The notes under the pieces: model-generated | What the model saw: only the letters and a program-made list of their open reading frames with translations | What the model was told of the DNA's origin: nothing | The model's database searches: none | Source of the DNA: an uncultured Acidobacteriota bacterium | Lineage (GTDB): Bacteria > Acidobacteriota > Blastocatellia > Pyrinomonadales > Pyrinomonadaceae | Assembly (NCBI GenBank): GCA_963772405.1 | Contig: CAVYWT010000003.1 | Coordinates: forward strand, 24,911-88,910 | Length of the DNA stretch: 64,000 bases | Direction of reading: 5' to 3' | Shown here: positions 1-64,000 of the stretch, piece after piece | Layout: each line of letters begins with the position of its first letter | How positions within the stretch are numbered: the first letter of the stretch is position 1 | Position numbers and translations under genes: made by a program

Positions 1-2
1 AT

Positions 3-660
3 GCGGCGGTGTATCGCGCCGGTGTCTGGTACCGTTTGCGAAGTGCGACGAACACAATGGATGTAGTCAGCTTTGGCCTCCCGACGGATATCCCTTCGCC
101 GGCGGATCTTGACGGTGACGGTAAGGCCGACGTCGTCGTCTTCCGTCCCGCAAACGGCGTTTGGTACTCGCTTGCGAGCGAAAACGGTGAATTCTCGAGT
201 GTTCGGTTCGGTCTTTCCGGTGATGTTCCTGTCCGGGGCGATTACGATGGCGATGGCAAAGACGACATCAACCTTTTCCGTCCGTCGAACGGTACGTGGT
301 ACCGGCTGAACAGTTCGAACGGTTCGTTCGACGCCGTGAACTTCGGCCTGACGGGTGACAAAGCCTTAGCGGGTGATTTCGATGGCGACGGCAAGTCGGA
401 TGTCGCGGTGTGGCGGCCCTCGAACGGCGTGTGGTACTCGATACGAAGCGCGAACCGGAGCCTTTTCGGCGATTGCTTTCGGGCTTTCGGATGACGTCCC
501 CGCGCCGGCGGATTATGACGGCGACGGAAAGACCGACGTCTCGGTCTTTCGGCCTTCGAATGGAACGTGGTATCGACTGAACAGCGGCAACGGCTCGTTC
601 GCGGCGGTCGCATTCGGGATCAGCACCGACGATCCGGTACCGTCTTTTTATATTCAGTGA
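3..660 (+). pseudogene. FG-GAP/VCBS-type repeat protein, C-terminal part (5' end outside the window), with one frameshift near 445-455
   Basis: ORF 9..494 has ~48-aa periodic repeats with DxDGDGKxD and RPSNGxWY motifs. The repeats continue in another frame in ORF 373..660 (AFGLSDDVPAPADYDGDGKTDVSVFRPSNGTWY). Confidence 0.7.
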
Positions 661-700
661 TCGGGCCGCTGCGTGACTCCGTCTAAAGACGATGCAATTC

Positions 701-730
701 AAAGAGGCTGCCGTTCCCGGCAGCCTCTTT
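701..730. terminator. Bidirectional rho-independent terminator hairpin between convergent genes
   Basis: Perfect 13-bp stem aaagaggctgccg / cggcagcctcttt with loop ttcc. A/T runs lie on both sides, and it sits between stops at 660 (+) and 753 (-). Confidence 0.75.
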
Positions 731-752
731 CTAGTCTAGTATCCGAATCGCT

Positions 753-2885
753 CTATTTCAGCGACGCATCATCGACCCTGAACGTCGTTGCTAACGAGCT
801 GTCCGTCGTAGTACGGAACTGAACTCTCACGGTCTGTCCTTTGTAAGCCGCAAGACTTAGCGACTTTTGCGAATAGACGCCGGCCGTTCCCTTGTTTAGG
901 TTGCTATACGTCGCGGGTGTTGCCAGTAGCGTCCCGGCCGTATTGCGGACCTCAACGAACAACTTGTCGTACTGTGTCGTCGTCGTTGTTTCACTCGATG
1001 TCACATTCAGCCAGAATGTGAGCGTACCGGCCGCGCTCGTCGGAATCGTCACCTGCTGGTACGACTGTCCGGAGACGCTGTTGTTCACGCCGAAGTAGAT
1101 GTAACCGGTTCCGCCATGGGGATAATTTCCGTTGGCGATGTAGAAGTAACCGGTTCCGGAACCGACCCACGGGGATGCGCTGCCTTCGAATCCGCCGTTG
1201 ACCAGCAATTCACTTCCGCCTGGTGTCGGCGTAGGCGTTGGTGTTCCGCCAGGGCATGAGCCAACCCCAACCGCACACCACGTCGTTGCGATCTTGTTGT
1301 ACTGGGTGCTGGCCGACCCGAACAAATCGGTCGCCGCGTTGAGAGTAGCCGTTCTCGCACCCGAGAAATTCGTGCTCGACGTCATGTAGACGGTCAATGC
1401 ACGGTACCAGATCTTCGCAGCGTCGGTTGAGCCCATTCCGGTCACGGTAACGCCGCTCAGGTGATGTGTCCCGCCGGCGACCGCCAGATAGAACGCCTTG
1501 TTACCGATACCCGAATTTATATGCACACCGCCTGAATCCGCGGATCCTGTGTAGCGCTCGGAATAGTGATCCGGATCGTCATCCGAGGTATAACCGCCGT
1601 TACCGGCAAGGTGCGGATTATCCATATAGCGAAGAGCGTCACCCGAGGTCGCCGGTGTATACGCTTGTTCGCCGATCTTCCATGTATCGCCGTTGACCAC
1701 ACCGCCGCGAGAATAGGATTCGACCATCGCTCCGAAGACGTCCGACATCGATTCGTTCAGTGCGCCCGATTCGTTTGCGTACGTCAGGTTCGCGGTGTAT
1801 TGGGTTATTCCGTGCGTCATCTCGTGGCCCGCGATGTCGAGAGTCACCAGCGGCGAGAACGTCGTCCCGTTGCCGTCGCCATACGTCATCTGGTTGTTAT
1901 ACCAGAACGCGTTGTTGTAATTGCTTCCAAAGTGGACGCGTGAAACGACCAGTGCTACGCCGCCGACTGCCGAGGTCGTCGTGCCGGGGCCGTTGCTGCC
2001 GTTGATGCCGTTACGACCGTGCACATTCTTGAAATAATCGTAGGTCCACGCCGCTCCGTAATGTGCATCGACGCCGGCCCGCTCGTTCGTCGCACTCCAG
2101 ACATCGTCCGTGCCGGTGTAACGAGATTGTGTTCCGCCCGTACCGGTCGTCGTGTTACCGGTGTTGTTCATGTTGAACGTTCCCTGCCGGCGAATGGTCG
2201 GATCTTCCATGTAATACGTGCCACCCGATGTACTGGTCGAGATCGTCACGGTTCCGCTGTAGAGCGAATTACCCGAACCCGTCTGGAGGTTGTTGTATTC
2301 GAAGACTCTTTCTCCGGTGTGAGCGTCGATGAAGATGACCGGGATCGCGGTTTCTTCGGTTCCGTCAAGGCGCGGCATTTCGACGCGATAAGCGAGGTGA
2401 TCACGATCTTCACCTCTATAGATGTAGAGCTCGACTCGGGGCTCTTCGGTGATAAATCGGGATCCGCGATACATCCGTTTCGCGGTAGAGAGAGCGTCCT
2501 CCGCCGACAGTGTCGGCTTGGTCTCGATCGCGATGCCTTCCTTAAGGTCATCAGTTATCAGTGAAAGGGCCGCATCCGATCTGAGATGGACGATGGCCTC
2601 GCCTTCCCACACCGGTACGCCGCCGACGTACTGCTGTACGTGCGTATGTGCCATCTTCAGGTCGTCGATCTCGACCCGTTTGACGGCGTATTCGTCGGGA
2701 TTCCCGATCGCACGCTGTGTCGCGCGGTCACGCAGGATTCCCATGCTGATCTGCTTGGCAAGCTCGCGGTCGCCGTCGCCACCGTCGTTGAATACGGTCT
2801 TGCTAGCTCCGGTATGCCGCGATACTATTCCAAAAACAAAAAGTACCGTCGCGAAAACTGCAAAAATACTTAAGAGTTTCTTCAC
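753..2885 (-). CDS. Secreted M4 (thermolysin-like) zinc metalloprotease with propeptide and a C-terminal beta-rich domain
   Basis: HEMTH zinc motif (AGHEMTHG), downstream GALNESMSDVFG and GGVHINSGI motifs, an N-terminal signal peptide and a TPTPTP linker. I prefer the GTG start at 2885, which has AGGAGA 8 nt upstream. The ORF track starts at TTG 2933. Confidence 0.9.
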   Translation of the reverse strand: MKKLLSIFAVFATVLFVFGIVSRHTGASKTVFNDGGDGDRELAKQISMGILRDRATQRAIGNPDEYAVKRVEIDDLKMAHTHVQQYVGGVPVWEGEAIVHLRSDAALSLITDDLKEGIAIETKPTLSAEDALSTAKRMYRGSRFITEEPRVELYIYRGEDRDHLAYRVEMPRLDGTEETAIPVIFIDAHTGERVFEYNNLQTGSGNSLYSGTVTISTSTSGGTYYMEDPTIRRQGTFNMNNTGNTTTGTGGTQSRYTGTDDVWSATNERAGVDAHYGAAWTYDYFKNVHGRNGINGSNGPGTTTSAVGGVALVVSRVHFGSNYNNAFWYNNQMTYGDGNGTTFSPLVTLDIAGHEMTHGITQYTANLTYANESGALNESMSDVFGAMVESYSRGGVVNGDTWKIGEQAYTPATSGDALRYMDNPHLAGNGGYTSDDDPDHYSERYTGSADSGGVHINSGIGNKAFYLAVAGGTHHLSGVTVTGMGSTDAAKIWYRALTVYMTSSTNFSGARTATLNAATDLFGSASTQYNKIATTWCAVGVGSCPGGTPTPTPTPGGSELLVNGGFEGSASPWVGSGTGYFYIANGNYPHGGTGYIYFGVNNSVSGQSYQQVTIPTSAAGTLTFWLNVTSSETTTTTQYDKLFVEVRNTAGTLLATPATYSNLNKGTAGVYSQKSLSLAAYKGQTVRVQFRTTTDSSLATTFRVDDASLK

Positions 2886-3110
2886 GTCTTCATGTCTCCT
2901 TTGGGATTTATTCTGTGCCGATAAAAATATCAAGCCGTATAAATAAATGACGAAGATCCCGCAAAAAGACCGACGCTAGGAGTTAAAGACTTGCGCTTCC
3001 TGTGTCGTGAAGGACAGATTAAGAATTAGTAGAACACTCTCGGGGGTTGAGTACAGCAGACAGAGTTTAGTCCTACGGAAAACGGGTTGTCAAGGCAATA
3101 ATTGGCCAAT

Positions 3111-3524
3111 ATGATAGCGGCTATAAAATTTCCATATACAGCGAAATTCGGAGAGATTTTTCCGTGGGCAACTGTTTCCGAATTCCACCGTGTTCGCAAC
3201 GGGATCTACCACCGTAATGGCCAGCTCATCTCACTGCTGACCGACTTTGGCCGCATCAATCCATGTTACCCCGACGTGCATGGCGAAACGGTCGACACGA
3301 TCCTTTACACCGGTTCGGGGCGTCGCGGGGATCAAAAACTTGACGCCGCAAACCGAGCTCTGCTCGACGCCGTCGGCAAGCATATTGATGTTCCGCTCTT
3401 CAACAAGTTGTCGCCCGGTAAATGGGAGTTCCGGGGGTTTTGGAGCGTCATCGACGGTAAGTATGTTTTTGACGAGAAACAGAATAGAATGTTGTGGAAA
3501 TTCACCCTACACCAAATTCGGTAG
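3111..3524 (+). CDS. Small stand-alone protein with an SRA/YDG-like (PUA-like fold) signature
   Basis: The segment SLLTD..YPDVHGETVDTILYTGSGRRGDQKLDAANRALLDA parallels the SRA core ..YTGSGG..DQKL..N.AL. The C-terminal GFWSV..MLWKFTL resembles the last SRA strands. ATG 3111 is preferred over the TTG at 3102. Confidence 0.45.
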   Translation: MIAAIKFPYTAKFGEIFPWATVSEFHRVRNGIYHRNGQLISLLTDFGRINPCYPDVHGETVDTILYTGSGRRGDQKLDAANRALLDAVGKHIDVPLFNKLSPGKWEFRGFWSVIDGKYVFDEKQNRMLWKFTLHQIR

Positions 3525-3554
3525 AAAGAAAAAAGATTTAAGGAGAGCATCGCA

Positions 3555-5534
3555 ATGTCTTTTTGCAGGACCATTTTTCTTGTCGCACTTTTTCTGAGTT
3601 CAATTTCTGCGGTTACCGCCCAGACTGTTTGGTCGCCCGAGATGCAGGTAAAGACGCGGGCACTCGGCAGCCCCCGGATCTCGCCCGACGGCACACGCGT
3701 CGCCTATACCGTCAATGATGCCGTAATGACCCCCGAGAAGAGCGAATTCGTGACCCAGGTCTGGCTTGGATCATCGGACGGGCGGGACAATTATCAGCTC
3801 ACGTTCAACGATAAATCTTCGACCAATCCGAGATGGTCGCCCGACGGCAACTGGATCGCATTTACCTCCAACCGAAAAGACAATAAAAACAATCTCTATG
3901 TGCTTCGAGTTTCGGGCGGTGAGGCCGAGCAGCTCACCGATCTCAAGAGCAGCATTGCCGATTTCGAATGGTCACCGGATGGCAAATGGATCGCTTACAC
4001 GATGGCCGACGCAAAATCCGAGGACGAGGACAAAAACGATAAGGGCAAGAACGATTTTCGATGGGTCGACGAAAACCAAAAGATGGCCCGGCTCTACGTC
4101 ATCCCGGTCGCAAAAGATGAGAGCGGAAAACGAGTAGCAAATAAACTAACGAGCGACAGCCGCCATGTGATCAGCTTTAACTGGTCCCCGGACGGCTCAA
4201 AGATCATTTTCAGCCACGCGAAATCACCGGCTGCAGGTGTTTGGCCGTCGATGGATGTCGGCGTGGTCAATGTGGCGGACGCAAAGTCAACTCCGTTCGC
4301 GGCTACTGACGCAGCCGAGAGCTCCCCGGTCTATTCGCCGGACGGCAGGTGGGTTGCAATGTCTGTCAGCGACCTCCCCGTACGATGGGCGCAAAGCAAT
4401 CGGATTGCCATCATTTCGGCGGCAGGTGGAACTTCACGAATGATGCCGATCTCATTCGACGGCCAGCCGAACATCATCGGCTGGTCGCCGGACGGGACAA
4501 AGCTTGTGTTCAGCGAGGGAAAGGGAACGGGCACGGCGATCTATGAAGCAAACGTCGCCGCCGGGACGATCAAAGAGATCAAGTATTCGAACTCTGTGAT
4601 AACAGCCGTCTCAATGTCGAAGGACGGTTCGGCCTACGCATTTGTCATTCAGTCGAGTGATAAACCTCCCGAGGTGGCGGTCATAAGATCCGGTCAGGAA
4701 AAGTTGACCCAGATATCGCGCGTTAATACCGAAATGATGAAGATGCCGTTGGGCAGGACCGAAGTGATCAAGTGGAAAAGCACCGACGGCCGCGAGATCG
4801 AAGGCCTGCTGACGTATCCGGTCGGCTACACGGCAGGGACGAAAGTTCCCTTGATCCTGAATATCCACGGCGGACCGGCGGGTGTCTTTCAGCATTCGTA
4901 TATCGGCGGCCGTGGTTCTTATCCGATCGCGACATTTGCGTCGAAGGGCTACGCGATCCTTCGCCCCAATCCAAGAGGTTCGTCCGGATACGGGACTGAG
5001 TTCCGGCGTGCAAACATTAAGGACTGGGGTGTCGGTGACTATCAGGACCTGATGACGGGCGTCGATACCGTGATCGCGATGGGAGTTGCCGATCCGGATC
5101 GTCTCGGCGTTATGGGCTGGAGCTATGGCGGCTATATGACGTCGACGATCATCACCAAGACAAAACGCTTCAAGGCCGCGTCGGCCGGAGCTCCGGTGAC
5201 GAATCTCATGAGTTTTACGACGACGGCCGACATACCCGGGTTCATTCCCGATTACTTCGAGGCACAGTATTGGGAAAAACCGGATGTCTACGCGAGGCAC
5301 TCGGCGATGTTCAATATCAAAGGCGTCACGACACCGACGCTTGTGCAGCACGGCGAGGCTGACGTGCGCGTGCCGATCTCACAGGGCTACGAGCTTCATA
5401 ACGCACTAAAGGCGCAGGGCGTGCCGACGCGAATGATCGTTCTGCCGCGCCAGCCGCACGGCCCGAACGAGCCAAAAATGCAAGTCGCTGCCATGCAGAC
5501 CAATCTGGACTGGTTTGAGAAGTATTTGAAGTAA
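3555..5534 (+). CDS. S9 family serine peptidase (prolyl oligopeptidase / acylaminoacyl peptidase) with an N-terminal TolB-like beta-propeller
   Basis: Repeated SPDG..IAF propeller motifs, GWSYGG nucleophile elbow, C-terminal D and H regions, a signal peptide, and AAGGAG upstream of the ATG. Confidence 0.9.
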   Translation: MSFCRTIFLVALFLSSISAVTAQTVWSPEMQVKTRALGSPRISPDGTRVAYTVNDAVMTPEKSEFVTQVWLGSSDGRDNYQLTFNDKSSTNPRWSPDGNWIAFTSNRKDNKNNLYVLRVSGGEAEQLTDLKSSIADFEWSPDGKWIAYTMADAKSEDEDKNDKGKNDFRWVDENQKMARLYVIPVAKDESGKRVANKLTSDSRHVISFNWSPDGSKIIFSHAKSPAAGVWPSMDVGVVNVADAKSTPFAATDAAESSPVYSPDGRWVAMSVSDLPVRWAQSNRIAIISAAGGTSRMMPISFDGQPNIIGWSPDGTKLVFSEGKGTGTAIYEANVAAGTIKEIKYSNSVITAVSMSKDGSAYAFVIQSSDKPPEVAVIRSGQEKLTQISRVNTEMMKMPLGRTEVIKWKSTDGREIEGLLTYPVGYTAGTKVPLILNIHGGPAGVFQHSYIGGRGSYPIATFASKGYAILRPNPRGSSGYGTEFRRANIKDWGVGDYQDLMTGVDTVIAMGVADPDRLGVMGWSYGGYMTSTIITKTKRFKAASAGAPVTNLMSFTTTADIPGFIPDYFEAQYWEKPDVYARHSAMFNIKGVTTPTLVQHGEADVRVPISQGYELHNALKAQGVPTRMIVLPRQPHGPNEPKMQVAAMQTNLDWFEKYLK

Positions 5535-5565
5535 GTCGAGGCAACAAGCCGCGTACCCGTCGCAA

Positions 5566-5754
5566 GCACCAAAGGTGCGATGTAATTTAGCCAGGGCCGC
5601 GGGCCCTGGATCGCGTCGGGAATCTGGAGCCGCAAAGCGGCGAAGTAACGGAGAGACCGCATCCGATTTTTACTCCGCCGCGTTGCGGCTCGTTCCATTA
5701 TTTACCACGTTCCAGGGCCGATGGCCCTGGCTAGATTACGGCGCACCTTCGGTG
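5566..5754. repeat. Compound palindromic REP/MITE-like element
   Basis: Two inverted copies of a ~44-nt unit (gcacc-NNN-ggtgc + taatytag + ccagggcc-N3-ggccctgg) flank a central ~16-bp stem (gagccgcaaagcggcg / cgccgcgttgcggctc). Confidence 0.8.
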
Positions 5755-5775
5755 CTAAAGATGACGGTGGAATAA

Positions 5776-6261
5776 ATGACTGGTATCCGAAAAGCGCAAA
5801 CATCTGACCGTGATGCAATTTGGGATATTATCCGCAAAGTGATCGCGACAGGCGAAACTTACGTCTTTTCACCCGATACGCCGGAAGACGAAATGATCAC
5901 GTATTGGTTCTCACCCGAAAAATACGTCTACGTTGCCGAAGAGGATGGCAAGATACTCGGCACATATTGGATAAAGCCGAATCAACCGGGCCTCGGTTCG
6001 CACGTCTGCAATGCCGCGTACATGGTCGCACCCGCGGCGGCGGGGAAGGGGATCGGCCGATTAATGGCGGAGCACTCGCTCGAAGAAGCAAAGCGGCTCG
6101 GATTCAAATCGATGCAATTCAACTTCGTTGTGAAATCAAACATCGCCGCGGTGAGGCTGTGGCAAAGCGTCGGAATGGAGATCATCGGCGAGATCCCGGA
6201 CGCGTTCGATCATCGGGAGAACGGTCTGACGAATGCATACATCATGTATAGGAAGCTGTGA
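5776..6261 (+). CDS. GNAT family N-acetyltransferase
   Basis: 161 aa with the acetyl-CoA binding motif APAAAGKGIGRLMAEH and a typical GNAT length. Confidence 0.85.
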   Translation: MTGIRKAQTSDRDAIWDIIRKVIATGETYVFSPDTPEDEMITYWFSPEKYVYVAEEDGKILGTYWIKPNQPGLGSHVCNAAYMVAPAAAGKGIGRLMAEHSLEEAKRLGFKSMQFNFVVKSNIAAVRLWQSVGMEIIGEIPDAFDHRENGLTNAYIMYRKL

Positions 6262-6346
6262 AAGGGCCTCCCTCTGTTCGGACTACGGCTGCTTCGGTTC
6301 GTGTGATCCGTGTATCTCGTATGTTGAACTGGCGGGCTCGCACTTA

Positions 6347-6421
6347 GTGTGATTTCGTGTGAGTTCGTGGTTTCAGGCCGTCGCCGAGTATCTGGAACCA
6401 CTAACTCACACGAAATGACAC
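6347..6421. repeat. Long hairpin repeat (TTCGTGTG-type) between convergent genes, probably a bidirectional terminator
   Basis: A 30-nt arm gtgtgatttcgtgtgagttcgtggtttcag pairs with ctggaaccactaactcacacgaaatgacac (27/30), with a 15-nt loop. Partial cacacgaaa-type copies lie at ~6296-6320 and ~6473-6528. Confidence 0.75.
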
Positions 6422-6540
6422 GAACAAGAAGAGGACATTAAATCAAAGTCGGCTCAATATCCTGACGTGACTGAGTGTGCTTCGTGACTGGATCTCAAAG
6501 AATAACCACCAACCACACGAAACGCGCGAAAGACTCCGTT

Positions 6541-7380
6541 CTACTTCTTACCAAGATCGACAGCCCGCTTATACGCCGCGTACACCGCCTTCGAAAGAAC
6601 TGTCCGCAGGGTGCCTTTCTCCATCTGATAAATTGCTTCGGCGCTCGTGCCACCCGGCGATGTGACCATGTTGCGGAGCTCGGCGGGATGCTTATGCGAC
6701 GCGATCGCAAATTTCACCGATCCGAGCATAGTTTCCTGTACGAGTTCCTTTGCGATCTCGCGGGAAAAGCCGAGATGTACGCCGGCGTCCGTCAGAGCTT
6801 CCATGACCATGAAGATGTAGGTCGGGCCGGTAGCGCTCAAGCTGGTGGCCATATCGATCATGTTCTCAGTCTCGACATAAAGCTCTTTGCCGAGAGCTGC
6901 AAGCAGCCTCCGGACGCGAGATCGCTCGTCCTCGCCCACGGCGTCGCCGCACGTCCAGGCGGTGATCCCGGCACCTATCTGCGATGGTGTATTCGGCATT
7001 GCACGAACGACGCGGTCGGTTCCGAGCTCGCCGGCGATCGTCTCGATCTTCGCTCCGGCGACGATCGAGATCACCAGAGTGTCTTTCGCCACTCTGTCCT
7101 TCAGATCGCTTAGAACATGAGATATGCGCTGCGGTTTGACCGCCAGAACTACCGCCGAACTCTTTTCGTGACGGACGAACTCGGCGGCCCGGGCGTTCGA
7201 CTCGACCATCTCGATACCGAACTTCTCCGACAACTCACGTCGTCGAGACTCTCGCGGATGGCTACCGATAACCTGCTTAGCCGTCACGAGACCCTGGCCC
7301 ATCAAACCGGCGATCATCGATTCGGCCATCACGCCGCAACCGATGAACGCGAAGCGTGTGTTTTCTAACTCGTCGGCCAT
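6541..7380 (-). CDS. proC: Pyrroline-5-carboxylate reductase
   Basis: 279 aa with the N-terminal Rossmann FIGCGVMAESMIAGL and the C-terminal P5CR dimerisation motif TSPGGTSAEA. Confidence 0.9.
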   Translation of the reverse strand: MADELENTRFAFIGCGVMAESMIAGLMGQGLVTAKQVIGSHPRESRRRELSEKFGIEMVESNARAAEFVRHEKSSAVVLAVKPQRISHVLSDLKDRVAKDTLVISIVAGAKIETIAGELGTDRVVRAMPNTPSQIGAGITAWTCGDAVGEDERSRVRRLLAALGKELYVETENMIDMATSLSATGPTYIFMVMEALTDAGVHLGFSREIAKELVQETMLGSVKFAIASHKHPAELRNMVTSPGGTSAEAIYQMEKGTLRTVLSKAVYAAYKRAVDLGKK

Positions 7381-7446
7381 AACTGCTTTGGTAAAACTCC
7401 GGGCGTTCGTGCAAAATACGTGTTAACGTCACCGATTTAATCATTT

Positions 7447-8655
7447 ATGACTATCGACGAACAACTCGCATTCCTGAAAAAGGGAACTGTCGACCTGATC
7501 CGCGAGGAAGATCTGAAAAAAAAGCTCGAGCGATCTGCAAAGACCGGCAAGCCCTTGCGCGTCAAGCTTGGGCTCGATCCGACGGCGCCCGATATTCACA
7601 TCGGTCACACGGTTGTGATCAGAAAGCTGCGGGCGTTTCAGGAGCTGGGTCACACGGTCATATTTTTGATCGGCGATTTCACGGGAATGATCGGCGATCC
7701 GTCGGGAAAGAACGTCACACGTCCGCCTTTGTCGCGAGATGAGATCGACGCCAACGCCGAGACATACAAAGCTCAGATGTTTCGTTTGCTCGATCCGGAA
7801 AAGACCGAGGTCCGATTCAACGGCGAGTGGATGGACAAATTTACCGCCGCCGATTTTGTAAAGCTGACCGCGAAAACGACGGTCAAACAGATCCTCGAAC
7901 GCGACGATTTTACAAAACGGATGACGGAGGAGAAGCCGATCTCTCTGCACGAACTGCTTTATCCGCTGGTCCAGGGTTACGATTCGGTCGCACTCGAATC
8001 CGACGTCGAGCTAGGCGGGACCGATCAGAAGTTCAACCTTTTAATGGGCCGCAACCTGCAACGCGAATTCGATCAGGAGCCGCAGGTCATTATCACGACG
8101 CCTCTGCTCGAAGGGCTCGATGGCGTCAACAAGATGTCGAAGTCCCTGAACAACTACATCGGTATCGAAGAAACACCCGATCAGATGTTCGGAAAGATCA
8201 TGTCGATCTCCGACGATCTGATGTGGAAATATTACGAACTGCTTACGGATAGAAAGGTCGACGATCTCAACGCACTGAAATCCAAGTGTGAATCGGGAGG
8301 TGAGAATCCGCGCGATCTGAAAGTGGAGCTTGCGAAATCCGTCATCGCTGATTTTCACTCTAACGAGTCGGCGGAGAAGGCAGAAGAGGAATTTAACCGG
8401 CGATTTGTTAAGAAGGAAATTCCGGATGAGATCGAAGAAAGGAAAGTTTCAGCCGGGTCGTACGCGTTGGCGCAGTTGCTGGTTGATGTCGGAATGGCCG
8501 GATCAAAGGGCGAAGCCCGTCGATTGATACAACAGGGCGGCGTAAAGATCAACGGTGACAAAGCGACGGCACCCAATGCCGATATTCAGATCGATGCTAA
8601 CGGTGTGTTGGTCCAGGTAGGGAAGTTGAAGTTCTTGAAGGTGATGGGCAATTGA
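7447..8655 (+). CDS. tyrS: Tyrosine--tRNA ligase with a C-terminal S4 domain
   Basis: HIGH motif (PDIHIGHTV), KMSKS motif (KMSKSLNN), and a C-terminal S4-like [18 protein letters not shown]. Confidence 0.95.
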
Positions 8656-8662
8656 CAGCGCT

Positions 8663-8782
8663 TTCAAGTTTCAAATCTCAAATCTCAAATTTCAAGTTTC
8701 AAATCTCAAATCTCAAATTTCAAATTTCAAATCTCAAATTTCAAATTTCAAATTTCAGATTTCAGATTTCAAATCCCAAATT
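8663..8782. repeat. Tandem heptamer array A: about 17 x TTCAAAT/CTCAAAT/TTCAAGT/TTCAGAT
   Basis: The direct 7-nt periodicity can be read straight from the sequence. It starts 8 nt after the tyrS stop, and the hspR stop codon lies in its last units. Confidence 0.95.
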
Positions 8783-9191
8783 CCCCTCTCATTCTTCCTC
8801 GATCGTTACTTCTTCGTACTGCACTCGACGATAACGTGAGATCGGTATCAGCGGCATCGGTCGGGCTGGTAGCACCGGCCGGTCGTGAAAATTCGTCCGC
8901 GTGATTTTTCAAATACTCGAAAAATCTTTCGAATTCCCGCTGCATCGAATCCATCTTTTCACGCATGTTCAGGATGATCTCGACACCCGCGAGATTGACG
9001 CCCAAGTCGCGCGTCAAAGCAAGGATCACTTCCAGACGTTCGAGATCCGAATCTTCGTACATTCGCGTGTTGCCGACCGAACGCGACGGCTTTAGCAAGC
9101 CTTCGCGTTCGTACAACCGCAGCGTCTGCGGATGTATGTCATATAGCTCCGCTACCGCGCTGATCGTATAAGTTTTGATCTTTCGTTTCAT
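8769..9191 (-). CDS. hspR: MerR-family heat-shock regulator (HspR-like)
   Basis: N-terminal MerR helix-turn-helix YTISAVAELYDIHPQTLRLYEREGLLKPSRSVGNTRMY. It is the last gene of a dnaK-dnaJ-hspR string on the minus strand. Confidence 0.85.
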   Translation of the reverse strand: MKRKIKTYTISAVAELYDIHPQTLRLYEREGLLKPSRSVGNTRMYEDSDLERLEVILALTRDLGVNLAGVEIILNMREKMDSMQREFERFFEYLKNHADEFSRPAGATSPTDAADTDLTLSSSAVRRSNDRGRMRGEFGI

Positions 9192-9197
9192 TCGGAA

Positions 9198-9293
9198 GAA
9201 GTCAGAGGTCAGAATTCAGAATTCAGAATTCAGAAACCAGAAACCCGAAACTAGAAACTAGAAACGCAGAAACTAGAAACCAGACCTCTTACT
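9198..9293. repeat. Tandem heptamer array B: GTCAGAR/TTCAGAA units grading into ACYAGAA/ACCAGAA units (about 13 units)
   Basis: Direct 7-nt periodicity. It lies inside the operon between the dnaJ stop (9310) and the hspR start (9191). Confidence 0.95.
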
Positions 9294-9309
9294 CTCAATT
9301 ATCAACTAA

Positions 9310-10486
9310 CTAGTCCAGTCCCATCGCCTTTCGAGGGTTCTCCGGATTCAATTTTTCAAACTGTCGCAGCACGTCTTTTGTCTCTTCCGAGGTGACCTTT
9401 GGCAGCATGATCTTCACTTCGATAAACTCGATCGCCGCGCAACTTTGGATTTCGCAGGCTTGGAAATCCACGTTCACGAAGACGGAACTTCTGTCCCGAT
9501 TCTGTGCCCGCCGGAATCTTCAGCTGAGCTTTTCCTTCTACGGTCGGGACCTCGATCTTGGTGCCGAGCGCCGCCTCAGGTACGGTGATCGGGACAGTGA
9601 TGTAAACGTTATCGCCACTTGCGTTCGAGAAACTTGTGCTTGCCGACATTCGTCAGAATGAACAAGTCGCCGGGCTCTGCGCCGAGGCGGCCGCCGTGGC
9701 CTTTCTTCGGAATTCGAACACGCGAACCCGTATCCACACCCGCCGGGATCCTGATCTTCACCTGCTCGGTCTTCGGCGTCGTGCCTTTGCCGTTACACAA
9801 CGAACACGGCAGTCGACGTCGACCGGTACCTTCGCAATCGGGACACGGCTGCGAAAACTGAAGCCGCCCACCGGTTCGCATTACCTGTCCCGTGCCCTTG
9901 CACGTCGTGCAGTGACGACAGGACCGCCCGTATCACCGGCACCCTGACAACGCGAGCACTGCTCGCTGCGATTGACAGTGATATTGGTCGTCAGGCCGGT
10001 GAACGCCTCTTCGAAACTGAGTGCAAGAGGGATTTCGATATCGCGGCCTTTTTTCGGCATAGGCCGCGGCGGTTCCGGTTCTCGCGCGCGTTCCGGCTCC
10101 TCCGCCGCTGCCACCGAACAGATCCGAGAAAATATCGCGGAAACTCGAACTCCCACCCGAGGCCTGTCCGCTTGAGAAATCGAAGCCCGAAAAATCGAAA
10201 CCCGCCGCTCCACCACCTGCCGAAGCTCCGGCACCGGCACCGTACGGCGAATCGGGATCGAGATTGTCGTTGTAATATCCAAATCGGTCGAAAACCTTAC
10301 GCTTCTTTTCGTCCGACAGAACGTCGTAGGCTTCCTGTACCTCTTTGAATTTTTCTTCAGACACCTTGTCGTTCGGATTTACGTCGGGATGAAACTTGCG
10401 CGCAAGCCGGCGATACGATTTTTTGATCTCGTCCGCTTTTGCGTCTTTCTTGACGCCGAGTATTTGTAGTAATCCTTCTTTGCCAT
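9310..10486 (-). pseudogene. dnaJ: Molecular chaperone DnaJ, interrupted by about 5 frameshifts
   Basis: The protein can be followed through shifting frames. J domain: [38 protein letters not shown] region. Zinc-finger CxxCxGxG repeats: [25 protein letters not shown]-terminal domain ending PRKAMGLD. Frame changes are near 10463, 10090, 9895, 9625 and 9440. Confidence 0.85.
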
Positions 10487-10510
10487 TTCGAGATTAGTGA
10501 CGAGTGTAAA

Positions 10511-10565
10511 GTGACGAGGGACGAGAGGCAAACTTATTCCTGGCTTGTCCCTCGTCCCTCGTCAC
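10511..10565. repeat. Perfect 15-bp hairpin built from GACGAGG-type units, between dnaK and dnaJ
   Basis: gtgacgagggacgag / ctcgtccctcgtcac with a 25-nt loop. On the transcribed (minus) strand it is followed by UUUACAC. Confidence 0.8.
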
Positions 10566-10576
10566 TTTTCCCTTGA

Positions 10577-12537
<1,961 letters not shown>

Positions 12538-12590
12538 TTATGTAATATACCCAGCTCTTACGTATAAAAATATGACTTGAGCCAGGCGAA

Positions 12591-12619
12591 AGTATAATAG
12601 TTGAGTGTCCTGTTGTCAA
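12591..12619 (-). promoter_or_regulatory. Sigma-70-like promoter upstream of dnaK
   Basis: On the minus strand the sequence reads TTGACA - 17 nt - TATACT, with the -10 about 65 nt upstream of the dnaK ATG. Confidence 0.5.
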
Positions 12620-12722
12620 ATTCTATTGAGGCCGGGGCCGCTCCGGGCCCAATCTAGTATTTTCTTGACGTTTCCTCACAATTACTTAAGAATAATTAAA
12701 CAACGCGCCGGGACTTTAATAC

Positions 12723-15700
12723 GTGAAACGCAAGCAAAAAGGGTCAGAAAGCCAGAAACCGCATTTGTCTTCAAACAATCCGCCAGCGGCTCTCACATCG
12801 GGTGGCGAGGTGGAGATTGTGGGCCGCATGGCGACGGTTCCATCGATACTAAAGGCCGTCGCTGACCTGACGCAGATGCGATTCGTGACCATAGCCAGGG
12901 TCACCGACCATCGTTGGATCGCATGTGCCGTACGCGACAAGATGCAGTTCGGCCTGCCTCCCGGCGGCGAGCTTGAAGTCTCTACAACGCTATGCAGCGA
13001 GGTTCGCGATCACCTGAGCCCGATCGTGATCGAGAACGCAAGCGATGACCCCCTTTACTGCGGGCATCCGACACCGAAAAAATACGGGATAGAAAGTTAC
13101 ATAGCGGTTCCGATCGTTCTGAAGAGCGGCGAATTCTTTGGAACCCTTTGTGCCATTGATTCCAGACCCTCAAGTTTATCGAACCCCGCGATCCTCGAGT
13201 CGATGCGCCTTTTTGCGGAGCTTGTTTCAAATGAGCTCAGTAGCGAAGGGGCGTTCGACGCCCTCATCGAAAGTGAGTCCAAGCGGCGCGAATCCGAGAG
13301 CAGGATCCGGGCGGTCACCGATGCGATGCCGGGACTCATTTCGTACGTCGATAAAGAGTATCGGTATCAGTTCGTCAATCGAGCCTACAGCGATTGGGTA
13401 GGTCAGGAGCCCGAAGAAATTATTGGGAAAACGATGTCGGAAGTGGTCGGTGAGAACACATTCGAGAATCTCAAGCCGCACGTCGACGAGTCGTTTACAG
13501 GGAAGCCCGAGGTGTTCGAAACCGAGATCGCTAACCGCTCGGGGGGCACACGCTCTGTTCGCGCAAGTTATACGCCGGATGTTTTAGACGGTGAAGTCCG
13601 CGGGATCTACATGCTGGTCGTCGACATTTCGGAAGAGAAGCTTGCCGAGGACGCGATACGACGAAGCGAAGAGCGATACAAGGCTTTTATCCAGCACAGT
13701 ACTGAGGGTATTTGGCGATTTGAGCTTGAACGCCCGATCCCCATCGACCTTTCGACCGAGGATCAGGTACAGCTTACGTACATGTATGGTTATCTGGCCG
13801 AATGCAACGACGCGATGGCGAACCAATACGGCTTTTCATCTGCGGCTGAGATCATCGGCTCGCGGCTCTCCGACCTTCTCGTCGCGGATGATCCAAAAAA
13901 TGTCGAATTTCTTAGGGCCTTCATTGAGTCGGATTACCATCTGTCCGAAGCAGAATCCCATGAGAAAGATGCCGACGGACGCGATAGATACTTTCTAAAT
14001 AATTTTGTCGGAATCGTTGAGAATGGTTTCCTGGTTCGGGCGTGGGGAACCCAGCGCGATGTTACCGAGACAAAGCTCGCGGGAGATGCGACCGCACGAC
14101 TCGCCGCAATCGTAGTTTCATCCGAAGACGCCATCATCAGCAAAGATCTTCTGGGCAACATAACAAGCTGGAACGTCGGGGCGGCAAAGATGTTCGGCTA
14201 TAGGTCCGAAGAGATCGTCGGCAAACCTATCACTCTACTCCTGCCCCCGGATCGTCTGGATGAATCGGCTGAAATACTTCGAAAGATCAGACGCGAAGAA
14301 AATCTGGAGAACTTTGAAACAGTTCGGCGGCGGCGAGACGGTTCAGACATCCGCGTATCGCTGACGGTGTCCCCGATCCGGAACGCCGATGGCAATGTGA
14401 TCGGAGCGTCGAAGATCATCCGCGACATCACCGACCGGAAACGTATCGAGGAAGCGATCCATCATAGTCAGGCTGTGCTCACCCTTGCGATGCAGAGCAG
14501 CCGGATGGGCGTTTGGGAGCTGGATCTCGCGACAAATACGGTTTCGTGGAGTGAGGAACTCGAAGAGATCTTCGGACTCGAAAAGGGCGGCTTTGGCGGC
14601 ACCGAAGAGCATTTCTTCGAGCTTATGCACGAGGATGATCGCGATGCGGCATGGGACGAGGTGCGCGGAGCGATCGCAGAGCACCGGGAATACACGATCG
14701 AGTTCCGGTTTCACCATGCGGACGGAAGCATCCGCTGGATGGAAGGTCGTGGTGAGGCTGTCTACTCGCAGAAGGGCACGCCGATTCGGCTGTATGGCGT
14801 CGGGATCGACATCACCGAACGAAAACAGGCGGAGAAGGCCCTGCGTGACAGCGAACGGCGTTTCTCCGGTTTCATGCAGCATCTCCCAGGGCTCGCCTGG
14901 ATCAAAGATCTCGAAGGCCGGTATGTCTACGCAAACGAGTCGGCAGAAAAAGCCTTCGGTGTATGGCGATCGGAACTGTATGGCCGAACGGATGAGGATG
15001 TCTTTCCCGAGGAAACGGCGGAACAATTTCGTGCCCACGATATGCGTGCGCTTCAAAGCGCCTCGGGTATTCAGATAGCCGAAACGCTGCTCGAAGATGA
15101 CGGAGAAGTGCATCATTCGATAGTCAGCAAGTTCCCGATAGCGGGTGCGGACGGTCGTCCGGCGCTGATCGGCGGAATGGCGATCGATGTCACCGAGCAG
15201 AAGCAAGCCGAAGAAGCCCTGAGAACATCTGAAGAGAGCTACCGGGCTCTGTTCGAATCGATCGACGAGGGGTTTTGCATTGCTGAGGTTCTCTTCAACG
15301 CGGATGACAAGCCGATAGATTACCGATTCGAGCAGGCGAATCCGGCTTTCTATACCCTGACCGGTTTTCCGCCGGATGCAGTGGGACGGACGGCGCGCGA
15401 ATTGGTCCCGGATCTGGAGCAGCACTGGATCGACGCGCTCGCGGAGGTTGCTCGAAGCGGTAAGCCCGCCCGTTTTGAGAACGCAGCTCGTGGGATGAGC
15501 CGGTGGTTCGATATTTTTATTTCGCGGATCGGGGAACCCACGGCAAATCGAGTTGCGGTTGTTTTCACCAACATTACCGATCGAAAGCGGCGCGAAGCGA
15601 ACCTGGCCTTTCTGTCCAACTGGCAGGCCTCGATCTCCGGTCTGCTTTCGGTTGATGAGATCCTCGAAACGTCAGGACGACTTGTGGCGGAGTACCTAGA

Positions 15701-18700
15701 GCTAACACGCTGTGCGCTCGTCGAGATCGACGAGGCTACGGATATAGCCTTTATACTTTACGATCACGCCGCACCCGACGCACCGAGTCTTTCCGGTGAT
15801 TATGTCCTCAGCGAATATCTTACCCGAGAGGAGATCGACCTTTTGCGTTCCGGGTCCCCGCTCGTTATCAACGATGTCGCGGATGAATCCCGACCTGACG
15901 CGACACCGAAACGCTTCCACGAGGTCGGCATAGGATCACTGCTGAACTCGCCATACCTGAGCAAAGGCGGCCTAAAATTTGTCGTATCCGCATCCAACAG
16001 CGCCCCGCGGGAATGGCGGCAGGACGAGGTCGAGATAGTGCAGGAGCTCGCGTCGCGGATCTACCCGAGGATCGAGCGTGGAAGAGCCGAAGAGGCCCTC
16101 CGGCAATCGGAAGAAAAATACCGTGCGCTGTTCGATTCGATGGACGAGGCGTACTGCATCATCGAGGTCATTTTCGATGAAGATCAAAAGCCCGTCGACT
16201 ACCGGTTTGTCGAGATTAACTCGGGGTTTGAGCGGCAGACCGGAATGGACGATCCGACCGGACGTCGGATGCTGGAATTTGTCCCCGATATCGAAAGCTA
16301 CTGGCTCGAGAATTATGGGCGGGTAGCACGCACCCGCGAGCCGATCCGCTTCGCAAATGAATTCAGATCACTCAACCGGTGGTTCGATGTTTATGCGTTT
16401 TGCCCGGAAGGAGCAAAAACGAATCGTGTGGCGGTTCTGTTGACGGATATTACGAGTCGCGTTCGGGCGGAAGATGGCCTCCGTGAGAGTTTGGAATTCA
16501 ATCAGGATGTTATCGATTCGATAACCGCGCACATCGCGGTACTTGACGAGACCGGCGAGATCACCGCAGTAAACAAGGCCTGGGGGCAATTCGGTATTGA
16601 GAACGGTGCCGAACGCACGATGCAGGGAATTGGCGTTGGCACAAACTACCTCGAGATCTGCAAAGCGGCGGAGGGAATGTACTCCGACCGGGCGGATGAT
16701 ATCTACACGGGGATCAAGGCGGTGCTCGCTCGAGAAGCCGATCATTTTTCGACCGAGTATCCGTGCCCGTCGCCTGACGCCGATCGCTGGTTCTCGATGA
16801 CCGTTTCGCCGCTCACGCGTACTGGCGGTGGAGCTGTCGTCTCGCATCATGACGTGACAGAGCGTCGTTTGGCGGAAGAGAAGATCCGGGAATCGGAAGC
16901 GCGTTTTCGGATGATGGCCGACAACGCTCCGGTCATGATCTGGGTCACGGATCCCACCGGATACTGCACATTCCGCAGCCAGTCTTGGTACGCATACACC
17001 GGCCAGACTCCGGAGACAGGTCTTGGGTTCGGATGGATCGACGCGGTGCACCCGGATGACCGGGCATTCGCCAAACGCGGGTTCCTGACGGCGAACGAGA
17101 AGTGTGAGCCGCTGACGGCGGAGTATCGGTTTGCCAACGCTGAGGGTGAGTATCATTGGGCGATCGATTCTGCACAGCCGCGGTTCGATGTGTCCGGAAA
17201 CTATCTTGGTTATATCGGGTCGGTCGTCGACATCCATGAGAGAAAGCTTGCCGAGGAGGCCATCGTTCGAGCCGAACGACAGGCGGCTGAGGAGTATCAG
17301 GCGCTTCTGGGGCGGATCGTTCCGCTCGCCGCGACGCTTGGTCGGGCTCGAGACCTGACATCCATTTATCGAGCAGTCAGGGAGTTTATTTGTGCGTCCA
17401 TGACATGCTCCGGATTCTTTGTCTCGTTCTTTGAATCCGAGACGAATCTGCGTCACGCCGGATATGTTTGGGGAGAAGGTAAGGAGGTCGACATCTCCGA
17501 GCTTCCGCCCATGCCGCTTGACCCCGAGACCGGTGGAGGGAACTCACGTGCTGTATTCGAAAAACGCACTGTCATTACCAACAACCTTTGGCAGGAGATG
17601 AAAAAACGTCCGCACGTTGTTATTGAAGAGAACGGAGTCGATCCGATGTCGTCGCTTATCGTGCCGATGATGATCAAAGACACAGTTCTTGGGACGCTCG
17701 AGGTCCAGGCGCATCATAACGAGGCTTTCAACGACGAACACGCGGTCGCTCTTGAGATGGCCGCGAATCTCGCCGCGGTCGCGATCGAAAATGTCAGGCT
17801 GATCGAAACCGAGGCTGCGGCACGTGAGGCGGCGGAATCAGCTAATCGTGCAAAAGACGAATTCTTGTCGGTGCTTTCCCACGAGCTGCGAACCCCTCTG
17901 AACGCGATGCTCGGTTGGGTGCGAATGCTAAAGGCCGGCGTACTGGACGCCGAGAATTCCGAACGAGCTCTCGAGGTTATCGAGCGAAACACGCGGCTTC
18001 AGAGCAGCCTGATCGAAGATCTGTTGGACGTGTCACGGATCATATCGGGCAAGATGCGCATCGAAACGGAGCTTGTCGACTTTATCTCGGTTGTAAAAAC
18101 GGCGTCGGAGACCATCCGGCCTCTTGTGGATGCAAAAGATGTGAACTACAGCTTTGTGCATGACGAGGAGTCAGTATTTCTGACGGCGGACGCCGTGCGT
18201 CTGCAGCAAGTCGTATCCAATCTTCTGCAGAATGCGATCAAATTTACACCGGCTGGCGGCCGCATAGATATCTCAATCGAGCGAAGCGAGAGAACCGCGG
18301 TACTACGTGTCAAGGATACCGGGGTCGGTATCGAGCGAGATCTGTTGCCGTATATTTTCGACCGCTTTCGCCAGGCGGATGCTTCCGCACGTCGAAACTT
18401 TACGGGACTGGGACTCGGGTTAACTATCGTGCGCAACATTGTCGAGCTGCACGGCGGAGCGATCGATGTCGACAGCGAGGGGACGAACCGGGGAGCGACA
18501 TTTACTTTGACGCTTCCGCTAGCATCGGATTTCTACAGGAACTTGAATCTGGCGGACAAGAATCAAAAGTCCCGGGACGGGGCGCTGGCCGGCAAGCGGA
18601 TCTTGCTGGTAGATGACGACAACGAGAATTTGACACCGCTTAAGATCTTTCTCGAAAACGAGATGGCGGACGTCACGCCCGCGACAAGTGCGCTCGAAGC

Positions 18701-18968
18701 TCTTGCACATTTGGCGGAGAGCGAGTTTCATTTGATGATCGCGGACATCGGGATGCCCGAGATCGACGGTTATGAGCTCGTCTCGCGGCTTCGCTCCGAC
18801 GCCGGTGCAAAAAACTCGACTCTCAAAGCGATAGCCTTAACGGCCTATGCATCTGTCGATGACCGCCAGCGCGTTCTCGCGTCCGGATTCCAGGCACATG
18901 TTGCAAAACCCGTTAACTTTGACGAGCTACTCGCAACGATCCAGAAAATGTCGCAAAACGGCGGGTAG
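12723..18968 (+). CDS. Multi-sensor hybrid histidine kinase (GAF, about 9-10 PAS/PAC, GAF, HisKA, HATPase_c, receiver)
   Basis: An uninterrupted 2081-aa ORF. It has an H-box FLSVLSHELRTPLNAM, a G-box GLGLGLTIVRNIVELHGG, a C-terminal receiver (ILLVDDD..DIGMPEIDGYEL..KAIALTAYA), and many PAS-like modules that end in DITERK/DITDRK. An alternative ATG start lies at 12828. Confidence 0.9.
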   Translation: MKRKQKGSESQKPHLSSNNPPAALTSGGEVEIVGRMATVPSILKAVADLTQMRFVTIARVTDHRWIACAVRDKMQFGLPPGGELEVSTTLCSEVRDHLSPIVIENASDDPLYCGHPTPKKYGIESYIAVPIVLKSGEFFGTLCAIDSRPSSLSNPAILESMRLFAELVSNELSSEGAFDALIESESKRRESESRIRAVTDAMPGLISYVDKEYRYQFVNRAYSDWVGQEPEEIIGKTMSEVVGENTFENLKPHVDESFTGKPEVFETEIANRSGGTRSVRASYTPDVLDGEVRGIYMLVVDISEEKLAEDAIRRSEERYKAFIQHSTEGIWRFELERPIPIDLSTEDQVQLTYMYGYLAECNDAMANQYGFSSAAEIIGSRLSDLLVADDPKNVEFLRAFIESDYHLSEAESHEKDADGRDRYFLNNFVGIVENGFLVRAWGTQRDVTETKLAGDATARLAAIVVSSEDAIISKDLLGNITSWNVGAAKMFGYRSEEIVGKPITLLLPPDRLDESAEILRKIRREENLENFETVRRRRDGSDIRVSLTVSPIRNADGNVIGASKIIRDITDRKRIEEAIHHSQAVLTLAMQSSRMGVWELDLATNTVSWSEELEEIFGLEKGGFGGTEEHFFELMHEDDRDAAWDEVRGAIAEHREYTIEFRFHHADGSIRWMEGRGEAVYSQKGTPIRLYGVGIDITERKQAEKALRDSERRFSGFMQHLPGLAWIKDLEGRYVYANESAEKAFGVWRSELYGRTDEDVFPEETAEQFRAHDMRALQSASGIQIAETLLEDDGEVHHSIVSKFPIAGADGRPALIGGMAIDVTEQKQAEEALRTSEESYRALFESIDEGFCIAEVLFNADDKPIDYRFEQANPAFYTLTGFPPDAVGRTARELVPDLEQHWIDALAEVARSGKPARFENAARGMSRWFDIFISRIGEPTANRVAVVFTNITDRKRREANLAFLSNWQASISGLLSVDEILETSGRLVAEYLELTRCALVEIDEATDIAFILYDHAAPDAPSLSGDYVLSEYLTREEIDLLRSGSPLVINDVADESRPDATPKRFHEVGIGSLLNSPYLSKGGLKFVVSASNSAPREWRQDEVEIVQELASRIYPRIERGRAEEALRQSEEKYRALFDSMDEAYCIIEVIFDEDQKPVDYRFVEINSGFERQTGMDDPTGRRMLEFVPDIESYWLENYGRVARTREPIRFANEFRSLNRWFDVYAFCPEGAKTNRVAVLLTDITSRVRAEDGLRESLEFNQDVIDSITAHIAVLDETGEITAVNKAWGQFGIENGAERTMQGIGVGTNYLEICKAAEGMYSDRADDIYTGIKAVLAREADHFSTEYPCPSPDADRWFSMTVSPLTRTGGGAVVSHHDVTERRLAEEKIRESEARFRMMADNAPVMIWVTDPTGYCTFRSQSWYAYTGQTPETGLGFGWIDAVHPDDRAFAKRGFLTANEKCEPLTAEYRFANAEGEYHWAIDSAQPRFDVSGNYLGYIGSVVDIHERKLAEEAIVRAERQAAEEYQALLGRIVPLAATLGRARDLTSIYRAVREFICASMTCSGFFVSFFESETNLRHAGYVWGEGKEVDISELPPMPLDPETGGGNSRAVFEKRTVITNNLWQEMKKRPHVVIEENGVDPMSSLIVPMMIKDTVLGTLEVQAHHNEAFNDEHAVALEMAANLAAVAIENVRLIETEAAAREAAESANRAKDEFLSVLSHELRTPLNAMLGWVRMLKAGVLDAENSERALEVIERNTRLQSSLIEDLLDVSRIISGKMRIETELVDFISVVKTASETIRPLVDAKDVNYSFVHDEESVFLTADAVRLQQVVSNLLQNAIKFTPAGGRIDISIERSERTAVLRVKDTGVGIERDLLPYIFDRFRQADASARRNFTGLGLGLTIVRNIVELHGGAIDVDSEGTNRGATFTLTLPLASDFYRNLNLADKNQKSRDGALAGKRILLVDDDNENLTPLKIFLENEMADVTPATSALEALAHLAESEFHLMIADIGMPEIDGYELVSRLRSDAGAKNSTLKAIALTAYASVDDRQRVLASGFQAHVAKPVNFDELLATIQKMSQNGG

Positions 18969-19004
18969 CACTTGGCGAAAAGCGTGGCCGAAGGGGAGGT
19001 ACTG

Positions 19005-20710
19005 TTATTTCCCCGCAGGCCGGCGTCTGGTCGGTGTGGCGGGAACCGCCGCAAGCCGTTTCAGCTCAGCCACAGCAAGCACATACTCCGTAAACGTCTT
19101 CTCACCCTTTTCCTTTGACCATTTGAAATGCATGAGGGCGTTCGCCCGTTGGCCGGCGAGCAGCTGCATCTCGCCGATGTACGTGTGAGCCTCGGTAAGC
19201 TTCCCGTTGGTATCGGCGAGTCCGAGAAGCTGGGCAGACGTAAGCTCCCCGTTAAAGTAGCTGAGAATCTTTGTCGTCCAATCGTCGGGTTTGACCTGGC
19301 TGAGCCAAGTTTCCAGAAAGGCCTTTGCCCCCGTAACTTTGTTCGCCTTTCGCAGACCGAGATACCCGATGATGATCGCGTACGGCGCGTTGTCACCTCC
19401 CGAGTTCTTAAGCCCGTTAAGTTCCAGATAAGTGTTCGCCTGCTCGTATGCCAAATCGCCTTTGTTCCAATAGAGATACGCCCAGGCCTTGGACTTATAG
19501 ATGGCGTTGAAGGTTGGAGCGAGTTCGAGGGTCTTGTCGTAGTCGATCATACCTTTCTCGTATTGACCGCTCTCTACGTACGCGATAGCCCGGTAGTAGT
19601 AGGCGTTCGAACTTTCGGGTCTCAGCTCGATCGTTTTTGTAAGATCGGCGATCGCCTCGTCGTATCGTTCAAGGTTCGAGAGCGAGCGGCCGCGGAATTC
19701 ATACGCCTTCGGATCCGTCGGATCCATCGTGATGGCCTTATCGAAATCCTTCACACTAGCCGCCCAATCTTCCAGAACAAAATTCGCGAGACCGCGGTTA
19801 TAAAACGCGATTCTCCATTCCGGCTCCAGTTCGAGGGCCTTCGAATAGTCTTTTACGGCTACGGCGGCCGCGTTCGGTAAAGAATAGTTCGAACGGCCGC
19901 GTTCGAAGTAATACGAGGCTTCCCTCGGGTTGAGCTGGATTGCCTTGTCGAAATCGGCAACGGCTGCCGCGTAATTTTTCAACCTATAGCTCGCCAGGCC
20001 GTGGTTGTAGTGATAACTAGCCTCAGACGGCTCGAGTGATCTCGACGCGAAAAATCGGCAGCGGCCTTTTCGTTCTGCGAGGCAGCGAGGTAACACCGTC
20101 CACGGCCGTTAAAGAAAGTTGCGGACGACGGATCCAGATTGATCGCCTTTGTAAATTCTGAGATAGCGTCCGGACATTTGTCGGTCTCCAAAAAAAGTTG
20201 GCCCAGGTTATAACGGGCGAGTGCAAGTTTAGGGTCAAGCTCAATAGCTTTCTTGAGATCCGCAAGTGCGGCCTCGTTATTTTTCTTATAAGCCGAATAC
20301 ATGTACCCACGATTGTTGTAGGCTATCGCGGCTTTCGGGTCGAGCTGGATCGCCCGATTAAAATCGTTGAAGGCCTTTTCGCTATCGCCTGCGAGGAAAT
20401 AAGAACGGCCGCGATTAACGTAGGTGAGGGCACTGTTCGGATCGAGCTGGAGAGCTTTCTCGAAGTCACGAAAGGCACTTGGCTGATCCCCTTTGTAACC
20501 GTAGGCCATTCCACGGTTCGAGTATCCGACCGGGTCGCTCGGACTCATCTGAATGACACGTGTGAATTCGGCGAGGGCGAGGTCATAGTCCTTTTTCTCC
20601 ACGGCGGCGAGGCCGCGCTTATTAATATCGTCGGCCGTTTGACCGACGACGGTGATACACAAGATGGAGAATAAACAGCATCCGACGATGGCGACGAGCG
20701 GTTTTTTCAT
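19005..20710 (-). pseudogene. Secreted TPR-repeat protein with one frameshift near 20040
   Basis: ORFs 19979..20710 (signal peptide plus TPRs) and 19005..20096 (TPRs plus a C-terminal domain) join as ..AAADFSR / SLEPSEASYHYNHGLA.. after a 1-nt frame change. Confidence 0.7.
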
Positions 20711-20749
20711 AGACGATCTCCTGTGGCCGAAAACGCGGTCACGATAGCA

Positions 20750-21352
20750 TCACTCGACGGTTTTTTCAATTTTAGTGACGCGGGTTCGATCAACTTCTAA
20801 AGATCGAGTAGATCGCGAAGGCGGCTCGTCGGCTTCTCTCATGAGACGAGCGACGTGGAAGACGTAATGAAACCCGGACGCAAAGGCAAGCAGAACAACG
20901 ATGAAGTAGGTTGTCGGGAGATAAAATCCGTAGCCGGTGACGGCGGCGAGCAGGATCATCCCGACGGCGATGACCTGGACTAGCGTGCTCAATTTTCCGA
21001 GCCACGACGGTTTGAATCCGCGAAATCCGGTCATGATGTTTATCGCTCCGGCGATGGTGATGATCAGTACATCGCGGCCGATGACCGCGGCCGTTACCCA
21101 GAATGGGACCGGCAGATGCCGGACCGCCGGCAGGATATTCGGCATCGTGAGGATTATGAACGCGGTTGTCATGAGGAGCTTGTCGGCGATCGGATCGATG
21201 ATCGTGCCAAGCTCGGATTCCTGGTTGAAGCGTCGAGCGAGAAATCCGTCGATGCCGTCTGATATACCGGCGGTTACGAATATGACAAGTGCCCATGTGC
21301 TGTAGCCGTAATAAAGCAGGCTCGCAAAGACTGGGATCAACGCCATTCGCAT
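20750..21352 (-). CDS. CDP-alcohol phosphatidyltransferase (PgsA-like)
   Basis: The motif DGIDGFLARRFNQESELGTIIDPIADK matches D-G-x2-A-R-x8-G-x3-D-x3-D, and the protein is multi-pass membrane. A typical N-terminus (TIPNLLTF) continues upstream of the ATG without a start codon. An ATG at 21392 sits in another frame, so an N-terminal indel is possible. Confidence 0.8.
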   Translation of the reverse strand: MRMALIPVFASLLYYGYSTWALVIFVTAGISDGIDGFLARRFNQESELGTIIDPIADKLLMTTAFIILTMPNILPAVRHLPVPFWVTAAVIGRDVLIITIAGAINIMTGFRGFKPSWLGKLSTLVQVIAVGMILLAAVTGYGFYLPTTYFIVVLLAFASGFHYVFHVARLMREADEPPSRSTRSLEVDRTRVTKIEKTVE

Positions 21353-21357
21353 GAAGG

Positions 21358-22410
21358 TCAGGAGGTTGGGAATTGTGAGGATGCGAGTTCATTGCGGATT
21401 CGCGAACCTGTGCGGGGATTTTCGGATTTTCGGAATGCGGATCTCGTGTATAAACTCACGATCTTCCGCGGCTTCGCGAACACTCGGCGGATCTTTGGGG
21501 GGTGGTAGATTACGAGATCGCAATTCGCGATTCGAAAATCGAGAATCCCACTTGTCGACCTCAGCTCAAGCAGACTGATCTCCGGCGGGCACTGATATCT
21601 GATGGGGAGGACAACCGTGCCGATGCCGCGAGTGATATAGATCTGCGAATCTTTTCGCTCGTGCAGGCCGCTCGAGAGCTTTCGACGAGGCAGCAGTCTT
21701 TTCTCAGGATCGCGTACCTTGACCTGGCCGCCGTGCGTGTGTCCGCTCAACGTAAGATCGACACCGAATCGCGTGGCTTGTCGAAAGATAAGCGGATTGT
21801 GCGCAAGCAGAAGTTTCATCTCATCCGGGAAAGAACCTCTGAGGGCGGCGGCGAGATCTGTTTTTCCGACCATGTGGTCGTCAACGCCGCACAACCAAAA
21901 TGACGCGTCGCGGGCCTCACAGCGGAAACCTCCATTAACGAGCATGTTGATGCCCGCGTCGCTGAATCTTTTCACGACAAGATCCGGATCGGTCCAGTGA
22001 TCGTGATTGCCAAGACATGCGAACGTTCCGAATTCAGACTTTAGCTTCCCCAATACCCGGGCTACCGGAGCGATGTATTTTTTCTCGTGTGAAACATAGT
22101 CACCCGTGAGGATGAACATGTCAGGCTTTAGGCGGTTAGCGATCTTGATCGTTCGCTCGATATGCACAAGATCCGTGAACGGGCTGTGATGAATATCGGA
22201 AAGGTGGATGATCTTAAATCCATCGAGCTTTTTCGGCAGGCGGTCAAGTTTGATCTCGACCTTCTCGAGCGAGAGGCTGCTCGCCTCGTCCATCGCGTTC
22301 TTTGCGATCTTCGAGACGTTTCCGGCGAATTGCCGAAACGGCTTTTCAGCCGTCACAAGCGAATTGATACGCTCGGAAATGCGTGGTCGTCTTTTTCCGG
22401 CAGTTTTCAT
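21358..22410 (-). CDS. Metallophosphoesterase (calcineurin-like)
   Basis: Motifs IIHLSDIHHS, TGDYV, GNHDHW and GHTHGG. The last ~70 aa look like low-quality read-through. Confidence 0.8.
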   Translation of the reverse strand: MKTAGKRRPRISERINSLVTAEKPFRQFAGNVSKIAKNAMDEASSLSLEKVEIKLDRLPKKLDGFKIIHLSDIHHSPFTDLVHIERTIKIANRLKPDMFILTGDYVSHEKKYIAPVARVLGKLKSEFGTFACLGNHDHWTDPDLVVKRFSDAGINMLVNGGFRCEARDASFWLCGVDDHMVGKTDLAAALRGSFPDEMKLLLAHNPLIFRQATRFGVDLTLSGHTHGGQVKVRDPEKRLLPRRKLSSGLHERKDSQIYITRGIGTVVLPIRYQCPPEISLLELRSTSGILDFRIANCDLVIYHPPKIRRVFAKPRKIVSLYTRSAFRKSENPRTGSRIRNELASSQFPTS

Positions 22411-22512
22411 TTATCTTTCGAATAATTCAGAAAGTTTTGCTACAAATCCTTCCTTGTAGAGACAGAATACCGTCCTCAACAACTAAATACCAGCAGGACA
22501 GGAGGCTCCCAC

Positions 22513-25500
22513 ATGAAGATTTCCCTGCATACCGTAGTGCTTTACGCGACCTTTGTACTTCTTACTTCGTCGCTCGCCGCCGGACAGGATCTGGACGATG
22601 TCACCGTTTCCGGAAGGATCACCGATTCAAATAACCTGCCTATACTTGGTGCCGTAGTAACTGCGACGCACATCCAGTCAAATTCAGAGCGCGCGGTGAT
22701 CTCCGGCGAGGATGGGTATCGTTTCATCGATCTCAAACCCGGTACGTACAAAATAAAAGCCGGTGCGGCCGGCTTCGGTATCAGGGAAACGGTTGGAATC
22801 GAAATACTCTCCGGCCAGAACGTGCGGCTCGATTTCAGGCTCTCACCCGCGGAGGTTACCGCCGCGACGACGGTTTCGATCACCGACGACGACATTCCCG
22901 AGGTGGACACAACGCGGATCGTCGTCGGCGGAACGCTTTCTCAACGCGAGATCGAAGAACTGCCAAATAACTCGCGGAACCCGCTGGATCTCGTGCTGAC
23001 GCTCGGCGGGACGTCGGAAGAACAGCTTTCGACGAGCGGCATGGCCGAAGACCGATTTCAGTCGCCGCCGACCGCACCATTGGAACAGGGAAACTTCTCT
23101 CTGTCGGGCGGTGTCGCGTATTCCAATAATCTGACGATCGACGGTCTCGACAATAATGACGACCGGTCGTCGCAAGACAGATTTCGGCCGTCCCTCGAAG
23201 CGATCGAGGAGGTCCAGGTTATTTCGAACCAATTCTCATCCGAATACGGACGAGCGTCCGGCGGCCGGATCAATCTCCGAACGCGGGCCGGTTCGAATCA
23301 TTTTCGCGGTCGCCTGTTTATGTTTTTTCGCGACAATAACTTGAATGCGAATAGTTGGTATAACAACAGCCGTACGCCCGCCGTCGGCCGAACGCCCCTG
23401 ACCGAATACAACCCGGGTTTTACGTTGGGCGGACCGGTTCGGGTGCCGTTCTACAACGGAAGGAACAGGACCTTTTTCTCCGTCGCGTATGAACACAACA
23501 ATCTTGTCGATACGACATTCATAGACACTTGGGTGCCGGTCGGCGTGAATCCGCACTTTAGTCTCCCGGCGCCGACGACCGCGACATGTCCGCCGACTAT
23601 TGCCTCCTGCAATGACTCGAGCAGTTCTCCGCCAACGCCGATTCTTCCATACCAAGCCGCTCTGGACACGCCCAACGTCAATCATTCCTTTACAGCCCGG
23701 GTTGATCATAATTTCTCACAGGCGAACAGCTTCACGTTCGGCCTGCAATTCGGTCGCAGGCACAATCGGCGAACCACCTCTGCATCGACGACCAGGCTGG
23801 ACGACGCGCTTCAGGTTCGGAACACTGCGTCCGAGGCCTACAACTTTACGGACAATCACGTTTTCGGCGGCGAAAAGCGTAAACCAGATTCGCGCGCCAG
23901 TATTCGATCTACCACCCGAGTTTTCAGACGAGTGATCCGTTTGGCCCGGTCGTGTTGATCGGATATACAAATCCGGCCGGTGGTGCTCAAACATTGGTAG
24001 CGGGAAATTCGACGGCGGCGATCGCCGGTGACGCGACGGGCTTTCCGCAGAATCGGCGGGAGACGCGCATGCAGGTTCAGGACTCGTTCAGTTACGTCGC
24101 GGGCAGCCACACCATGAAGACGGGATTCGATGTCATGAAGGTTAGGTCGAAAGCGATCGGGCTCGGGGACGCAACAGGTACCTTTAATTTTAGCGGGGTA
24201 TTGAATTTCCAGAATAACGTTCTGTCGCGCTACCGGCAGAATTTCGGCACTGCTTCGGACGTCACGAATAGCTATATCGGGCTGTTTCTCAACGACACGA
24301 TCAGTTTTCGAAGAGATCTGACGATCAGCTTCGGGCTTCGCTACGAACGAGAAACCGCCGTCGAAGACAAGAATAATTGGGGCCCGCGATTCGGATTCGC
24401 GTGGGATCCGTTTAAGAACGGGAAAGGCGTCGTTCGTTTTGGCGCCGGTATTTTTTACAACCGAGTGCTTCTCCGCACCGTCGCAGATTCGATCCAGAAC
24501 ACAGGTGGGAATCAAGTCTCGTTCGATACAAATCTAATTCCCGCTCGTTGCGACGGACAACCGCCGGCGCGACGTGCTTGCGGCGATCGCAGCAAACTTT
24601 CCGGGGGCGTTCGCGTCCGTCGATGCCATCAGGAATCTTCTGGCAGCCGTCTGCCCAAACGTGACGCCGGCACCGCCCGCTCCGTGCACGACCGATCTCG
24701 GCTTTCTCTCCAGTGTGACAAGCAGCGGGAACCCGCTCAGAACGGTCGACCGAGATCTGAGAATTCCTGAAAGCTATCAATTCAACATCGGATTCGAACG
24801 CGAAGTTCGAAGGGGATGGGTTTTCGAAGCTAATTACACGTGGAACAAGACCGCTCACCTGTGGCGCGACCGAAACGGGAATGCGCCTCGGTTGCCATCG
24901 GGCTACGCTGACTGGACGGCGTGGCTCGTCGATCATCCATTCGTATTGTCACCGACTCGCATGTATACATTTTTTCGAGGATCGGCGAGCGACACTAACG
25001 GCCTGCATGCAAATTCTCCAGCGAGCACGACGATCTGCAGCGTCACGACAGCAAATTGTTTTGTGAATCTCAACACGACGAGTGGCTCAACCACCGCCCC
25101 ACTGGTCGCCGTGCCGGGGACAAATAACAATGCGACCGGCGGTCCGATCGGTATTCCGCTGGCCGCGATCAGCCATCTCAGGCCAGATCCGACCCTTAAA
25201 GAAACATCGATCATAGGGTCGGCTGGAAACGCATTTTATCAGGGCTTGGTCTTACAGCTTCGAACCAGGCATCGGAAACTCGGGCTGGGGTTCGGGTCAT
25301 CGTTTCGGTTCAACTACACGCTTTCGAAATCAATGGACGACGGGCTAAACAATACTTCGAACGCGGAGATCAACGGAGATTTTCGCCGCGAATGGGCGCG
25401 GACTTTGCAGGACCGCAGACATCGTGTCGCTTTCTCGGGCATATTCGAAACGCCTTGGTGGCTGGGACGACTGAGGCTCGCGCCGCTCTATCGTTGGGGC

Positions 25501-25953
25501 AGTGGCTCGCCGTTCAATATCGGGGACGGCGGATCCGACAGAAACCTTGACGATCTTGGCACGGATCGGATCAATTACAGCGGCGATCTACGACAGTTAC
25601 GCTGGCGGCGGCCGGGTTCGACTATTCCGACGGACGAATACCTCGGCCAATTTTCGCTTGCTCCGATCGGCGCAAGAGGCGGGAATCTTCCGCGTAATGC
25701 AGGGTCTGGCCCATCTTTTTATACTTTCGACTTGAGCGTAACCCGGGAGTGGAAATTCGGTGATCGCGTGAAGCTGCGTCCGGTCGTTCAATTTGACAAC
25801 ATCTTGAACGCGGCCGTTTTTAATTATGGGGCCGCATTCATCGACTTCAGTAACCTGACGCTTTCTAATTCCGCCACAAAAGCGAATTTTTTGGTGCCGA
25901 CGCGCACCTATCGCCAGCGGCAGATACGGATTGGGACGCGACTAGACTTCTAG
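22513..25953 (+). pseudogene. TonB-dependent-receptor-like outer-membrane protein with an N-terminal carboxypeptidase-regulatory-like domain, about 3 frameshifts
   Basis: Signal peptide, then the CarboxypepD_reg-like segment VSGRITDSNNLPILGAVV..PGTYKIKAGAAGF, a plug-like region, and long beta-barrel-type sequence ending in ..RIGTRLDF. Three ORFs (22513..23958, 23952..24770, 24574..25953) join through frame changes near 23870, 23895 and 24545. Confidence 0.75.
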
Positions 25954-25976
25954 AATGCCGAATACCCCTGTAATTA

Positions 25977-26006
25977 CCGGCGTTGCTCGCGGGCGCCGGC
26001 TTTTTT
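25977..26006 (+). terminator. Candidate rho-independent terminator after the OMP gene
   Basis: GC stem ccggcg...cgccgg followed by cTTTTTT. Confidence 0.45.
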
Positions 26007-26094
26007 AACGGCGGCCAGTCGGGAAAATTTTGCTGACGAACAGAGTCGAATGTGATAGTTTAGTACTTGTTGAACACCATTGTTCACGCCGCCT

Positions 26095-26850
26095 ATGAGC
26101 CACGTAAAAGAGAGCACAGGCGTGCTCACCGAAGTTTCAATCGAGTCGGTCCTTCTCGACGCCGATCTATTCGTAAAATACAGTTCACCGGACAAGGCTT
26201 TTAAGCTGCTCCATGATTCGCTTGAACGAAGTCCGCGGTCGATCGCCTTCCGCGAGAAACTCCGCGACATCTGCATCAAGCAAAAGAACCTGAACGAAGC
26301 GGCTCGTCAGTGTCTCGCGCTGGTAAGTCTTTATATCGGCCGGGAAGAGTTCGATCTGGCATACGATCGCCTGCAGGAAGCGAAGCTGCTCGACCCGCGT
26401 GTTTCTGTGGCACCCGGCCTGGAAGCGATCCGCCGAGCACGCCGCCCCGACTTTGCCGTCAATCGCGATCGTTCTCCGCAGAAGGTTCGGACTGACGTGA
26501 CGTTCGCCGGCAACCTTGGCTACGTCAGCATCTTTGACGCGGTTCAGGTCATCGAAAGCTCGAAAATGACGGGCCTGCTGGTCGTTAAATCGGATCTCCA
26601 TCTGGCTAACGTTTCATTTAATGAAGGAAAGATCGTCGATGCGGAATGCAACGGTCATAATGGGCACCATGCGTTCCGCGAAGTGATCGAGATCAACAGC
26701 GGTACGTTCGAGTTTTCGACTTCGGAAAACGAGTTTCCGGTCGTTCTTAACGTTGTCAGCAATACAAACTTTCTGCTCGACGTCCTAACCGAGCTCGACA
26801 ACGAGCGCGCCGAGAAACAGGGTCTTCGAAATGTCGGTTCGGAGCTGTAG
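26095..26850 (+). CDS. TPR-like N-terminal region plus a DUF4388-like domain protein
   Basis: The C-terminal half (GNLGYVSIFDAVQVIESSKMTGLLVVKSD..ANVSFNEGKIVDAEC..GHHAFREVIEINSGTFEFS) fits the DUF4388 pattern. ATG 26095 is preferred over the TTG at 26080. Confidence 0.6.
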   Translation: MSHVKESTGVLTEVSIESVLLDADLFVKYSSPDKAFKLLHDSLERSPRSIAFREKLRDICIKQKNLNEAARQCLALVSLYIGREEFDLAYDRLQEAKLLDPRVSVAPGLEAIRRARRPDFAVNRDRSPQKVRTDVTFAGNLGYVSIFDAVQVIESSKMTGLLVVKSDLHLANVSFNEGKIVDAECNGHNGHHAFREVIEINSGTFEFSTSENEFPVVLNVVSNTNFLLDVLTELDNERAEKQGLRNVGSEL

Positions 26851-26936
26851 TCAGAAGTCAGAAGTCAGAAGTCGGAAGTCAGATTCTCTCCGAAAACTGC
26901 TGAATTCTGCCTTCTGCCTTCTGACTTCTTTTTCTT
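26849..26936. repeat. Tandem heptamer array D (GTCAGAA x ~5) with an inverted arm (TTCTGCC/TTCTGAC) and a T-run; terminator-like
   Basis: gaagtcagaagtcagaagtcggaagtcaga .. loop .. ttctgccttctgccttctgacttc followed by TTTTTC. It begins at the stop codon of the upstream gene. Confidence 0.85.
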
Positions 26937-26995
26937 GACTTAACATTCTCTTTACCCCAAAATATAGTGCACCTCGAGTTCCCCAGCACTATAGA

Positions 26996-29900
26996 ATGTT
27001 TAAGCTTCAACGTTTAGAAATCACCGGTTTCAAGTCGTTCGCGGACTATACCGAGATCGTGTTCACCGGCAACGGTATTACGGCCGTCGTTGGCCCCAAC
27101 GGCTGCGGCAAGTCGAACGTATCCGACGCCATCTCATGGGTCCTTGGCGAACAGCGGGCCAAGTCGCTCCGCGGAGGCGAAATGAAGGACGTCGTCTTTC
27201 AGGGTTCGCGAAACCGCAAACCCGGCGGGATGGCTGAAGTTGTCCTCCACCTCGTTCGTGACACAGAGGCGTTCGACATCGACGAGAACGAACTCGAAGA
27301 CATCGATGAAACACTCAGCGCACTGGACGAGACGGCGGTTGATGTCGATGCTCTCGAAGCTGAAACCTTAGACGCGGAAACACTCGAGGTTATGACGCTT
27401 CCGGCCGACGCCGAAGAGATTCGCGATCCTCAATCCGCGATCCACATCGGAGATGAGTTTGAGGTCGAGAAAGTGCAGGCGGCGCAGGTCGGATCCGTCC
27501 AGACTGTCGAGCGAACGATAAAAACAAAACGTCACTGGCGTCCGCGTTCGTTCGCGCTCGACTTTGCCCCCGGCGAGGCTATCGCGGTAACACGACGGCT
27601 CTACTTGTCGGGTGAAAGCGAATATCAGCTCAATGGCAAAACTTGCCGGCTGCGCGATATTCAGGACCTCTTTGCTGGTACTGGTTTGTCGGGCGCGCAT
27701 TACGCGATCATCGAACAAGGCCGGATCGGGCAGATCCTTTCGGCAAAGCCGTCGGACCGCAGAAATCTGATCGAGGAAGCGGCAGGAATATCCAAGTTCC
27801 GTACTCGGCAGCGTGCCGCGGAAACGCGTCTTGATTCGGCGCGGACAAATCTCGGACGCATTTCGGATATCGTTTCCGAGATCGAGAAGCATGCCAACTC
27901 GCTGCGGCGACAGGCGTCAAAGACACGCCGCTACATCGTACTTCAGGAAGAATTTCGTGTTCTGCTTCGACAGCTTTTCGCCGCCGAAGGAAAATTCCTC
28001 TCTTCTGCAATTGAGAATTTTGAGAAGCAGCTGGCCGAAGCAGTCGAAGTCGAAAGGGGATTTGCGGCGAAGGTTGCGGCCCAGGAAGAAGCGTTTCGCG
28101 ACGCCACTCAGCGTGCTCGTTTTGTGGAAGAAACGCTCGCCGAGATCCGACACCGCCATGCCGAGAACGCGCTCGAACGCGACCGCGCCGAACGCGAGCA
28201 TCGCTATCAGGCAGAACAGATCGTCAATCTGAACAATCGCTCGGAATCCGTCCGTGGTGAGATCGATGCGGTTGAGCAGCGCTTGAAACTGATCGAATCC
28301 GAACTCGCTCGACTGCACAAAGAAGACGAAGCGGAAAGTGCCGAGGCTGATGCGTCCCGCCTCATCCTACAGGAAGCAGAAAAGCAGTATGCATTAAAGC
28401 TCGACGATGTGCAGAAGATCGAAGAAGAACTCGAAACGCATCGCACCGAGCTGATGAAGCACACCGCCGCCCTCGAAAGGTTTGACGAGATAGCACGACA
28501 GCTCGACGCAAACGCAGAGCGGCTGAACGAACGGCTGCAAGGACTCGAGCGTGAGGAGGTTCGCGCCGCCGAGGCGTTCGATGCGTTTGTAAAAGAATCT
28601 TCCGACCTCGAATCGAACCAGAAAAACGAAGCGCTGAAACTTGAATCGCTTCAGGCGGAAAAGGTGGAATTGCTTTCCGCGACCGCTGCGGCCCGGGAAA
28701 AACTGCGTGCGTCCGAAGAGTCGCTTCGGAACCTGGAAGCCGAGCAGCTAAAAACGAGTAACCGGCGCGACACGCTTCTCGAACTGGATGAGAAACGGGC
28801 GGTCTACGCGCCGCAGATCCAGAAACTTTTTGCCGAACAGGAGAACATCGGTGTTCGTCTGTCGGGCGTTCTCGCGGATTTTCTTTCCGCGGATGAGAGA
28901 GCGGAACTCGCTATCGAGAGTTTGTTCGGACAGCGGCTGCAGACGGTCCTGGTCGAAAGCGTTGACGATGCGAAAATGGTTTCGGCGTGGCTTGAGAACA
29001 ATGCGATAGGACGCATCACTATCCTCGCGGCCCCGTCGCTTCAAGGGCGAAATACGAGATCGTCGCCGTCGGGTGAGTTTGTCCGCGACGTGCTTGGTGT
29101 CTCGGGTGACCTTCTGGAAACATTGCAAAACGCGTTTCCCCGCGAATTATCCGCCAGGTTGATCGAGAGCATCGGCGATGTCGAGCCAAACACCGGCGAA
29201 ATTTGTGTCACTCGCGGCGGCACCGTGATCAGCCGCGAAGGATTGTTTGTCAGCGGACGCGAAGCGGCCGATGACCGGCCAAATGCTTCGCTTCTCGCTT
29301 TCAAGCGCGAGCTGACCGGACTCGGAACGACGCTCGCCGCGCTCGGTGATGAAATTTCGATCGCGCGTTCGATCGCCGAAGAAGACGGACGATCACTCGC
29401 ATCCATCGAAGAGAAAACCGTCGATCTCCAGTCGCTCATCATTAAGGTCGAGCGAGGCTTGCACGGACTCGATATTCAGCGCTCTACAACCCGCCAGGAG
29501 ATCGAGCGGGCCGAGCGACACAAGAAAGTCGTCGCCGAAGAACAGAAACAGACACGTGAAGAGCTTGAGCAAAACACTGTGCGTATCACCGAAGCGGCGG
29601 AGAATCGCCGGACGGCCGAACAGTATCGCGACAGTGCGCGGAGTGAGGTTGAGCGTGTCAACACGCTTCTTGCGGAGGCCCGGTCAAGATCCGACGCCGA
29701 AAATTCGGTCGTCAACGAAAAGCGGACACTGGCCGCAACTTCCGGAGAACGTCGCCGCTCAGTGCATTCTGCACTAAAGCGCGTCGAGAATGAGCAGAAG
29801 GAACTCGAAACACGATCGGCGATGCAGACGGTCGAGTTGAGCGAGATAGATATTAAGATCGCCAGTTTGCGCGAATCGACCGCGGCGATCGCAGACCGGA

Positions 29901-30823
29901 TCGCGGCGACTGAAGTTGAAAAAGCAGCGGAGATCGAAGAGCTGACGGCCGCCATCGCGGAGGTAACGTCTGCACGCGAAGCGGCCGACACGATGAGCGT
30001 TGAATTGGCCGATCTAAATCATCGTTCGGCGGACGCCTTGAACGAGCGTGCGGCGATCGAGGTTCGTCAGGCCGAAGCAGTCACTCAACTCAAGAACGTC
30101 AATGAAAAATGCGTCCAGGAACTGAACACTCCACTCGCGACGCTGATCGAAACCGAAGCGCTCGATGAGGAATTTGAGTTGGAATCGTGCCGCAATACAG
30201 TGGACGATCTTCGCAACCGTCTCGAAGGTTTCGGCGCGATCAACATGCTTGCGGTCGACGAACTCGCAGAGGCCGAAGAGCGTCTGTTGTTTCTCACCTC
30301 GCAGCGACAGGATATTATCGACAGCATTGCTTCGGCTGAAGAAGCTCTTCGCGAGATCAAAGAACGATCACGCGCCCGTTTCCGCGACGCGTTCGAAGCC
30401 ATCAACGCAAATTTCATCGAGTTTTTCCGCGAGCTGTTTGGCGGAGGAAAGGGTGAGATGACGCTTCTCGAAAATGACGACATCCTTGAGGCGGGGATCG
30501 AAGTCGTCGCCCAGCCTCCGGGTAAACGGCTTCAAAATATTCTTCTGCTTTCCGGCGGCGAAAAAGCGATGACGGCGATCGCACTCGTGATGTCGATCTT
30601 CAAATATCGCCCGTCTCCGTTCTGCCTCCTGGACGAGGTCGACGCCCCGCTCGACGACGCAAACGTTGGCCGCTTTGTCGCGAAGATCGCCGATATGGCC
30701 GAGAAGACACAGTTCATCGTGATCACGCATAACAAACGGACGATGGAAGCCGCTCGCGCTCTCTACGGAGTGACGATGCAGGAAGTTGGCGTCTCGAAGG
30801 TGGTGTCGGTGAAGTTTGAATAG
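26996..30823 (+). CDS. smc: Chromosome segregation protein SMC
   Basis: 1275 aa with Walker A GPNGCGKSN, long coiled coils, a hinge, the signature LSGGEKA and Walker B FCLLDEVDAPLD. Confidence 0.95.
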   Translation: MFKLQRLEITGFKSFADYTEIVFTGNGITAVVGPNGCGKSNVSDAISWVLGEQRAKSLRGGEMKDVVFQGSRNRKPGGMAEVVLHLVRDTEAFDIDENELEDIDETLSALDETAVDVDALEAETLDAETLEVMTLPADAEEIRDPQSAIHIGDEFEVEKVQAAQVGSVQTVERTIKTKRHWRPRSFALDFAPGEAIAVTRRLYLSGESEYQLNGKTCRLRDIQDLFAGTGLSGAHYAIIEQGRIGQILSAKPSDRRNLIEEAAGISKFRTRQRAAETRLDSARTNLGRISDIVSEIEKHANSLRRQASKTRRYIVLQEEFRVLLRQLFAAEGKFLSSAIENFEKQLAEAVEVERGFAAKVAAQEEAFRDATQRARFVEETLAEIRHRHAENALERDRAEREHRYQAEQIVNLNNRSESVRGEIDAVEQRLKLIESELARLHKEDEAESAEADASRLILQEAEKQYALKLDDVQKIEEELETHRTELMKHTAALERFDEIARQLDANAERLNERLQGLEREEVRAAEAFDAFVKESSDLESNQKNEALKLESLQAEKVELLSATAAAREKLRASEESLRNLEAEQLKTSNRRDTLLELDEKRAVYAPQIQKLFAEQENIGVRLSGVLADFLSADERAELAIESLFGQRLQTVLVESVDDAKMVSAWLENNAIGRITILAAPSLQGRNTRSSPSGEFVRDVLGVSGDLLETLQNAFPRELSARLIESIGDVEPNTGEICVTRGGTVISREGLFVSGREAADDRPNASLLAFKRELTGLGTTLAALGDEISIARSIAEEDGRSLASIEEKTVDLQSLIIKVERGLHGLDIQRSTTRQEIERAERHKKVVAEEQKQTREELEQNTVRITEAAENRRTAEQYRDSARSEVERVNTLLAEARSRSDAENSVVNEKRTLAATSGERRRSVHSALKRVENEQKELETRSAMQTVELSEIDIKIASLRESTAAIADRIAATEVEKAAEIEELTAAIAEVTSAREAADTMSVELADLNHRSADALNERAAIEVRQAEAVTQLKNVNEKCVQELNTPLATLIETEALDEEFELESCRNTVDDLRNRLEGFGAINMLAVDELAEAEERLLFLTSQRQDIIDSIASAEEALREIKERSRARFRDAFEAINANFIEFFRELFGGGKGEMTLLENDDILEAGIEVVAQPPGKRLQNILLLSGGEKAMTAIALVMSIFKYRPSPFCLLDEVDAPLDDANVGRFVAKIADMAEKTQFIVITHNKRTMEAARALYGVTMQEVGVSKVVSVKFE

Positions 30824-30825
30824 TA

Positions 30826-31056
30826 ACTGTGAGCTGTGAACTGTGAGCTATGAACTATGAGCTATGAGCTATGAGCTATGAGCTATGAGCTATGAGCTAT
30901 GAACTATGAGCTATGAACTATGAACTATGAACTATGAACTATGAACTATAAGCTATGAGCTATGAGCTATGAACTATGAACTACCCTTTCACATTTCATA
31001 GTTCACAGTTCACAGTTCATAGTTCACAGTTCATAGTTCGAAGTTCACAGCTCACA
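30826..31056. repeat. Tandem heptamer array E: about 22 x ATGAACT/ATGAGCT/GTGAGCT/GTGAACT, a 14-nt loop, then about 8 inverted units (ATAGTTC/ACAGTTC)
   Basis: The periodicity and inverted arm can be read directly. It starts 3 nt after the smc stop. Confidence 0.95.
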
Positions 31057-31120
31057 CCTGACTACAAACCCCTCCGCGATTTGCGTCATCAAACCCCCGG
31101 GATAGATAATCCACCCATTC

Positions 31121-31942
31121 ATGCGTATTCATAGATCTATCGTTGCTCTCTTGGCCGCCGTCCTTTTGGCGTCCGCAGGTTTGGCGCAGACCAAACGACG
31201 AACACGGCCGCTCGTGAAAAAGCCAGTCATCACAGTAGCCGAACCAACACCGAGCCCTTCTCCAGCCGAGCCGAGCGCCATAAAGCCCGAACCGAAAAAG
31301 AACGAGAGACCGGCACCTAACGGAAGCACCCACAGAGCAGAGGATCCGCGTCCCAAAATTGAGCCCGTATATTTCTACGAATTCTCGCAGCCCGATTTCA
31401 TGATCAGCAAGATCGTGATCGAGCATGACGAGACGGGACGCGGAACCATCACGTTCACTAAAAAGTTGTTCGGGGACACGGTGACCGATCCGCTTCAAGT
31501 CTCGACGGCAGCTCTAGAGCGCATCAATGCGACGTATGCCGCGCTGAACTTCCTCGAGTCAAACGAAAGTTATCAATACGAAAAAGACTATTCGCATCTT
31601 GGCGTATCGACCTTCAGGCTGAAGAAAGGCGATAGACCGCGTACGACCGTTTTTAACTACACCGTAAATAAGGACGCGAAAGTTCTCGCCGATGAATACC
31701 GCAAACTCGGAAATCAGTTCATCTGGATTTTCGACATAACGGTCGCCCGCGAAAATCAGCCGCTCGAAACACCGAGACTTCTCGATGCGTTCGACGGGCT
31801 GTTGAAGCGCAATGAGATCTCCGATCCATCACAACTACTGCCTATTTTGAAAGACATGAAGGACGACGAACGTATCCCTCTGATCTCGAGGAATCACGCC
31901 GGGAAGTTGGTGGAGAGAATCGAGAAGGGAACGAGGAAGTAG
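31121..31942 (+). CDS. Secreted hypothetical protein
   Basis: 273-aa ORF with a signal peptide (IVALLAAVLLASAGLAQ) and a Pro-rich linker. I recognise no family. Confidence 0.6.
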   Translation: MRIHRSIVALLAAVLLASAGLAQTKRRTRPLVKKPVITVAEPTPSPSPAEPSAIKPEPKKNERPAPNGSTHRAEDPRPKIEPVYFYEFSQPDFMISKIVIEHDETGRGTITFTKKLFGDTVTDPLQVSTAALERINATYAALNFLESNESYQYEKDYSHLGVSTFRLKKGDRPRTTVFNYTVNKDAKVLADEYRKLGNQFIWIFDITVARENQPLETPRLLDAFDGLLKRNEISDPSQLLPILKDMKDDERIPLISRNHAGKLVERIEKGTRK

Positions 31943-32019
31943 TTTCTGGTTCCTTGTTTCTAGTTTCGCTTTGAGCCCGGAGGACGACGACTAGGAACCA
32001 GGAACCAGAAACGAGAAAC
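31942..32019. repeat. Short fold-back element F of GAAACYA/GGAACCA-type units
   Basis: gtttctggttccttgtttctagtttc .. 23-nt loop .. ctaggaaccaggaaccagaaacgagaaacta. It lies between convergent stops at 31942 and 32019. Confidence 0.8.
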
Positions 32020-32387
32020 TATTTTAACGAATGCAAGCCGAACATAGTCCCCTCCGTGTCATACACCAAAGAGATAAATCCGTACTCCCCGATCGAGAAC
32101 TTCGTTTTTTCAATTCGTCCACCGGCGCCGACGACCCTTGACTCTTCGGCTGCGCAATCTTCGCAGCTGAAATAGATCAGGACGCTGTTTTGGCCGGCCG
32201 GAAAGCCCGGCATGTGTACGAGTGAGCCAGCTGAGCCGGCGGCATTGGAATCCATCGGAAAATTCCACATCTCGACGTCCGGGCCCGGTAGCTTTTCGAG
32301 CTTTACCTGCAGAACTGCCTCATAAAAGGCCCGTGCACGTTCCATGTCATCAACATAGATCTCAAACCATCCAACGGGATTTCGCAT
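32019..32387 (-). CDS. VOC (glyoxalase/bleomycin-resistance) family protein
   Basis: 122 aa. The N-terminal GWFEIYVDDMERARAFYEAVL is typical of single-domain VOC proteins. Confidence 0.75.
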   Translation of the reverse strand: MRNPVGWFEIYVDDMERARAFYEAVLQVKLEKLPGPDVEMWNFPMDSNAAGSAGSLVHMPGFPAGQNSVLIYFSCEDCAAEESRVVGAGGRIEKTKFSIGEYGFISLVYDTEGTMFGLHSLK

Positions 32388-32410
32388 GATAATACCTCCA
32401 GATCGTAGCT

Positions 32411-33526
32411 TTATTTTAGAGAGATCGTTCCGTCATCCGCGATTCTCGGAGCCGACGCACCGAAATCCGTTTCCGACAACGAACGTACTTTTTTGATCGC
32501 GGCTCCGGAGCTGTCAAGAACCGGAATGCCGAGTCCTTCCTGTCGCGCGGAGTTCAGCTTTCCGCCGATAAACTTTCCATCCGGATCCAGTCGAGCTTCG
32601 AGGATCACTGTCAACGCAGTCTCAGCCTCGAGCTTAAACCATCCGTAGGTCGCAAAGTTGCCGAGCGAATATGCGATGAGCCGGTCTTTGTAGATCTCCA
32701 TCCCGCGCAGCACATGCGGCCCGTGGCCGAGAACGAGGTCAGCACCCGCATCGATCACGGTGTGTGCGAACATCGGCAGATTGCCACGCTTCTCGCCAAA
32801 GAATAATTCCGTACGCTTCGGAACGTTCTGCGCACCGGTACCTTCGGCTCCGCCGTGAAACGACACGACGACGATGTCTGCTTTCTTATCGGCGAGCTCG
32901 ACGAGTCGCCGTGCCGTGTCGAGGTCATTTACATTAGGAACGACGTTGTTGTGTGCAAATCCGACAAACGCCACCTTCACTCCCCGAACCTCGAGAACTA
33001 CGGTTGAGAATCGAGCTCGATCGCTGCCGGCGTGTTTGATGCCGAGATCATCAAGCGTCCGGCGCGTACTTGCGCGGCCAGCCTCGCCGAAGTCTGAAGC
33101 ATGATTATTCGCGACGCTCATCACATCGAACCCAGCGGCTTTTAGATTTTTTGCAAAACGCGTCGGCATTCTGAAAGCGAAGCACCTGATCGGTTGACCG
33201 GGTTTTGGCGTGCCGCATTTTTCCGAGACGCCGCCGTCGATGATCGGCGCTTCCATATTTCCGAACGCGATGTCCGCAGCGGACAACACGGGAGTCACAT
33301 CCTTTAGAATGTCCGCTCCGTCGTTTGGCGGCATTCGCGAATCGTTCGGGAACGGTGAGCCGAGCATAACGTCACCAACCGCGGCGATCGTGATCGGTTC
33401 GGAAGATCTCGGCGTCGGGGTCGCCGCCACGTTTGTCTCGGCCTCGGCGACGGGTGTAGTCAGATCTTTAGTCGAACACGAGAGAACCACCGCACAAGCG
33501 AGCGAAAAGGTAAGTACAAATGTCAT
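32411..33526 (-). CDS. CapA-family (PGA_cap metallophosphatase-like) lipoprotein
   Basis: Lipobox MTFVLTFSLACAVVLSC and the motifs AVGDVMLG, AFGNMEAPI, ANNHASDFG and SFHGGAEG. The ORF track extends to 33748, across a repeat, which I regard as non-coding. Confidence 0.8.
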   Translation of the reverse strand: MTFVLTFSLACAVVLSCSTKDLTTPVAEAETNVAATPTPRSSEPITIAAVGDVMLGSPFPNDSRMPPNDGADILKDVTPVLSAADIAFGNMEAPIIDGGVSEKCGTPKPGQPIRCFAFRMPTRFAKNLKAAGFDVMSVANNHASDFGEAGRASTRRTLDDLGIKHAGSDRARFSTVVLEVRGVKVAFVGFAHNNVVPNVNDLDTARRLVELADKKADIVVVSFHGGAEGTGAQNVPKRTELFFGEKRGNLPMFAHTVIDAGADLVLGHGPHVLRGMEIYKDRLIAYSLGNFATYGWFKLEAETALTVILEARLDPDGKFIGGKLNSARQEGLGIPVLDSSGAAIKKVRSLSETDFGASAPRIADDGTISLK

Positions 33527-33724
33527 ACGAAGGAACTTCTGGTCTGGCATAAAGCTTGGGGCGATACCGTTCATAAGATGTCGAATCCGACAGCTTTGAT
33601 GGAAAAAAAATCGGCGAAACGGTATTAGAACACTCTTCGCCGATTTGGTAAATGAGAATTTTACTACTCGTTTAGAGGCGGGCCTGCCCGCCGCTTTCGT
33701 TCGAGGTTGCTTCGCAGACATTTT

Positions 33725-33801
33725 GCCGCGGATAAACGCGGATGACACCGATCCTGAAATATTTCTTACTCTGATCCGCGTTATCCGCGTTTATCCGCGG
33801 C
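33725..33801. repeat. Hairpin repeat (GATCCGCG/TTATCCGCG type)
   Basis: gccgcggataaacgcggatgacaccgatc pairs with gatccgcgttatccgcgtttatccgcggc, with a ~19-nt loop. It is downstream of the FG-GAP gene stop at 33827. Confidence 0.75.
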
Positions 33802-33826
33802 TAAATATCTTCGCCTTTGGGGCTCT

Positions 33827-35940
33827 CTAAGGCACAAATGCATTTGGGATCGGCCGATCACCCGTCGCACCGAACTGTACGATCTGTGTTCCGGCGGTCG
33901 TGCGACCGATGAACCATGTCGCACTCGATGGACGGAAAACGGTAGCGTCGAATTTGCCGTCGCCGTCGTAATCGCCCGGTGACGGAATGTCACCATTCGC
34001 ACCGAACGGGAATCCGTAGAACGAGAAGTCCTCGCTCCGGACAATAAACCATTCGCCGGTCGATGGTCGCCAGATCGCGACATCGGCCTTGCCGTCGCCG
34101 GTGTAATCACCTTGCACCGCTTTATCAGTCGATGCTCCGAACTGCATTGCGAGAAGTCCAGCGGTCGATCGATTGATCCACCACTGAGCGGTTCCACCAG
34201 CGTTCCGGAAGATACCGACATCCGCTTTTCCATCACCGTCGTAATCGGAGACAACAGGAACATCGCCCGCGATACCGAACTGCTCGATGCGCGTCGGTGA
34301 TCCACGCCGATTGTGATATGAACCACGTCGATGTCGAAGGCCGCATGACTGCAAAATCAGCTTTTCCGTCGGCGTCGTAATCCGCGGGGACGGGGATGTC
34401 ACCGTTAGTCCCAAACGGCAGAGCAAAGAACGAGAAGTCTTCGGACCGCAGAACATACCATTCGCCGGAAGAGGGACGAAAGAATGCAATGTCCGTCTTT
34501 CCGTCACCGGTGTAATCGGCAGGCGTAATACGATCGGTCGATGCACCGAACTGCAACGCGAAAGTCACACCAGTCGAGCTTCGATTGATCCACCACTCCG
34601 AAGCCGCGCCGACGGGACGAAAGATTCCGATGTCCGTTTTGCCATCACCATCGAAATCGAATGGAGCGCGTTGTGAAGAAGCCGTCGAGAAACGCGCCGC
34701 AGTAAAGCCGAATGTAGAATTTCCAGAACCGTCACCGACCGCGACGATCTTTCCGTCCGGCTGCAGGATCGCCCGGCTCGCCGCACTCGTGTTGGGAGCG
34801 ATGTTCTCGATTACCTTTCCGCCGGTGCCGAACTGAGGATCCAGCCCGCCGCCCGAAAGCAGGCGAACCAGAATGTACGACCCACCGCTCGCACCAACGC
34901 CGATGATCTTTCCGTCCGACTGTATAAGAACCGAACGAATGATATCCGAATTCATCGGTCGAACGTCAATGCTCAACTTGCCGTCGCCGTCAAAGGTCGA
35001 ATCCAGCGCACCGGCGGAGTCGTATCGGACGAACGCTGCGTCGTCATAAGATCCGCTGGTTGTCGTGCCGCCGGCAACGATCTTACCGTCGGTCTGAAGA
35101 GCGACCGAGTAGGCCTGGTCGTATTGGCTTCCAACTGAGGTCTGAACAAAGCCGAAAGTATTGAATGTCGTGTCCGGCACACCACCGGTCGTCAGACGGA
35201 TTAGAAGAAAATACCCGCGGCTTGCATCTCGCGTGGAACCCGCAAGGATCAATTTTCCATCTGGCTGGAGCGCGAGTGAGTTCCCAACATCGTTGTTGCC
35301 GCCGGCGATGCCAATGTAGATAATTCCGCCGTTGAAGCTGGCATCGGGCACTCCGGTCGTCGTTAGACGAACGACGGCGACATCGGTGTTCGGTGTCGGA
35401 CGGGCGGTTCCTGTCAGATACGATCTTTCCATCCGGCTGCAGCAGCATCGCCTTGACGAAATCGTCACCGCCGACATTGATCTTTACTTTTCCGCCGCTA
35501 AAAGTTGCGTCAGGCGTCCCGTTCGCATTGAGCCGGACAATGCCGAAATCCCAGCCGGGTGAACCGAACTGTACGCTCCCACCGACGACGATCTTGCCGT
35601 CGGGCTGGACCACAATAGCCGTCGCCATCTCATTGGCGAAGCTATCGAATGGAATGCCGACCAATCCGTTCGTCCCAAAACCCGCGTCCGGGCTGCCATC
35701 CGCGTTCAGACGAACGACGCCGAAATCTTGTGTATTGTCGGGGCCCAACGTGCTTCCCGCGAGAACGAGTTTTCCGTCCGATTGGACGGCGACATCTTCG
35801 GCCGGTATGAAATTCGTCGGTAGATTGTAGACCTTACCGCCCGTTCCGAATGTCGGATCGAGATCACCGGCACCAGCGAACAGGCTCGAAACGGAGAACA
35901 GCGATAGGAGGAGGAAGCCAAATACACTAAGTAAGTTCAT
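33827..35940 (-). pseudogene. Secreted beta-propeller-repeat (delta-60-like) plus FG-GAP/VCBS repeat protein with 2 frameshifts
   Basis: Signal peptide MNLLSVFGFLLLSLFSVSSLFA, repeated DGKIVxxG..xRLxxxGxxDxxF units, then C-terminal DYDGDGKxD / RPSxxxW repeats. ORFs 35083..35940, 34233..35477 and 33827..34546 join near 35418 and 34313. Confidence 0.7.
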
Positions 35941-36076
35941 AAAGTAAATAATTGCGCGGATCGGTGGGATCCGGGCGAATCGGTGTGACAGCCCTTAAAG
36001 CTGTAATAAAGCCAAGTCCGCGCCAAAAGAGACGTTAGACAGCGCCGATCGGGGTTGGCTCGATCGACGAAAAAGA

Positions 36077-39000
36077 TCACGCACCCGCCGGTGCAATGCG
36101 TTCCGAAACTTCGGGGTCGCTTGCAGGTGAGATGTCATCCGAGTCGCCAAACAAAGATTCATCGACGATCTGCCTCTGCTCGATTTCGTGGATCGCATAC
36201 GAACCGGTCGCCGGCGAAGCCGATGCAGTCCGGCCAACATACCGAAGCGATGTCCCGTCCGGCATGATCTCACGCAGCCGCGGCTCGACAAATGTCCACC
36301 CGCCCATATTCTGTGGTTCTTCCTGCGTCCAGAAAATCTGTTTCGCATTAGGATATGAAGTAAAGATCTCGTTCAGGCGTGAGGCAGGAAACGGATAGAA
36401 CTGTTCAAGTCGGACTACCGCAACACGAGCGTCCACCACTTCGCCATCCGCATGACGTCCCGCTTCGAGATCGTAGAAAACTTTTCCGCTGCAAAGCACG
36501 ACGCGTTTGACGGCGGCGTTGTCGGTAATCGCGGCATCGCCGATGACAGGCTGGAATCCCCCGGTCGTCAATTCTTCCATCGTCGATGACGCAGCCGGAA
36601 GACGCAGCAAGCTCTTCGGCGTCATGACGATCAACGGCCGGACGATCTCTTGCTTAACCTGACGTCGAAGCATGTGGAAATATTGCGCCGGCGTCGTCGG
36701 GTAACAGACCTGCAAATTATTCTCGGCGCAGAGCTGGAGATAGCGCTCCAGCCGTGCAGAGGAATGTTCCGGCCCCTGTCCTTCGTAACCGTGCGGCAGC
36801 AGCAGCACGAGCCGGCATCGTTCCTGCCATTTGTCTTCGGACGCGGCGATGTATTGGTCGATGATCACCTGCGCCCCGTTCGAAAAATCGCCAAACTGTG
36901 CTTCCCACGCGACCAGCTCGTCGCGGGCGATGATCGCATATCCGTACTCAAATCCGAGCACGCCGGATTCACTCAAGCTACTGTCGAAAACATAAAAGCG
37001 TGCGTGCGGATCGCTTTCGTTCTTGAGCTCGCTGAGGGGTGTCCAACGTTCGCCGGTCAAGGTGTCGTACATCGACGCATGTCGCTGTGAAAAGGTTCCG
37101 CGACCGGAATCCTGACCGCTAAGGCGGACCGGAAATCCCTCGACGACCAGCGATCCCATCGCCATCGCTTCGGCAAATCCCCAATCCATCGGAGCTTCGC
37201 CGGCACCCATCTTCGCGCGGCGGGCGAGTTGGCCCACCATCTTCGGATTGATATTAAAGCTGTCCGGGATGATCGAGATCTTCTCGGACACCTCACGTAG
37301 AACATCCGCCGCTGCGGCGGTTTCGAGAATCGCCGATCCGTCTTCATCCGGAATGCGTGCGGGCAGAGACGTTTTTTTCGGCTTTACTTCAGAAGCGATC
37401 TGTTTTGCCCGGCCGAGAATGCCTTCGTACTTTGCAACCACGGCGTCGGTCATCTGCTTCAGCTCATCTTCTGTGATCACACCTTCGCGTATAAGACTCT
37501 CGGCGTACAGATGACGTACTCCCGGGTGGGCTTTGACTCTGGCGTACATCAACGGCTGTGTGTAGCTTGGCTCGTCGCCCTCGTTATGCCCGAGCCGCCG
37601 GAAGCCGATCAGGTCGAGCACGACGTCCTTGTTAAACTCGCGTCGATAATCAAGGGCGATCTGCATCACGCGATACGCTGCTTCGGGTGCGTCGCCGTTG
37701 ATGTGAAAGATCGGCGTCTGCGTTATCTGAGCGGCGTCGGTCGAATAGATCGAGCTGCGGCCGAGCTGAGGCGAGGTCGTAAATCCGATCTGGTTATTGA
37801 TAACGATATGGATCGTCCCGCCGGTCCGATAGCCCGGCAGATTAGCGAGCTGGAGTGTTTCCATTACGATGCCCTGCCCGGCGAATGCCGCGTCACCATG
37901 CAGCAGAACCGGAAGAATCTTTTCGTAAACTTCCTCACGCATTTTTTGCTCGCCGTTGCGGATGTCGTCTTGTCGGGCACGCGCCATCCCTTCAACTACG
38001 GGGTTCACAAACTCCAAATGGCTCGGATTACACGAGAGTCGAATTTTTATTTCGCGTCCGGTCTTTGTCTTTTTATTTCCGATCGCACCCTGATGGTATT
38101 TCACGTCGCCCTCGTCGGCGGGAAACGATGGGTGCGATGTGCCTTCAAAGACCGTGAAGATGCGCTCTGCCATGTCGCCGGTCGCCGCATCGCCAATAAT
38201 GTTCGAGAGAACATTGAGCCGGCCGCGGTGTGCCATACCCATGTAGATCTCATCGACGCCGCGCTCCGAAGCTCCCTCGACAAGCTGATCCAGCATCGGG
38301 ATGACCGTCTCGCAGCCCTCAAGCGAAAACCGTTTTTGTCCGAGATACTTCTTGTGCAGGAATTGTTCGAACTGCTCGGCCTCGATAAGTTTTTGCAAAA
38401 GCTCTTTTCGTAATTCCGGAGCGAGCGGTTCGATGTCTACAAAGTTCTCGCGAACACGGGCACGGATCCATTCCTTTTCTTCCTTGCTCTGAATGTGACG
38501 GTACTCGCTGCCGACCTTGCCGCAATACGCGCTCTGCAAAATGTTGAGAATCCGTCGAAGGGTGGCGGTCTTTTCGCCGTGCAGGCCGCCCGTGATGAAC
38601 TCGCGATCGAGGTCCCAGATCGTCAAGCCAAAATTTTCGAGCTCCAGCTCGGCGGCGTTCTGCGACGTCATGTTGAGCGGATCGACGTCCGCCAGCAGAT
38701 GGCCGCGTATGCGATACGCATTGATGAGCTGAAGCACATTCGCCTGTTTCCCGGCTTGTTCGCTAAAACGGTCGCCGCCAAGCAAACTCGGGTTATAATC
38801 TTCGGCCCAGCGAAGCGGAGGATAGTTTATGGCGAGATCTGAAAATATCTGGTTGTAAAAATCGTGCTGGCCCTATGAGCAATTCGTGAATTCGAGCGAG
38901 GAACAAGCCGCTCTCTGCACCCTGTATGACACGATGATCGTAGGTGCTGGTGATCGTGATCGTCTTGCTTATGCCGAGCTGGCTGAGGGCTCCGGTCGTC

Positions 39001-39882
39001 ATCGCCTGATACTCCGCCGGATACTCGATCGCACCCGTCGCGATGATCGCACTCTGGCCCGACATCAGACGCGGGTTCGACGCGACAGTCCCGATCGTTC
39101 CCGGATTGGTGAGCGAGATCGTCGTCCCTTGAAAATCCGCTATCTCGAGCTTGCCGTCCCGAGCTTTTTTAATCTGATCGTTGAAGGCGTCGAAGAACCC
39201 GGCGAAGTTCATCTCTTCGCAGCCTTTGATGTTTGGCACGAGCAGATTGCGCGAGCCGTCTTTTTTCTCAATGTCGATTGCGATGCCAAGATTGATGCCG
39301 GGATTCTCGATTCGCGACGGCGCGCCATTGACGAGGCCATAGCCGTTGTTCATCGCGGGATAGTCTTTCGCCGCTCGGATTATCGCCCAGCCGATAAGAT
39401 GTGTGAACGAAACTTTGCCGCGGCCACGTCGCCGTCAAATGCTCATTTATGATGCGTCGGTTTTCTTCGAGAAGTTTGACGGGAATGTTGCGAAAGCTTG
39501 TCGCCGTCGGAACGGTGAGGCTCTGCTCCATGTTCTCGACGATCTTCTTCGCGACGCCGGTGAGCGGTTTAGTGACCGCGTCCGCGGGGACTGTGGTCGT
39601 TGGGGATTTTGGCGCCGGCGTTGCGGTGCTCGTCTCCTTCGGGGGTGCCGCAGACGCTGGTTCCTTCTTATCTTCTTGCGCCTCTACGCGAGCGCCATCA
39701 CCCGCGAGCAGATCGCTGAAATAGGTCTGCCAGGACTCGTCAACCGATTTTGGATCCGCCTGAAAACGAGCGAGTAAGCCCTCGACATAGCTCGCATTCG
39801 CTCCGAAATTCTCCGTAATAAAGGCCGATATATTGGTAGTTTTCTCGCTCACTTTTGTGTTTTGCAACCCGGGTGCAAGCAC
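36077..39882 (-). pseudogene. Kgd/OdhA-type fused 2-oxoglutarate dehydrogenase: E1o N-terminal motif, E2-like acyltransferase domain without a lipoyl domain, and E1o TPP domains. Two frameshifts
   Basis: N-terminal FGANASYVEGLLARFQADPKSVDESWQTYF, then a Pro/Ala/Thr linker. E2 catalytic domain: LTVPTATSFRNIPVKLL .. TSTYDHRVIQGAESGLFL. E1: NAYRIRGHLLADVDPL and GQGIVMETLQLANLPGYRTGGTIHIVINNQIGFTT. Frame changes are near 39428 and 38866; the second is a G-run. Confidence 0.85.
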
Positions 39883-39926
39883 TATTTTAGCTTATCCGCG
39901 CCCAGAAACGCGACCGGACGTGGTCA

Positions 39927-40134
39927 ACTGTGAAGAACTATGAACTATGAACTATGAGCTGTGAACTATGAACTGTGAACTATGAACTATGAGCTGTGAA
40001 CAATGAGCTGTGAACTTTGAGCTGTGAACTATGAGCTGTGACCTGTGAACTACGAGCTATTAACTATGAACCTGGAATTCGTAGATTACCGTTCACAGTT
40101 CCACACGTTCACAGTTCACAGTTCACAGCTCAAA
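39927..40134. repeat. Tandem heptamer array G: about 20 x ATGAACT/GTGAACT/ATGAGCT units, loop, then about 6 inverted units. Same unit family as array E
   Basis: Read directly from the sequence. The inverted arm gttcacagttcacagttcacagctca abuts the nusB stop (40136), and the long arm ends ~45 nt from the kgd start. Confidence 0.95.
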
Positions 40135-40135
40135 G

Positions 40136-40627
40136 TTAAGCAGAGGCGTTTGATTTGCTGTCGGCTTTAGGAGCTTCGGGGGTAGAGGCCTTCTCGAGGT
40201 CAAGCTTGATCGCGTCGAGGATGCCGTTGATGAATTGGGTCGCTTCGAAAGTAGAGAATCGCCTCGCGATCTCTAGAGCTTCGTTAATGACGACGGTGTG
40301 CGGCGTGTCTTCGTGAAGAAATTCGTATACAGCGAGACGAAGGACGTTGCGATCGACCAGGGCCATGCGCTCGATACGCCAATGCTCGGCACGTGTCCTG
40401 ATCTTGTCGTCGATCGATTCGCTGTGCTTGAGTGTTCCGAGAACGAGGTTGTTGGAAAAAGTCCGAGTTTTTTCGTCAAAGTCGCCATCGCCGAGTTCTT
40501 TCCAATAGTCGTCGGTCGAAAACTCAAGTGAGTTCTTTACGACATCAGCGGCGAACAACATCTGTAAAGCGCATTCGCGCGCTTTCCGGCGAGTTCCTGA
40601 ACCCTTAGCTTCTTTTTCAAACGACAT
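40136..40627 (-). CDS. nusB: Transcription antitermination factor NusB
   Basis: 163 aa with RRKARECALQMLF and INEALEIARRF motifs. It overlaps the end of ribH, the classic ribH-nusB order. Confidence 0.9.
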   Translation of the reverse strand: MSFEKEAKGSGTRRKARECALQMLFAADVVKNSLEFSTDDYWKELGDGDFDEKTRTFSNNLVLGTLKHSESIDDKIRTRAEHWRIERMALVDRNVLRLAVYEFLHEDTPHTVVINEALEIARRFSTFEATQFINGILDAIKLDLEKASTPEAPKADSKSNASA

Positions 40628-41150
40628 GCGGAAAAACCTTGTCCTGTCCCTTGCTCTTGTCGCCGCTTTCGCGGCCGGCCATTTCTGCGTAGAGATTCAC
40701 GATCTCGACGGCGGACATCGCCGCCTCATAACCCTTATTACCAGACTTCACGCCAGAGCGATTGATCGCCTGTTCGACTGTGTCAGTTGTAACAACGCCG
40801 AAGACGACGGGAACACCTGTTTGCATCGCGGCCTGGGAAATCCCGCTGGCTGCCTGACCGGCGACGTAATCGAAATGCGGCGTCTCGCCGCGGATGACCA
40901 CACCGATCGCGATAACGGCGTCAAAGTTCCCCGACTGCGCAGCCTTGAGAGCCGTCAGCGGTAATTCGAACGAGCCCGGAACCTTAAAGACCTCGACAGC
41001 GTCTTCATCGGCTCCGGTACTCTCTAAAGCATCGAGGGCACCGTCGAGCAGTTTGGATGTAAGGAAATCATTCCAGCGACTGACGACGATCGCGAATCGA
41101 TAGCCCTTTGCATTTATTCGGCCTCGGTGAACTCTTGGTTGCAAACTCAT
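40617..41150 (-). CDS. ribH: 6,7-dimethyl-8-ribityllumazine synthase
   Basis: Motifs FAIVVSRWNDFLTSKLLDGA, VPGSFELP, IAIGVVIRGETPHFDYV and VVFGVVT. ATG at 41150 with GGGAGA upstream. Confidence 0.9.
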   Translation of the reverse strand: MSLQPRVHRGRINAKGYRFAIVVSRWNDFLTSKLLDGALDALESTGADEDAVEVFKVPGSFELPLTALKAAQSGNFDAVIAIGVVIRGETPHFDYVAGQAASGISQAAMQTGVPVVFGVVTTDTVEQAINRSGVKSGNKGYEAAMSAVEIVNLYAEMAGRESGDKSKGQDKVFPHVV

Positions 41151-41202
41151 TTCTCCCGGCAAGCTCGCTTGCCTCGAACAAGTATAGAAACACGAACTAC
41201 CG

Positions 41203-42087
41203 TTGACAAGCAAAAAAGCTCAGTGCGAAAGTGGGACAGTGTCCGAAGCTATAATCGAAACTGAAGAAACCCTGGTGATCGAGACGCCGGAGCGCGTACC
41301 GCTGGCTTTCGCCCTCGCATCGATCGGAAATCGCTTCCTGGCCGCCGCGATCGACCATTTCATTCAGTATTTTTCGATTGGAATCGTGGTTTGGGTCGTT
41401 CTGACGGCAGCAGACGTGGGCAGCGGTGTGACCGGAGTTATCGACGGAATCCAGAACGAGGCACCGAAATGGCTGATCGCGGTAATGATCGTTCTGCTGT
41501 TTCTGCTTTTCGCCGGGTACTTCGTTCTTTTCGAATGGCTATGGGACGGTCAAACGCCGGGCAAGCGCCTTCTCAAGCTTCGTGTGATCCGTGAGGATGG
41601 CCGGCCGATCACTCTCTGGGAGGCGATGGCGCGTAATCTGTTGAGAGTGTTCGATGCAATGCCGGGATTTTTGCTCCCGATCTATTCGGTGGGATTGATC
41701 GCGATCTTTTTGAGCAGTCGCGACCAACGCGTCGGAGATATCTTTGCCGGTACCGTTGTTATACGTGAGCGAACGGACGAGGCACCGACATTCGACGAAA
41801 CATTTTCAAATCGCGTTTCCGACGCCGCCTTCAGACGGGTTCAAAAGCGAACCGAATTTACCGCCAATGTCATGATCTTGTCAGGGCCGGAGATCGAAGT
41901 GATCGAAAGCTTTCTTCGACGGCGTTGGGATCTGACTGAGCGACAGCGCATCTGGATGGCGTGGCGAATCGCTCTGCCGCTGATGTACAAGCTGAAACCG
42001 GACTACGATCTCGTGACTTTCTCATACGAGGGATTTCTCGAAGAGGTACTTCATCGCTACCACGCACGTCAACGGTTCTTGAATTAA
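41203..42087 (+). CDS. RDD-family membrane protein
   Basis: RFLAAAIDHFI .. DGQTPGKRLLKLRVI with 3-4 TM segments. The start codon is uncertain (TTG 41203 or GTG 41239). Confidence 0.7.
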   Translation: MTSKKAQCESGTVSEAIIETEETLVIETPERVPLAFALASIGNRFLAAAIDHFIQYFSIGIVVWVVLTAADVGSGVTGVIDGIQNEAPKWLIAVMIVLLFLLFAGYFVLFEWLWDGQTPGKRLLKLRVIREDGRPITLWEAMARNLLRVFDAMPGFLLPIYSVGLIAIFLSSRDQRVGDIFAGTVVIRERTDEAPTFDETFSNRVSDAAFRRVQKRTEFTANVMILSGPEIEVIESFLRRRWDLTERQRIWMAWRIALPLMYKLKPDYDLVTFSYEGFLEEVLHRYHARQRFLN

Positions 42088-42092
42088 TCTGG

Positions 42093-43403
42093 CTATTTTT
42101 TCCAGTAGTACTTAAATATCTTGCCAGCCTCATCGGAAGATATCCTCCCCCCGAGCAGTTCGACGGCGCGTGCAAGTACAGGGTCTCGGCCTGCAGCGAG
42201 ATCCGCTCCGCTCGGCACCATCGGGATATCAGGGGTAACGCCCACGTGCTCAAGACTTTTTCCGTCGGCCATTAAGACGTCGGCGTTCGTAATGCTGATA
42301 GCAAAGGGGACAATGCTGTCGGTGCCCATTTCGTGCTGGGATCGAATCGATTGCATTACGGCTCCCGCGGACACGTCTCCCAAAACTTGACCGCGGCCCT
42401 CAAGTTGAACGACACGCGCGAAGATCTCCGCCGCGGAACCCGACTCGCTGTCGATCAAGACAATAAGTTTTCCTTTGAAGATATTTCCGGAGCGAGTTTT
42501 GGCGAGCATCGGATCCATTTTCTTGCGGCCTTTTAGCTCGGCGACCTTGATATCCTTATCGAAAAAATTGCCGACCAGCTTTTCCATTGCTACTACGTAG
42601 CCGCCGCCGTTCCCGCGAAGATCGAGGATCAGGCTTCCACCTTTTGCCTTGCCGACCATCCCATCTATTAACTCAGGGTCGACAGCGAAGGACGGCATCT
42701 TCCAGATCGTGATCCCGCCGATCGTGACGAATCGATGTTTGTCATTTTCTTCGTCGTAAAAGTCATCGAATAGTCGAAAGTACGACGAGAAGACGATCTT
42801 TTGCGGCAAACGTTTTACCTCAGAGCTGATCTCCAGGTCGCGAGGCGAGGTGTCACCGGGGCTCAATATACTCAACTGCACATTGCTGCGTTTGCTAAGC
42901 AGGTTGTAAAAATACCGAATTTTCCATAGTTCCTTTTTCGACGGGCGAAAGCCGCCGATTGCGACGATCTGATCTCCGATCTTCAGTCCTTTCGCTTCGG
43001 CATCGCTGCCCGGCTTTACTTGTGTAATGAACACCTTGTTGTCGATGGCCCGCATCCTCCAGCCATATTCGACGGCAATATTCGTAGATGGTGGAATGAA
43101 AAACAGGTGCGAGTCGTTGAAGTCGATGAGGGCCTGGGCGATTATCGCGAGGGATTGGGTGGTCGTGTTCGCCTGAGCCAGCTTTTCCTCAGCCTGCTTG
43201 AATCGCGCCTCGAGATCGATACCGTGATAATTCGGATCGTAGTACTTGCTCTTCACTTCGGCCTTGACGATCTTTAGCATGTCCTTCATCCGGGCTCTCT
43301 CGATCCGGTCAAAGCCCTGCGACATGCCTATCACGGGTAACAAAAGCGAGAACATGAATGAACCGAAGTAAACGAGTGGACTATTGAAAGGTCTTATTTT
43401 CAT
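42093..43403 (-). CDS. S41 family peptidase (C-terminal processing peptidase-like) with a PDZ domain
   Basis: PDZ segment GSDAEAKGLKIGDQIVAIGG and catalytic-Ser region LIDSESGSAAEIFA. The N-terminal segment is hydrophobic. Confidence 0.8.
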   Translation of the reverse strand: MKIRPFNSPLVYFGSFMFSLLLPVIGMSQGFDRIERARMKDMLKIVKAEVKSKYYDPNYHGIDLEARFKQAEEKLAQANTTTQSLAIIAQALIDFNDSHLFFIPPSTNIAVEYGWRMRAIDNKVFITQVKPGSDAEAKGLKIGDQIVAIGGFRPSKKELWKIRYFYNLLSKRSNVQLSILSPGDTSPRDLEISSEVKRLPQKIVFSSYFRLFDDFYDEENDKHRFVTIGGITIWKMPSFAVDPELIDGMVGKAKGGSLILDLRGNGGGYVVAMEKLVGNFFDKDIKVAELKGRKKMDPMLAKTRSGNIFKGKLIVLIDSESGSAAEIFARVVQLEGRGQVLGDVSAGAVMQSIRSQHEMGTDSIVPFAISITNADVLMADGKSLEHVGVTPDIPMVPSGADLAAGRDPVLARAVELLGGRISSDEAGKIFKYYWKK

Positions 43404-43547
43404 GACATGTTAGATGTGACTTGAAACGTTCAAATGTCACCTTTGATCAGAGGTTTACTACTGCTTAGCACAAAATAATCTGTTTTGCGGTAGAAAAGCA
43501 AACTATGTTATCTTCCCACATTAGATCACCTTTCTAGACGTTAATCG

Positions 43548-44537
43548 ATGCCTTCAAAAAGTGTACTTGTTACGGGTGGAGCCGGTTTCATCGGTTCGCA
43601 TTTGGTCGATCGTTTGCTCGCCGAGGGTGACTCGAACGTCACCGTCGTTGACGACTTGAATGACTTTTACTCGCCAGATATTAAGCGTGCGAACCTGGAA
43701 TCCGCTAAAACGAACCCGGCATTTGAATTTGTCGAGCTGGACATCCGCAATGGCGAAAAGCTCCGTGAAATTTTCGATCGGAAAGAATTCGACTGCATCG
43801 TCCACCTTGCAGCACGGGCAGGCGTCAGGCCTTCTTTATGTCAGCCTAAGTTGTACTGCGAAACGAATATCGATGGCACTTTGAATTTGTTGGAGCTTGC
43901 TCGAGATTTTGAAGTGAAACAATTTGTTTTTGGTTCATCAAGCTCAGTCTACGGGATCAATGCGAAAGTTCCGTTTGCGGAGGACGACCGGATCCACCAA
44001 CCGATCTCGCCTTATGCGTCGACGAAGGCGGCCGGGGAACTTCTTTGCCATACTTACTCGCATCTCTTCGACATTCGAACTGTTTGCCTGAGATTCTTTA
44101 CGGTTTACGGTGCGCGCCAGCGCCCCGATCTCGCGATACATAAATTTTCGCGGTTGATCACCGAAGGGACTCCGATCCAGATCTTCGGTGACGGGACGAC
44201 GCGTCGCGACTATACGTACATCGACGACATCATTCAGGGTGTTCGGGCGGCGATAGATTATGACGGGTCGATGCACGAGGTATTTAATCTCGGAGAATCC
44301 GAGACGACCGAGCTCACACGCCTTGTTGAACTGCTTGAAGAAAATCTCGGGATAAAAGCGGTAATCGATCGTCAGCCGATGCAACCCGGCGACGTGCCGA
44401 TCACATTCGCGGATATCTCAAAAGCTCAGCGACTTTTGCACTACGATCCTTCGACAAAAATCGAAGAGGGAATTCCAAAGTTTGTCGAGTGGTTTCGGGC
44501 GAGTAAAAGTTATGCGTTTACGGGTGATCAAGCCTGA
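43548..44537 (+). CDS. NAD-dependent epimerase/dehydratase (UDP-glucuronate 4-epimerase-like SDR)
   Basis: GGAGFIGSH Rossmann motif and YASTK catalytic motif; 329 aa. Confidence 0.85.
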   Translation: MPSKSVLVTGGAGFIGSHLVDRLLAEGDSNVTVVDDLNDFYSPDIKRANLESAKTNPAFEFVELDIRNGEKLREIFDRKEFDCIVHLAARAGVRPSLCQPKLYCETNIDGTLNLLELARDFEVKQFVFGSSSSVYGINAKVPFAEDDRIHQPISPYASTKAAGELLCHTYSHLFDIRTVCLRFFTVYGARQRPDLAIHKFSRLITEGTPIQIFGDGTTRRDYTYIDDIIQGVRAAIDYDGSMHEVFNLGESETTELTRLVELLEENLGIKAVIDRQPMQPGDVPITFADISKAQRLLHYDPSTKIEEGIPKFVEWFRASKSYAFTGDQA

Positions 44538-44590
44538 AGGCGTAACGCTTCCGTCAGATTCCGGAAATCGTTAATGCAGTTCAGCCGGCC

Positions 44591-45274
44591 TTACAACGCC
44601 CGGCACGTGTCGTTCCCCCAAGGTGTTGCGGTCGCTCGTTCGACGGCCGCCTTAAGATCCGAGTATCTCCAGTCATTGCGTTGAAGGATATTGCCATCCG
44701 CAAGCTCGATTCGATTGATCCGCACCTTTTCGTCGAAAAGGCCGTCCGTAGATTTCGCGAGACTTTTCCAATCTAAAGCGTCGCTCGGGCCCAGCAAACT
44801 AAAAACCGAGAGCTCTTTTCGTTCCCCGTGTTTCACCTTCACACCGCAGAGAAATTGCCGACGGACCACATTCGACGGGTTCGCAATCTCGGTAAATTTG
44901 TATTCCCAAAAAATTACATCGACCGTCTGACCGGTGTCGTTTCGCATCTCTGCGACGTACGTGTAACCGATTACATCGTCGGGTTGCGGTGCACGAGATT
45001 GCTGTACCGCGCGGTCCATGGCCGCACTGCGGCCTTCGATGCTGTCGTCATACGGATCGCGCGGATTGTCGGTCCGCTGTTCGCGCGCCTTGCGCTGGAA
45101 ATTTTTCTCGTCGGGATTTACCGGCCTTACCGGACCCGATGCCGCGATGATCGGTTTCGCCGCCGGTTTTACCGTCCGATACCATCGAGAACTCAGGACG
45201 GGAACCGGCTCTTGAGAAGAACTATAGGTCGGGACCAACACAACGAAAATCGCTAACTTTATGAAAACTTTCAT
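44591..45274 (-). CDS. Secreted hypothetical protein
   Basis: ORF with the signal peptide MKVFIKLAIFVVLVPTYSS and GGAGG upstream of the ATG at 45274. I recognise no family. Confidence 0.55.
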   Translation of the reverse strand: MKVFIKLAIFVVLVPTYSSSQEPVPVLSSRWYRTVKPAAKPIIAASGPVRPVNPDEKNFQRKAREQRTDNPRDPYDDSIEGRSAAMDRAVQQSRAPQPDDVIGYTYVAEMRNDTGQTVDVIFWEYKFTEIANPSNVVRRQFLCGVKVKHGERKELSVFSLLGPSDALDWKSLAKSTDGLFDEKVRINRIELADGNILQRNDWRYSDLKAAVERATATPWGNDTCRAL

Positions 45275-45603
45275 CCGGCCTCCGGTATTGATCACGCTTG
45301 CCGTCTTATTGCATCGCTCGATCCAAAGACACTTTCCTTACACGATCATCTTTTCCCTCAATTATAACCCCAGATCAAGAAACGCCTGCCGTCTTTATCT
45401 CGATAATTTCGTCGATAGCGATCCGCCTGCTTTCCGGAGATCGTTTGCACACCTGAGCCACAACTTTTCGGTTCTCGGATCGAAACATTGCTTGAACGCG
45501 CCGTTCGACCTACACTTGAGTTCGATCGGTTGTATCCTCCGGCCGAGGCTTCGGCTGCCTGACCTGCATATTGCGGCCAGCAGATCAGAATCGAACAAAG
45601 AAC

Positions 45604-46056
45604 ATGACCGAACGAACCGAATTTTCCGAAGTCACGGCAGGCGTACCGTCAGCATTGCGGATGTGGTTTGTGATCCATTTCGCGATCGACATGATCGTAG
45701 CGCTGCCGCTGTTCTTCGCACCGCGAGAGGTGCTTACACTACTTGGCTGGACGGCGGTCGATCCGCTTGCGACACGACTTGTTGCGGCCGCTTTCTTCGG
45801 CATCGGGCTCGAATCGCTGATGGGCCGAAACGCCGGCCGTGAGGCGTTCAAGGGCATGTTGCAGCTGAAATTGATCTGGTCGGCATTCGCCGCCGTCGGC
45901 CTTGCGTGGTCGGTCCTCGACGGCGGACTGAAATACCCATGGATCGGCTGGATGCTCGTCGGCACTTTCGTCGCCTTTCACGTACTGTGGTGGTACTGGT
46001 TGCTGCGATTACGGGGCGGTCCCGTCGGTGATGAGGGACGACCAAGCCGCGAATAA
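45604..46056 (+). CDS. Small hypothetical membrane protein (about 4 TM)
   Basis: Hydrophobic segments WFVIHFAIDMIVALPLFF, LVAAAFFGIGL, LIWSAFAAVGLAW and WMLVGTFVAFHVLWWYW. Confidence 0.55.
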   Translation: MTERTEFSEVTAGVPSALRMWFVIHFAIDMIVALPLFFAPREVLTLLGWTAVDPLATRLVAAAFFGIGLESLMGRNAGREAFKGMLQLKLIWSAFAAVGLAWSVLDGGLKYPWIGWMLVGTFVAFHVLWWYWLLRLRGGPVGDEGRPSRE

Positions 46057-46125
46057 AACTTGTTCGTGCGAATTTCTTTCGACCGCCATTCCTCACAAAT
46101 TGTGCGAACCGGTATTTATGCCGGA

Positions 46126-46155
46126 TTGACCTAATTCGAAAATAGAATTATTCTA
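46126..46155 (+). promoter_or_regulatory. Promoter (TTGACC - 17 nt - TATTCT) with an overlapping 6-1-6 palindrome TAGAATtATTCTA; candidate Fur/PerR operator
   Basis: The perfect inverted repeat at 46143-46155 overlaps the -10, 30 nt upstream of the fur-family ATG. Confidence 0.5.
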
Positions 46156-46184
46156 AATCAAATTTCTTGAGTAACAGGAACTTG

Positions 46185-46580
46185 ATGGAAGACATCGAAA
46201 GCTTAGGACTTACTAAGCAGAGACAGGCCATTCTCCAGGTGATCCGCGAAGCGGATGAGCATCTGACCGCGAATGAGGTCTTCGATGCCGCGCGCATTAT
46301 TCTTCCAAGCATCTCATTTGCCACTGTGTACAATTCTCTCCGCTACCTGAAAAACGAAGGGCTGATCGGAGAGGTTCGGTTCGGTGCAGATGTGACCCGC
46401 TACGACAGAAAGCTGACGCGCCACGACCACGCGATCTGCAACAACTGTGGAAAGCTTGTCGATTTCGAGCTAAGTGTTCCGAAAGGATTGCTTGAAAAGG
46501 CAGCGACCCTCTCGAAATTTGAAGCCGGATCTATTGAGCTTACTCTGCACGGTTTGTGTCCGGAGTGCGCTCACGCATGA
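46185..46580 (+). CDS. Fur-family transcriptional regulator (PerR/FurA-like), located upstream of katG
   Basis: Winged-helix N-terminus QRQAILQVIREADEHLTANEV, HDHAIC, and two CxxC pairs (CNNCGK, CPEC). The gene order is fur-katG. Confidence 0.85.
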   Translation: MEDIESLGLTKQRQAILQVIREADEHLTANEVFDAARIILPSISFATVYNSLRYLKNEGLIGEVRFGADVTRYDRKLTRHDHAICNNCGKLVDFELSVPKGLLEKAATLSKFEAGSIELTLHGLCPECAHA

Positions 46581-48911
<2,331 letters not shown>

Positions 48912-48913
48912 CC

Positions 48914-48964
48914 GTCGCGGCGTGGAATAAGGTGATGAACCTGGATAGGTTTGACATCGCTTGA
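48914..48964 (+). repeat. 51-nt second copy of the katG 3' end (last 16 codons plus stop)
   Basis: Positions 48861-48911 and 48914-48964 differ at 4 of 51 positions. Both copies translate to [16 protein letters not shown]. Confidence 0.9.
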
Positions 48965-48982
48965 TCGACGCGGCTTGCCGCT

Positions 48983-49115
48983 CTATTTGCGGCGAAGCTT
49001 GCTTCGCCGGTGAAGCGAAAGAATGATGCGGCTATGCCGCCGATTAGAGTCGGCGGCATAGCCGCATATGTGTGTTAGGCACTAGCGCGGAAAAGCGAAG
49101 CTTTTCCGCAAATAG
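48983..49115. repeat. Compound palindromic element: two inverted hairpin units flanking a perfect 18-bp hairpin
   Basis: Left unit: ctatttgcgg + ggcgaagc/gcttcgcc. Centre: atgcggctatgccgccga / tcggcggcatagccgcat (49026-49067). Right unit: gcggaaaagc/gcttttccgc + aaatag. Confidence 0.8.
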
Positions 49116-49212
49116 ATGGGCAGAGCCCCGATAGGGGCAGCCCCCCGTTGGACCGAACAAATGCCCTTGCAAGCTCTCGCTCTAGGTGTAGGTCACAATT
49201 CTCCAATGTCAT

Positions 49213-50148
49213 TCATGGACGCTGCCGCGCCAAAAATTCGGTGACAGCCGCGTTGAATGCGGCAGGATTTTCCCGTGCGGATCCGTGTCCCGCGTCCGGG
49301 ATGGTGACGCGTCTCGCCTTTGGCAGTAGGCGTGCAAGCTCGTTGTTATCGAACTGGTGCAGCTCGATGGTATGAGCGCCTTCGATGATAAGTATCGGCA
49401 TCTTGATGTTCGCGACTTTCTTTTTTGAGAGGGCGGGAAATGGATCTGCAGCCGCCGTCGCCATCTTGAAGAATCGAGCATTCTGTATTGCCGTCTCGCG
49501 CCCTTTTGCCGGCATCGCGTCGAACGTGCCCGGCCCACCAAAACCATCTACAAGGAACCGCATTGCACCCGTTTCATCGGAATTGCGAAACGCAATAGCT
49601 GCGGGATGCCAGATCGTCCTAAGGAAATTGTCGTAGAGCAGTCTCCCTCGATCATCGTTCCTGGCCCAGGCATGTATCGGCGGCTCAGCAACCGCGAGTG
49701 TTATAACCATCCTCGGATTTTGAATCGAAAAGATGAGTGCTGTAGTGGCTCCTATGGATGTGCCGACCAGGTGAACACGCTTAATGCCTAAATAGTCGAC
49801 AAATTTTTTAAGATCATCGGCTTCGCTATAGCCCGGTTTGTACTTTGGGTCGACGGGATTTTCGTTCGGATAATTATATCGGCGGCTGTAGCTGATGACG
49901 CGGTACTTTTTTGAGAGTAACTCCATCTGTGGGCCCCACGAACGATAATCGCCCTGGCCACCATGCAGAAGAATCAACGGCTCACCCACGCCTTTTTCAA
50001 TGTAGGCCATCTCGATGCCGTCTATTTTGATCTTCGTCGGCACCTGCTGCTGCCCCGAAACCAGACTCGAAAGCAGCACGAGCAGCGTAACAGCACCCAG
50101 AAGTTTAGAAAGCTTTTTCTTCTCGTTCGAGAGATCGATCTTCGTCAT
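49213..50148 (-). CDS. Alpha/beta hydrolase
   Basis: HG motif LILLHGGQGDYRSW, nucleophile elbow VGTSIGA, a C-terminal DAGH motif and a signal-like N-terminus. Confidence 0.8.
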   Translation of the reverse strand: MTKIDLSNEKKKLSKLLGAVTLLVLLSSLVSGQQQVPTKIKIDGIEMAYIEKGVGEPLILLHGGQGDYRSWGPQMELLSKKYRVISYSRRYNYPNENPVDPKYKPGYSEADDLKKFVDYLGIKRVHLVGTSIGATTALIFSIQNPRMVITLAVAEPPIHAWARNDDRGRLLYDNFLRTIWHPAAIAFRNSDETGAMRFLVDGFGGPGTFDAMPAKGRETAIQNARFFKMATAAADPFPALSKKKVANIKMPILIIEGAHTIELHQFDNNELARLLPKARRVTIPDAGHGSARENPAAFNAAVTEFLARQRP

Positions 50149-50190
50149 AACGCAAAGGGGCGTAGTACCGTCGTGCCTTGCATAGGCAGC

Positions 50191-51564
50191 CTAGGCGGGC
50201 ACGATGTTCTGATTGAGATGAAAGAAATTGTCCGGGTCGAACCTTGTTTTTAGTTCTCTCAGGCGCGCGTAGTTGCTTCCGTATGCGGCCGCTGCTGCCT
50301 CGAGCGGTTCGTCGTCGCCGAGATAATTGACATACCGGTTCTCGCCCATAAAGGGTTTCATGGCCTGGTCTGTTTCCCGCGCCCAGCCAATACAAAGATC
50401 GTTGTCGCTCGTCTCCAACCATTGTGAGAGTGCGAGAAAATTAAATGCTTCGGATCTGTGGGGAACGGCGGTTTCGCTGATGGGAATCTGGGTTACACGG
50501 CCATGAAAGTGCTCGAGTAATACCTGTCCGAGCGGTGCGGGACACTTTGAGAATGCGTTCACCATCGTGTCGATCGCATCGTCACTGAGCTGGGTGAGAA
50601 AGTTGGATTTCCAATAATTTAGTGCACCCTTAGGAAATGCGTCGTCCATCAGCGTGTTCAGCTGGCAATAGCCGATCGGACCGATGGTATCCATTAGAGG
50701 GCTTCCCCACGATCGTACCCGACGAACGGCGGCGCTGTTCTCACCTTCGGAACCGAAGTTTGATATCGCGATGACTGCTATCTTGGTTCCCGAGCCGTCC
50801 GGTGCATGCATCAGCCCCGCGATCGCCGTTTCGTCGTCTGAGACCATCGCCGTTACTTCGCGAAAGAAGCGCAAGAGCTCGCCCGCTTTTTCAATAGGAT
50901 GCGCCACAAGGCCGCCAATGACAACGGGCCCTAACGGGTGCAACCGGAATTCGAACGATGACACGATTCCAAAATTGGCCCCCGCTCCTCTCACAGCCCA
51001 GAAGAGGTCCGGCTCATCTTTCTCGCTGGCGCGGAGGACGCTGGCATCCGCCGTAACGATGTCGACCGCGACCAGATTGTCTGCCGCCAGTCCGAACTTA
51101 CTGGTTATCCACCCAAAGCCGCCGCCAAGAGTGAGACCGGCTATTCCGGTCGTCGAGACAAATCCGCCGGGCGTCGCGAGGCCGTGAAGCTGTGTCTCCC
51201 GGTTAAAATCGGCCCACAATGCCCCGGGCTGTGCCGTCGCTGTCCGGGCGGCAACGTCGACATGAACGCCGCGCATCAGTGAGAGGTCGATCATCAGTCC
51301 GTCCTCAACCGTGGCTCTGCCCGACACGTTATGGGCTCCGGCGCGAATCGCCGTATTCAGACCCAGTTCACGTCCAAACCGCACGGCGTCAACGATATCT
51401 GCCGTGCCGCGGCACCTGGCTATCACAGCCGGTCGCTTGTCTATCAGTCCGTTGTGCACTCGGCGGGCTTCGTCATATCCCGGATCACCGGGAAGAATTA
51501 CCTCGCCCAAAAAGTGATTCTTAATGGTAGTAACCGCGTCTGCGAATTGCTTGTTGCGGGTCAT
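50191..51564 (-). CDS. FAD-binding oxidoreductase (FAD_binding_4 with a BBE-like C-terminus)
   Basis: RCRGTADIVDAVRF..IRAGAHNVSG and the C-terminal DPDNFFHLNQNI. ATG at 51564 with GGAGG upstream. Confidence 0.85.
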   Translation of the reverse strand: MTRNKQFADAVTTIKNHFLGEVILPGDPGYDEARRVHNGLIDKRPAVIARCRGTADIVDAVRFGRELGLNTAIRAGAHNVSGRATVEDGLMIDLSLMRGVHVDVAARTATAQPGALWADFNRETQLHGLATPGGFVSTTGIAGLTLGGGFGWITSKFGLAADNLVAVDIVTADASVLRASEKDEPDLFWAVRGAGANFGIVSSFEFRLHPLGPVVIGGLVAHPIEKAGELLRFFREVTAMVSDDETAIAGLMHAPDGSGTKIAVIAISNFGSEGENSAAVRRVRSWGSPLMDTIGPIGYCQLNTLMDDAFPKGALNYWKSNFLTQLSDDAIDTMVNAFSKCPAPLGQVLLEHFHGRVTQIPISETAVPHRSEAFNFLALSQWLETSDNDLCIGWARETDQAMKPFMGENRYVNYLGDDEPLEAAAAAYGSNYARLRELKTRFDPDNFFHLNQNIVPA

Positions 51565-51691
51565 TTTATTTCCCCTACCTCCCCTCTGTTGATCGACGGT
51601 CACGATGTTCGAAAGAGTGGGCCCAACCCGCGGCGGGCTGGGCCCTGTCAAACAGTCATCACATCTCAAAATTCTTGTATGACCGCATAGG

Positions 51692-53155
51692 CTAATTTAC
51701 ACGGGAGGACATTTGCGATTCTATCCGTGAATTGACGATCGCGAAACCCGGGTTATGAAGCGAGTTCCAGTGAGTGACCTTCGACCGCAGATCGGCTGCT
51801 GTTGTCTTGTCGCCGGCACGTTCAAGGGCCAGAGCCTTGTAGTACCAGACGTACGGATCAGCGGGGTTGGCTTTTGAGAAAGATTCGACTGCCTTGGAAA
51901 AGTTTTCCTGGGCGAGTGCCAGATGGCCTTCTAACTCGTTGTAGGTTCTTTCCCGGTTTACATTTTTCCGAGCTTCCACATCGTGCCTGATCTTTTCAAG
52001 CTCCGCTTTCGCGGCGTCAAACTGCTTCCTGGCGATAAGAAGTCTCGTATTGGAAACCATACCTGCAAAAATTCTGTTTGCGTGGGATGCCGCGGGCAGT
52101 GAAGGATCCTTTCGGTATTCGTCGGCCTTTGCAAAGCTCTTCGCCGCCTTATCGAGCCGTCCAGCCTCAAGCTGGATAAATCCCGCGAGATCATGGATTC
52201 CGATCAAAGAACCAGCATCGTCGTTGAGCATAGCGGCCGCCTGGCGACGCTTGTTGGTTTCGATTGCTTTATCGATGTCTCGTTCGGCGATGTACGAATT
52301 GATCATCGCCACGAGGGCGAGGTCACGTCCGTTATCATCCGGAGCCTCGAAATACATCGTCTTATACGTGTCGCGGGCTTTGGAATAGTCGCCCTTATAC
52401 ACATAGTTGTTGCCGATGCCCCTGTAAGAATTGAAAAACTTCGAGTCGACTGAAAGCGCTTTCTTGTACTCCGCGATCGATTCGTCATACTTACCCGACT
52501 TCATCAGCAATTCGGCATACGAATCGTACGGGTTCGGGTTATTCGGGATCAGGTTGATGTAATTCTTGAATGCCGCCTCGGCGTCCGGGAATTTCTCCAG
52601 ACTCATATAGGCGTAGCCAATATTGTTGTAAGCCGGCGCGTATTTCGGATCAAGCTTTACCGACTCCTTGAAGTACCGCAGAGCATCCTGGTTGTCGCCC
52701 AGGTTTCGATAGTAAAACCCCATCTGCGTTTGGACACGTTTGTCTCCCGGGTGCAGCGCGATGAGCTTATCTAAATGCTGTTTCCAGCCGACAGTGTTGC
52801 CGTTTACGTTGTCGTTCACAGCAAGTATCCACTCGCGTTCACCAGGGGAAACTTTGTCGGCGAGCGAGACAGCCTTTGCAAGATTCTTGCGAAACTCCGG
52901 GTTCGTTCTGCCGGCAAAAAGGTATGCCATTGCGAAATTTGGATCCTTTTCGGTCGCCTTCTCGAAGAGCATTCCGGGATCTTCCAGGTTTTCGATCTTT
53001 TCCCGGCCCGCGACAAATAGCGAGTAAGCATCTTTTGTCGCAGTTATCGGCATTAGATCGTTCTGAGCGAACAAGTTCGGCGCGGAAACGACGATCATTA
53101 TAAATACGGTTAGTAACGAAGCACGCGCAAAACTGTGCTCATGGTCAATATACAT
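51692..53155 (-). CDS. Secreted TPR-repeat protein
   Basis: Multiple 34-aa TPR-like units (AYNNIGYAY, YRGIGNNYVYKGDY and others). GGAGG sits 5 nt upstream of the ATG at 53155. Confidence 0.75.
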   Translation of the reverse strand: MYIDHEHSFARASLLTVFIMIVVSAPNLFAQNDLMPITATKDAYSLFVAGREKIENLEDPGMLFEKATEKDPNFAMAYLFAGRTNPEFRKNLAKAVSLADKVSPGEREWILAVNDNVNGNTVGWKQHLDKLIALHPGDKRVQTQMGFYYRNLGDNQDALRYFKESVKLDPKYAPAYNNIGYAYMSLEKFPDAEAAFKNYINLIPNNPNPYDSYAELLMKSGKYDESIAEYKKALSVDSKFFNSYRGIGNNYVYKGDYSKARDTYKTMYFEAPDDNGRDLALVAMINSYIAERDIDKAIETNKRRQAAAMLNDDAGSLIGIHDLAGFIQLEAGRLDKAAKSFAKADEYRKDPSLPAASHANRIFAGMVSNTRLLIARKQFDAAKAELEKIRHDVEARKNVNRERTYNELEGHLALAQENFSKAVESFSKANPADPYVWYYKALALERAGDKTTAADLRSKVTHWNSLHNPGFAIVNSRIESQMSSRVN

Positions 53156-53343
53156 TTTCACCTCCTACGGTTAATTAATAGCGAATCCGAGCGCGTCCGG
53201 TTAATTCCGGAGCACTCGGAGTGAAAGAGTTCAAAAATTGTTTTTGATTCGCAAGAATTATATCACGCGGAGGCGGATCAGCCTAAAGTGGGCTATAGAC
53301 AAGGAAGATGTGTAGCTTCTCCTACGCCGATCACTATGCAGGC

Positions 53344-53916
53344 CTAGGACGAAATTCGGTCAACCCAAGACTCGAACTGTGAGAGGAACTCACTGAGGAA
53401 CTTTTCTGTATTTTCCGACAGCGTCCCGTCATCACCGAAGAGTTTTGTGACGCCTCCGATATAGGCTTCGTGAGGAAGCATCGGAACATTAAGAAAGACC
53501 ATCGATTGCCGCACCACGTGGTTCGCGCCGAAGCCTCCGATCGCACCCGGCGAGACGCTCACAACCGCACCGGACATACCTTGCCAAACACTTTTGCCGT
53601 ACGGACGCGATCCGACATCGATCGAATTCTTGAGGACGCCGGGTAGGGTGCGATTGTATTCGGGCGTCACAAAGATCACTCCATCGCACGCGGCGATCGC
53701 GGCGCGGAAATCCGTCCAAGCCTTTGGCGGAGTCTCCGTCTCGAGGTCTTCGTTGTAGTGCGGCATGTCCCCGATCCCGACGATCTCGAGTTTCAGTCCG
53801 TCCGGTGCGATGCGGATCAATTCGTTGGCGATCTTGCGATTCCAGGATTCTTTACGCAGGCTTCCGACGATAACGGCGATCTTTTTTTGAGTAATGATGG
53901 TTTTAGTTAATATCAA
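53344..53916 (-). CDS. NADPH-dependent FMN reductase family protein
   Basis: KKIAVIVGSLRKESWNRKIA .. FVTPEYNRTLPGVLKNSID, typical of this flavin reductase family. Confidence 0.85.
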   Translation of the reverse strand: MILTKTIITQKKIAVIVGSLRKESWNRKIANELIRIAPDGLKLEIVGIGDMPHYNEDLETETPPKAWTDFRAAIAACDGVIFVTPEYNRTLPGVLKNSIDVGSRPYGKSVWQGMSGAVVSVSPGAIGGFGANHVVRQSMVFLNVPMLPHEAYIGGVTKLFGDDGTLSENTEKFLSEFLSQFESWVDRISS

Positions 53917-53944
53917 GTGGTCAGATTCTCCGGTTGCCCCGTCT

Positions 53945-54991
53945 TCAGTTCATCGTTCTGATCTGTTCGGGCGTCAGCCTCAAAAATCTTGCCGCGTTGT
54001 TGAATAAAATGTCTCGCTTTTGTTCCTTAGTCAAAAACGTCGCGTTGTTAATTCTGCCAATTGCAAAACCGATCGTTCCAGGCCAGTTCATGTTATCGGA
54101 GCCAAACATTATTCTCTTTCCGAACCCTGCACTCACGAGCCGTTCCAAATAAAAGTAAAACTCCTTCTCCGGAATGGCGTAGCTGATAATGCCGAGGTCC
54201 ACATGCAGTTGAGGATGTGCGTACAAGGAGGCGAGCATATCGTCCAGCATCGGCCAACCCGCGTGCATGGCATAGACGCGCAGCTTCGGATGCTTCACTA
54301 AAGCTTCTTCTAATCCTAATGCGCTATGCAGCGATGCTCTGTAATTGTTGGCGCCCAAATAGACAACCCCCGGAGGTCCGGGGCCGACATGGATGCCGAC
54401 AGGGATGTCTAACTGCTCAGCCATTTTAAGGTATGGTTCAAACTTTGGATCGCTTGGCGAATAGCCTTCGTACTGGATCGTCACCTCACCAAAAACCTTA
54501 AATTCCCCTGATCGAAAAAGTTTGGTCAACGCGTCAATATCCAAGCCGCTTTTTTCTGCCGCGTCAAAATCCCAAAGCACCGCATTGATAATTCTTTTCG
54601 GGTTTTCGGAATGCCATCTTCTCACCATTTCAGGTTTGCCGCTGGTAACTCCGTAGACGTTGTTGTCCTCGAGCGCCTTTAACGTTTGAGTTCGCAGCAA
54701 GTCATCGGTGAGGGGCGATGACGTCGTATTTTTTGCCAGACTCCCGCTTTTCATTGCTTGCACAAAGGTGGAACCGTAATTATCGTTCGGATCGTGAGCA
54801 CCCCAACTGTCAAACGGAAGCCCCATTTTCATCGGCGGAGGTCCCTGGTCGTTTGCCCCGCTTGCGTGCAGATGCATATCAATGACAGGTAGCGGCCTTT
54901 TCGATCGTGCTCTTTTTACCTGTGGTGAAACGGACAAACTCGATAGAAGAAGGCCGGATACGAATATTCCGAGAATGGTTAGTTTTTTCAT
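53945..54991 (-). CDS. Amidohydrolase-family metal-dependent hydrolase, secreted
   Basis: Signal peptide MKKLTILGIFVSGLLLSS, VIDMHLHA metal-binding motif, and C-terminal MFGSD. The ORF track start at 55147 is probably too far upstream. Confidence 0.75.
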   Translation of the reverse strand: MKKLTILGIFVSGLLLSSLSVSPQVKRARSKRPLPVIDMHLHASGANDQGPPPMKMGLPFDSWGAHDPNDNYGSTFVQAMKSGSLAKNTTSSPLTDDLLRTQTLKALEDNNVYGVTSGKPEMVRRWHSENPKRIINAVLWDFDAAEKSGLDIDALTKLFRSGEFKVFGEVTIQYEGYSPSDPKFEPYLKMAEQLDIPVGIHVGPGPPGVVYLGANNYRASLHSALGLEEALVKHPKLRVYAMHAGWPMLDDMLASLYAHPQLHVDLGIISYAIPEKEFYFYLERLVSAGFGKRIMFGSDNMNWPGTIGFAIGRINNATFLTKEQKRDILFNNAARFLRLTPEQIRTMN

Positions 54992-55143
54992 CTGGATATA
55001 GCCTTTCAAGAAAATAATGATCGCGCCGGTAACCGGGCTCCCGGTTTCAAGTCGGCCCTGGTGCCGTGATAGAACGTTCGTCAGGTGAGGACTGAATACG
55101 AATATGGCAATCTTGTATCGCTCATCGGTCTCGTCACTTTCGG

Positions 55144-55614
55144 TCATATCTTACCCCCGGCAGATGTCTCAAAGAAATGCTTCAACGCTCTCAAGCGTTT
55201 TTGAGTTTCCCAAACAAAAATGGCCCGCATAAGCGGATTTAGGATGGGGCGCAGCCAAGCCGGTCGAGCCGAGAAATTCACTTTATAAATTACTTCCGAA
55301 TGACCGTCGTCGATCTTTGAATGCCGTATGCTTGCGGCAAAAGCATCGAAGAACGGCGGTTGATTCAGCATTTTTACGGCAGCGATCCGGCCCGGATCAA
55401 ACGACACGTATTGTGTGCGCAAAGCGAAGATCCCCAACACGGCCTTTCCTCGACAAACGGAAATCGCGCCCAGACACGCTTCGGTGAATTCAGGTTCGAG
55501 ATATGCTTCTTTCAATAGTGTGTCCCACTCAAGCCTCCGTCGATAATTATGGATCAACGCGAACACAGACTCGGCCGGAGCAGGGATAATTTCTCTTATT
55601 TCGGTCGTTGACAT
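55144..55614 (-). CDS. SRPBCC (START/polyketide-cyclase-like) family protein
   Basis: 156 aa with the N-terminal pattern I.APAESVFALIHNYRRRLEWD. The assignment rests on pattern only. Confidence 0.55.
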   Translation of the reverse strand: MSTTEIREIIPAPAESVFALIHNYRRRLEWDTLLKEAYLEPEFTEACLGAISVCRGKAVLGIFALRTQYVSFDPGRIAAVKMLNQPPFFDAFAASIRHSKIDDGHSEVIYKVNFSARPAWLRPILNPLMRAIFVWETQKRLRALKHFFETSAGGKI

Positions 55615-55722
55615 TAAAAAGCTGCGGCTCGTACGTGCGATCGGACTTAGTTAGATCAACCCGGAAACTTTCTTGTCCGTGACCTTCGTCAGTTCGGCCA
55701 TCAGTCTTGCATGAAAAGCCTG

Positions 55723-56079
55723 TCATATCGAAATGCGTAGGATCTTTTCCATCTTTTTACCCTTTGCGAGTTCGTCGATCAGCTTGTCCATGTACCGGAT
55801 CTTTTGCATCAACGGGTCCTCGATGTCTTCCACGCGAATCCCGCAGACGACACCTTTGATCAACGAAGCATTAGGATTGAGCTTCGGCGCCTTCTCGAAA
55901 AATTCGCGAAAGCTGGTCCGCTTGTCGATCTGTTTTGCGAGACCGGCTTTCGTGTACCCGGTCAGCCAGCGAATGACTTCGTCTACGTCTTCCTTCGTGC
56001 GGCCTTTCTTTTCGGCTTTGGTCACGTAGTGCGGATAGACACTCGCAAAGCTCATCGCGAAAACTCTTTCGTTTGCCAT
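55723..56079 (-). CDS. DUF2200-like small protein
   Basis: [36 protein letters not shown] matches my memory of DUF2200 family proteins. Confidence 0.6.
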
Positions 56080-56294
56080 TACAAATTGAAGCCCCTCCTA
56101 TTCGTCGAGTATAACGCTCCGGGCGACCAACGTTTTGGTTGAGTCGCGGAGTAAAAAACGCAGGAACCGCTCAGTTCAAATCCGTCCGATCCTGATTAAC
56201 TGTGCTTTACCTATCACTTAACCCTCGCGGCACGTTAGGTGCACTAGTACTTTACGCGGAACGGCGAATGGCTCGTCCGCAAGAGAGGACGGAT

Positions 56295-56537
56295 ATGAAA
56301 GCTATCAAACTCTGTGAAAGCGAAGTCATTGAATCGAACCGCGTGTTCGATCTTCCGGACGGGCCGGTATCGATCTGCGAGCGCGAAGTTCACGAATTCT
56401 ACCGGCTGGAAGAAGCTCCGCGTACGCGGCTCGTGATAATAACCGGAGCGCTCGACCGCACGCGGACCTTTATAGCCAAAACCCGAGAAGAATTTTCCGA
56501 ATTGAATTCCGTCATGCGCGAACTCGTCGCGAGGTAA
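56295..56537 (+). CDS. Small hypothetical protein
   Basis: ORF with GAGAGGA upstream of the ATG at 56295. The ORF track starts at GTG 56202. I recognise no family. Confidence 0.4.
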   Translation: MKAIKLCESEVIESNRVFDLPDGPVSICEREVHEFYRLEEAPRTRLVIITGALDRTRTFIAKTREEFSELNSVMRELVAR

Positions 56538-56638
56538 CGACGCGTGTCTATTCCCAATCCTTCTTCAGCAGCAGCTCTTCGATCCTGTAGGCATGCAGCA
56601 TCTCGTGATTCAGACACGGTTATAAACCGTATCTCTCT

Positions 56639-56745
56639 CTACCGCTTGCGTTCAATCATTTCGATGATATCTTGTCTGCTCATCTTCACGCCGCCTTCGT
56701 CTGCGTAGCCGTGTGTCACCTCGCCGACGTCGGTGATGGTGCCGG
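56639..56745 (-). pseudogene. Orphan 3'-terminal fragment of an MqnE/MqnC-like radical-SAM gene
   Basis: GTITDVGEVTHGYADEGGVKMSRQDIIEMIERKR aligns with the C-terminus of the intact gene 1.1 kb away ([34 protein letters not shown]). DNA similarity is also visible. Confidence 0.7.
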
Positions 56746-57211
56746 GCGTATGAGCGCCAACAAAAGAGCCACGCCGGCCAACGCTCCGGTCGACCACACC
56801 GCCCAGTCGAAGGCATACCACGTCGCCGCTCGGCTTTGTAACACCGGATCCACTTCGTCTCTAAAGCCTATCGCCTTCATCTCGTCGAAAACGGGCTCCA
56901 GATACAGGCCGGCGACGAGCCCGCCCGCGACGAACAGCGTAAGAGCGAAGAGCAGAAGCTTTCGCCGAGAAGTGTTCCAGTTAGTCACAAGAGCGATGAT
57001 GAACAGCGCGAAGGTGATCGTTGGGACCGTATTCCAAAACGCAGCTGCTGTCGTACCGATATGCTCCTTCGAGGATGGCAAACGACCGCGGCGGAGCCGC
57101 TGACACCGTGCTTGCAACAACAGAAAGGGCAAACAGCTGTGCGCCGATCTGCATCAGGCAGCACGCGACGAGCGCCATCATCGTGAGGTTCCGTAGGTTT
57201 AACTCTTTCAT
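56716..57211 (-). pseudogene. DUF1772-like (anthrone-oxygenase-like) membrane protein with one frameshift near 57065
   Basis: ORF 56981..57211 (MKELNLRNLTMMALVACCLMQIGAQLFA..) continues in ORF 56716..57132 (HIGTTAAAFWNTVPTITFALFIIALVTNW..LFALTLFVAGGLVAGLYLEP..). It has four TM segments. Confidence 0.55.
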
Positions 57212-57273
57212 AGCGTTACCTTAGCCCATTCGTTTCGATCGCAACTTCATGCCGTAACTCGACCCGAGCGGTT

Positions 57274-57744
57274 TTACAACGTGTCTCGTTCCCGCGACAA
57301 CAGTTCGCCAACGATCTCCCGAAGCACCAGGAAACTCTCGTCCAATGAGGCTTTGCCCGTTTCAATGATCGATAACCTCAGTGCATCGGCCTGACCTCTT
57401 AAATATGCGGCCCAGCAATCCATTTGCGGATTTGCAAGATCCGGTTGCTTACGCTCATTGATGAGACGATCGTTTCGTATTTCCGGTTCACAATCCACCA
57501 AAACGATCTGCGAGTTTGCTACGCGGGCCTCATCCAGCACCTCTTGCGCCAGATGAGGACGTATCTGAGTGTCAAGCACGGCGAGCTTCAAGGCCGGCCT
57601 CTCGATTCCCACCAGATCGATCCAATGACGAAGTATCCCTGCCTGCCGATCGATCCTTTGCGAGAGCATCGAGAAAAATAAGAAAGCTGTCTTTATCAGA
57701 CACACGTTCCAGCAACCGTTCTAGATGATCCGAATGGAGTTTGA

Positions 57745-57748
<4 letters not shown>
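57274..57748 (-). pseudogene. Hypothetical protein translationally coupled to mqnE, with one frameshift near 57650
   Basis: The GTG at 57748 overlaps the mqnE stop (GTGA). The [32 protein letters not shown] frame switches into ORF 57274..57705. Confidence 0.45.
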
Positions 57749-58845
<1,097 letters not shown>

Positions 58846-58969
58846 TTCCACTATTCTAAGCGCATTCGCGAGGTTGTGCATCCGTTTGCTTGCATGCAGC
58901 TCGCATACGCGAGCCTTATTTAACCGCCAGCGATTCCAAAAAGTCCTTAACGAATATAAAATCTGGCCT

Positions 58970-59848
58970 ATGAAATTCGGAAAAGTCGAAAACCCCGACG
59001 AGGTGGATTTCACGATCCCGCCTGACGACAAGGCGAACAAAAGAATATTTGCGAGCGAGAAAGCGAAGGACATTGAGGTCTATGTCGGGTGTGCGAAGTG
59101 GAACAGCAAAGACCTGAAGGGTTTTTACCCAAAGGGTGTAAAGGCCAAGGAAGAGCTTCACTATTATTCGACGCAGTTCAATTGCATCGAGCTGAATGCC
59201 ACTTTTTATAAGCGCTACTGGGAAAACAACTACACAGCCTGGCGCGATGGCGTAACCGACGATTTCAAATTCTTTCCAAAGTTCAATCAGGGCGTAACGC
59301 ATTACGCCCGGCTCAAAGACGTGGATGAGCGCTGCGAGCAGTTCGCTGAGAATGTCGCGTTCCTGAAAAAGAAACTCGGGATGCCATTTCTTCAGATGCA
59401 CGACAACTTCGGACCAAAAGAGTTCGCGAAGGTGGAGAATTTCGTGACCAACATCTGGAGTTACGACATGCCGATCGCGATGGAGTTTCGAAAAAGCGAA
59501 TGGCACACCGATCCGGAAGTTTCATCGCAGCTCTACAATCTGCTCGAATCGAAGCGGATAACGAACATTCTCGTCGACACCGCCGGCCGCCGCGACCTGA
59601 TGCACATGCGGATGACGACTCCGACACCGTTCATCCGATGGGTCGGGGCCAATCACCCGTCCGATTACACTCGCCTAGACGAGTGGGTCGAACGGCTCGC
59701 AAAATGGAAGAAGCAGGGGATGAGGAGTCTGGCCTTTTTCGTCCATCAGAACGTCGAAGTAGAATCACCGCTGCTGTCTGCTTATTTTATTGAGAAGCTG
59801 AATAAGAAGATCGGGACGAAGTTGAAAGTTCCTGAGACGCTGACCTAG
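58970..59848 (+). CDS. DUF72 family protein
   Basis: [40 protein letters not shown] fits the DUF72 pattern. The ATG is at 58970. Confidence 0.7.
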
Positions 59849-59870
59849 TTTTCTATCGCTTCATCGTTTT

Positions 59871-60067
59871 AGCTCCGCTAGGAGCGGAATGTTGGTAGAA
59901 ACGCCGTCACGTAAACCGGAAAGCTCCGTAGGAGCGGCACCGTAATGTCGCTCCTACGGAGCTCAAAATTCATTTTGCGTGAATTCGGCTACCAACATGT
60001 CGCTCCTACGGAGCTCGAACTCATTTGGCCGAATGCTGCTACCAACATGCCGCTCCTAACGGAGCTT
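59871..60067. repeat. Cluster of five REP-like units with a palindromic core GCTCCnnnGGAGC (CTACCAACATGYCGCTCCTACGGAGC)
   Basis: Units at ~59871-98 and 59921-44 are in reverse orientation. Units at 59947-64, 59989-60016 and 60040-67 are forward. Units 2 and 3 form a perfect 15-bp hairpin. Confidence 0.85.
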
Positions 60068-60082
60068 AGACAATTGGCACAT

Positions 60083-60703
60083 CTATCGCTTCTTCTTGCC
60101 CTTGAAGGTTGTTCCGTAGCAGTAAGGCTTCCCGCTTCGGGTTTCGGACATATCTATCTCGGGGAAGAACTTGAATCCCGTCGATTCGACCAGATCCGGA
60201 TATTTCTGTTGGAGGTGCCTGATGACAACCCTTGGGCTTTTGAAGGTATGAAATGCCTTGAACAGCAACAGCTCGAACGAAGATGATTCGATCCAATCTA
60301 CATCTTTCGTAAATCCCGTTACCATCGCGACTTGAGTTTGCTCGACAAATTCCCGAACCGCGACCGGAGTTCTCAAGGTGCTGCAAGTTCCAAAGTGAAT
60401 TATCCAATTCGTGAACCGGTGATTCATCATTCCCGCCAGATCTGGCAGCTTTACACGGTCGCGATGCAGGTGGATACGTCCCGGCGAGCCGTGAAATGCG
60501 AAGTAAAGGACGCCGTAGTTCCGTTTGCAAAGCAGATTGAGGTTGTACTGCAGCTCTTCGCGGGTGTTACAGGTGAGGTGGCTGAATTTCGATTCCATGG
60601 TCTTCGAGATAAGCTCTAAAGTGGGTAAAACATTGAGCTTATTCTCGATGTGACCATTCCACATCGACTCGAGACACGCGATATTTCGCTTCCTATACGA
60701 CAT
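60083..60703 (-). CDS. Hypothetical protein with a caspase-like His...Cys signature
   Basis: 206-aa ORF. A hydrophobic strand followed by HG (VLYFAFHGSPG), and a second hydrophobic strand followed by C (WIIHFGTCSTL). Confidence 0.55.
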   Translation of the reverse strand: MSYRKRNIACLESMWNGHIENKLNVLPTLELISKTMESKFSHLTCNTREELQYNLNLLCKRNYGVLYFAFHGSPGRIHLHRDRVKLPDLAGMMNHRFTNWIIHFGTCSTLRTPVAVREFVEQTQVAMVTGFTKDVDWIESSSFELLLFKAFHTFKSPRVVIRHLQQKYPDLVESTGFKFFPEIDMSETRSGKPYCYGTTFKGKKKR

Positions 60704-60709
60704 AAGCGA

Positions 60710-61579
60710 CTACTCTGCAGTGAAGACTGCCACCGAAAAGGATATAAACAATATTACGCTAACAAAGGCATTAGTTGTAAAGAACGCAGCGTTCATTCGG
60801 CTTAAATTTTTTTCGGAAACCAGTGTGTGCTGATAGATCAGCAACACCGCGACAAGGATCACTCCGGCAAAGGCCAGCCATCCCAAGCCAGTGGCTAAGT
60901 AAAGCAATAACAAGGCTAGAAATGCCTGAAGATGGAATAAACGCGCAATCCAGAGCGAATTCTTAACGCCGAAACGTGCCGGAATCGAACGAAGGCCGGC
61001 ACGCTTGTCGAAGTCGTGGTCCTGACACGCATACATCACGTCGAATCCGGCCGTCCACATCAGCACAACGAGCGAGAGCAAGATCGGTACTTCCGAATCG
61101 ATCGTTCCCCGAACTGCGATCCAGGCCGCTGTCGGCGAGATCGCGAGAGCCCATCCGAGCATCAGATGCGAAAATGCCGTGAACCTCTTGGCGTATGAAT
61201 AACCAAGAACACTGAGTAATGCGACAGGTGAGAGGGCAAAGGTCAACCAGTTCAGCATGTACGATGCGAGCAGAAACACCGCTATCGAAACGAAAAGGAA
61301 TGCCCATGCAAAGCCAACGGAAAGCCGTCCGCTTGGAAGCTCGCGACCGGACGTGCGGGGGTTCGCGGCATCGAAATCGATGTCGATGATCCGGTTAAAT
61401 GTCATCGCAGCGGAGCGTGCCCCGAACATCGCGGCCGTGATCCAGGCGATCTGCTGGATGGTGGGCAACCCATTCGCCGCCAAAATGGCCCCGAGAAAAG
61501 CAAACGGAAGCGCGAACAGCGTGTGCTCGAACTTGATCATTTCGAGCGTAATTCGCAATTTGCCCCAAAATTCTGCCAT
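60710..61579 (-). CDS. UbiA-family aromatic prenyltransferase (4-hydroxybenzoate polyprenyltransferase-like; possibly the futalosine-pathway prenyltransferase)
   Basis: [23 protein letters not shown] (NxxxDxxxD), a second Asp-rich motif [14 protein letters not shown], and 8-9 TM segments. Confidence 0.85.
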
Positions 61580-61741
61580 AGCGGGCGCACCGGTCGGGCC
61601 GGTGGGAACATCTCCTTACATAGCGGAACGATGATTCTACCAGAAGCAGACAGTTTTTCCAGAGGCGTTGTGGAAAACCAGCGAAGAAGCTGGCACAATA
61701 ACCTGACCTTTTCCGGTTAACTTCTTGGTACAAAGAAACTT

Positions 61742-62275
61742 ATGCCCAGCGGGAAAACCCATGATGCGATCACGCTGATCCTTGCCGGCCCGGTCTTCGG
61801 AGCTACACTTCTGCTGACTCATGACATCTGGCTATCGACCGTCGCGGCGGTTGGATTTCTGTTTGGGGGATTTATGTTCGGACCGGACCTCGATACGGTT
61901 TCGAAGCAGTACTCGCGATGGAAATTTCTAGCGTTCTTGTGGTTTCCCTACCGGAGTTTTTTCAAACACAGGTCCCGGTGGTCGCACGGGTTGATCTTCG
62001 GGACGTTCTTACGTGTAGTTTATTTTATGGGGGTTGCGACCTGTCTTGCTTTTCTATTAATGGTCGGATACACGACTCTCGCCGGGGGTGAAATTTCTGC
62101 CGTGTGGGATTTTCCGCGCGTTTGGTCCACGCTGCGACAACATTCGGCCGCCGCGCTCGGACCGGGTGGCTTGAGTGCGATCTTTGTCGGAATGTGGCTC
62201 GGAGCCGCGAGCCATACGGTCACCGATCTCGCGGGCTCGTACGTTAAGACGGGAAGAGTCGGTGACATGTTCTAG
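61742..62275 (+). CDS. DUF2227-like putative metal-binding membrane protein
   Basis: MPSGKTHDAITL .. GPDLD .. HRSRWSHG .. fits the pattern of that family. Confidence 0.55.
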   Translation: MPSGKTHDAITLILAGPVFGATLLLTHDIWLSTVAAVGFLFGGFMFGPDLDTVSKQYSRWKFLAFLWFPYRSFFKHRSRWSHGLIFGTFLRVVYFMGVATCLAFLLMVGYTTLAGGEISAVWDFPRVWSTLRQHSAAALGPGGLSAIFVGMWLGAASHTVTDLAGSYVKTGRVGDMF

Positions 62276-62277
62276 GA

Positions 62278-62443
62278 GAAGTGAAAAGGTGAAAAAGTGA
62301 AAAGGTGAAAAAGTGAAAAGGTGAAAAAGTGAAAAAGTGAAAAAGTGAAAAAGTGAAAAAGTGAAAGGTTAGATATCGTGACAATGATTTCTAACCTTCG
62401 CACCCCTTCACTCTTTCACCTTTTCACTCTTTCACTTTTTTAC
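62278..62443. repeat. Tandem octamer array H: 11 x GTGAAAAG/GTGAAAAA, a central 8-bp hairpin, then an inverted arm (CTTTCAC/CTTTTCAC units)
   Basis: Read directly from the sequence. It fills the spacer between convergent stops at 62275 and 62451. Confidence 0.95.
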
Positions 62444-62450
62444 CTTCGAA

Positions 62451-63656
62451 TTATTTCCCGGCCCTGGCCTGTGATAGCCGTATCGCCTGACGTCGAACCG
62501 CATCGGAAACATTTCGATTTTTCGCCAGCACATTGAGGTCCTTGAGCTGAAGCCTCGACAGGATGTTCATGCAATTCGCGATCGGTGTGCGTGGGTTTCG
62601 GGCGAGGTTGTGAACTATTGCGTAACTGCGCGACCACTGGCGGCTCGACGCGATCTCACGCAGGATATCCTCGGTGATCGAGCGCATCGACGCGATCTTT
62701 TCGATCTCTTGCTCGGTGATGCGGGGGTTGGCAACAACGGCCTGAGCGACAATGCGGTTCGGATCGCGGATCAGGATATTTCGAGCTTCGCGGTCGCCCT
62801 TTATCGCAAGTTTAGTTCTGTCCTTCATCCCCATCTTCATGATCCGGTTGATGATGGATATACGCTCACTCGGCAGGTCCATTTCGTCCGACTTGAACTC
62901 ACCAAGTATCTTGTTGACGATCGCCTGACGTTGTTCCGGGGTCTCTGCGTAGATCTCCTCGATAAACTCCAGTCCGAGCCAACTGTCGTCGGTTTCGCTA
63001 TCGGGGATGACGATGTGTTCGGCAAGGAACAGAGCATCTTCCTCACTAATGCCCAGACTATCGAACTCGCCATTCTCAATGAATTCGGCGGCCGCTTCTT
63101 TGCCCTGCGCCCGCAACTCGTTTGCGATCTGCTGCTGACCGCGCTCCTTTTCAAAAAATTCTCGTTTCGTTTCTGATGCGCGGCGCTCGGCTTCAGAACT
63201 GCGGATCGGGTTTTTGAGAATCGCCTCGATGACCGCCGGAGTTTGGATGAGCAACTGTTGATTGAGCGAAATAGCGTCGAGTAGCTCGGCGCTCTTGGTT
63301 TCCGCGGCGAACCTCACGATGGCGGTGACCGGTGTCCGAGCGTTCGAGATGATCGACTTGTGGATCTTTTTCGGCAGCTCACCGACTGTCGCTAGGTAGG
63401 TCAGAATGGGGACCGGTATTTCATCTGAACGCACCAGCGTATTCAGCATTTCGGTATCGTGCATCCTAATGGTCTCGCGGGCATGCCCCGCCAACTCGGA
63501 GTCATCGGAGTTGGCAAACGCGACAAGAACCTCAAGCAGATCCAGTTCAGGCAATGGCAGAATTCCCCTCGCTGCGGCGAGCTGCGCCGGCCGGGGCGCA
63601 GTGCCCTCAATGACAGCCTTTACAACCGGATTTTCCGATTCGATAACGAAACTCAT
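62451..63656 (-). CDS. Hypothetical alpha-helical repeat protein
   Basis: 401-aa ORF with repeated ..NP(R)..V.. helical units (RDPNRIVAQAVVANPRITEQEI, ARNPRTPIANCMNIL). I recognise no family. Confidence 0.6.
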   Translation of the reverse strand: MSFVIESENPVVKAVIEGTAPRPAQLAAARGILPLPELDLLEVLVAFANSDDSELAGHARETIRMHDTEMLNTLVRSDEIPVPILTYLATVGELPKKIHKSIISNARTPVTAIVRFAAETKSAELLDAISLNQQLLIQTPAVIEAILKNPIRSSEAERRASETKREFFEKERGQQQIANELRAQGKEAAAEFIENGEFDSLGISEEDALFLAEHIVIPDSETDDSWLGLEFIEEIYAETPEQRQAIVNKILGEFKSDEMDLPSERISIINRIMKMGMKDRTKLAIKGDREARNILIRDPNRIVAQAVVANPRITEQEIEKIASMRSITEDILREIASSRQWSRSYAIVHNLARNPRTPIANCMNILSRLQLKDLNVLAKNRNVSDAVRRQAIRLSQARAGK

Positions 63657-63854
63657 ATGGACGGGATTATGGGAGCAATCTGAACTTCAGGTTTTGCGGT
63701 GGCCTTATGGAGACGGCCGGTGAAGTACATCTTAGCACAAGCGGCGAAGCTCTTGACTAAGACTTATCGGTACCGTAACGTAACATTTTGCTTCGTACCA
63801 ACTGCTCGGCATATGTAATTATCCTCAGAATTTTGTAACCTAACGTCACTCATA

Positions 63855-64000
63855 ATGATAAAGAACGAACTGGAAAAATTGATCTCGGAAAGAAGCGCTT
63901 GTATAGGCGTTGTTGGACTAGGCTACGTAGGGTTACCTCTGATCGTTGAATTCGGGCTCAAGGGCTTTCGCGGCATCGGCTTCGAAGTCGATGAAAAAAA
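63855..64000 (+). CDS. Nucleotide-sugar (UDP-glucose/UDP-ManNAc) dehydrogenase, N-terminal part (runs off the window)
   Basis: The ATG at 63855 is followed by MIKNELEKLISERSACIGVVGLGYVGLPLIVEFG, the Rossmann GxGxxG of this family. No stop occurs before 64000. Confidence 0.65.
   Translation, partial: MIKNELEKLISERSACIGVVGLGYVGLPLIVEFGLKGFRGIGFEVDEK

Follow-up and report, generated by a model that had tools for sequence, protein, structure and literature searches.

Fold-back 7-base repeats fill many post-gene spacers in a soil Pyrinomonadaceae bacterium

In a soil Pyrinomonadaceae bacterium (Acidobacteriota), many spacers behind genes are filled by 7-base repeats that fold back on themselves, and the question is what kind of element they are and what they do for the genes they follow. 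The window analysed here is the whole stretch of 64,000 nt, in which arrays were located with Tandem Repeats Finder and a separate period scan of our own. The scan gave eight runs at period 7, one at period 8 and none at periods 4–6 and 9–12, whereas windows simulated by a first-order Markov model gave none at any period. Thus, the eight loci (A–H) proposed by a sequence-only reading are real. They are listed below together with an array in a coding sequence.

A, 8662..8782, no strand assigned: TTTCAAA x17.3 by Tandem Repeats Finder; TTTCAAA/TCTCAAA, about 17 units.
B, 9197..9293, minus strand: GTCAGAA/ATTCAGA x5, then, adjoining, ACCAGAA/ACTAGAA x7.
C, 10511..10565, minus strand: a 55-nt hairpin in the dnaK-dnaJ spacer, with 2–3 GACGAGG units in each arm.
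D, 26849..26936, plus strand: GTCAGAA x5, a loop, then TTCTGCC/TTCTGAC x3.6.
In smc, 27418..27443, plus strand: a decayed in-frame array of GATCCGC x3.7, encoding EIRDPQSAIH.
E, 30826..31059, plus strand: CTRTGAR x22, then TTCAYAG x10, beginning 2 nt past the smc stop codon.
F, 31942..32021, no strand assigned: GTTTCTR units pairing with YAGAAAC/CAGGAAC units.
G, 39927..40137, minus strand: read on that strand after the nusB stop codon, CTGTGAA x6, a loop, then TTCAYAG x19; upstream of sucA.
H, 62278..62448, no strand assigned: the 8-mer AAGTGAAA/AGGTGAAA x11, a loop, then TTTCACYT x6; between two convergent genes.

All of A–H are intergenic, within the 12% of the window that no long ORF covers, and A and D–H lie −2 to 7 nt from a stop codon, which bears out the placement first described for them. 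Housekeeping genes (tyrS, smc, nusB, dnaJ) have arrays after their stop codons. About 190 similar arrays occur in 80 related smc loci, 31 of which have no array. Period 7 alone is enriched, both in the window and in 1.44 Mb of relatives, and is the commonest period with 209 arrays. The arrays of the relatives lie a median of 2 nt from the stop codon (10 nt or less at 64 of 91 sites). Their 146 array sites include 73 between tandem genes, 18 between convergent genes and just 5 between divergent ones.

The units are diverse, with 89 different classes, and some of them recur at unlinked loci. E and G have a common unit family in the same orientation relative to transcription and, aligned in register, agree at up to 78% over 167 nt. 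The unit of D is that of the left half of B, and the unit of F is that of its right half. The same unit class occupies two sites of one genome in 8 of 159 pairs, against 0.45 under a composition null and 2.7 under a site-permutation null. Hence, the earlier claims of unit sharing and of a recurring intergenic class at gene 3′ ends stand, but the claimed phasing of GAA or CAA does not. C does not show it, CAA is not enriched (z 1.1), and the GAA enrichment in the unit classes (43 versus 23.5 expected) is no more than the genome-wide 1.73-fold excess of GAA/TTC. What is specifically enriched in the unit classes is TGA/TCA, AGT/ACT and CTGA, and the pattern that the classes share is weak, with an information content of 4.32 bits versus 3.75 ± 0.10. 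Particular units are favoured in some genomes, and in one relative (L030) one unit is present at three sites, one of them coding.

The loci C to H form very stable hairpins, with z of −5.6 to −16 on both strands. Tandem Repeats Finder places the arms of D at 26849-26883 and, inverted, 26905-26929 (fold z about −6), those of E at 30830-30983 (x22) and 30988-31056 (x9.9; MFE −102 to −110 kcal/mol, z about −13), those of G at 39935-40071 (x19.6) and 40091-40137 (z about −6), and those of H at 62279-62366 (8-mer, x11) and 62394-62448 (z −10.7 and −16.2). D spans from the stop codon of a DUF4388 gene to a conserved TTGACTTAA block upstream of smc. At F, the program finds one arm alone, 31993-32019 (fold z −7.6); this locus is the entire spacer of two convergent genes, and both stop codons make the base of its stem (TAG...CTA). 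C folds with an MFE of −40 to −42 kcal/mol (z −8.4 and −9.6), and behind smc of relative L002 its GACGAGG unit is repeated more than 10 times in a row. Of the window's nine strongly folding intergenic regions, seven are arrays of this type. The inverted arm had been described as the shorter one, which is no rule, since in the relatives either arm may be the longer (19 of 38 sites).

A is the whole spacer between the convergent tyrS (stop 8655) and a merR/hspR-like gene (stop 8769). It has no separate inverted arm and folds on itself (z −5.7 on plus, −7.9 on minus) because its unit is quasi-palindromic (AAATTT). B is part of the dnaK-dnaJ-hspR operon, where 16 nt separate it from the stop codon of dnaJ (9310) and 6 nt from the start codon of hspR (9191), and Tandem Repeats Finder assigns its two unit families to 9197-9284. 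The halves of B have no mutual complementarity, no Shine-Dalgarno sequence is evident in it, and it is a poor folder rather than a hairpin (z −2.3 and −4.1). In relatives L021 and L022, the dnaJ-hspR spacer is a heptamer hairpin from the stop codon through to the start codon.

Across relatives, a hairpin is partly conserved at the same sites while its repeat is replaced. In an eight-genome alignment of the D site, hardly any change is seen in the flanks, namely the stop codon upstream and the TTGACTTAA...TATAGTGCACC block, and the hairpin between them is made of GTCAGAA, GTGAAAAA or GTTTCTA units or of a non-repetitive GC-rich stem, so that 7- and 8-nt units interchange. The 8-mer family of H recurs at this site in L001–L003, and also in L022, L034 and L047. 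In metagenome relatives, that place is taken by long hairpins without periodicity or by a classical terminator. D-site windows with z ≤ −4 are found in 23 of 70 genomes versus 3 of 76 coding controls, and 14 of these 23 strong folders are not heptameric; many distant relatives have no strong fold in the D-site fixed windows. Because non-repetitive hairpins or a classical terminator occupy the site in relatives, a hairpin seems to be required there whether or not it is built of repeats.

The E and F sites also have a changing sequence at a conserved position, and the unit at one site differs even where SMC is 93–95% identical. The unit of E, present in 22+10 copies here, has 16+7 copies in L003, and other units replace it in L001 and L002. 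The E-site units form a single-substitution series (GTGACGA, GTGACAA, GTGATAA, GTGGTAA, GGGACAA), which fits evolution in place. At the F site of L003, the left arm and the loop are absent and the upstream ORF runs through the remaining right arm; the junction at a shared GGAAC reads as a microhomology deletion. Array boundaries match the nearest constrained sequence exactly. In addition, two SMC loops and other proteins contain in-frame heptamer arrays that lack an inverted partner, and the one in smc listed above is kept as an array in L001, L006 and L011.

The arrays are heptanucleotide simple-sequence repeats with an 8-nt variant, of the kind known as STRR in cyanobacteria, and in the present case they are a Pyrinomonadaceae trait. 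We find it fairly likely that slippage makes these repeats and that they are the stems of gene-end hairpins, which probably end transcripts or protect 3′ ends comparably to REPs. Replication slippage would gain or lose whole 7-nt units and fill any tolerant DNA up to a flanking stop codon, promoter or start codon, even in frame in disordered protein loops. As slippage would homogenise each array, the unit at a site would drift or be swapped fast. At gene 3′ ends, the arrays would supply both arms of a long hairpin, and the hairpin would be the selected feature. In the transcript, it would most likely stop RNA polymerase or block 3′-exonucleases, and so may insulate neighbouring genes like the REP elements in E. 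coli. Among the three roles suggested at the outset, a terminator or 3′ stabiliser fits best with the closeness to stop codons and with the non-repetitive hairpins or classical terminator at the same site in relatives.

The in-frame arrays, the arms that are unequal in either direction, the F deletion in L003 and the breaks of short-read contigs in arrays hint at a mutational origin. In many prokaryotes, heptamers are the dominant long simple repeat, for which polymerase slippage was proposed (Mrazek 2007, as cited in PMC4679880 and PMC4692102). Local slippage alone does not explain one unit with the same variant positions at unlinked sites (E and G; L030), or the specific motif enrichment of the units. 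B, not being a hairpin, and A, without an inverted partner array, are misfits to the gene-end hairpin reading.

Enterobacterial REP/BIME elements are intergenic hairpins without a U-tract, located at gene ends and within operons, that stabilise the upstream mRNA. Each REP is a copy of a single conserved, imperfect palindrome some 35 nt long and is mobilised by RAYT transposases. The analogy we propose is functional, as the arrays also make gene-end and operon hairpins without a U-tract, whereas REPs are not tandem heptamers. At least five T in the 9 nt after the hairpin were found at 6 of 36 sense versus 2 of 36 antisense sites (p = 0.48), and classical hairpin-plus-U-tract sites show no excess in this genome (26 versus 24.9 in shuffles). 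RNA fold strength has no sense bias (17 versus 20, p = 0.75), therefore nothing marks the structure as RNA-acting instead of DNA-acting.

The absence of both sense bias and U-tract would suit functionless arrays and hairpins, left as a neutral by-product of a 7-nt slippage bias of the lineage and of fold-back template switching, which together would create and refine inverted arrays in unconstrained spacers. The in-frame arrays in protein loops, the array edges at constrained sequence, the free variation of arm lengths, the array-free loci of relatives and the loss of hairpin F in L003 point the same way. However, relatives hold non-repetitive hairpins and a classical terminator at the same sites, few arrays lie between divergent genes, and array hairpins predominate among the window's strong gene-end structures, so we regard neutrality as possible but rather unlikely. 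The binding of an oligomeric protein to phased DNA or RNA sites, either IHF/HU or the 7-nt-register HutP, cold-shock proteins or S1, is improbable. Such sites were proposed for Beggiatoaceae, Nostoc and Geobacter (PMC4679880, bioRxiv 10.1101/2022.06.06.494920, PMC2700814), and the non-random unit classes, their enriched motifs and the units favoured by certain genomes agree with them. Against them are the number of unit classes, the unit swaps between close genomes, the interchangeable 7- and 8-nt units at the D site, the in-frame arrays and the background nature of the GAA phasing, and no candidate protein was identified.

Little weight is given also to MITE- or REPIN-like mobile cassettes, with insertion at gene ends and copying from one locus to another. 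They would account for the unit families and variants common to E and G and to B with D and F, for the sharing above the site-permutation null and for different cassettes at one site in close relatives, but the alignments show neither conserved termini nor target-site duplications, loops are unrelated, arms are of unequal length, and a transposase or RAYT is found in none of the 20 window proteins scanned. The E-site series and the in-frame arrays oppose them as well. Phase variation, with copy number switching expression, is very improbable even though the copies of E vary among relatives and B abuts a start codon: nearly all arrays follow housekeeping stop codons rather than lie in promoters or coding-region 5′ ends, and a 7-nt change there leaves the reading frame and promoter spacing intact. 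An assembly artefact has a negligible chance. Several window genes are frameshift-broken, which suggests an error-prone assembly, and short-read contigs terminate within arrays, but dozens of independent assemblies have the same kind of array at these sites, and in one of them the unit at site E is the same too.

As for their kinship, the cyanobacterial STRR are tandem heptanucleotides, reportedly described by Mazel and colleagues in 1990, and are said to comprise few families, each at many intergenic loci per genome and common to related species. The present arrays are likewise tandem heptanucleotides with families at many intergenic loci, but belong to another phylum, have other units (none of CCCCAGT, TTGGTCA and CAACAGT is matched in the arrays) and pair far more regularly as hairpins. 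The array-plus-inverted-array design, initially thought undescribed, is published in Xanthomonas (PMC4692102) and Geobacter metallireducens (PMC2700814). Hence, the arrays are no new kind of element but a local form of heptamer repeats that cyanobacteria, Xanthomonas and Geobacter are known to have.

Each Xanthomonas genome has 70–75 convergent pairs of GGGAATC heptamer arrays, which tend to lie no more than 50 bp from a stop codon (PMC4692102). Like the arrays here, these and the GGGGAYT repeats of Nostoc are strongly over-represented intergenic tandem heptamers, near or overlapping a stop codon; as here too, the inverted pairs in Xanthomonas can make stem-loops, and among close species length and sequence vary but the type (single or inverted pair) does not (Rehm et al. 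2015, PMC4692102). However, theirs is one G-rich family with G-quadruplexes, whereas here there are many families without G-tracts, and neither GGGAATC nor GGGGAYT matches any of the 89 unit classes. In G. metallireducens, paired opposite-strand sites of tandem 7- to 9-nt units form several families, intergenic and also in operons (proB-proA), as here, and were read by their authors as IHF/HU binding sites (Aklujkar et al. 2009, PMC2700814). The heptamers there have the consensus MTYCTGA, to which the unit shared by D and the left half of B (CTTCTGA/ATTCTGA) conforms, a consensus-level fit that may be due to chance; their copies are fixed and low (3–5), whereas here they reach 22 with unequal arms.

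The TAACTGA repeats of Beggiatoaceae, Cyanobacteria and Bacteroidetes are also intergenic heptamer arrays, which vary by 7-nt steps between strains and break assemblies (MacGregor 2015, PMC4679880). Most of them directly precede a start codon, and they have one unit and a single inverted pair, whereas the arrays here are mostly just after stop codons and usually paired. B, start-codon-proximal and without a Shine-Dalgarno sequence, resembles the TAACTGA arrangement, and at the D site of relative L053 the hairpin is of the TAACTGA class.

Eight loci of the window carry short-unit tandem arrays or their hairpin form. Tandem Repeats Finder and direct sequence reading bear out the arrays and the units listed for them by the sequence-only reading.

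A, 8662-8782: period-7 array (Tandem Repeats Finder)
B, 9197-9293: period-7 array (Tandem Repeats Finder)
C, 10511-10565: 55-nt hairpin with merely 2–3 GACGAGG units per arm (sequence reading)
D, 26849-26936: period-7 array with an inverted array downstream (Tandem Repeats Finder)
E, 30826-31059: period-7 array with an inverted array downstream (Tandem Repeats Finder)
F, 31942-32021: period-7 array detected in part of the locus (Tandem Repeats Finder)
G, 39927-40137: period-7 array with an inverted array downstream (Tandem Repeats Finder)
H, 62278-62448: period-8 array with an inverted array downstream (Tandem Repeats Finder)

A period scan of the window gives eight runs at period 7, one at period 8 and zero at periods 4–6 and 9–12, and no tandem run at any period arises in 20 first-order Markov simulations of it. 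As expected of heptamer long simple sequence repeats (LSSRs), up to 22 head-to-tail copies occur in the window against none in the simulated sequence. The period-7/8 arrays make up 1.33% of its DNA.

Long ORFs leave 12% of the window uncovered, and all eight loci fall there, in agreement with the intergenic siting by stop codons first noticed. A, D, E, F, G and H each have an end −2 to 7 nt from a stop codon; B follows the dnaJ stop by 16 nt and precedes the hspR start by 6 nt. The neighbours are housekeeping genes (tyrS, the dnaK-dnaJ-hspR(merR) operon, smc, nusB, sucA and katG) along with peptidases and a hybrid histidine kinase. Searches of the window for tRNA and tmRNA gave no match, and Rfam, proposed earlier as a check, gave zero matches at the gathering score across the whole window.

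The fold-back hairpin claimed for the arrays holds for C to H, whose RNA folds have z between −5.6 and −16 whichever strand is taken. A self-folds through the AAATTT palindrome of its unit, and B is a poor folder. Of the nine intergenic regions of the window that fold strongly, seven are the arrays described here, so these hairpins are its main gene-end structure. Over 20 kb of the window, classical terminator-like sites number 26, no excess over the 24.9 ± 5.4 of shuffles. Three long intergenic hairpins are non-heptameric (5565-5756, 6344-6424 and 33713-33813), with internal repeats of 10 nt, GTGTGAGTTC and ATCCGCGTTT, in two of them.

A search with SMC assigns the window to the Pyrinomonadaceae (Acidobacteriota, Blastocatellia). 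Among 80 related smc loci retrieved by that search and totaling 1.44 Mb, the commonest tandem-repeat period is again 7 (209 arrays), with periods 14 and 21 also present. About 190 period-7/8 arrays have at least 3.5 copies. Arrays are found in 49 of the loci, the other 31 being array-free, and occupy 0.54% of the relatives' DNA versus 1.33% for the window. The heptamer arrays are a trait of the lineage.

The 146 array sites in relatives are distributed between tandem genes (73), between convergent genes (18), between divergent genes (5), inside long ORFs (43) and at contig ends (7). The distance from array to stop codon has a median of 2 nt and is 10 nt or less at 64 of 91 sites. An inverted partner lies within 160 nt of 83 of the 120 intergenic arrays, and either arm can be the longer one. 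The period-7 arrays are mainly intergenic; by contrast, period-6 arrays are coding in 25 of 28 cases.

The copy number at E changes by whole units, from 22 + 10 in the window to 16 + 7 in the relative L003. Exact-protein look-ups of three window genes, aimed at strain-level copy-number variation, returned no match, the window genome being seemingly absent or its genes called differently. Three short-read contigs end within an array. The arrays break short-read assemblies of Pyrinomonadaceae, an abundant soil family, and spurious ORFs can arise from them.

The D, E and F sites, the intergenic positions of these loci in the window and relatives, were compared between genomes. An alignment of eight genomes at the D site shows hardly any change in the stop codon upstream or in the block CTTGACTTAACATTC...TTACCCCAAAATATAGTGCACC downstream, but a varying hairpin between them. 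At the E site, the hairpin begins at the smc stop codon or a few bases from it in every close relative.

Repeat units at the D and E sites of the window and related smc loci (site: unit or stem; genomes)
D: GTCAGAA; window, L007, L070
D: 8-mer GTGAAAAA, the unit of window locus H; L001-L003
D: GTTTCTA; L004
D: GC-rich palindrome, non-repetitive; L066
E: CTRTGAR; window, L003
E: AGAAAGC; L001
E: GGGACGA; L002
E: GTGATAA/GTGGTAA; L031
E: GTGACGA; L066
E: non-periodic stem; L004, L007

Several E-site units are one substitution apart, the pattern that would result from a mutated unit spreading along its array. The F-site hairpin spans exactly from stop codon to stop codon of the convergent genes. 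L003 lacks the left arm and loop of this hairpin; a shared GGAAC marks the junction, and the upstream ORF there extends through the surviving right arm.

Position and hairpin are conserved and the sequence is not: both outlast the repeat unit, which turns over between genomes with SMC 93–95% identical. In fixed windows at the D site, z is −4 or lower in 23 of 70 genomes (14 of the 23 non-heptameric) versus 3 of 76 for a coding control, so the hairpin conservation is real but partial. A metagenome scan with the conserved smc leader returned four loci, and heptamer arrays are absent from the D site in all four. Two have long non-periodic hairpins, one has a classical terminator of GC stem and T-run, and the fourth has a different upstream context. 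The unit turnover at a kept hairpin bears on why 7 nt is favoured in long bacterial simple repeats and also on the function of such repeats.

The smc leader itself (window 26937-26995) barely varies even between genomes with SMC identity down at about 81%. It contains a TTGACTTAA block and, reaching almost to the ATG, a palindrome, TATAGTGC-N15-GCACTATA; a promoter combined with either an operator or a 5′ hairpin is a possible reading.

Distant relatives carry perfect in-frame heptamer arrays within smc, free of stop codons and of any inverted partner. They occupy two loops, around residues 125–150 and 670–700, one in the head and one in the hinge. An example is (AGTTCAA)5 followed by (AATCGCA)3, encoding VQSSKFKVQSSK..., and the following are among the arrays found:

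L036:11983-12050, in-frame smc heptamer array
L022:12005-12071, in-frame smc heptamer array
L030:11997-12043, in-frame smc heptamer array
L059:11517-11587, in-frame smc heptamer array
L079:12007-12042, in-frame smc heptamer array

The window smc has just one decayed array (27418-27443), and proteins other than SMC also bear in-frame heptamer arrays. Since 7 and 3 have no common factor, an array is read in all three frames successively, which puts 7-residue peptide repeats such as KSKVQSP into proteins, SMC among them. The repeat-making process is not limited to gene ends, and the in-frame arrays point to a mutational process acting wherever its product is tolerated. Together with the comparative pattern, they are worth a note. 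Separately, SMC reaches about 1,840 aa in L047 (1577-7102) and also in L051, L053, L059 and L064; that of L047 contains an intein with a LAGLIDADG homing endonuclease at residues 47–598.

The units fall into 89 classes across the family, with at least six unit families in the 64 kb of the window alone. The recurrence of unit families at unlinked window loci, as originally described, is real: E shares its family with G, the left part of B with D and the right part of B with F, and E and G align in register with up to 78% identity over 167 nt. In the larger set, separate sites of one genome have a class in common in 8 of 159 pairs versus 0.45 under a composition null, or versus 2.7 expected when sites are permuted among genomes. 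L030 has AAGATTC units at three places, two of them intergenic hairpins and the third the smc hinge. A weak shared unit pattern is also present (4.32 bits versus 3.75 ± 0.10).

The sequence-only observation is borne out except for the phased GAA or CAA at the unit ends, which did not survive. GAA occurs in 43 classes versus 23.5 after within-unit shuffling, yet this enrichment is background because the whole genome has a 1.73-fold GAA/TTC excess, and CAA is not enriched in the unit classes. The enrichment specific to the units is that of TGA/TCA, AGT/ACT and CTGA/TCAG. This and the multi-locus sharing are not accounted for by simple local slippage.

It is improbable, though worth stating, that a trans-acting, sequence-preferring process installs or copies one heptamer family at many unlinked gene ends of a genome and even in protein loops, so that local slippage would be only part of the account. 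Possible forms of it are gene conversion between arrays, template switching or an unknown enzyme. If true, it would explain the genome-specific unit repertoires, the variant positions shared by E and G, and the CTGA/AGT-rich core that recurs in the heptamer repeats of Geobacter, Beggiatoaceae and cyanobacteria.

In many prokaryotes, the heptanucleotides outnumber every other class of long simple repeat, and polymerase slippage has been put forward to account for this (Mrazek 2007, as cited in PMC4679880 and PMC4692102). The arrays here share the marks of this class, which includes the short tandemly repeated repetitive (STRR) sequences, in the period-7 excess over neighbouring periods and the mainly intergenic location. 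Xanthomonas has stop-codon-biased GGGAATC arrays with 70–75 convergent inverted pairs per genome and lengths varying between species (PMC4692102), and Geobacter metallireducens has opposite-strand paired sites of tandem 7-, 8- and 9-nt units, one with the consensus MTYCTGA (PMC2700814). The design of array plus inverted array, which the sequence-only reading could not assign to a described family, was already published in both. TAACTGA arrays are known in Beggiatoaceae, cyanobacteria and Bacteroidetes (PMC4679880).

The convergent inverted pairs near stop codons in Xanthomonas have their likeness here in the 83 of 120 intergenic arrays with a partner. The heptamers of Xanthomonas and Nostoc carry a G3–4 tract per unit, and four or more units can form a G-quadruplex. 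In contrast, the window has no G-tract units, and the GGGAATC/GGGGAYT class is absent here. The cyanobacterial STRRs differ in their hosts, heterocystous cyanobacteria rather than an acidobacterium, and no unit class here matches STRR1–3 (CCCCAGT, TTGGTCA and CAACAGT). The REP/REPIN elements have one conserved palindromic consensus, unlike the many unit families and unrelated loops found here, and go with a RAYT transposase.

The unit CTTCTGA/ATTCTGA of D and the left part of B fits the Geobacter MTYCTGA consensus, and one relative has a TAACTGA-class hairpin (L053:9814-9930). The overlap hints at a sequence preference common to phyla. Three other known systems were set aside: CRISPR, for lack of spacers; TRAP- or HutP-type triplet sites, as TAG is depleted in the units; and plasmid iterons, as the surroundings are chromosomal housekeeping genes. 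The element belongs to the bacterial heptanucleotide repeat arrays, here as gene-end hairpins, a class and design already published. Our literature searches found no report of heptamer repeats in Acidobacteria, and their occurrence, including the paired fold-back form beside stop codons, is now extended to Acidobacteriota.

As in intrinsic terminators, the stem-loop sits directly 3′ of a gene. A U-tract follows the hairpin in only 6 of 36 sense versus 2 of 36 antisense cases (p = 0.48), with T-runs inside the last unit at D and H, and the sense strand has no folding advantage (17 sense versus 20 antisense, p = 0.75). Thus, the proposed role in termination or 3′ protection rests on the position and the hairpin conservation, not on an RNA-specific signature. 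A rule of the purine-rich arm coming first was also tried (27 of 38, p = 0.014) and dropped, as it falls to 10 versus 7 once same-position sites are collapsed.

We consider it probable that slippage builds the arrays and that, where paired, they act as RNA hairpins at gene ends. A purely neutral by-product is unlikely but carries appreciable weight: in-frame arrays arise inside genes as well, and the partial conservation of the hairpin stands on the other side. It is quite improbable that the arrays are protein-binding sites; their units fall into 89 classes and are replaced at kept positions. Mobile cassettes are given equally little credit, since in the D, E and F alignments the hairpin is replaced inside functional flanks that stay fixed, the target duplication that would mark a MITE is absent, and no transposase is among 20 window proteins scanned. 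Phase-variation loci are less probable still; copy number does change by whole units at E, next to the housekeeping gene smc. These readings overlap, and the weights given to them are not meant to add up to a whole.

An assembly artefact, the sort of origin to which we likewise give very little credence, is ruled out by the arrays in the relatives' independent assemblies. This rebuttal matters because the window itself carries frameshifted genes. Its dnaK-dnaJ (9310-12522, minus strand) has at least three frameshifts in dnaK and at least five in dnaJ with the protein sequence otherwise well conserved, and sucA (36077-39882) and an outer-membrane β-barrel gene (22513-25953) are each split in two ORFs. 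These suggest an indel-prone assembly; the broken genes are either indel errors of long-read assembly or pseudogenes. The exact array copy numbers in the window therefore warrant some caution.

Among the relatives, L040 has two inverted smc copies (28-3870 and 5753-9595), both of 1,280 aa and with arrays and flanks that match where compared, and is probably a fold-back chimeric contig. In the dnaJ-hspR spacer of two relatives (L021:4900-5000 and L022:4640-4800), a heptamer hairpin takes up everything between the stop codon and the ATG, leaving no space for a Shine-Dalgarno sequence. We can only speculate that it gates hspR translation, for example in a thermometer-like manner.

Repeats of other kinds occur in the window as well. 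A 53-nt tandem duplication crosses the stop codon of katG (48860-48965). Beyond it, the convergent spacer holds a perfect 19-bp palindrome (49026-49067). An approximately 50-nt tandem repeat at 59945-60066, with 2.4 copies and 86% matches, overlaps the start of a small ORF.

Follow-up and report, generated by a model that had tools for sequence, protein, structure and literature searches.

The DNA stretch analyzed here, referred to as the window (64,000 nucleotides), belongs to a 3.83-Mb genome of a soil bacterium, assembled in three contigs with a G+C content of 54%, and the relatives of its smc gene place it in the Pyrinomonadaceae (Acidobacteriota, Blastocatellia). Directly downstream of smc, whose reading frame ends with a TAG codon (30821-30823), lies a tandem heptamer array with an inverted counterpart, here designated array E, and two further elements of this kind, arrays D and G, are located upstream of smc and next to nusB, respectively (Table 1). 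Array E takes up the whole interval from the smc stop codon to a conserved block that precedes the next gene. By visual inspection this block, which from its sequence appears to be promoter-like, is retained in L003-L007, L012 and L013 while the sequence of the adjoining hairpin differs. An Rfam scan of the window returned no match, and hence no rRNA.

Table 1. Positions, within the window, of arrays D, E and G and of the genes and conserved block that adjoin them
Feature	Position	Strand	Basis or context
Array D, sister hairpin: AGTCAGA x5 / TTCTGCC x3	26849..26929	+	DUF4388 gene stop to smc promoter block
smc gene, 1275 aa	26996..30823	+	ORF list; Pfam SMC_N 1.7e-60, SMC_hinge 9.6e-13
Array E, 5' arm: 22 tandem heptamers (A/G)TGA(A/G)CT	30829..30982	+	TRF, unit parse
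Array E, apex: A-CCC (30983-30986) and degenerate antisense units TTTCACA, TTTCATA (30987-31000)	30983..31000	+	
Array E, 3' arm: 8 antisense heptamers (GTTCACA/GTTCATA ... GCTCACA)	31001..31056	+	TRF 30988-31056, period 7
Conserved block, hairpin to next gene (ACAAACC..ATTTGCGTCATCAAAC..GATAATCCA..ATG)	31057..31120	+	By eye, L003-L007, L012-L013
Gene 3' of array E, 273 aa, without Pfam match	31121..31942	+	ORF list, Pfam
Array G, long arm: ~20 heptamers CTATGAA/CTGTGAA/CTATGAG	39930..40071	+	TRF 39935-40071, unit parse
Array G, short inverse arm: GTTCACA x about 6	40091..40137	+	Abuts nusB stop
nusB	40136-40627	minus	NusB Pfam 1.4e-36; stop codon 40136-40138

Anatomy and folding of array E

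A first-pass annotation of the window had described an array of about 22 sense units against about 8 inverted units behind smc, and this description is borne out by both TRF and a unit parse. The 5' arm (TRF period 7, 22.0 copies, 91% matches, score 217) is composed of nine ATGAACT, nine ATGAGCT, two GTGAGCT, one GTGAACT and one ATAAGCT unit. Its first unit was found to start five nucleotides (TAACT) past the smc stop codon, at position 30829 (30830 according to TRF), rather than three nucleotides past it as had been reported. The 3' arm is made up of GTTCACA, GTTCATA, GTTCGAA and GCTCACA units, eight of which are well preserved (eight to ten if the degenerate ones are counted). The 18-nt segment between the arms, previously presented as the loop, does contain a short apex, A-CCC, but consists for the greater part of decayed antisense units; an ORF remnant is absent from it. 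Along arrays, unit variants form gradients.

The predicted RNA fold of array E has a minimum free energy of -104.3 kcal/mol on the + strand and -114.5 kcal/mol on the - strand, as compared to about -54 and -62 kcal/mol, respectively, for shuffled sequences (z -11.5 and -12.0), and not one of 200 shuffles folded as well. The folding of both strands, which the first-pass annotation had proposed as a check, thus lies far beyond that of the shuffles, with the antisense fold being stronger than the sense fold. The accompanying claims, i.e., that only the inner ~8 units can pair and that about 100 nt of periodic sequence is left single-stranded, do not hold. The 56-nt 3' arm can pair with 14 registers of the 5' arm to a roughly equal extent (44-48 Watson-Crick plus 2-7 G-U pairs out of 56 per register), and in the predicted fold the outermost as well as the innermost units are paired while the middle is bulged out; with a pairing register this degenerate, the single-stranded stretch is not a defined feature.

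Array G, in which a loop likewise separates the long arm from the inverse arm, is built of the same unit family as array E according to TRF and the unit parse, as had been noted from the letters alone. The long arm adjoins the stop codon in array E and lies away from the stop in array G, which makes it less likely that the surplus units act in a directional manner; the excess units in both long arms look like a by-product of slippage.

Heptamer fold-backs across the genome

Array E very probably belongs to a genome-wide population of hairpins, and as a single locus it does not stand out within this large class. A simple periodicity detector returned 435 period-7, 66 period-8 and 36 period-9 arrays, with nine at period 6, two at period 10 and almost none at periods 3-6 and 10-12. 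TRF produced 690 period-7 rows across the genome, representing 105 unit families, and merging of arrays with 7-, 8- or 9-nt units resulted in 444 loci. An inverse partner, defined as an inverse copy of at least two units at a distance of at most 160 nt, accompanies 230 of these 444 loci (15 for a null with shuffled units), and the 5' arm of the fold-backs is the G+T-rich one in 167 cases versus 50. The longest arrays in the genome reach 37 units. A core motif shared across unit families is weak at best: most families can be phased so as to end in TC (GA on the other strand), at ~1.2 bits above shuffled units. The family to which arrays E and G belong (GTGAACT, ATGAACT, GTGAGCT) occupies about 20 loci, no two of which share a loop or have related flanks, and inspection by eye of its ~20 members revealed neither the shared borders nor the target-site duplications for which the first-pass annotation had recommended a search. 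The link between arrays E and G is therefore one of about 100 such unit families at ~440 loci.

The distribution of the arrays relative to genes was assessed by means of crude, home-made ORF-based gene calls in an assembly with apparent frameshifts; by these calls arrays occupy 20.6% of convergent, 9.4% of tandem and 9.3% of divergent spacers, and 64% of the arrays lie wholly outside genes. Across tandem and convergent spacers the array begins after a median distance of 10 nt behind the stop codon of the upstream gene, with a quarter of the arrays touching or overlapping this codon, and in tandem spacers a median of 53 nt separates the array from the downstream start. Divergent spacers, where no 3' end exists, hold 47 array loci. 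Post-stop regions are more structured than divergent upstream regions, with or without arrays, and single arrays display a weak orientation bias only (49:33).

An excess of intergenic 7-nt repeats has been documented since 1990, when the cyanobacterial STRR sequences were described, and is also documented for Xanthomonas and Nostoc; to our knowledge, it has no accepted origin or function. The intergenic heptamers described include GGGAATC in Xanthomonas, GGGGAYT in Nostoc, the cyanobacterial STRR and TAACTGA in Beggiatoaceae (PMC4692102, PMC4679880). In X. campestris there are 186 heptamer repeats per genome, with 70 inverted pairs and about 90% intergenic, and the Xanthomonas repeats lie 28 nt from the upstream ORF versus 160 nt from the downstream one (PMC4692102). 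Those of Xanthomonas and Nostoc are enriched between convergent genes, rare between divergent genes and variable among sister species; their function was given as unknown, and slippage was proposed as their origin (PMC4692102). The present genome resembles these cases in many respects. Array E is a head-to-tail 7-nt array, the genome harbors hundreds of arrays with a period-7 excess and a strong intergenic bias, and these arrays are nearer to the upstream than to the downstream ORF (10 versus 53 nt), are enriched in convergent spacers, frequently form inverted pairs, and vary in length and sequence between related species.

There are also clear differences from the Xanthomonas and Nostoc repeats. 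Divergent spacers here are not depleted relative to tandem ones, unlike in Xanthomonas, and the genome contains about 100 unit families as opposed to one to three in Xanthomonas and Nostoc, making it an unusually rich case with hundreds of fold-backs; its arrays are also much longer. The units ATGAACT and ATGAGCT of array E contain no G run, so that the G-quadruplex reading that applies to a G-tract subtype of the Xanthomonas and Nostoc repeats is inapplicable to it. Finally, a link to cassettes encoding PF05635 proteins is drawn in the current study and not in the papers on Xanthomonas and Nostoc. The literature searched contained no paper tying heptamer repeats to PF05635, and a search for heptamer repeats in Acidobacteria likewise found none.

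Turnover of unit families at orthologous slots

The position of a hairpin directly after smc is kept in 13 relatives, among which the sequence of the hairpin changes, and in the close relatives every one of these hairpins ends at the conserved block before the next gene. The first-pass annotation had held that the resemblance of arrays E and G would be coincidental low-complexity sequence if related genomes carried unrelated sequence at both loci and no other copies of the unit, and had proposed a comparison of orthologous smc 3' regions. This comparison located the unit of array E, in 15 + 7 copies, in the orthologous slot of L005, an independent short-read assembly whose SMC protein is 94% identical. 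Other relatives carry other units at the same place: GGGACGA in L001 (97% SMC identity) and both TTGATAA and AGAAAGC in L002, with the contig breaking inside the array in both cases, GTGACGA in L004, GTGATAA in L007, GATTTTG in L008 and GTGAATG in L013. Plain hairpins occupy the slot in L006 and L009-L012, and those of more distant relatives are plain or half-periodic. Throughout, arm lengths are unequal and differ among relatives.

The slot of array D similarly contains other units in relatives. Furthermore, L005 carries the apex of array E in exact reverse-complement form (a 20-mer at L005 position 5309) and lacks the forward form, and the loop of array D is, by eye, inverted in L002 relative to L001 and L005. 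These loop inversions suggest that the arms recombine or undergo template switching. At the nusB slot, L121 possesses 4 + 5 units of the E/G family, L122 possesses a remnant (GGTGAGCTGT) and, behind it, a new (CCCTCTT)7 array, and more distant relatives possess other hairpins or a different neighboring gene. Unit families have been exchanged in species whose housekeeping sequences (nusB and C-terminal SMC fragments) are about 90-97% identical to those of this genome.

In a scan of 41 genomes, representing a sample of the genus, three consecutive GTGAACT units were found in six, as compared to 29 of the 41 for three consecutive GGATTTT units, and the E/G unit family is, as judged from these sequence comparisons, a young one. 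Since the family combines this narrow distribution with ~20 dispersed loci in the present genome, unit families are considered to spread among slots rather than to be ancient or to arise independently. Of the two possibilities raised for arrays E and G, spread between loci is thus favored over chance low complexity, in view of the dispersed loci, the restriction to six of 41 genomes and the presence of the family at the orthologous smc (L005) and nusB (L121) slots; what does not stand is the special status that had been accorded to the E-G link itself. Array content varies strongly between genomes: the near-complete assembly G014, of the same genus, displays no arrays in 160 kb, and a genome of another family displays four in 80 kb. 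As a separate observation, arrays of this kind cause breaks at gene ends in short-read assemblies of soil Acidobacteriota.

PF05635 cassettes and the proposed origin of array E

The genome contains 17-18 matches to PF05635 (23S-rRNA IVS / Avd-like four-helix bundle), a family of which only one of 14 control genomes has any member. An array of at least three units lies within 400 nt of nine of the 17 PF05635 genes (10% at random positions), and arrays lie on both sides of two of the 17 (0.4% at random). By eye, at least 11 of the 17 genes are situated in the loop between inverted arrays of 7-, 8- or 9-mers, the resulting cassettes being placed directly after the stop codon of an upstream gene or after a tRNA. 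The same arrangement recurs in relatives: almost all of 26 cassette loci displayed from six relatives have such arms (by eye), including those of G014 and G049, two array-poor genomes that still carry 7-8 PF05635 cassettes, and arrays flank 52 of 69 PF05635 genes from eight genomes, 26 of them on both sides. When mapped on the PF05635 protein tree, the arm period changes five times, compared to 9-12 times in 1000 shuffles, with the reservation that orthologues were included and the data points are therefore non-independent.

The gene-less arrays are related to these cassettes in their units. Cassette arm units of this genome are matched identically by 108 of 431 gene-less loci (null 6.8 ± 2) and with at most one mismatch by 312 of 431, or 72% (null 113 ± 8, or 26%). 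The relation extends to individual slots. Cassettes of relatives could be mapped to 14 slots in this genome, seven of which keep the gene and seven of which are gene-less; the latter hold six hairpins, most of them with 7-9-nt repeat arms, and one GC-rich palindrome. For one orthologous pair, L184 and L214, the slot is collinear, with flanking genes, TTGATAG arms and both ORF ends identical, and the present genome displays a clean internal ORF deletion of 313 nt. Another slot contains a cassette with TAGTTTC arms here and in G031, and one with GGGACTT arms in G033 and G051, the encoded proteins being only 62% identical. Whole cassettes are thus replaced in place, given that different cassettes occupy one slot in genomes whose nusB and C-terminal SMC fragments are about 90-97% identical to those of this genome. 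Array elements and cassettes have their architecture and unit families in common, and at one slot they are linked by direct descent.

The closest known structural analogue of the full-length cassettes is provided by the intervening sequences (IVS) of the 23S rRNA of Coxiella and Leptospira, in which the S23p protein (PF05635) is encoded in the loop of a stem and RNase III cuts within that stem (PMC4990558). Like an IVS, array E possesses terminal inverted repeats that form a long stem, sister elements carry a PF05635 ORF in the loop, and the element lies within the host transcript in the sense direction. Unlike an ORF-bearing IVS, array E has no PF05635 ORF, while 17 sister elements do; it is located between smc and a protein-coding gene instead of in a helix of 23S rRNA; and its arms consist of periodic heptamers and vary in length, where an IVS has a fixed stem of about 28 bp. 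PF05635 proteins are homologous to Avd, a small pentameric four-helix-bundle protein (PMC10053308) of diversity-generating retroelements, a likeness that concerns the cassette proteins, as array E itself encodes nothing.

On the whole, array E is probably a gene-less member of this PF05635-type family of heptamer-armed hairpins, lengthened by slippage and putatively acting as an RNase III-processed hairpin at the 3' end of smc. The parts of this explanation differ in strength. Membership of the hairpin population is the firmest; the relationship of array E itself to cassettes is, on balance, somewhat favored; and a role in RNase III processing is a tentative proposal, made by analogy with IVS. 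Array E would descend from a PF05635 cassette or be maintained by the same process, its unequal arms would have arisen by replication slippage, and its loop would flip through recombination or template switching between the arms. In the smc transcript it would fold into a double-stranded stem of about 56 bp or more, which RNase III (an rnc gene is present in the genome) may process in the manner of IVS stems, thereby setting the 3' end of the smc mRNA and separating smc from the next transcription unit, while the ~13 surplus units would have no role of their own.

Several findings stand against this explanation. A PF05635 cassette with the unit of array E was found neither among the 17 of this genome nor among the cassette loci read in relatives (all matches in G031, G051 and G018, and the best-scoring loci only for G033 and G057), the nearest arm unit being GTGAGCA in G031, one mismatch from the outer unit GTGAGCT of array E. 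Array E also lacks an ORF remnant, and cassettes are not sufficient for arrays, since the array-poor G014 and G049 carry them as well. The folds have no strand advantage, and the arrays in divergent spacers flank no 3' end. The assembly, moreover, seems to carry indel errors, so that copy numbers and gene calls are approximate.

The strongest competing explanation, though itself rather unlikely, is that array E is a hypervariable simple-sequence repeat, in which a short direct repeat within a hairpin 3' of smc was lengthened by slippage in 7-nt steps, independently in the two arms. Under this explanation there would be no relation to PF05635 cassettes and the periodicity would have no selected function. 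A heptamer excess is present in many bacteria and has been attributed to polymerase slippage (PMC4692102, citing Mrazek 2007), and such a process accords with the unequal arm lengths that differ between relatives, the gradients of unit variants, the plain hairpins in the smc slot of several relatives, and the lack of an ORF remnant in, and of a matching cassette for, array E. It leaves unexplained, however, why a unit confined to six of 41 genomes of the genus is found at ~20 dispersed loci here, why the units of 72% of gene-less arrays differ from a cassette unit by at most one mismatch when 26% is expected, and why the arm period follows the PF05635 protein tree. Loss of mismatch repair was considered as a general cause of the arrays and rejected: the breaks in mutS and mutL in this genome look like long-read indel errors, and array-rich relatives possess full-length MutS and MutL.

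A selected terminator or mRNA-stabilizing stem-loop of smc, with drifting sequence and incidental periodicity, is quite unlikely to be the whole explanation, although it is compatible with, and not exclusive of, the derivation from PF05635-type hairpins preferred here. It would account for a hairpin whose position after smc is maintained in 13 relatives through changes of sequence, and for the enrichment of arrays at convergent gene ends, at a median of 10 nt past the stop; moreover, hairpin and T-run terminators around array E occur at chance level (20 found, 19.5 expected), which renders another 3' signal plausible. The element itself argues otherwise. A scan with the terminator consensus located no site at array E, the T-run is absent from the sequence behind the stem (CACACCTGAC), and a stem followed by CACACCTGACTAC does not group array E with intrinsic terminators. 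The element is several times longer than termination requires, and elements of the same kind are found in divergent spacers and inside operons, e.g., in the clpP/clpX interval of relatives. The sense strand has no folding advantage either: for 100 tandem-spacer hairpins the sense and antisense folds did not differ in stability (56:43, p = 0.15), and there is thus no signature of selection on the RNA of one strand.

That array E is a miniature mobile element (MITE or REPIN) mobilized by RAYT or another transposase is very unlikely, and this reading is largely refuted. Like REP/REPIN sequences and MITEs, the arrays are abundant intergenic fold-backs, often situated just past stop codons, with many copies per within-genome family, and the genome does encode ten Y1 transposases (PF01797). 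None of these ten genes has an array within 1.5 kb, as opposed to 30% expected at random, on which ground the RAYT/REPIN model was rejected; in addition, the arms are periodic and of variable length, in contrast to a fixed palindrome. The MITE model was rejected after 70 loops, and likewise the flanks, had been compared all against all: the loops were unique except for two weak pairs, the flank matches were array continuations only, and conserved termini and target-site duplications were not seen by eye. The possibility of a long-read assembly artefact or chance low-complexity sequence is exceedingly remote: apparent frameshifts in mutS and mutL do make small indel errors likely, such that exact copy numbers may be off, yet the same unit occupies the same locus in L005, two other relatives have contigs that end within arrays at the smc locus, and the fold z-scores are about -12.

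Beyond the preferred explanation, i.e., that of a gene-less PF05635-type hairpin, it may be asked whether the periodic arms are the working parts of an undescribed route of DNA copying or movement driven by the PF05635 protein. This is an unlikely proposal. The protein would recognize the register (7, 8 or 9 nt) of the arms around its own gene, and through its action hairpin cassettes would spread between slots at gene ends, be exchanged and grow longer. Gene-less hairpins such as array E would be passengers, non-autonomous and dependent on the protein in trans. If true, it would explain how a unit present in six of 41 genomes came to occupy ~20 loci, why the arm period tracks the protein tree, and why a heptamer excess is found in phyla that carry PF05635 genes. 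Irrespective of this proposal, the hairpin class makes the old question of heptamer repeats testable: the relation between arrays and cassettes offers a testable origin for the 7-base repeat excess in bacteria, and two poorly understood repeat classes, heptamer repeats and IVS-type PF05635 cassettes, become a single testable problem.

The closest solved structure found for the PF05635 proteins is that of XCC0516 from Xanthomonas campestris (PDB 2GSC), a species that is also a bearer of the GGGAATC repeats.

Unit cores and arm polarity

The dinucleotide GA, or TC on the opposite strand, could be phased into nearly all of the unit families when all period-7 units of the genome (G000) were considered, and the phased units hold 5.1 bits of information versus 3.9 bits for shuffled units. 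At the level of sequence, GA/TC represents a weak common core of these units, which recalls the GGGANTN motif of Xanthomonas. In the composite element at C1:1808940-1809098, the unit families (AATGGTG, GTGAGCT / CACCATT, CAGCTCA) are arranged as A-B-loop-A'-B'; the element cannot form a single nested hairpin, and this order is unexplained by any simple inversion. A reversed polarity, with the pyrimidine-rich arm first, was observed in a distant 8-Mb relative from another family of the class (G027, locus L094), where a heptamer-armed hairpin (CATTTTC/TATTTTC ... GACAAAT) is located just 3' of nusB. Four further arrays in the window belong to the class of array E, the heptamer-armed hairpin after smc (see table), and the 8-mer family GTGAAAAG also provides the arms of a cassette at C2:681702.

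Locations of further arrays, cassettes and palindromes
Feature	Units or arms	Location	Remark
Array of E's class	TTTCAAA x17	window 8662-8782	
Array of E's class	AGAAGTC/CAGAAAC	window 9197-9284	
Array of E's class	AGGAACC	window 31993-32019	
Array of E's class, 8-mer	AAGTGAAA x11 + inverse arm	window 62279-62448	
PF05635 cassette	heptamer	G000 C1:152711-153073	after tRNA gene
PF05635 cassette	heptamer	G000 C2:179141-179460	after tRNA gene; gene in two fragments
GC-rich palindrome	non-periodic	G000 C1:2179874-2180130	
GC-rich palindrome	non-periodic	L004 and L008 (relatives)	upstream of smc

PF05635 cassettes and other occupants of gene-end slots

Two of the heptamer-armed PF05635 cassettes of G000, i.e., small 23S-rRNA IVS/Avd-like genes between inverted arrays, lie directly 3' of tRNA genes. 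The arm period of such cassettes is not restricted to 7-9, since at locus L163 (G049 C1, ~3088545) arrays of the GCAGGA/GCAGGG type, whose period is 6 or 12, extend over more than 190 nt on each side of the PF05635 gene. The genes clpP and clpX usually constitute one operon, and a PF05635 cassette with GTTGTCA arms is located between them in four genomes of the genus (L149/G057, L150/G051, L152/G014 and L154/G031); the corresponding site in G000 (C1:620157-620387) holds a short gene-less hairpin composed of other units.

Some slots contain a different element, a long, non-periodic GC-rich palindrome (e.g., GAGTCAGAACCGCGAGCGGTAGCGACCGGGTGACCC ... inverse), which looks REP-like, and the ten Y1-transposase (PF01797) genes of G000 could be its partners.

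The region preceding smc and the mismatch-repair genes

A near-invariant block, TTGACTTAACATTC..TACCCCAAAATATAGTGCACCTC..AGCACTATAGAATG, probably representing a promoter and leader, precedes smc (window 26930-26995) and is kept in all relatives (L001-L013); its TTGACT is always the exact end point of array D, the sister hairpin upstream of smc.

Outside the window, the coding sequence of mutS (C1:790483-793185) is shared among three frames and mutL (C1:451623-453537) is broken across two in the current G000 assembly (three contigs, completeness 89%), these breaks being probably long-read indel errors, although this strain may conceivably have lost mismatch repair. Every relative checked possesses open mutS and mutL frames of ~900 and ~650 aa, respectively.
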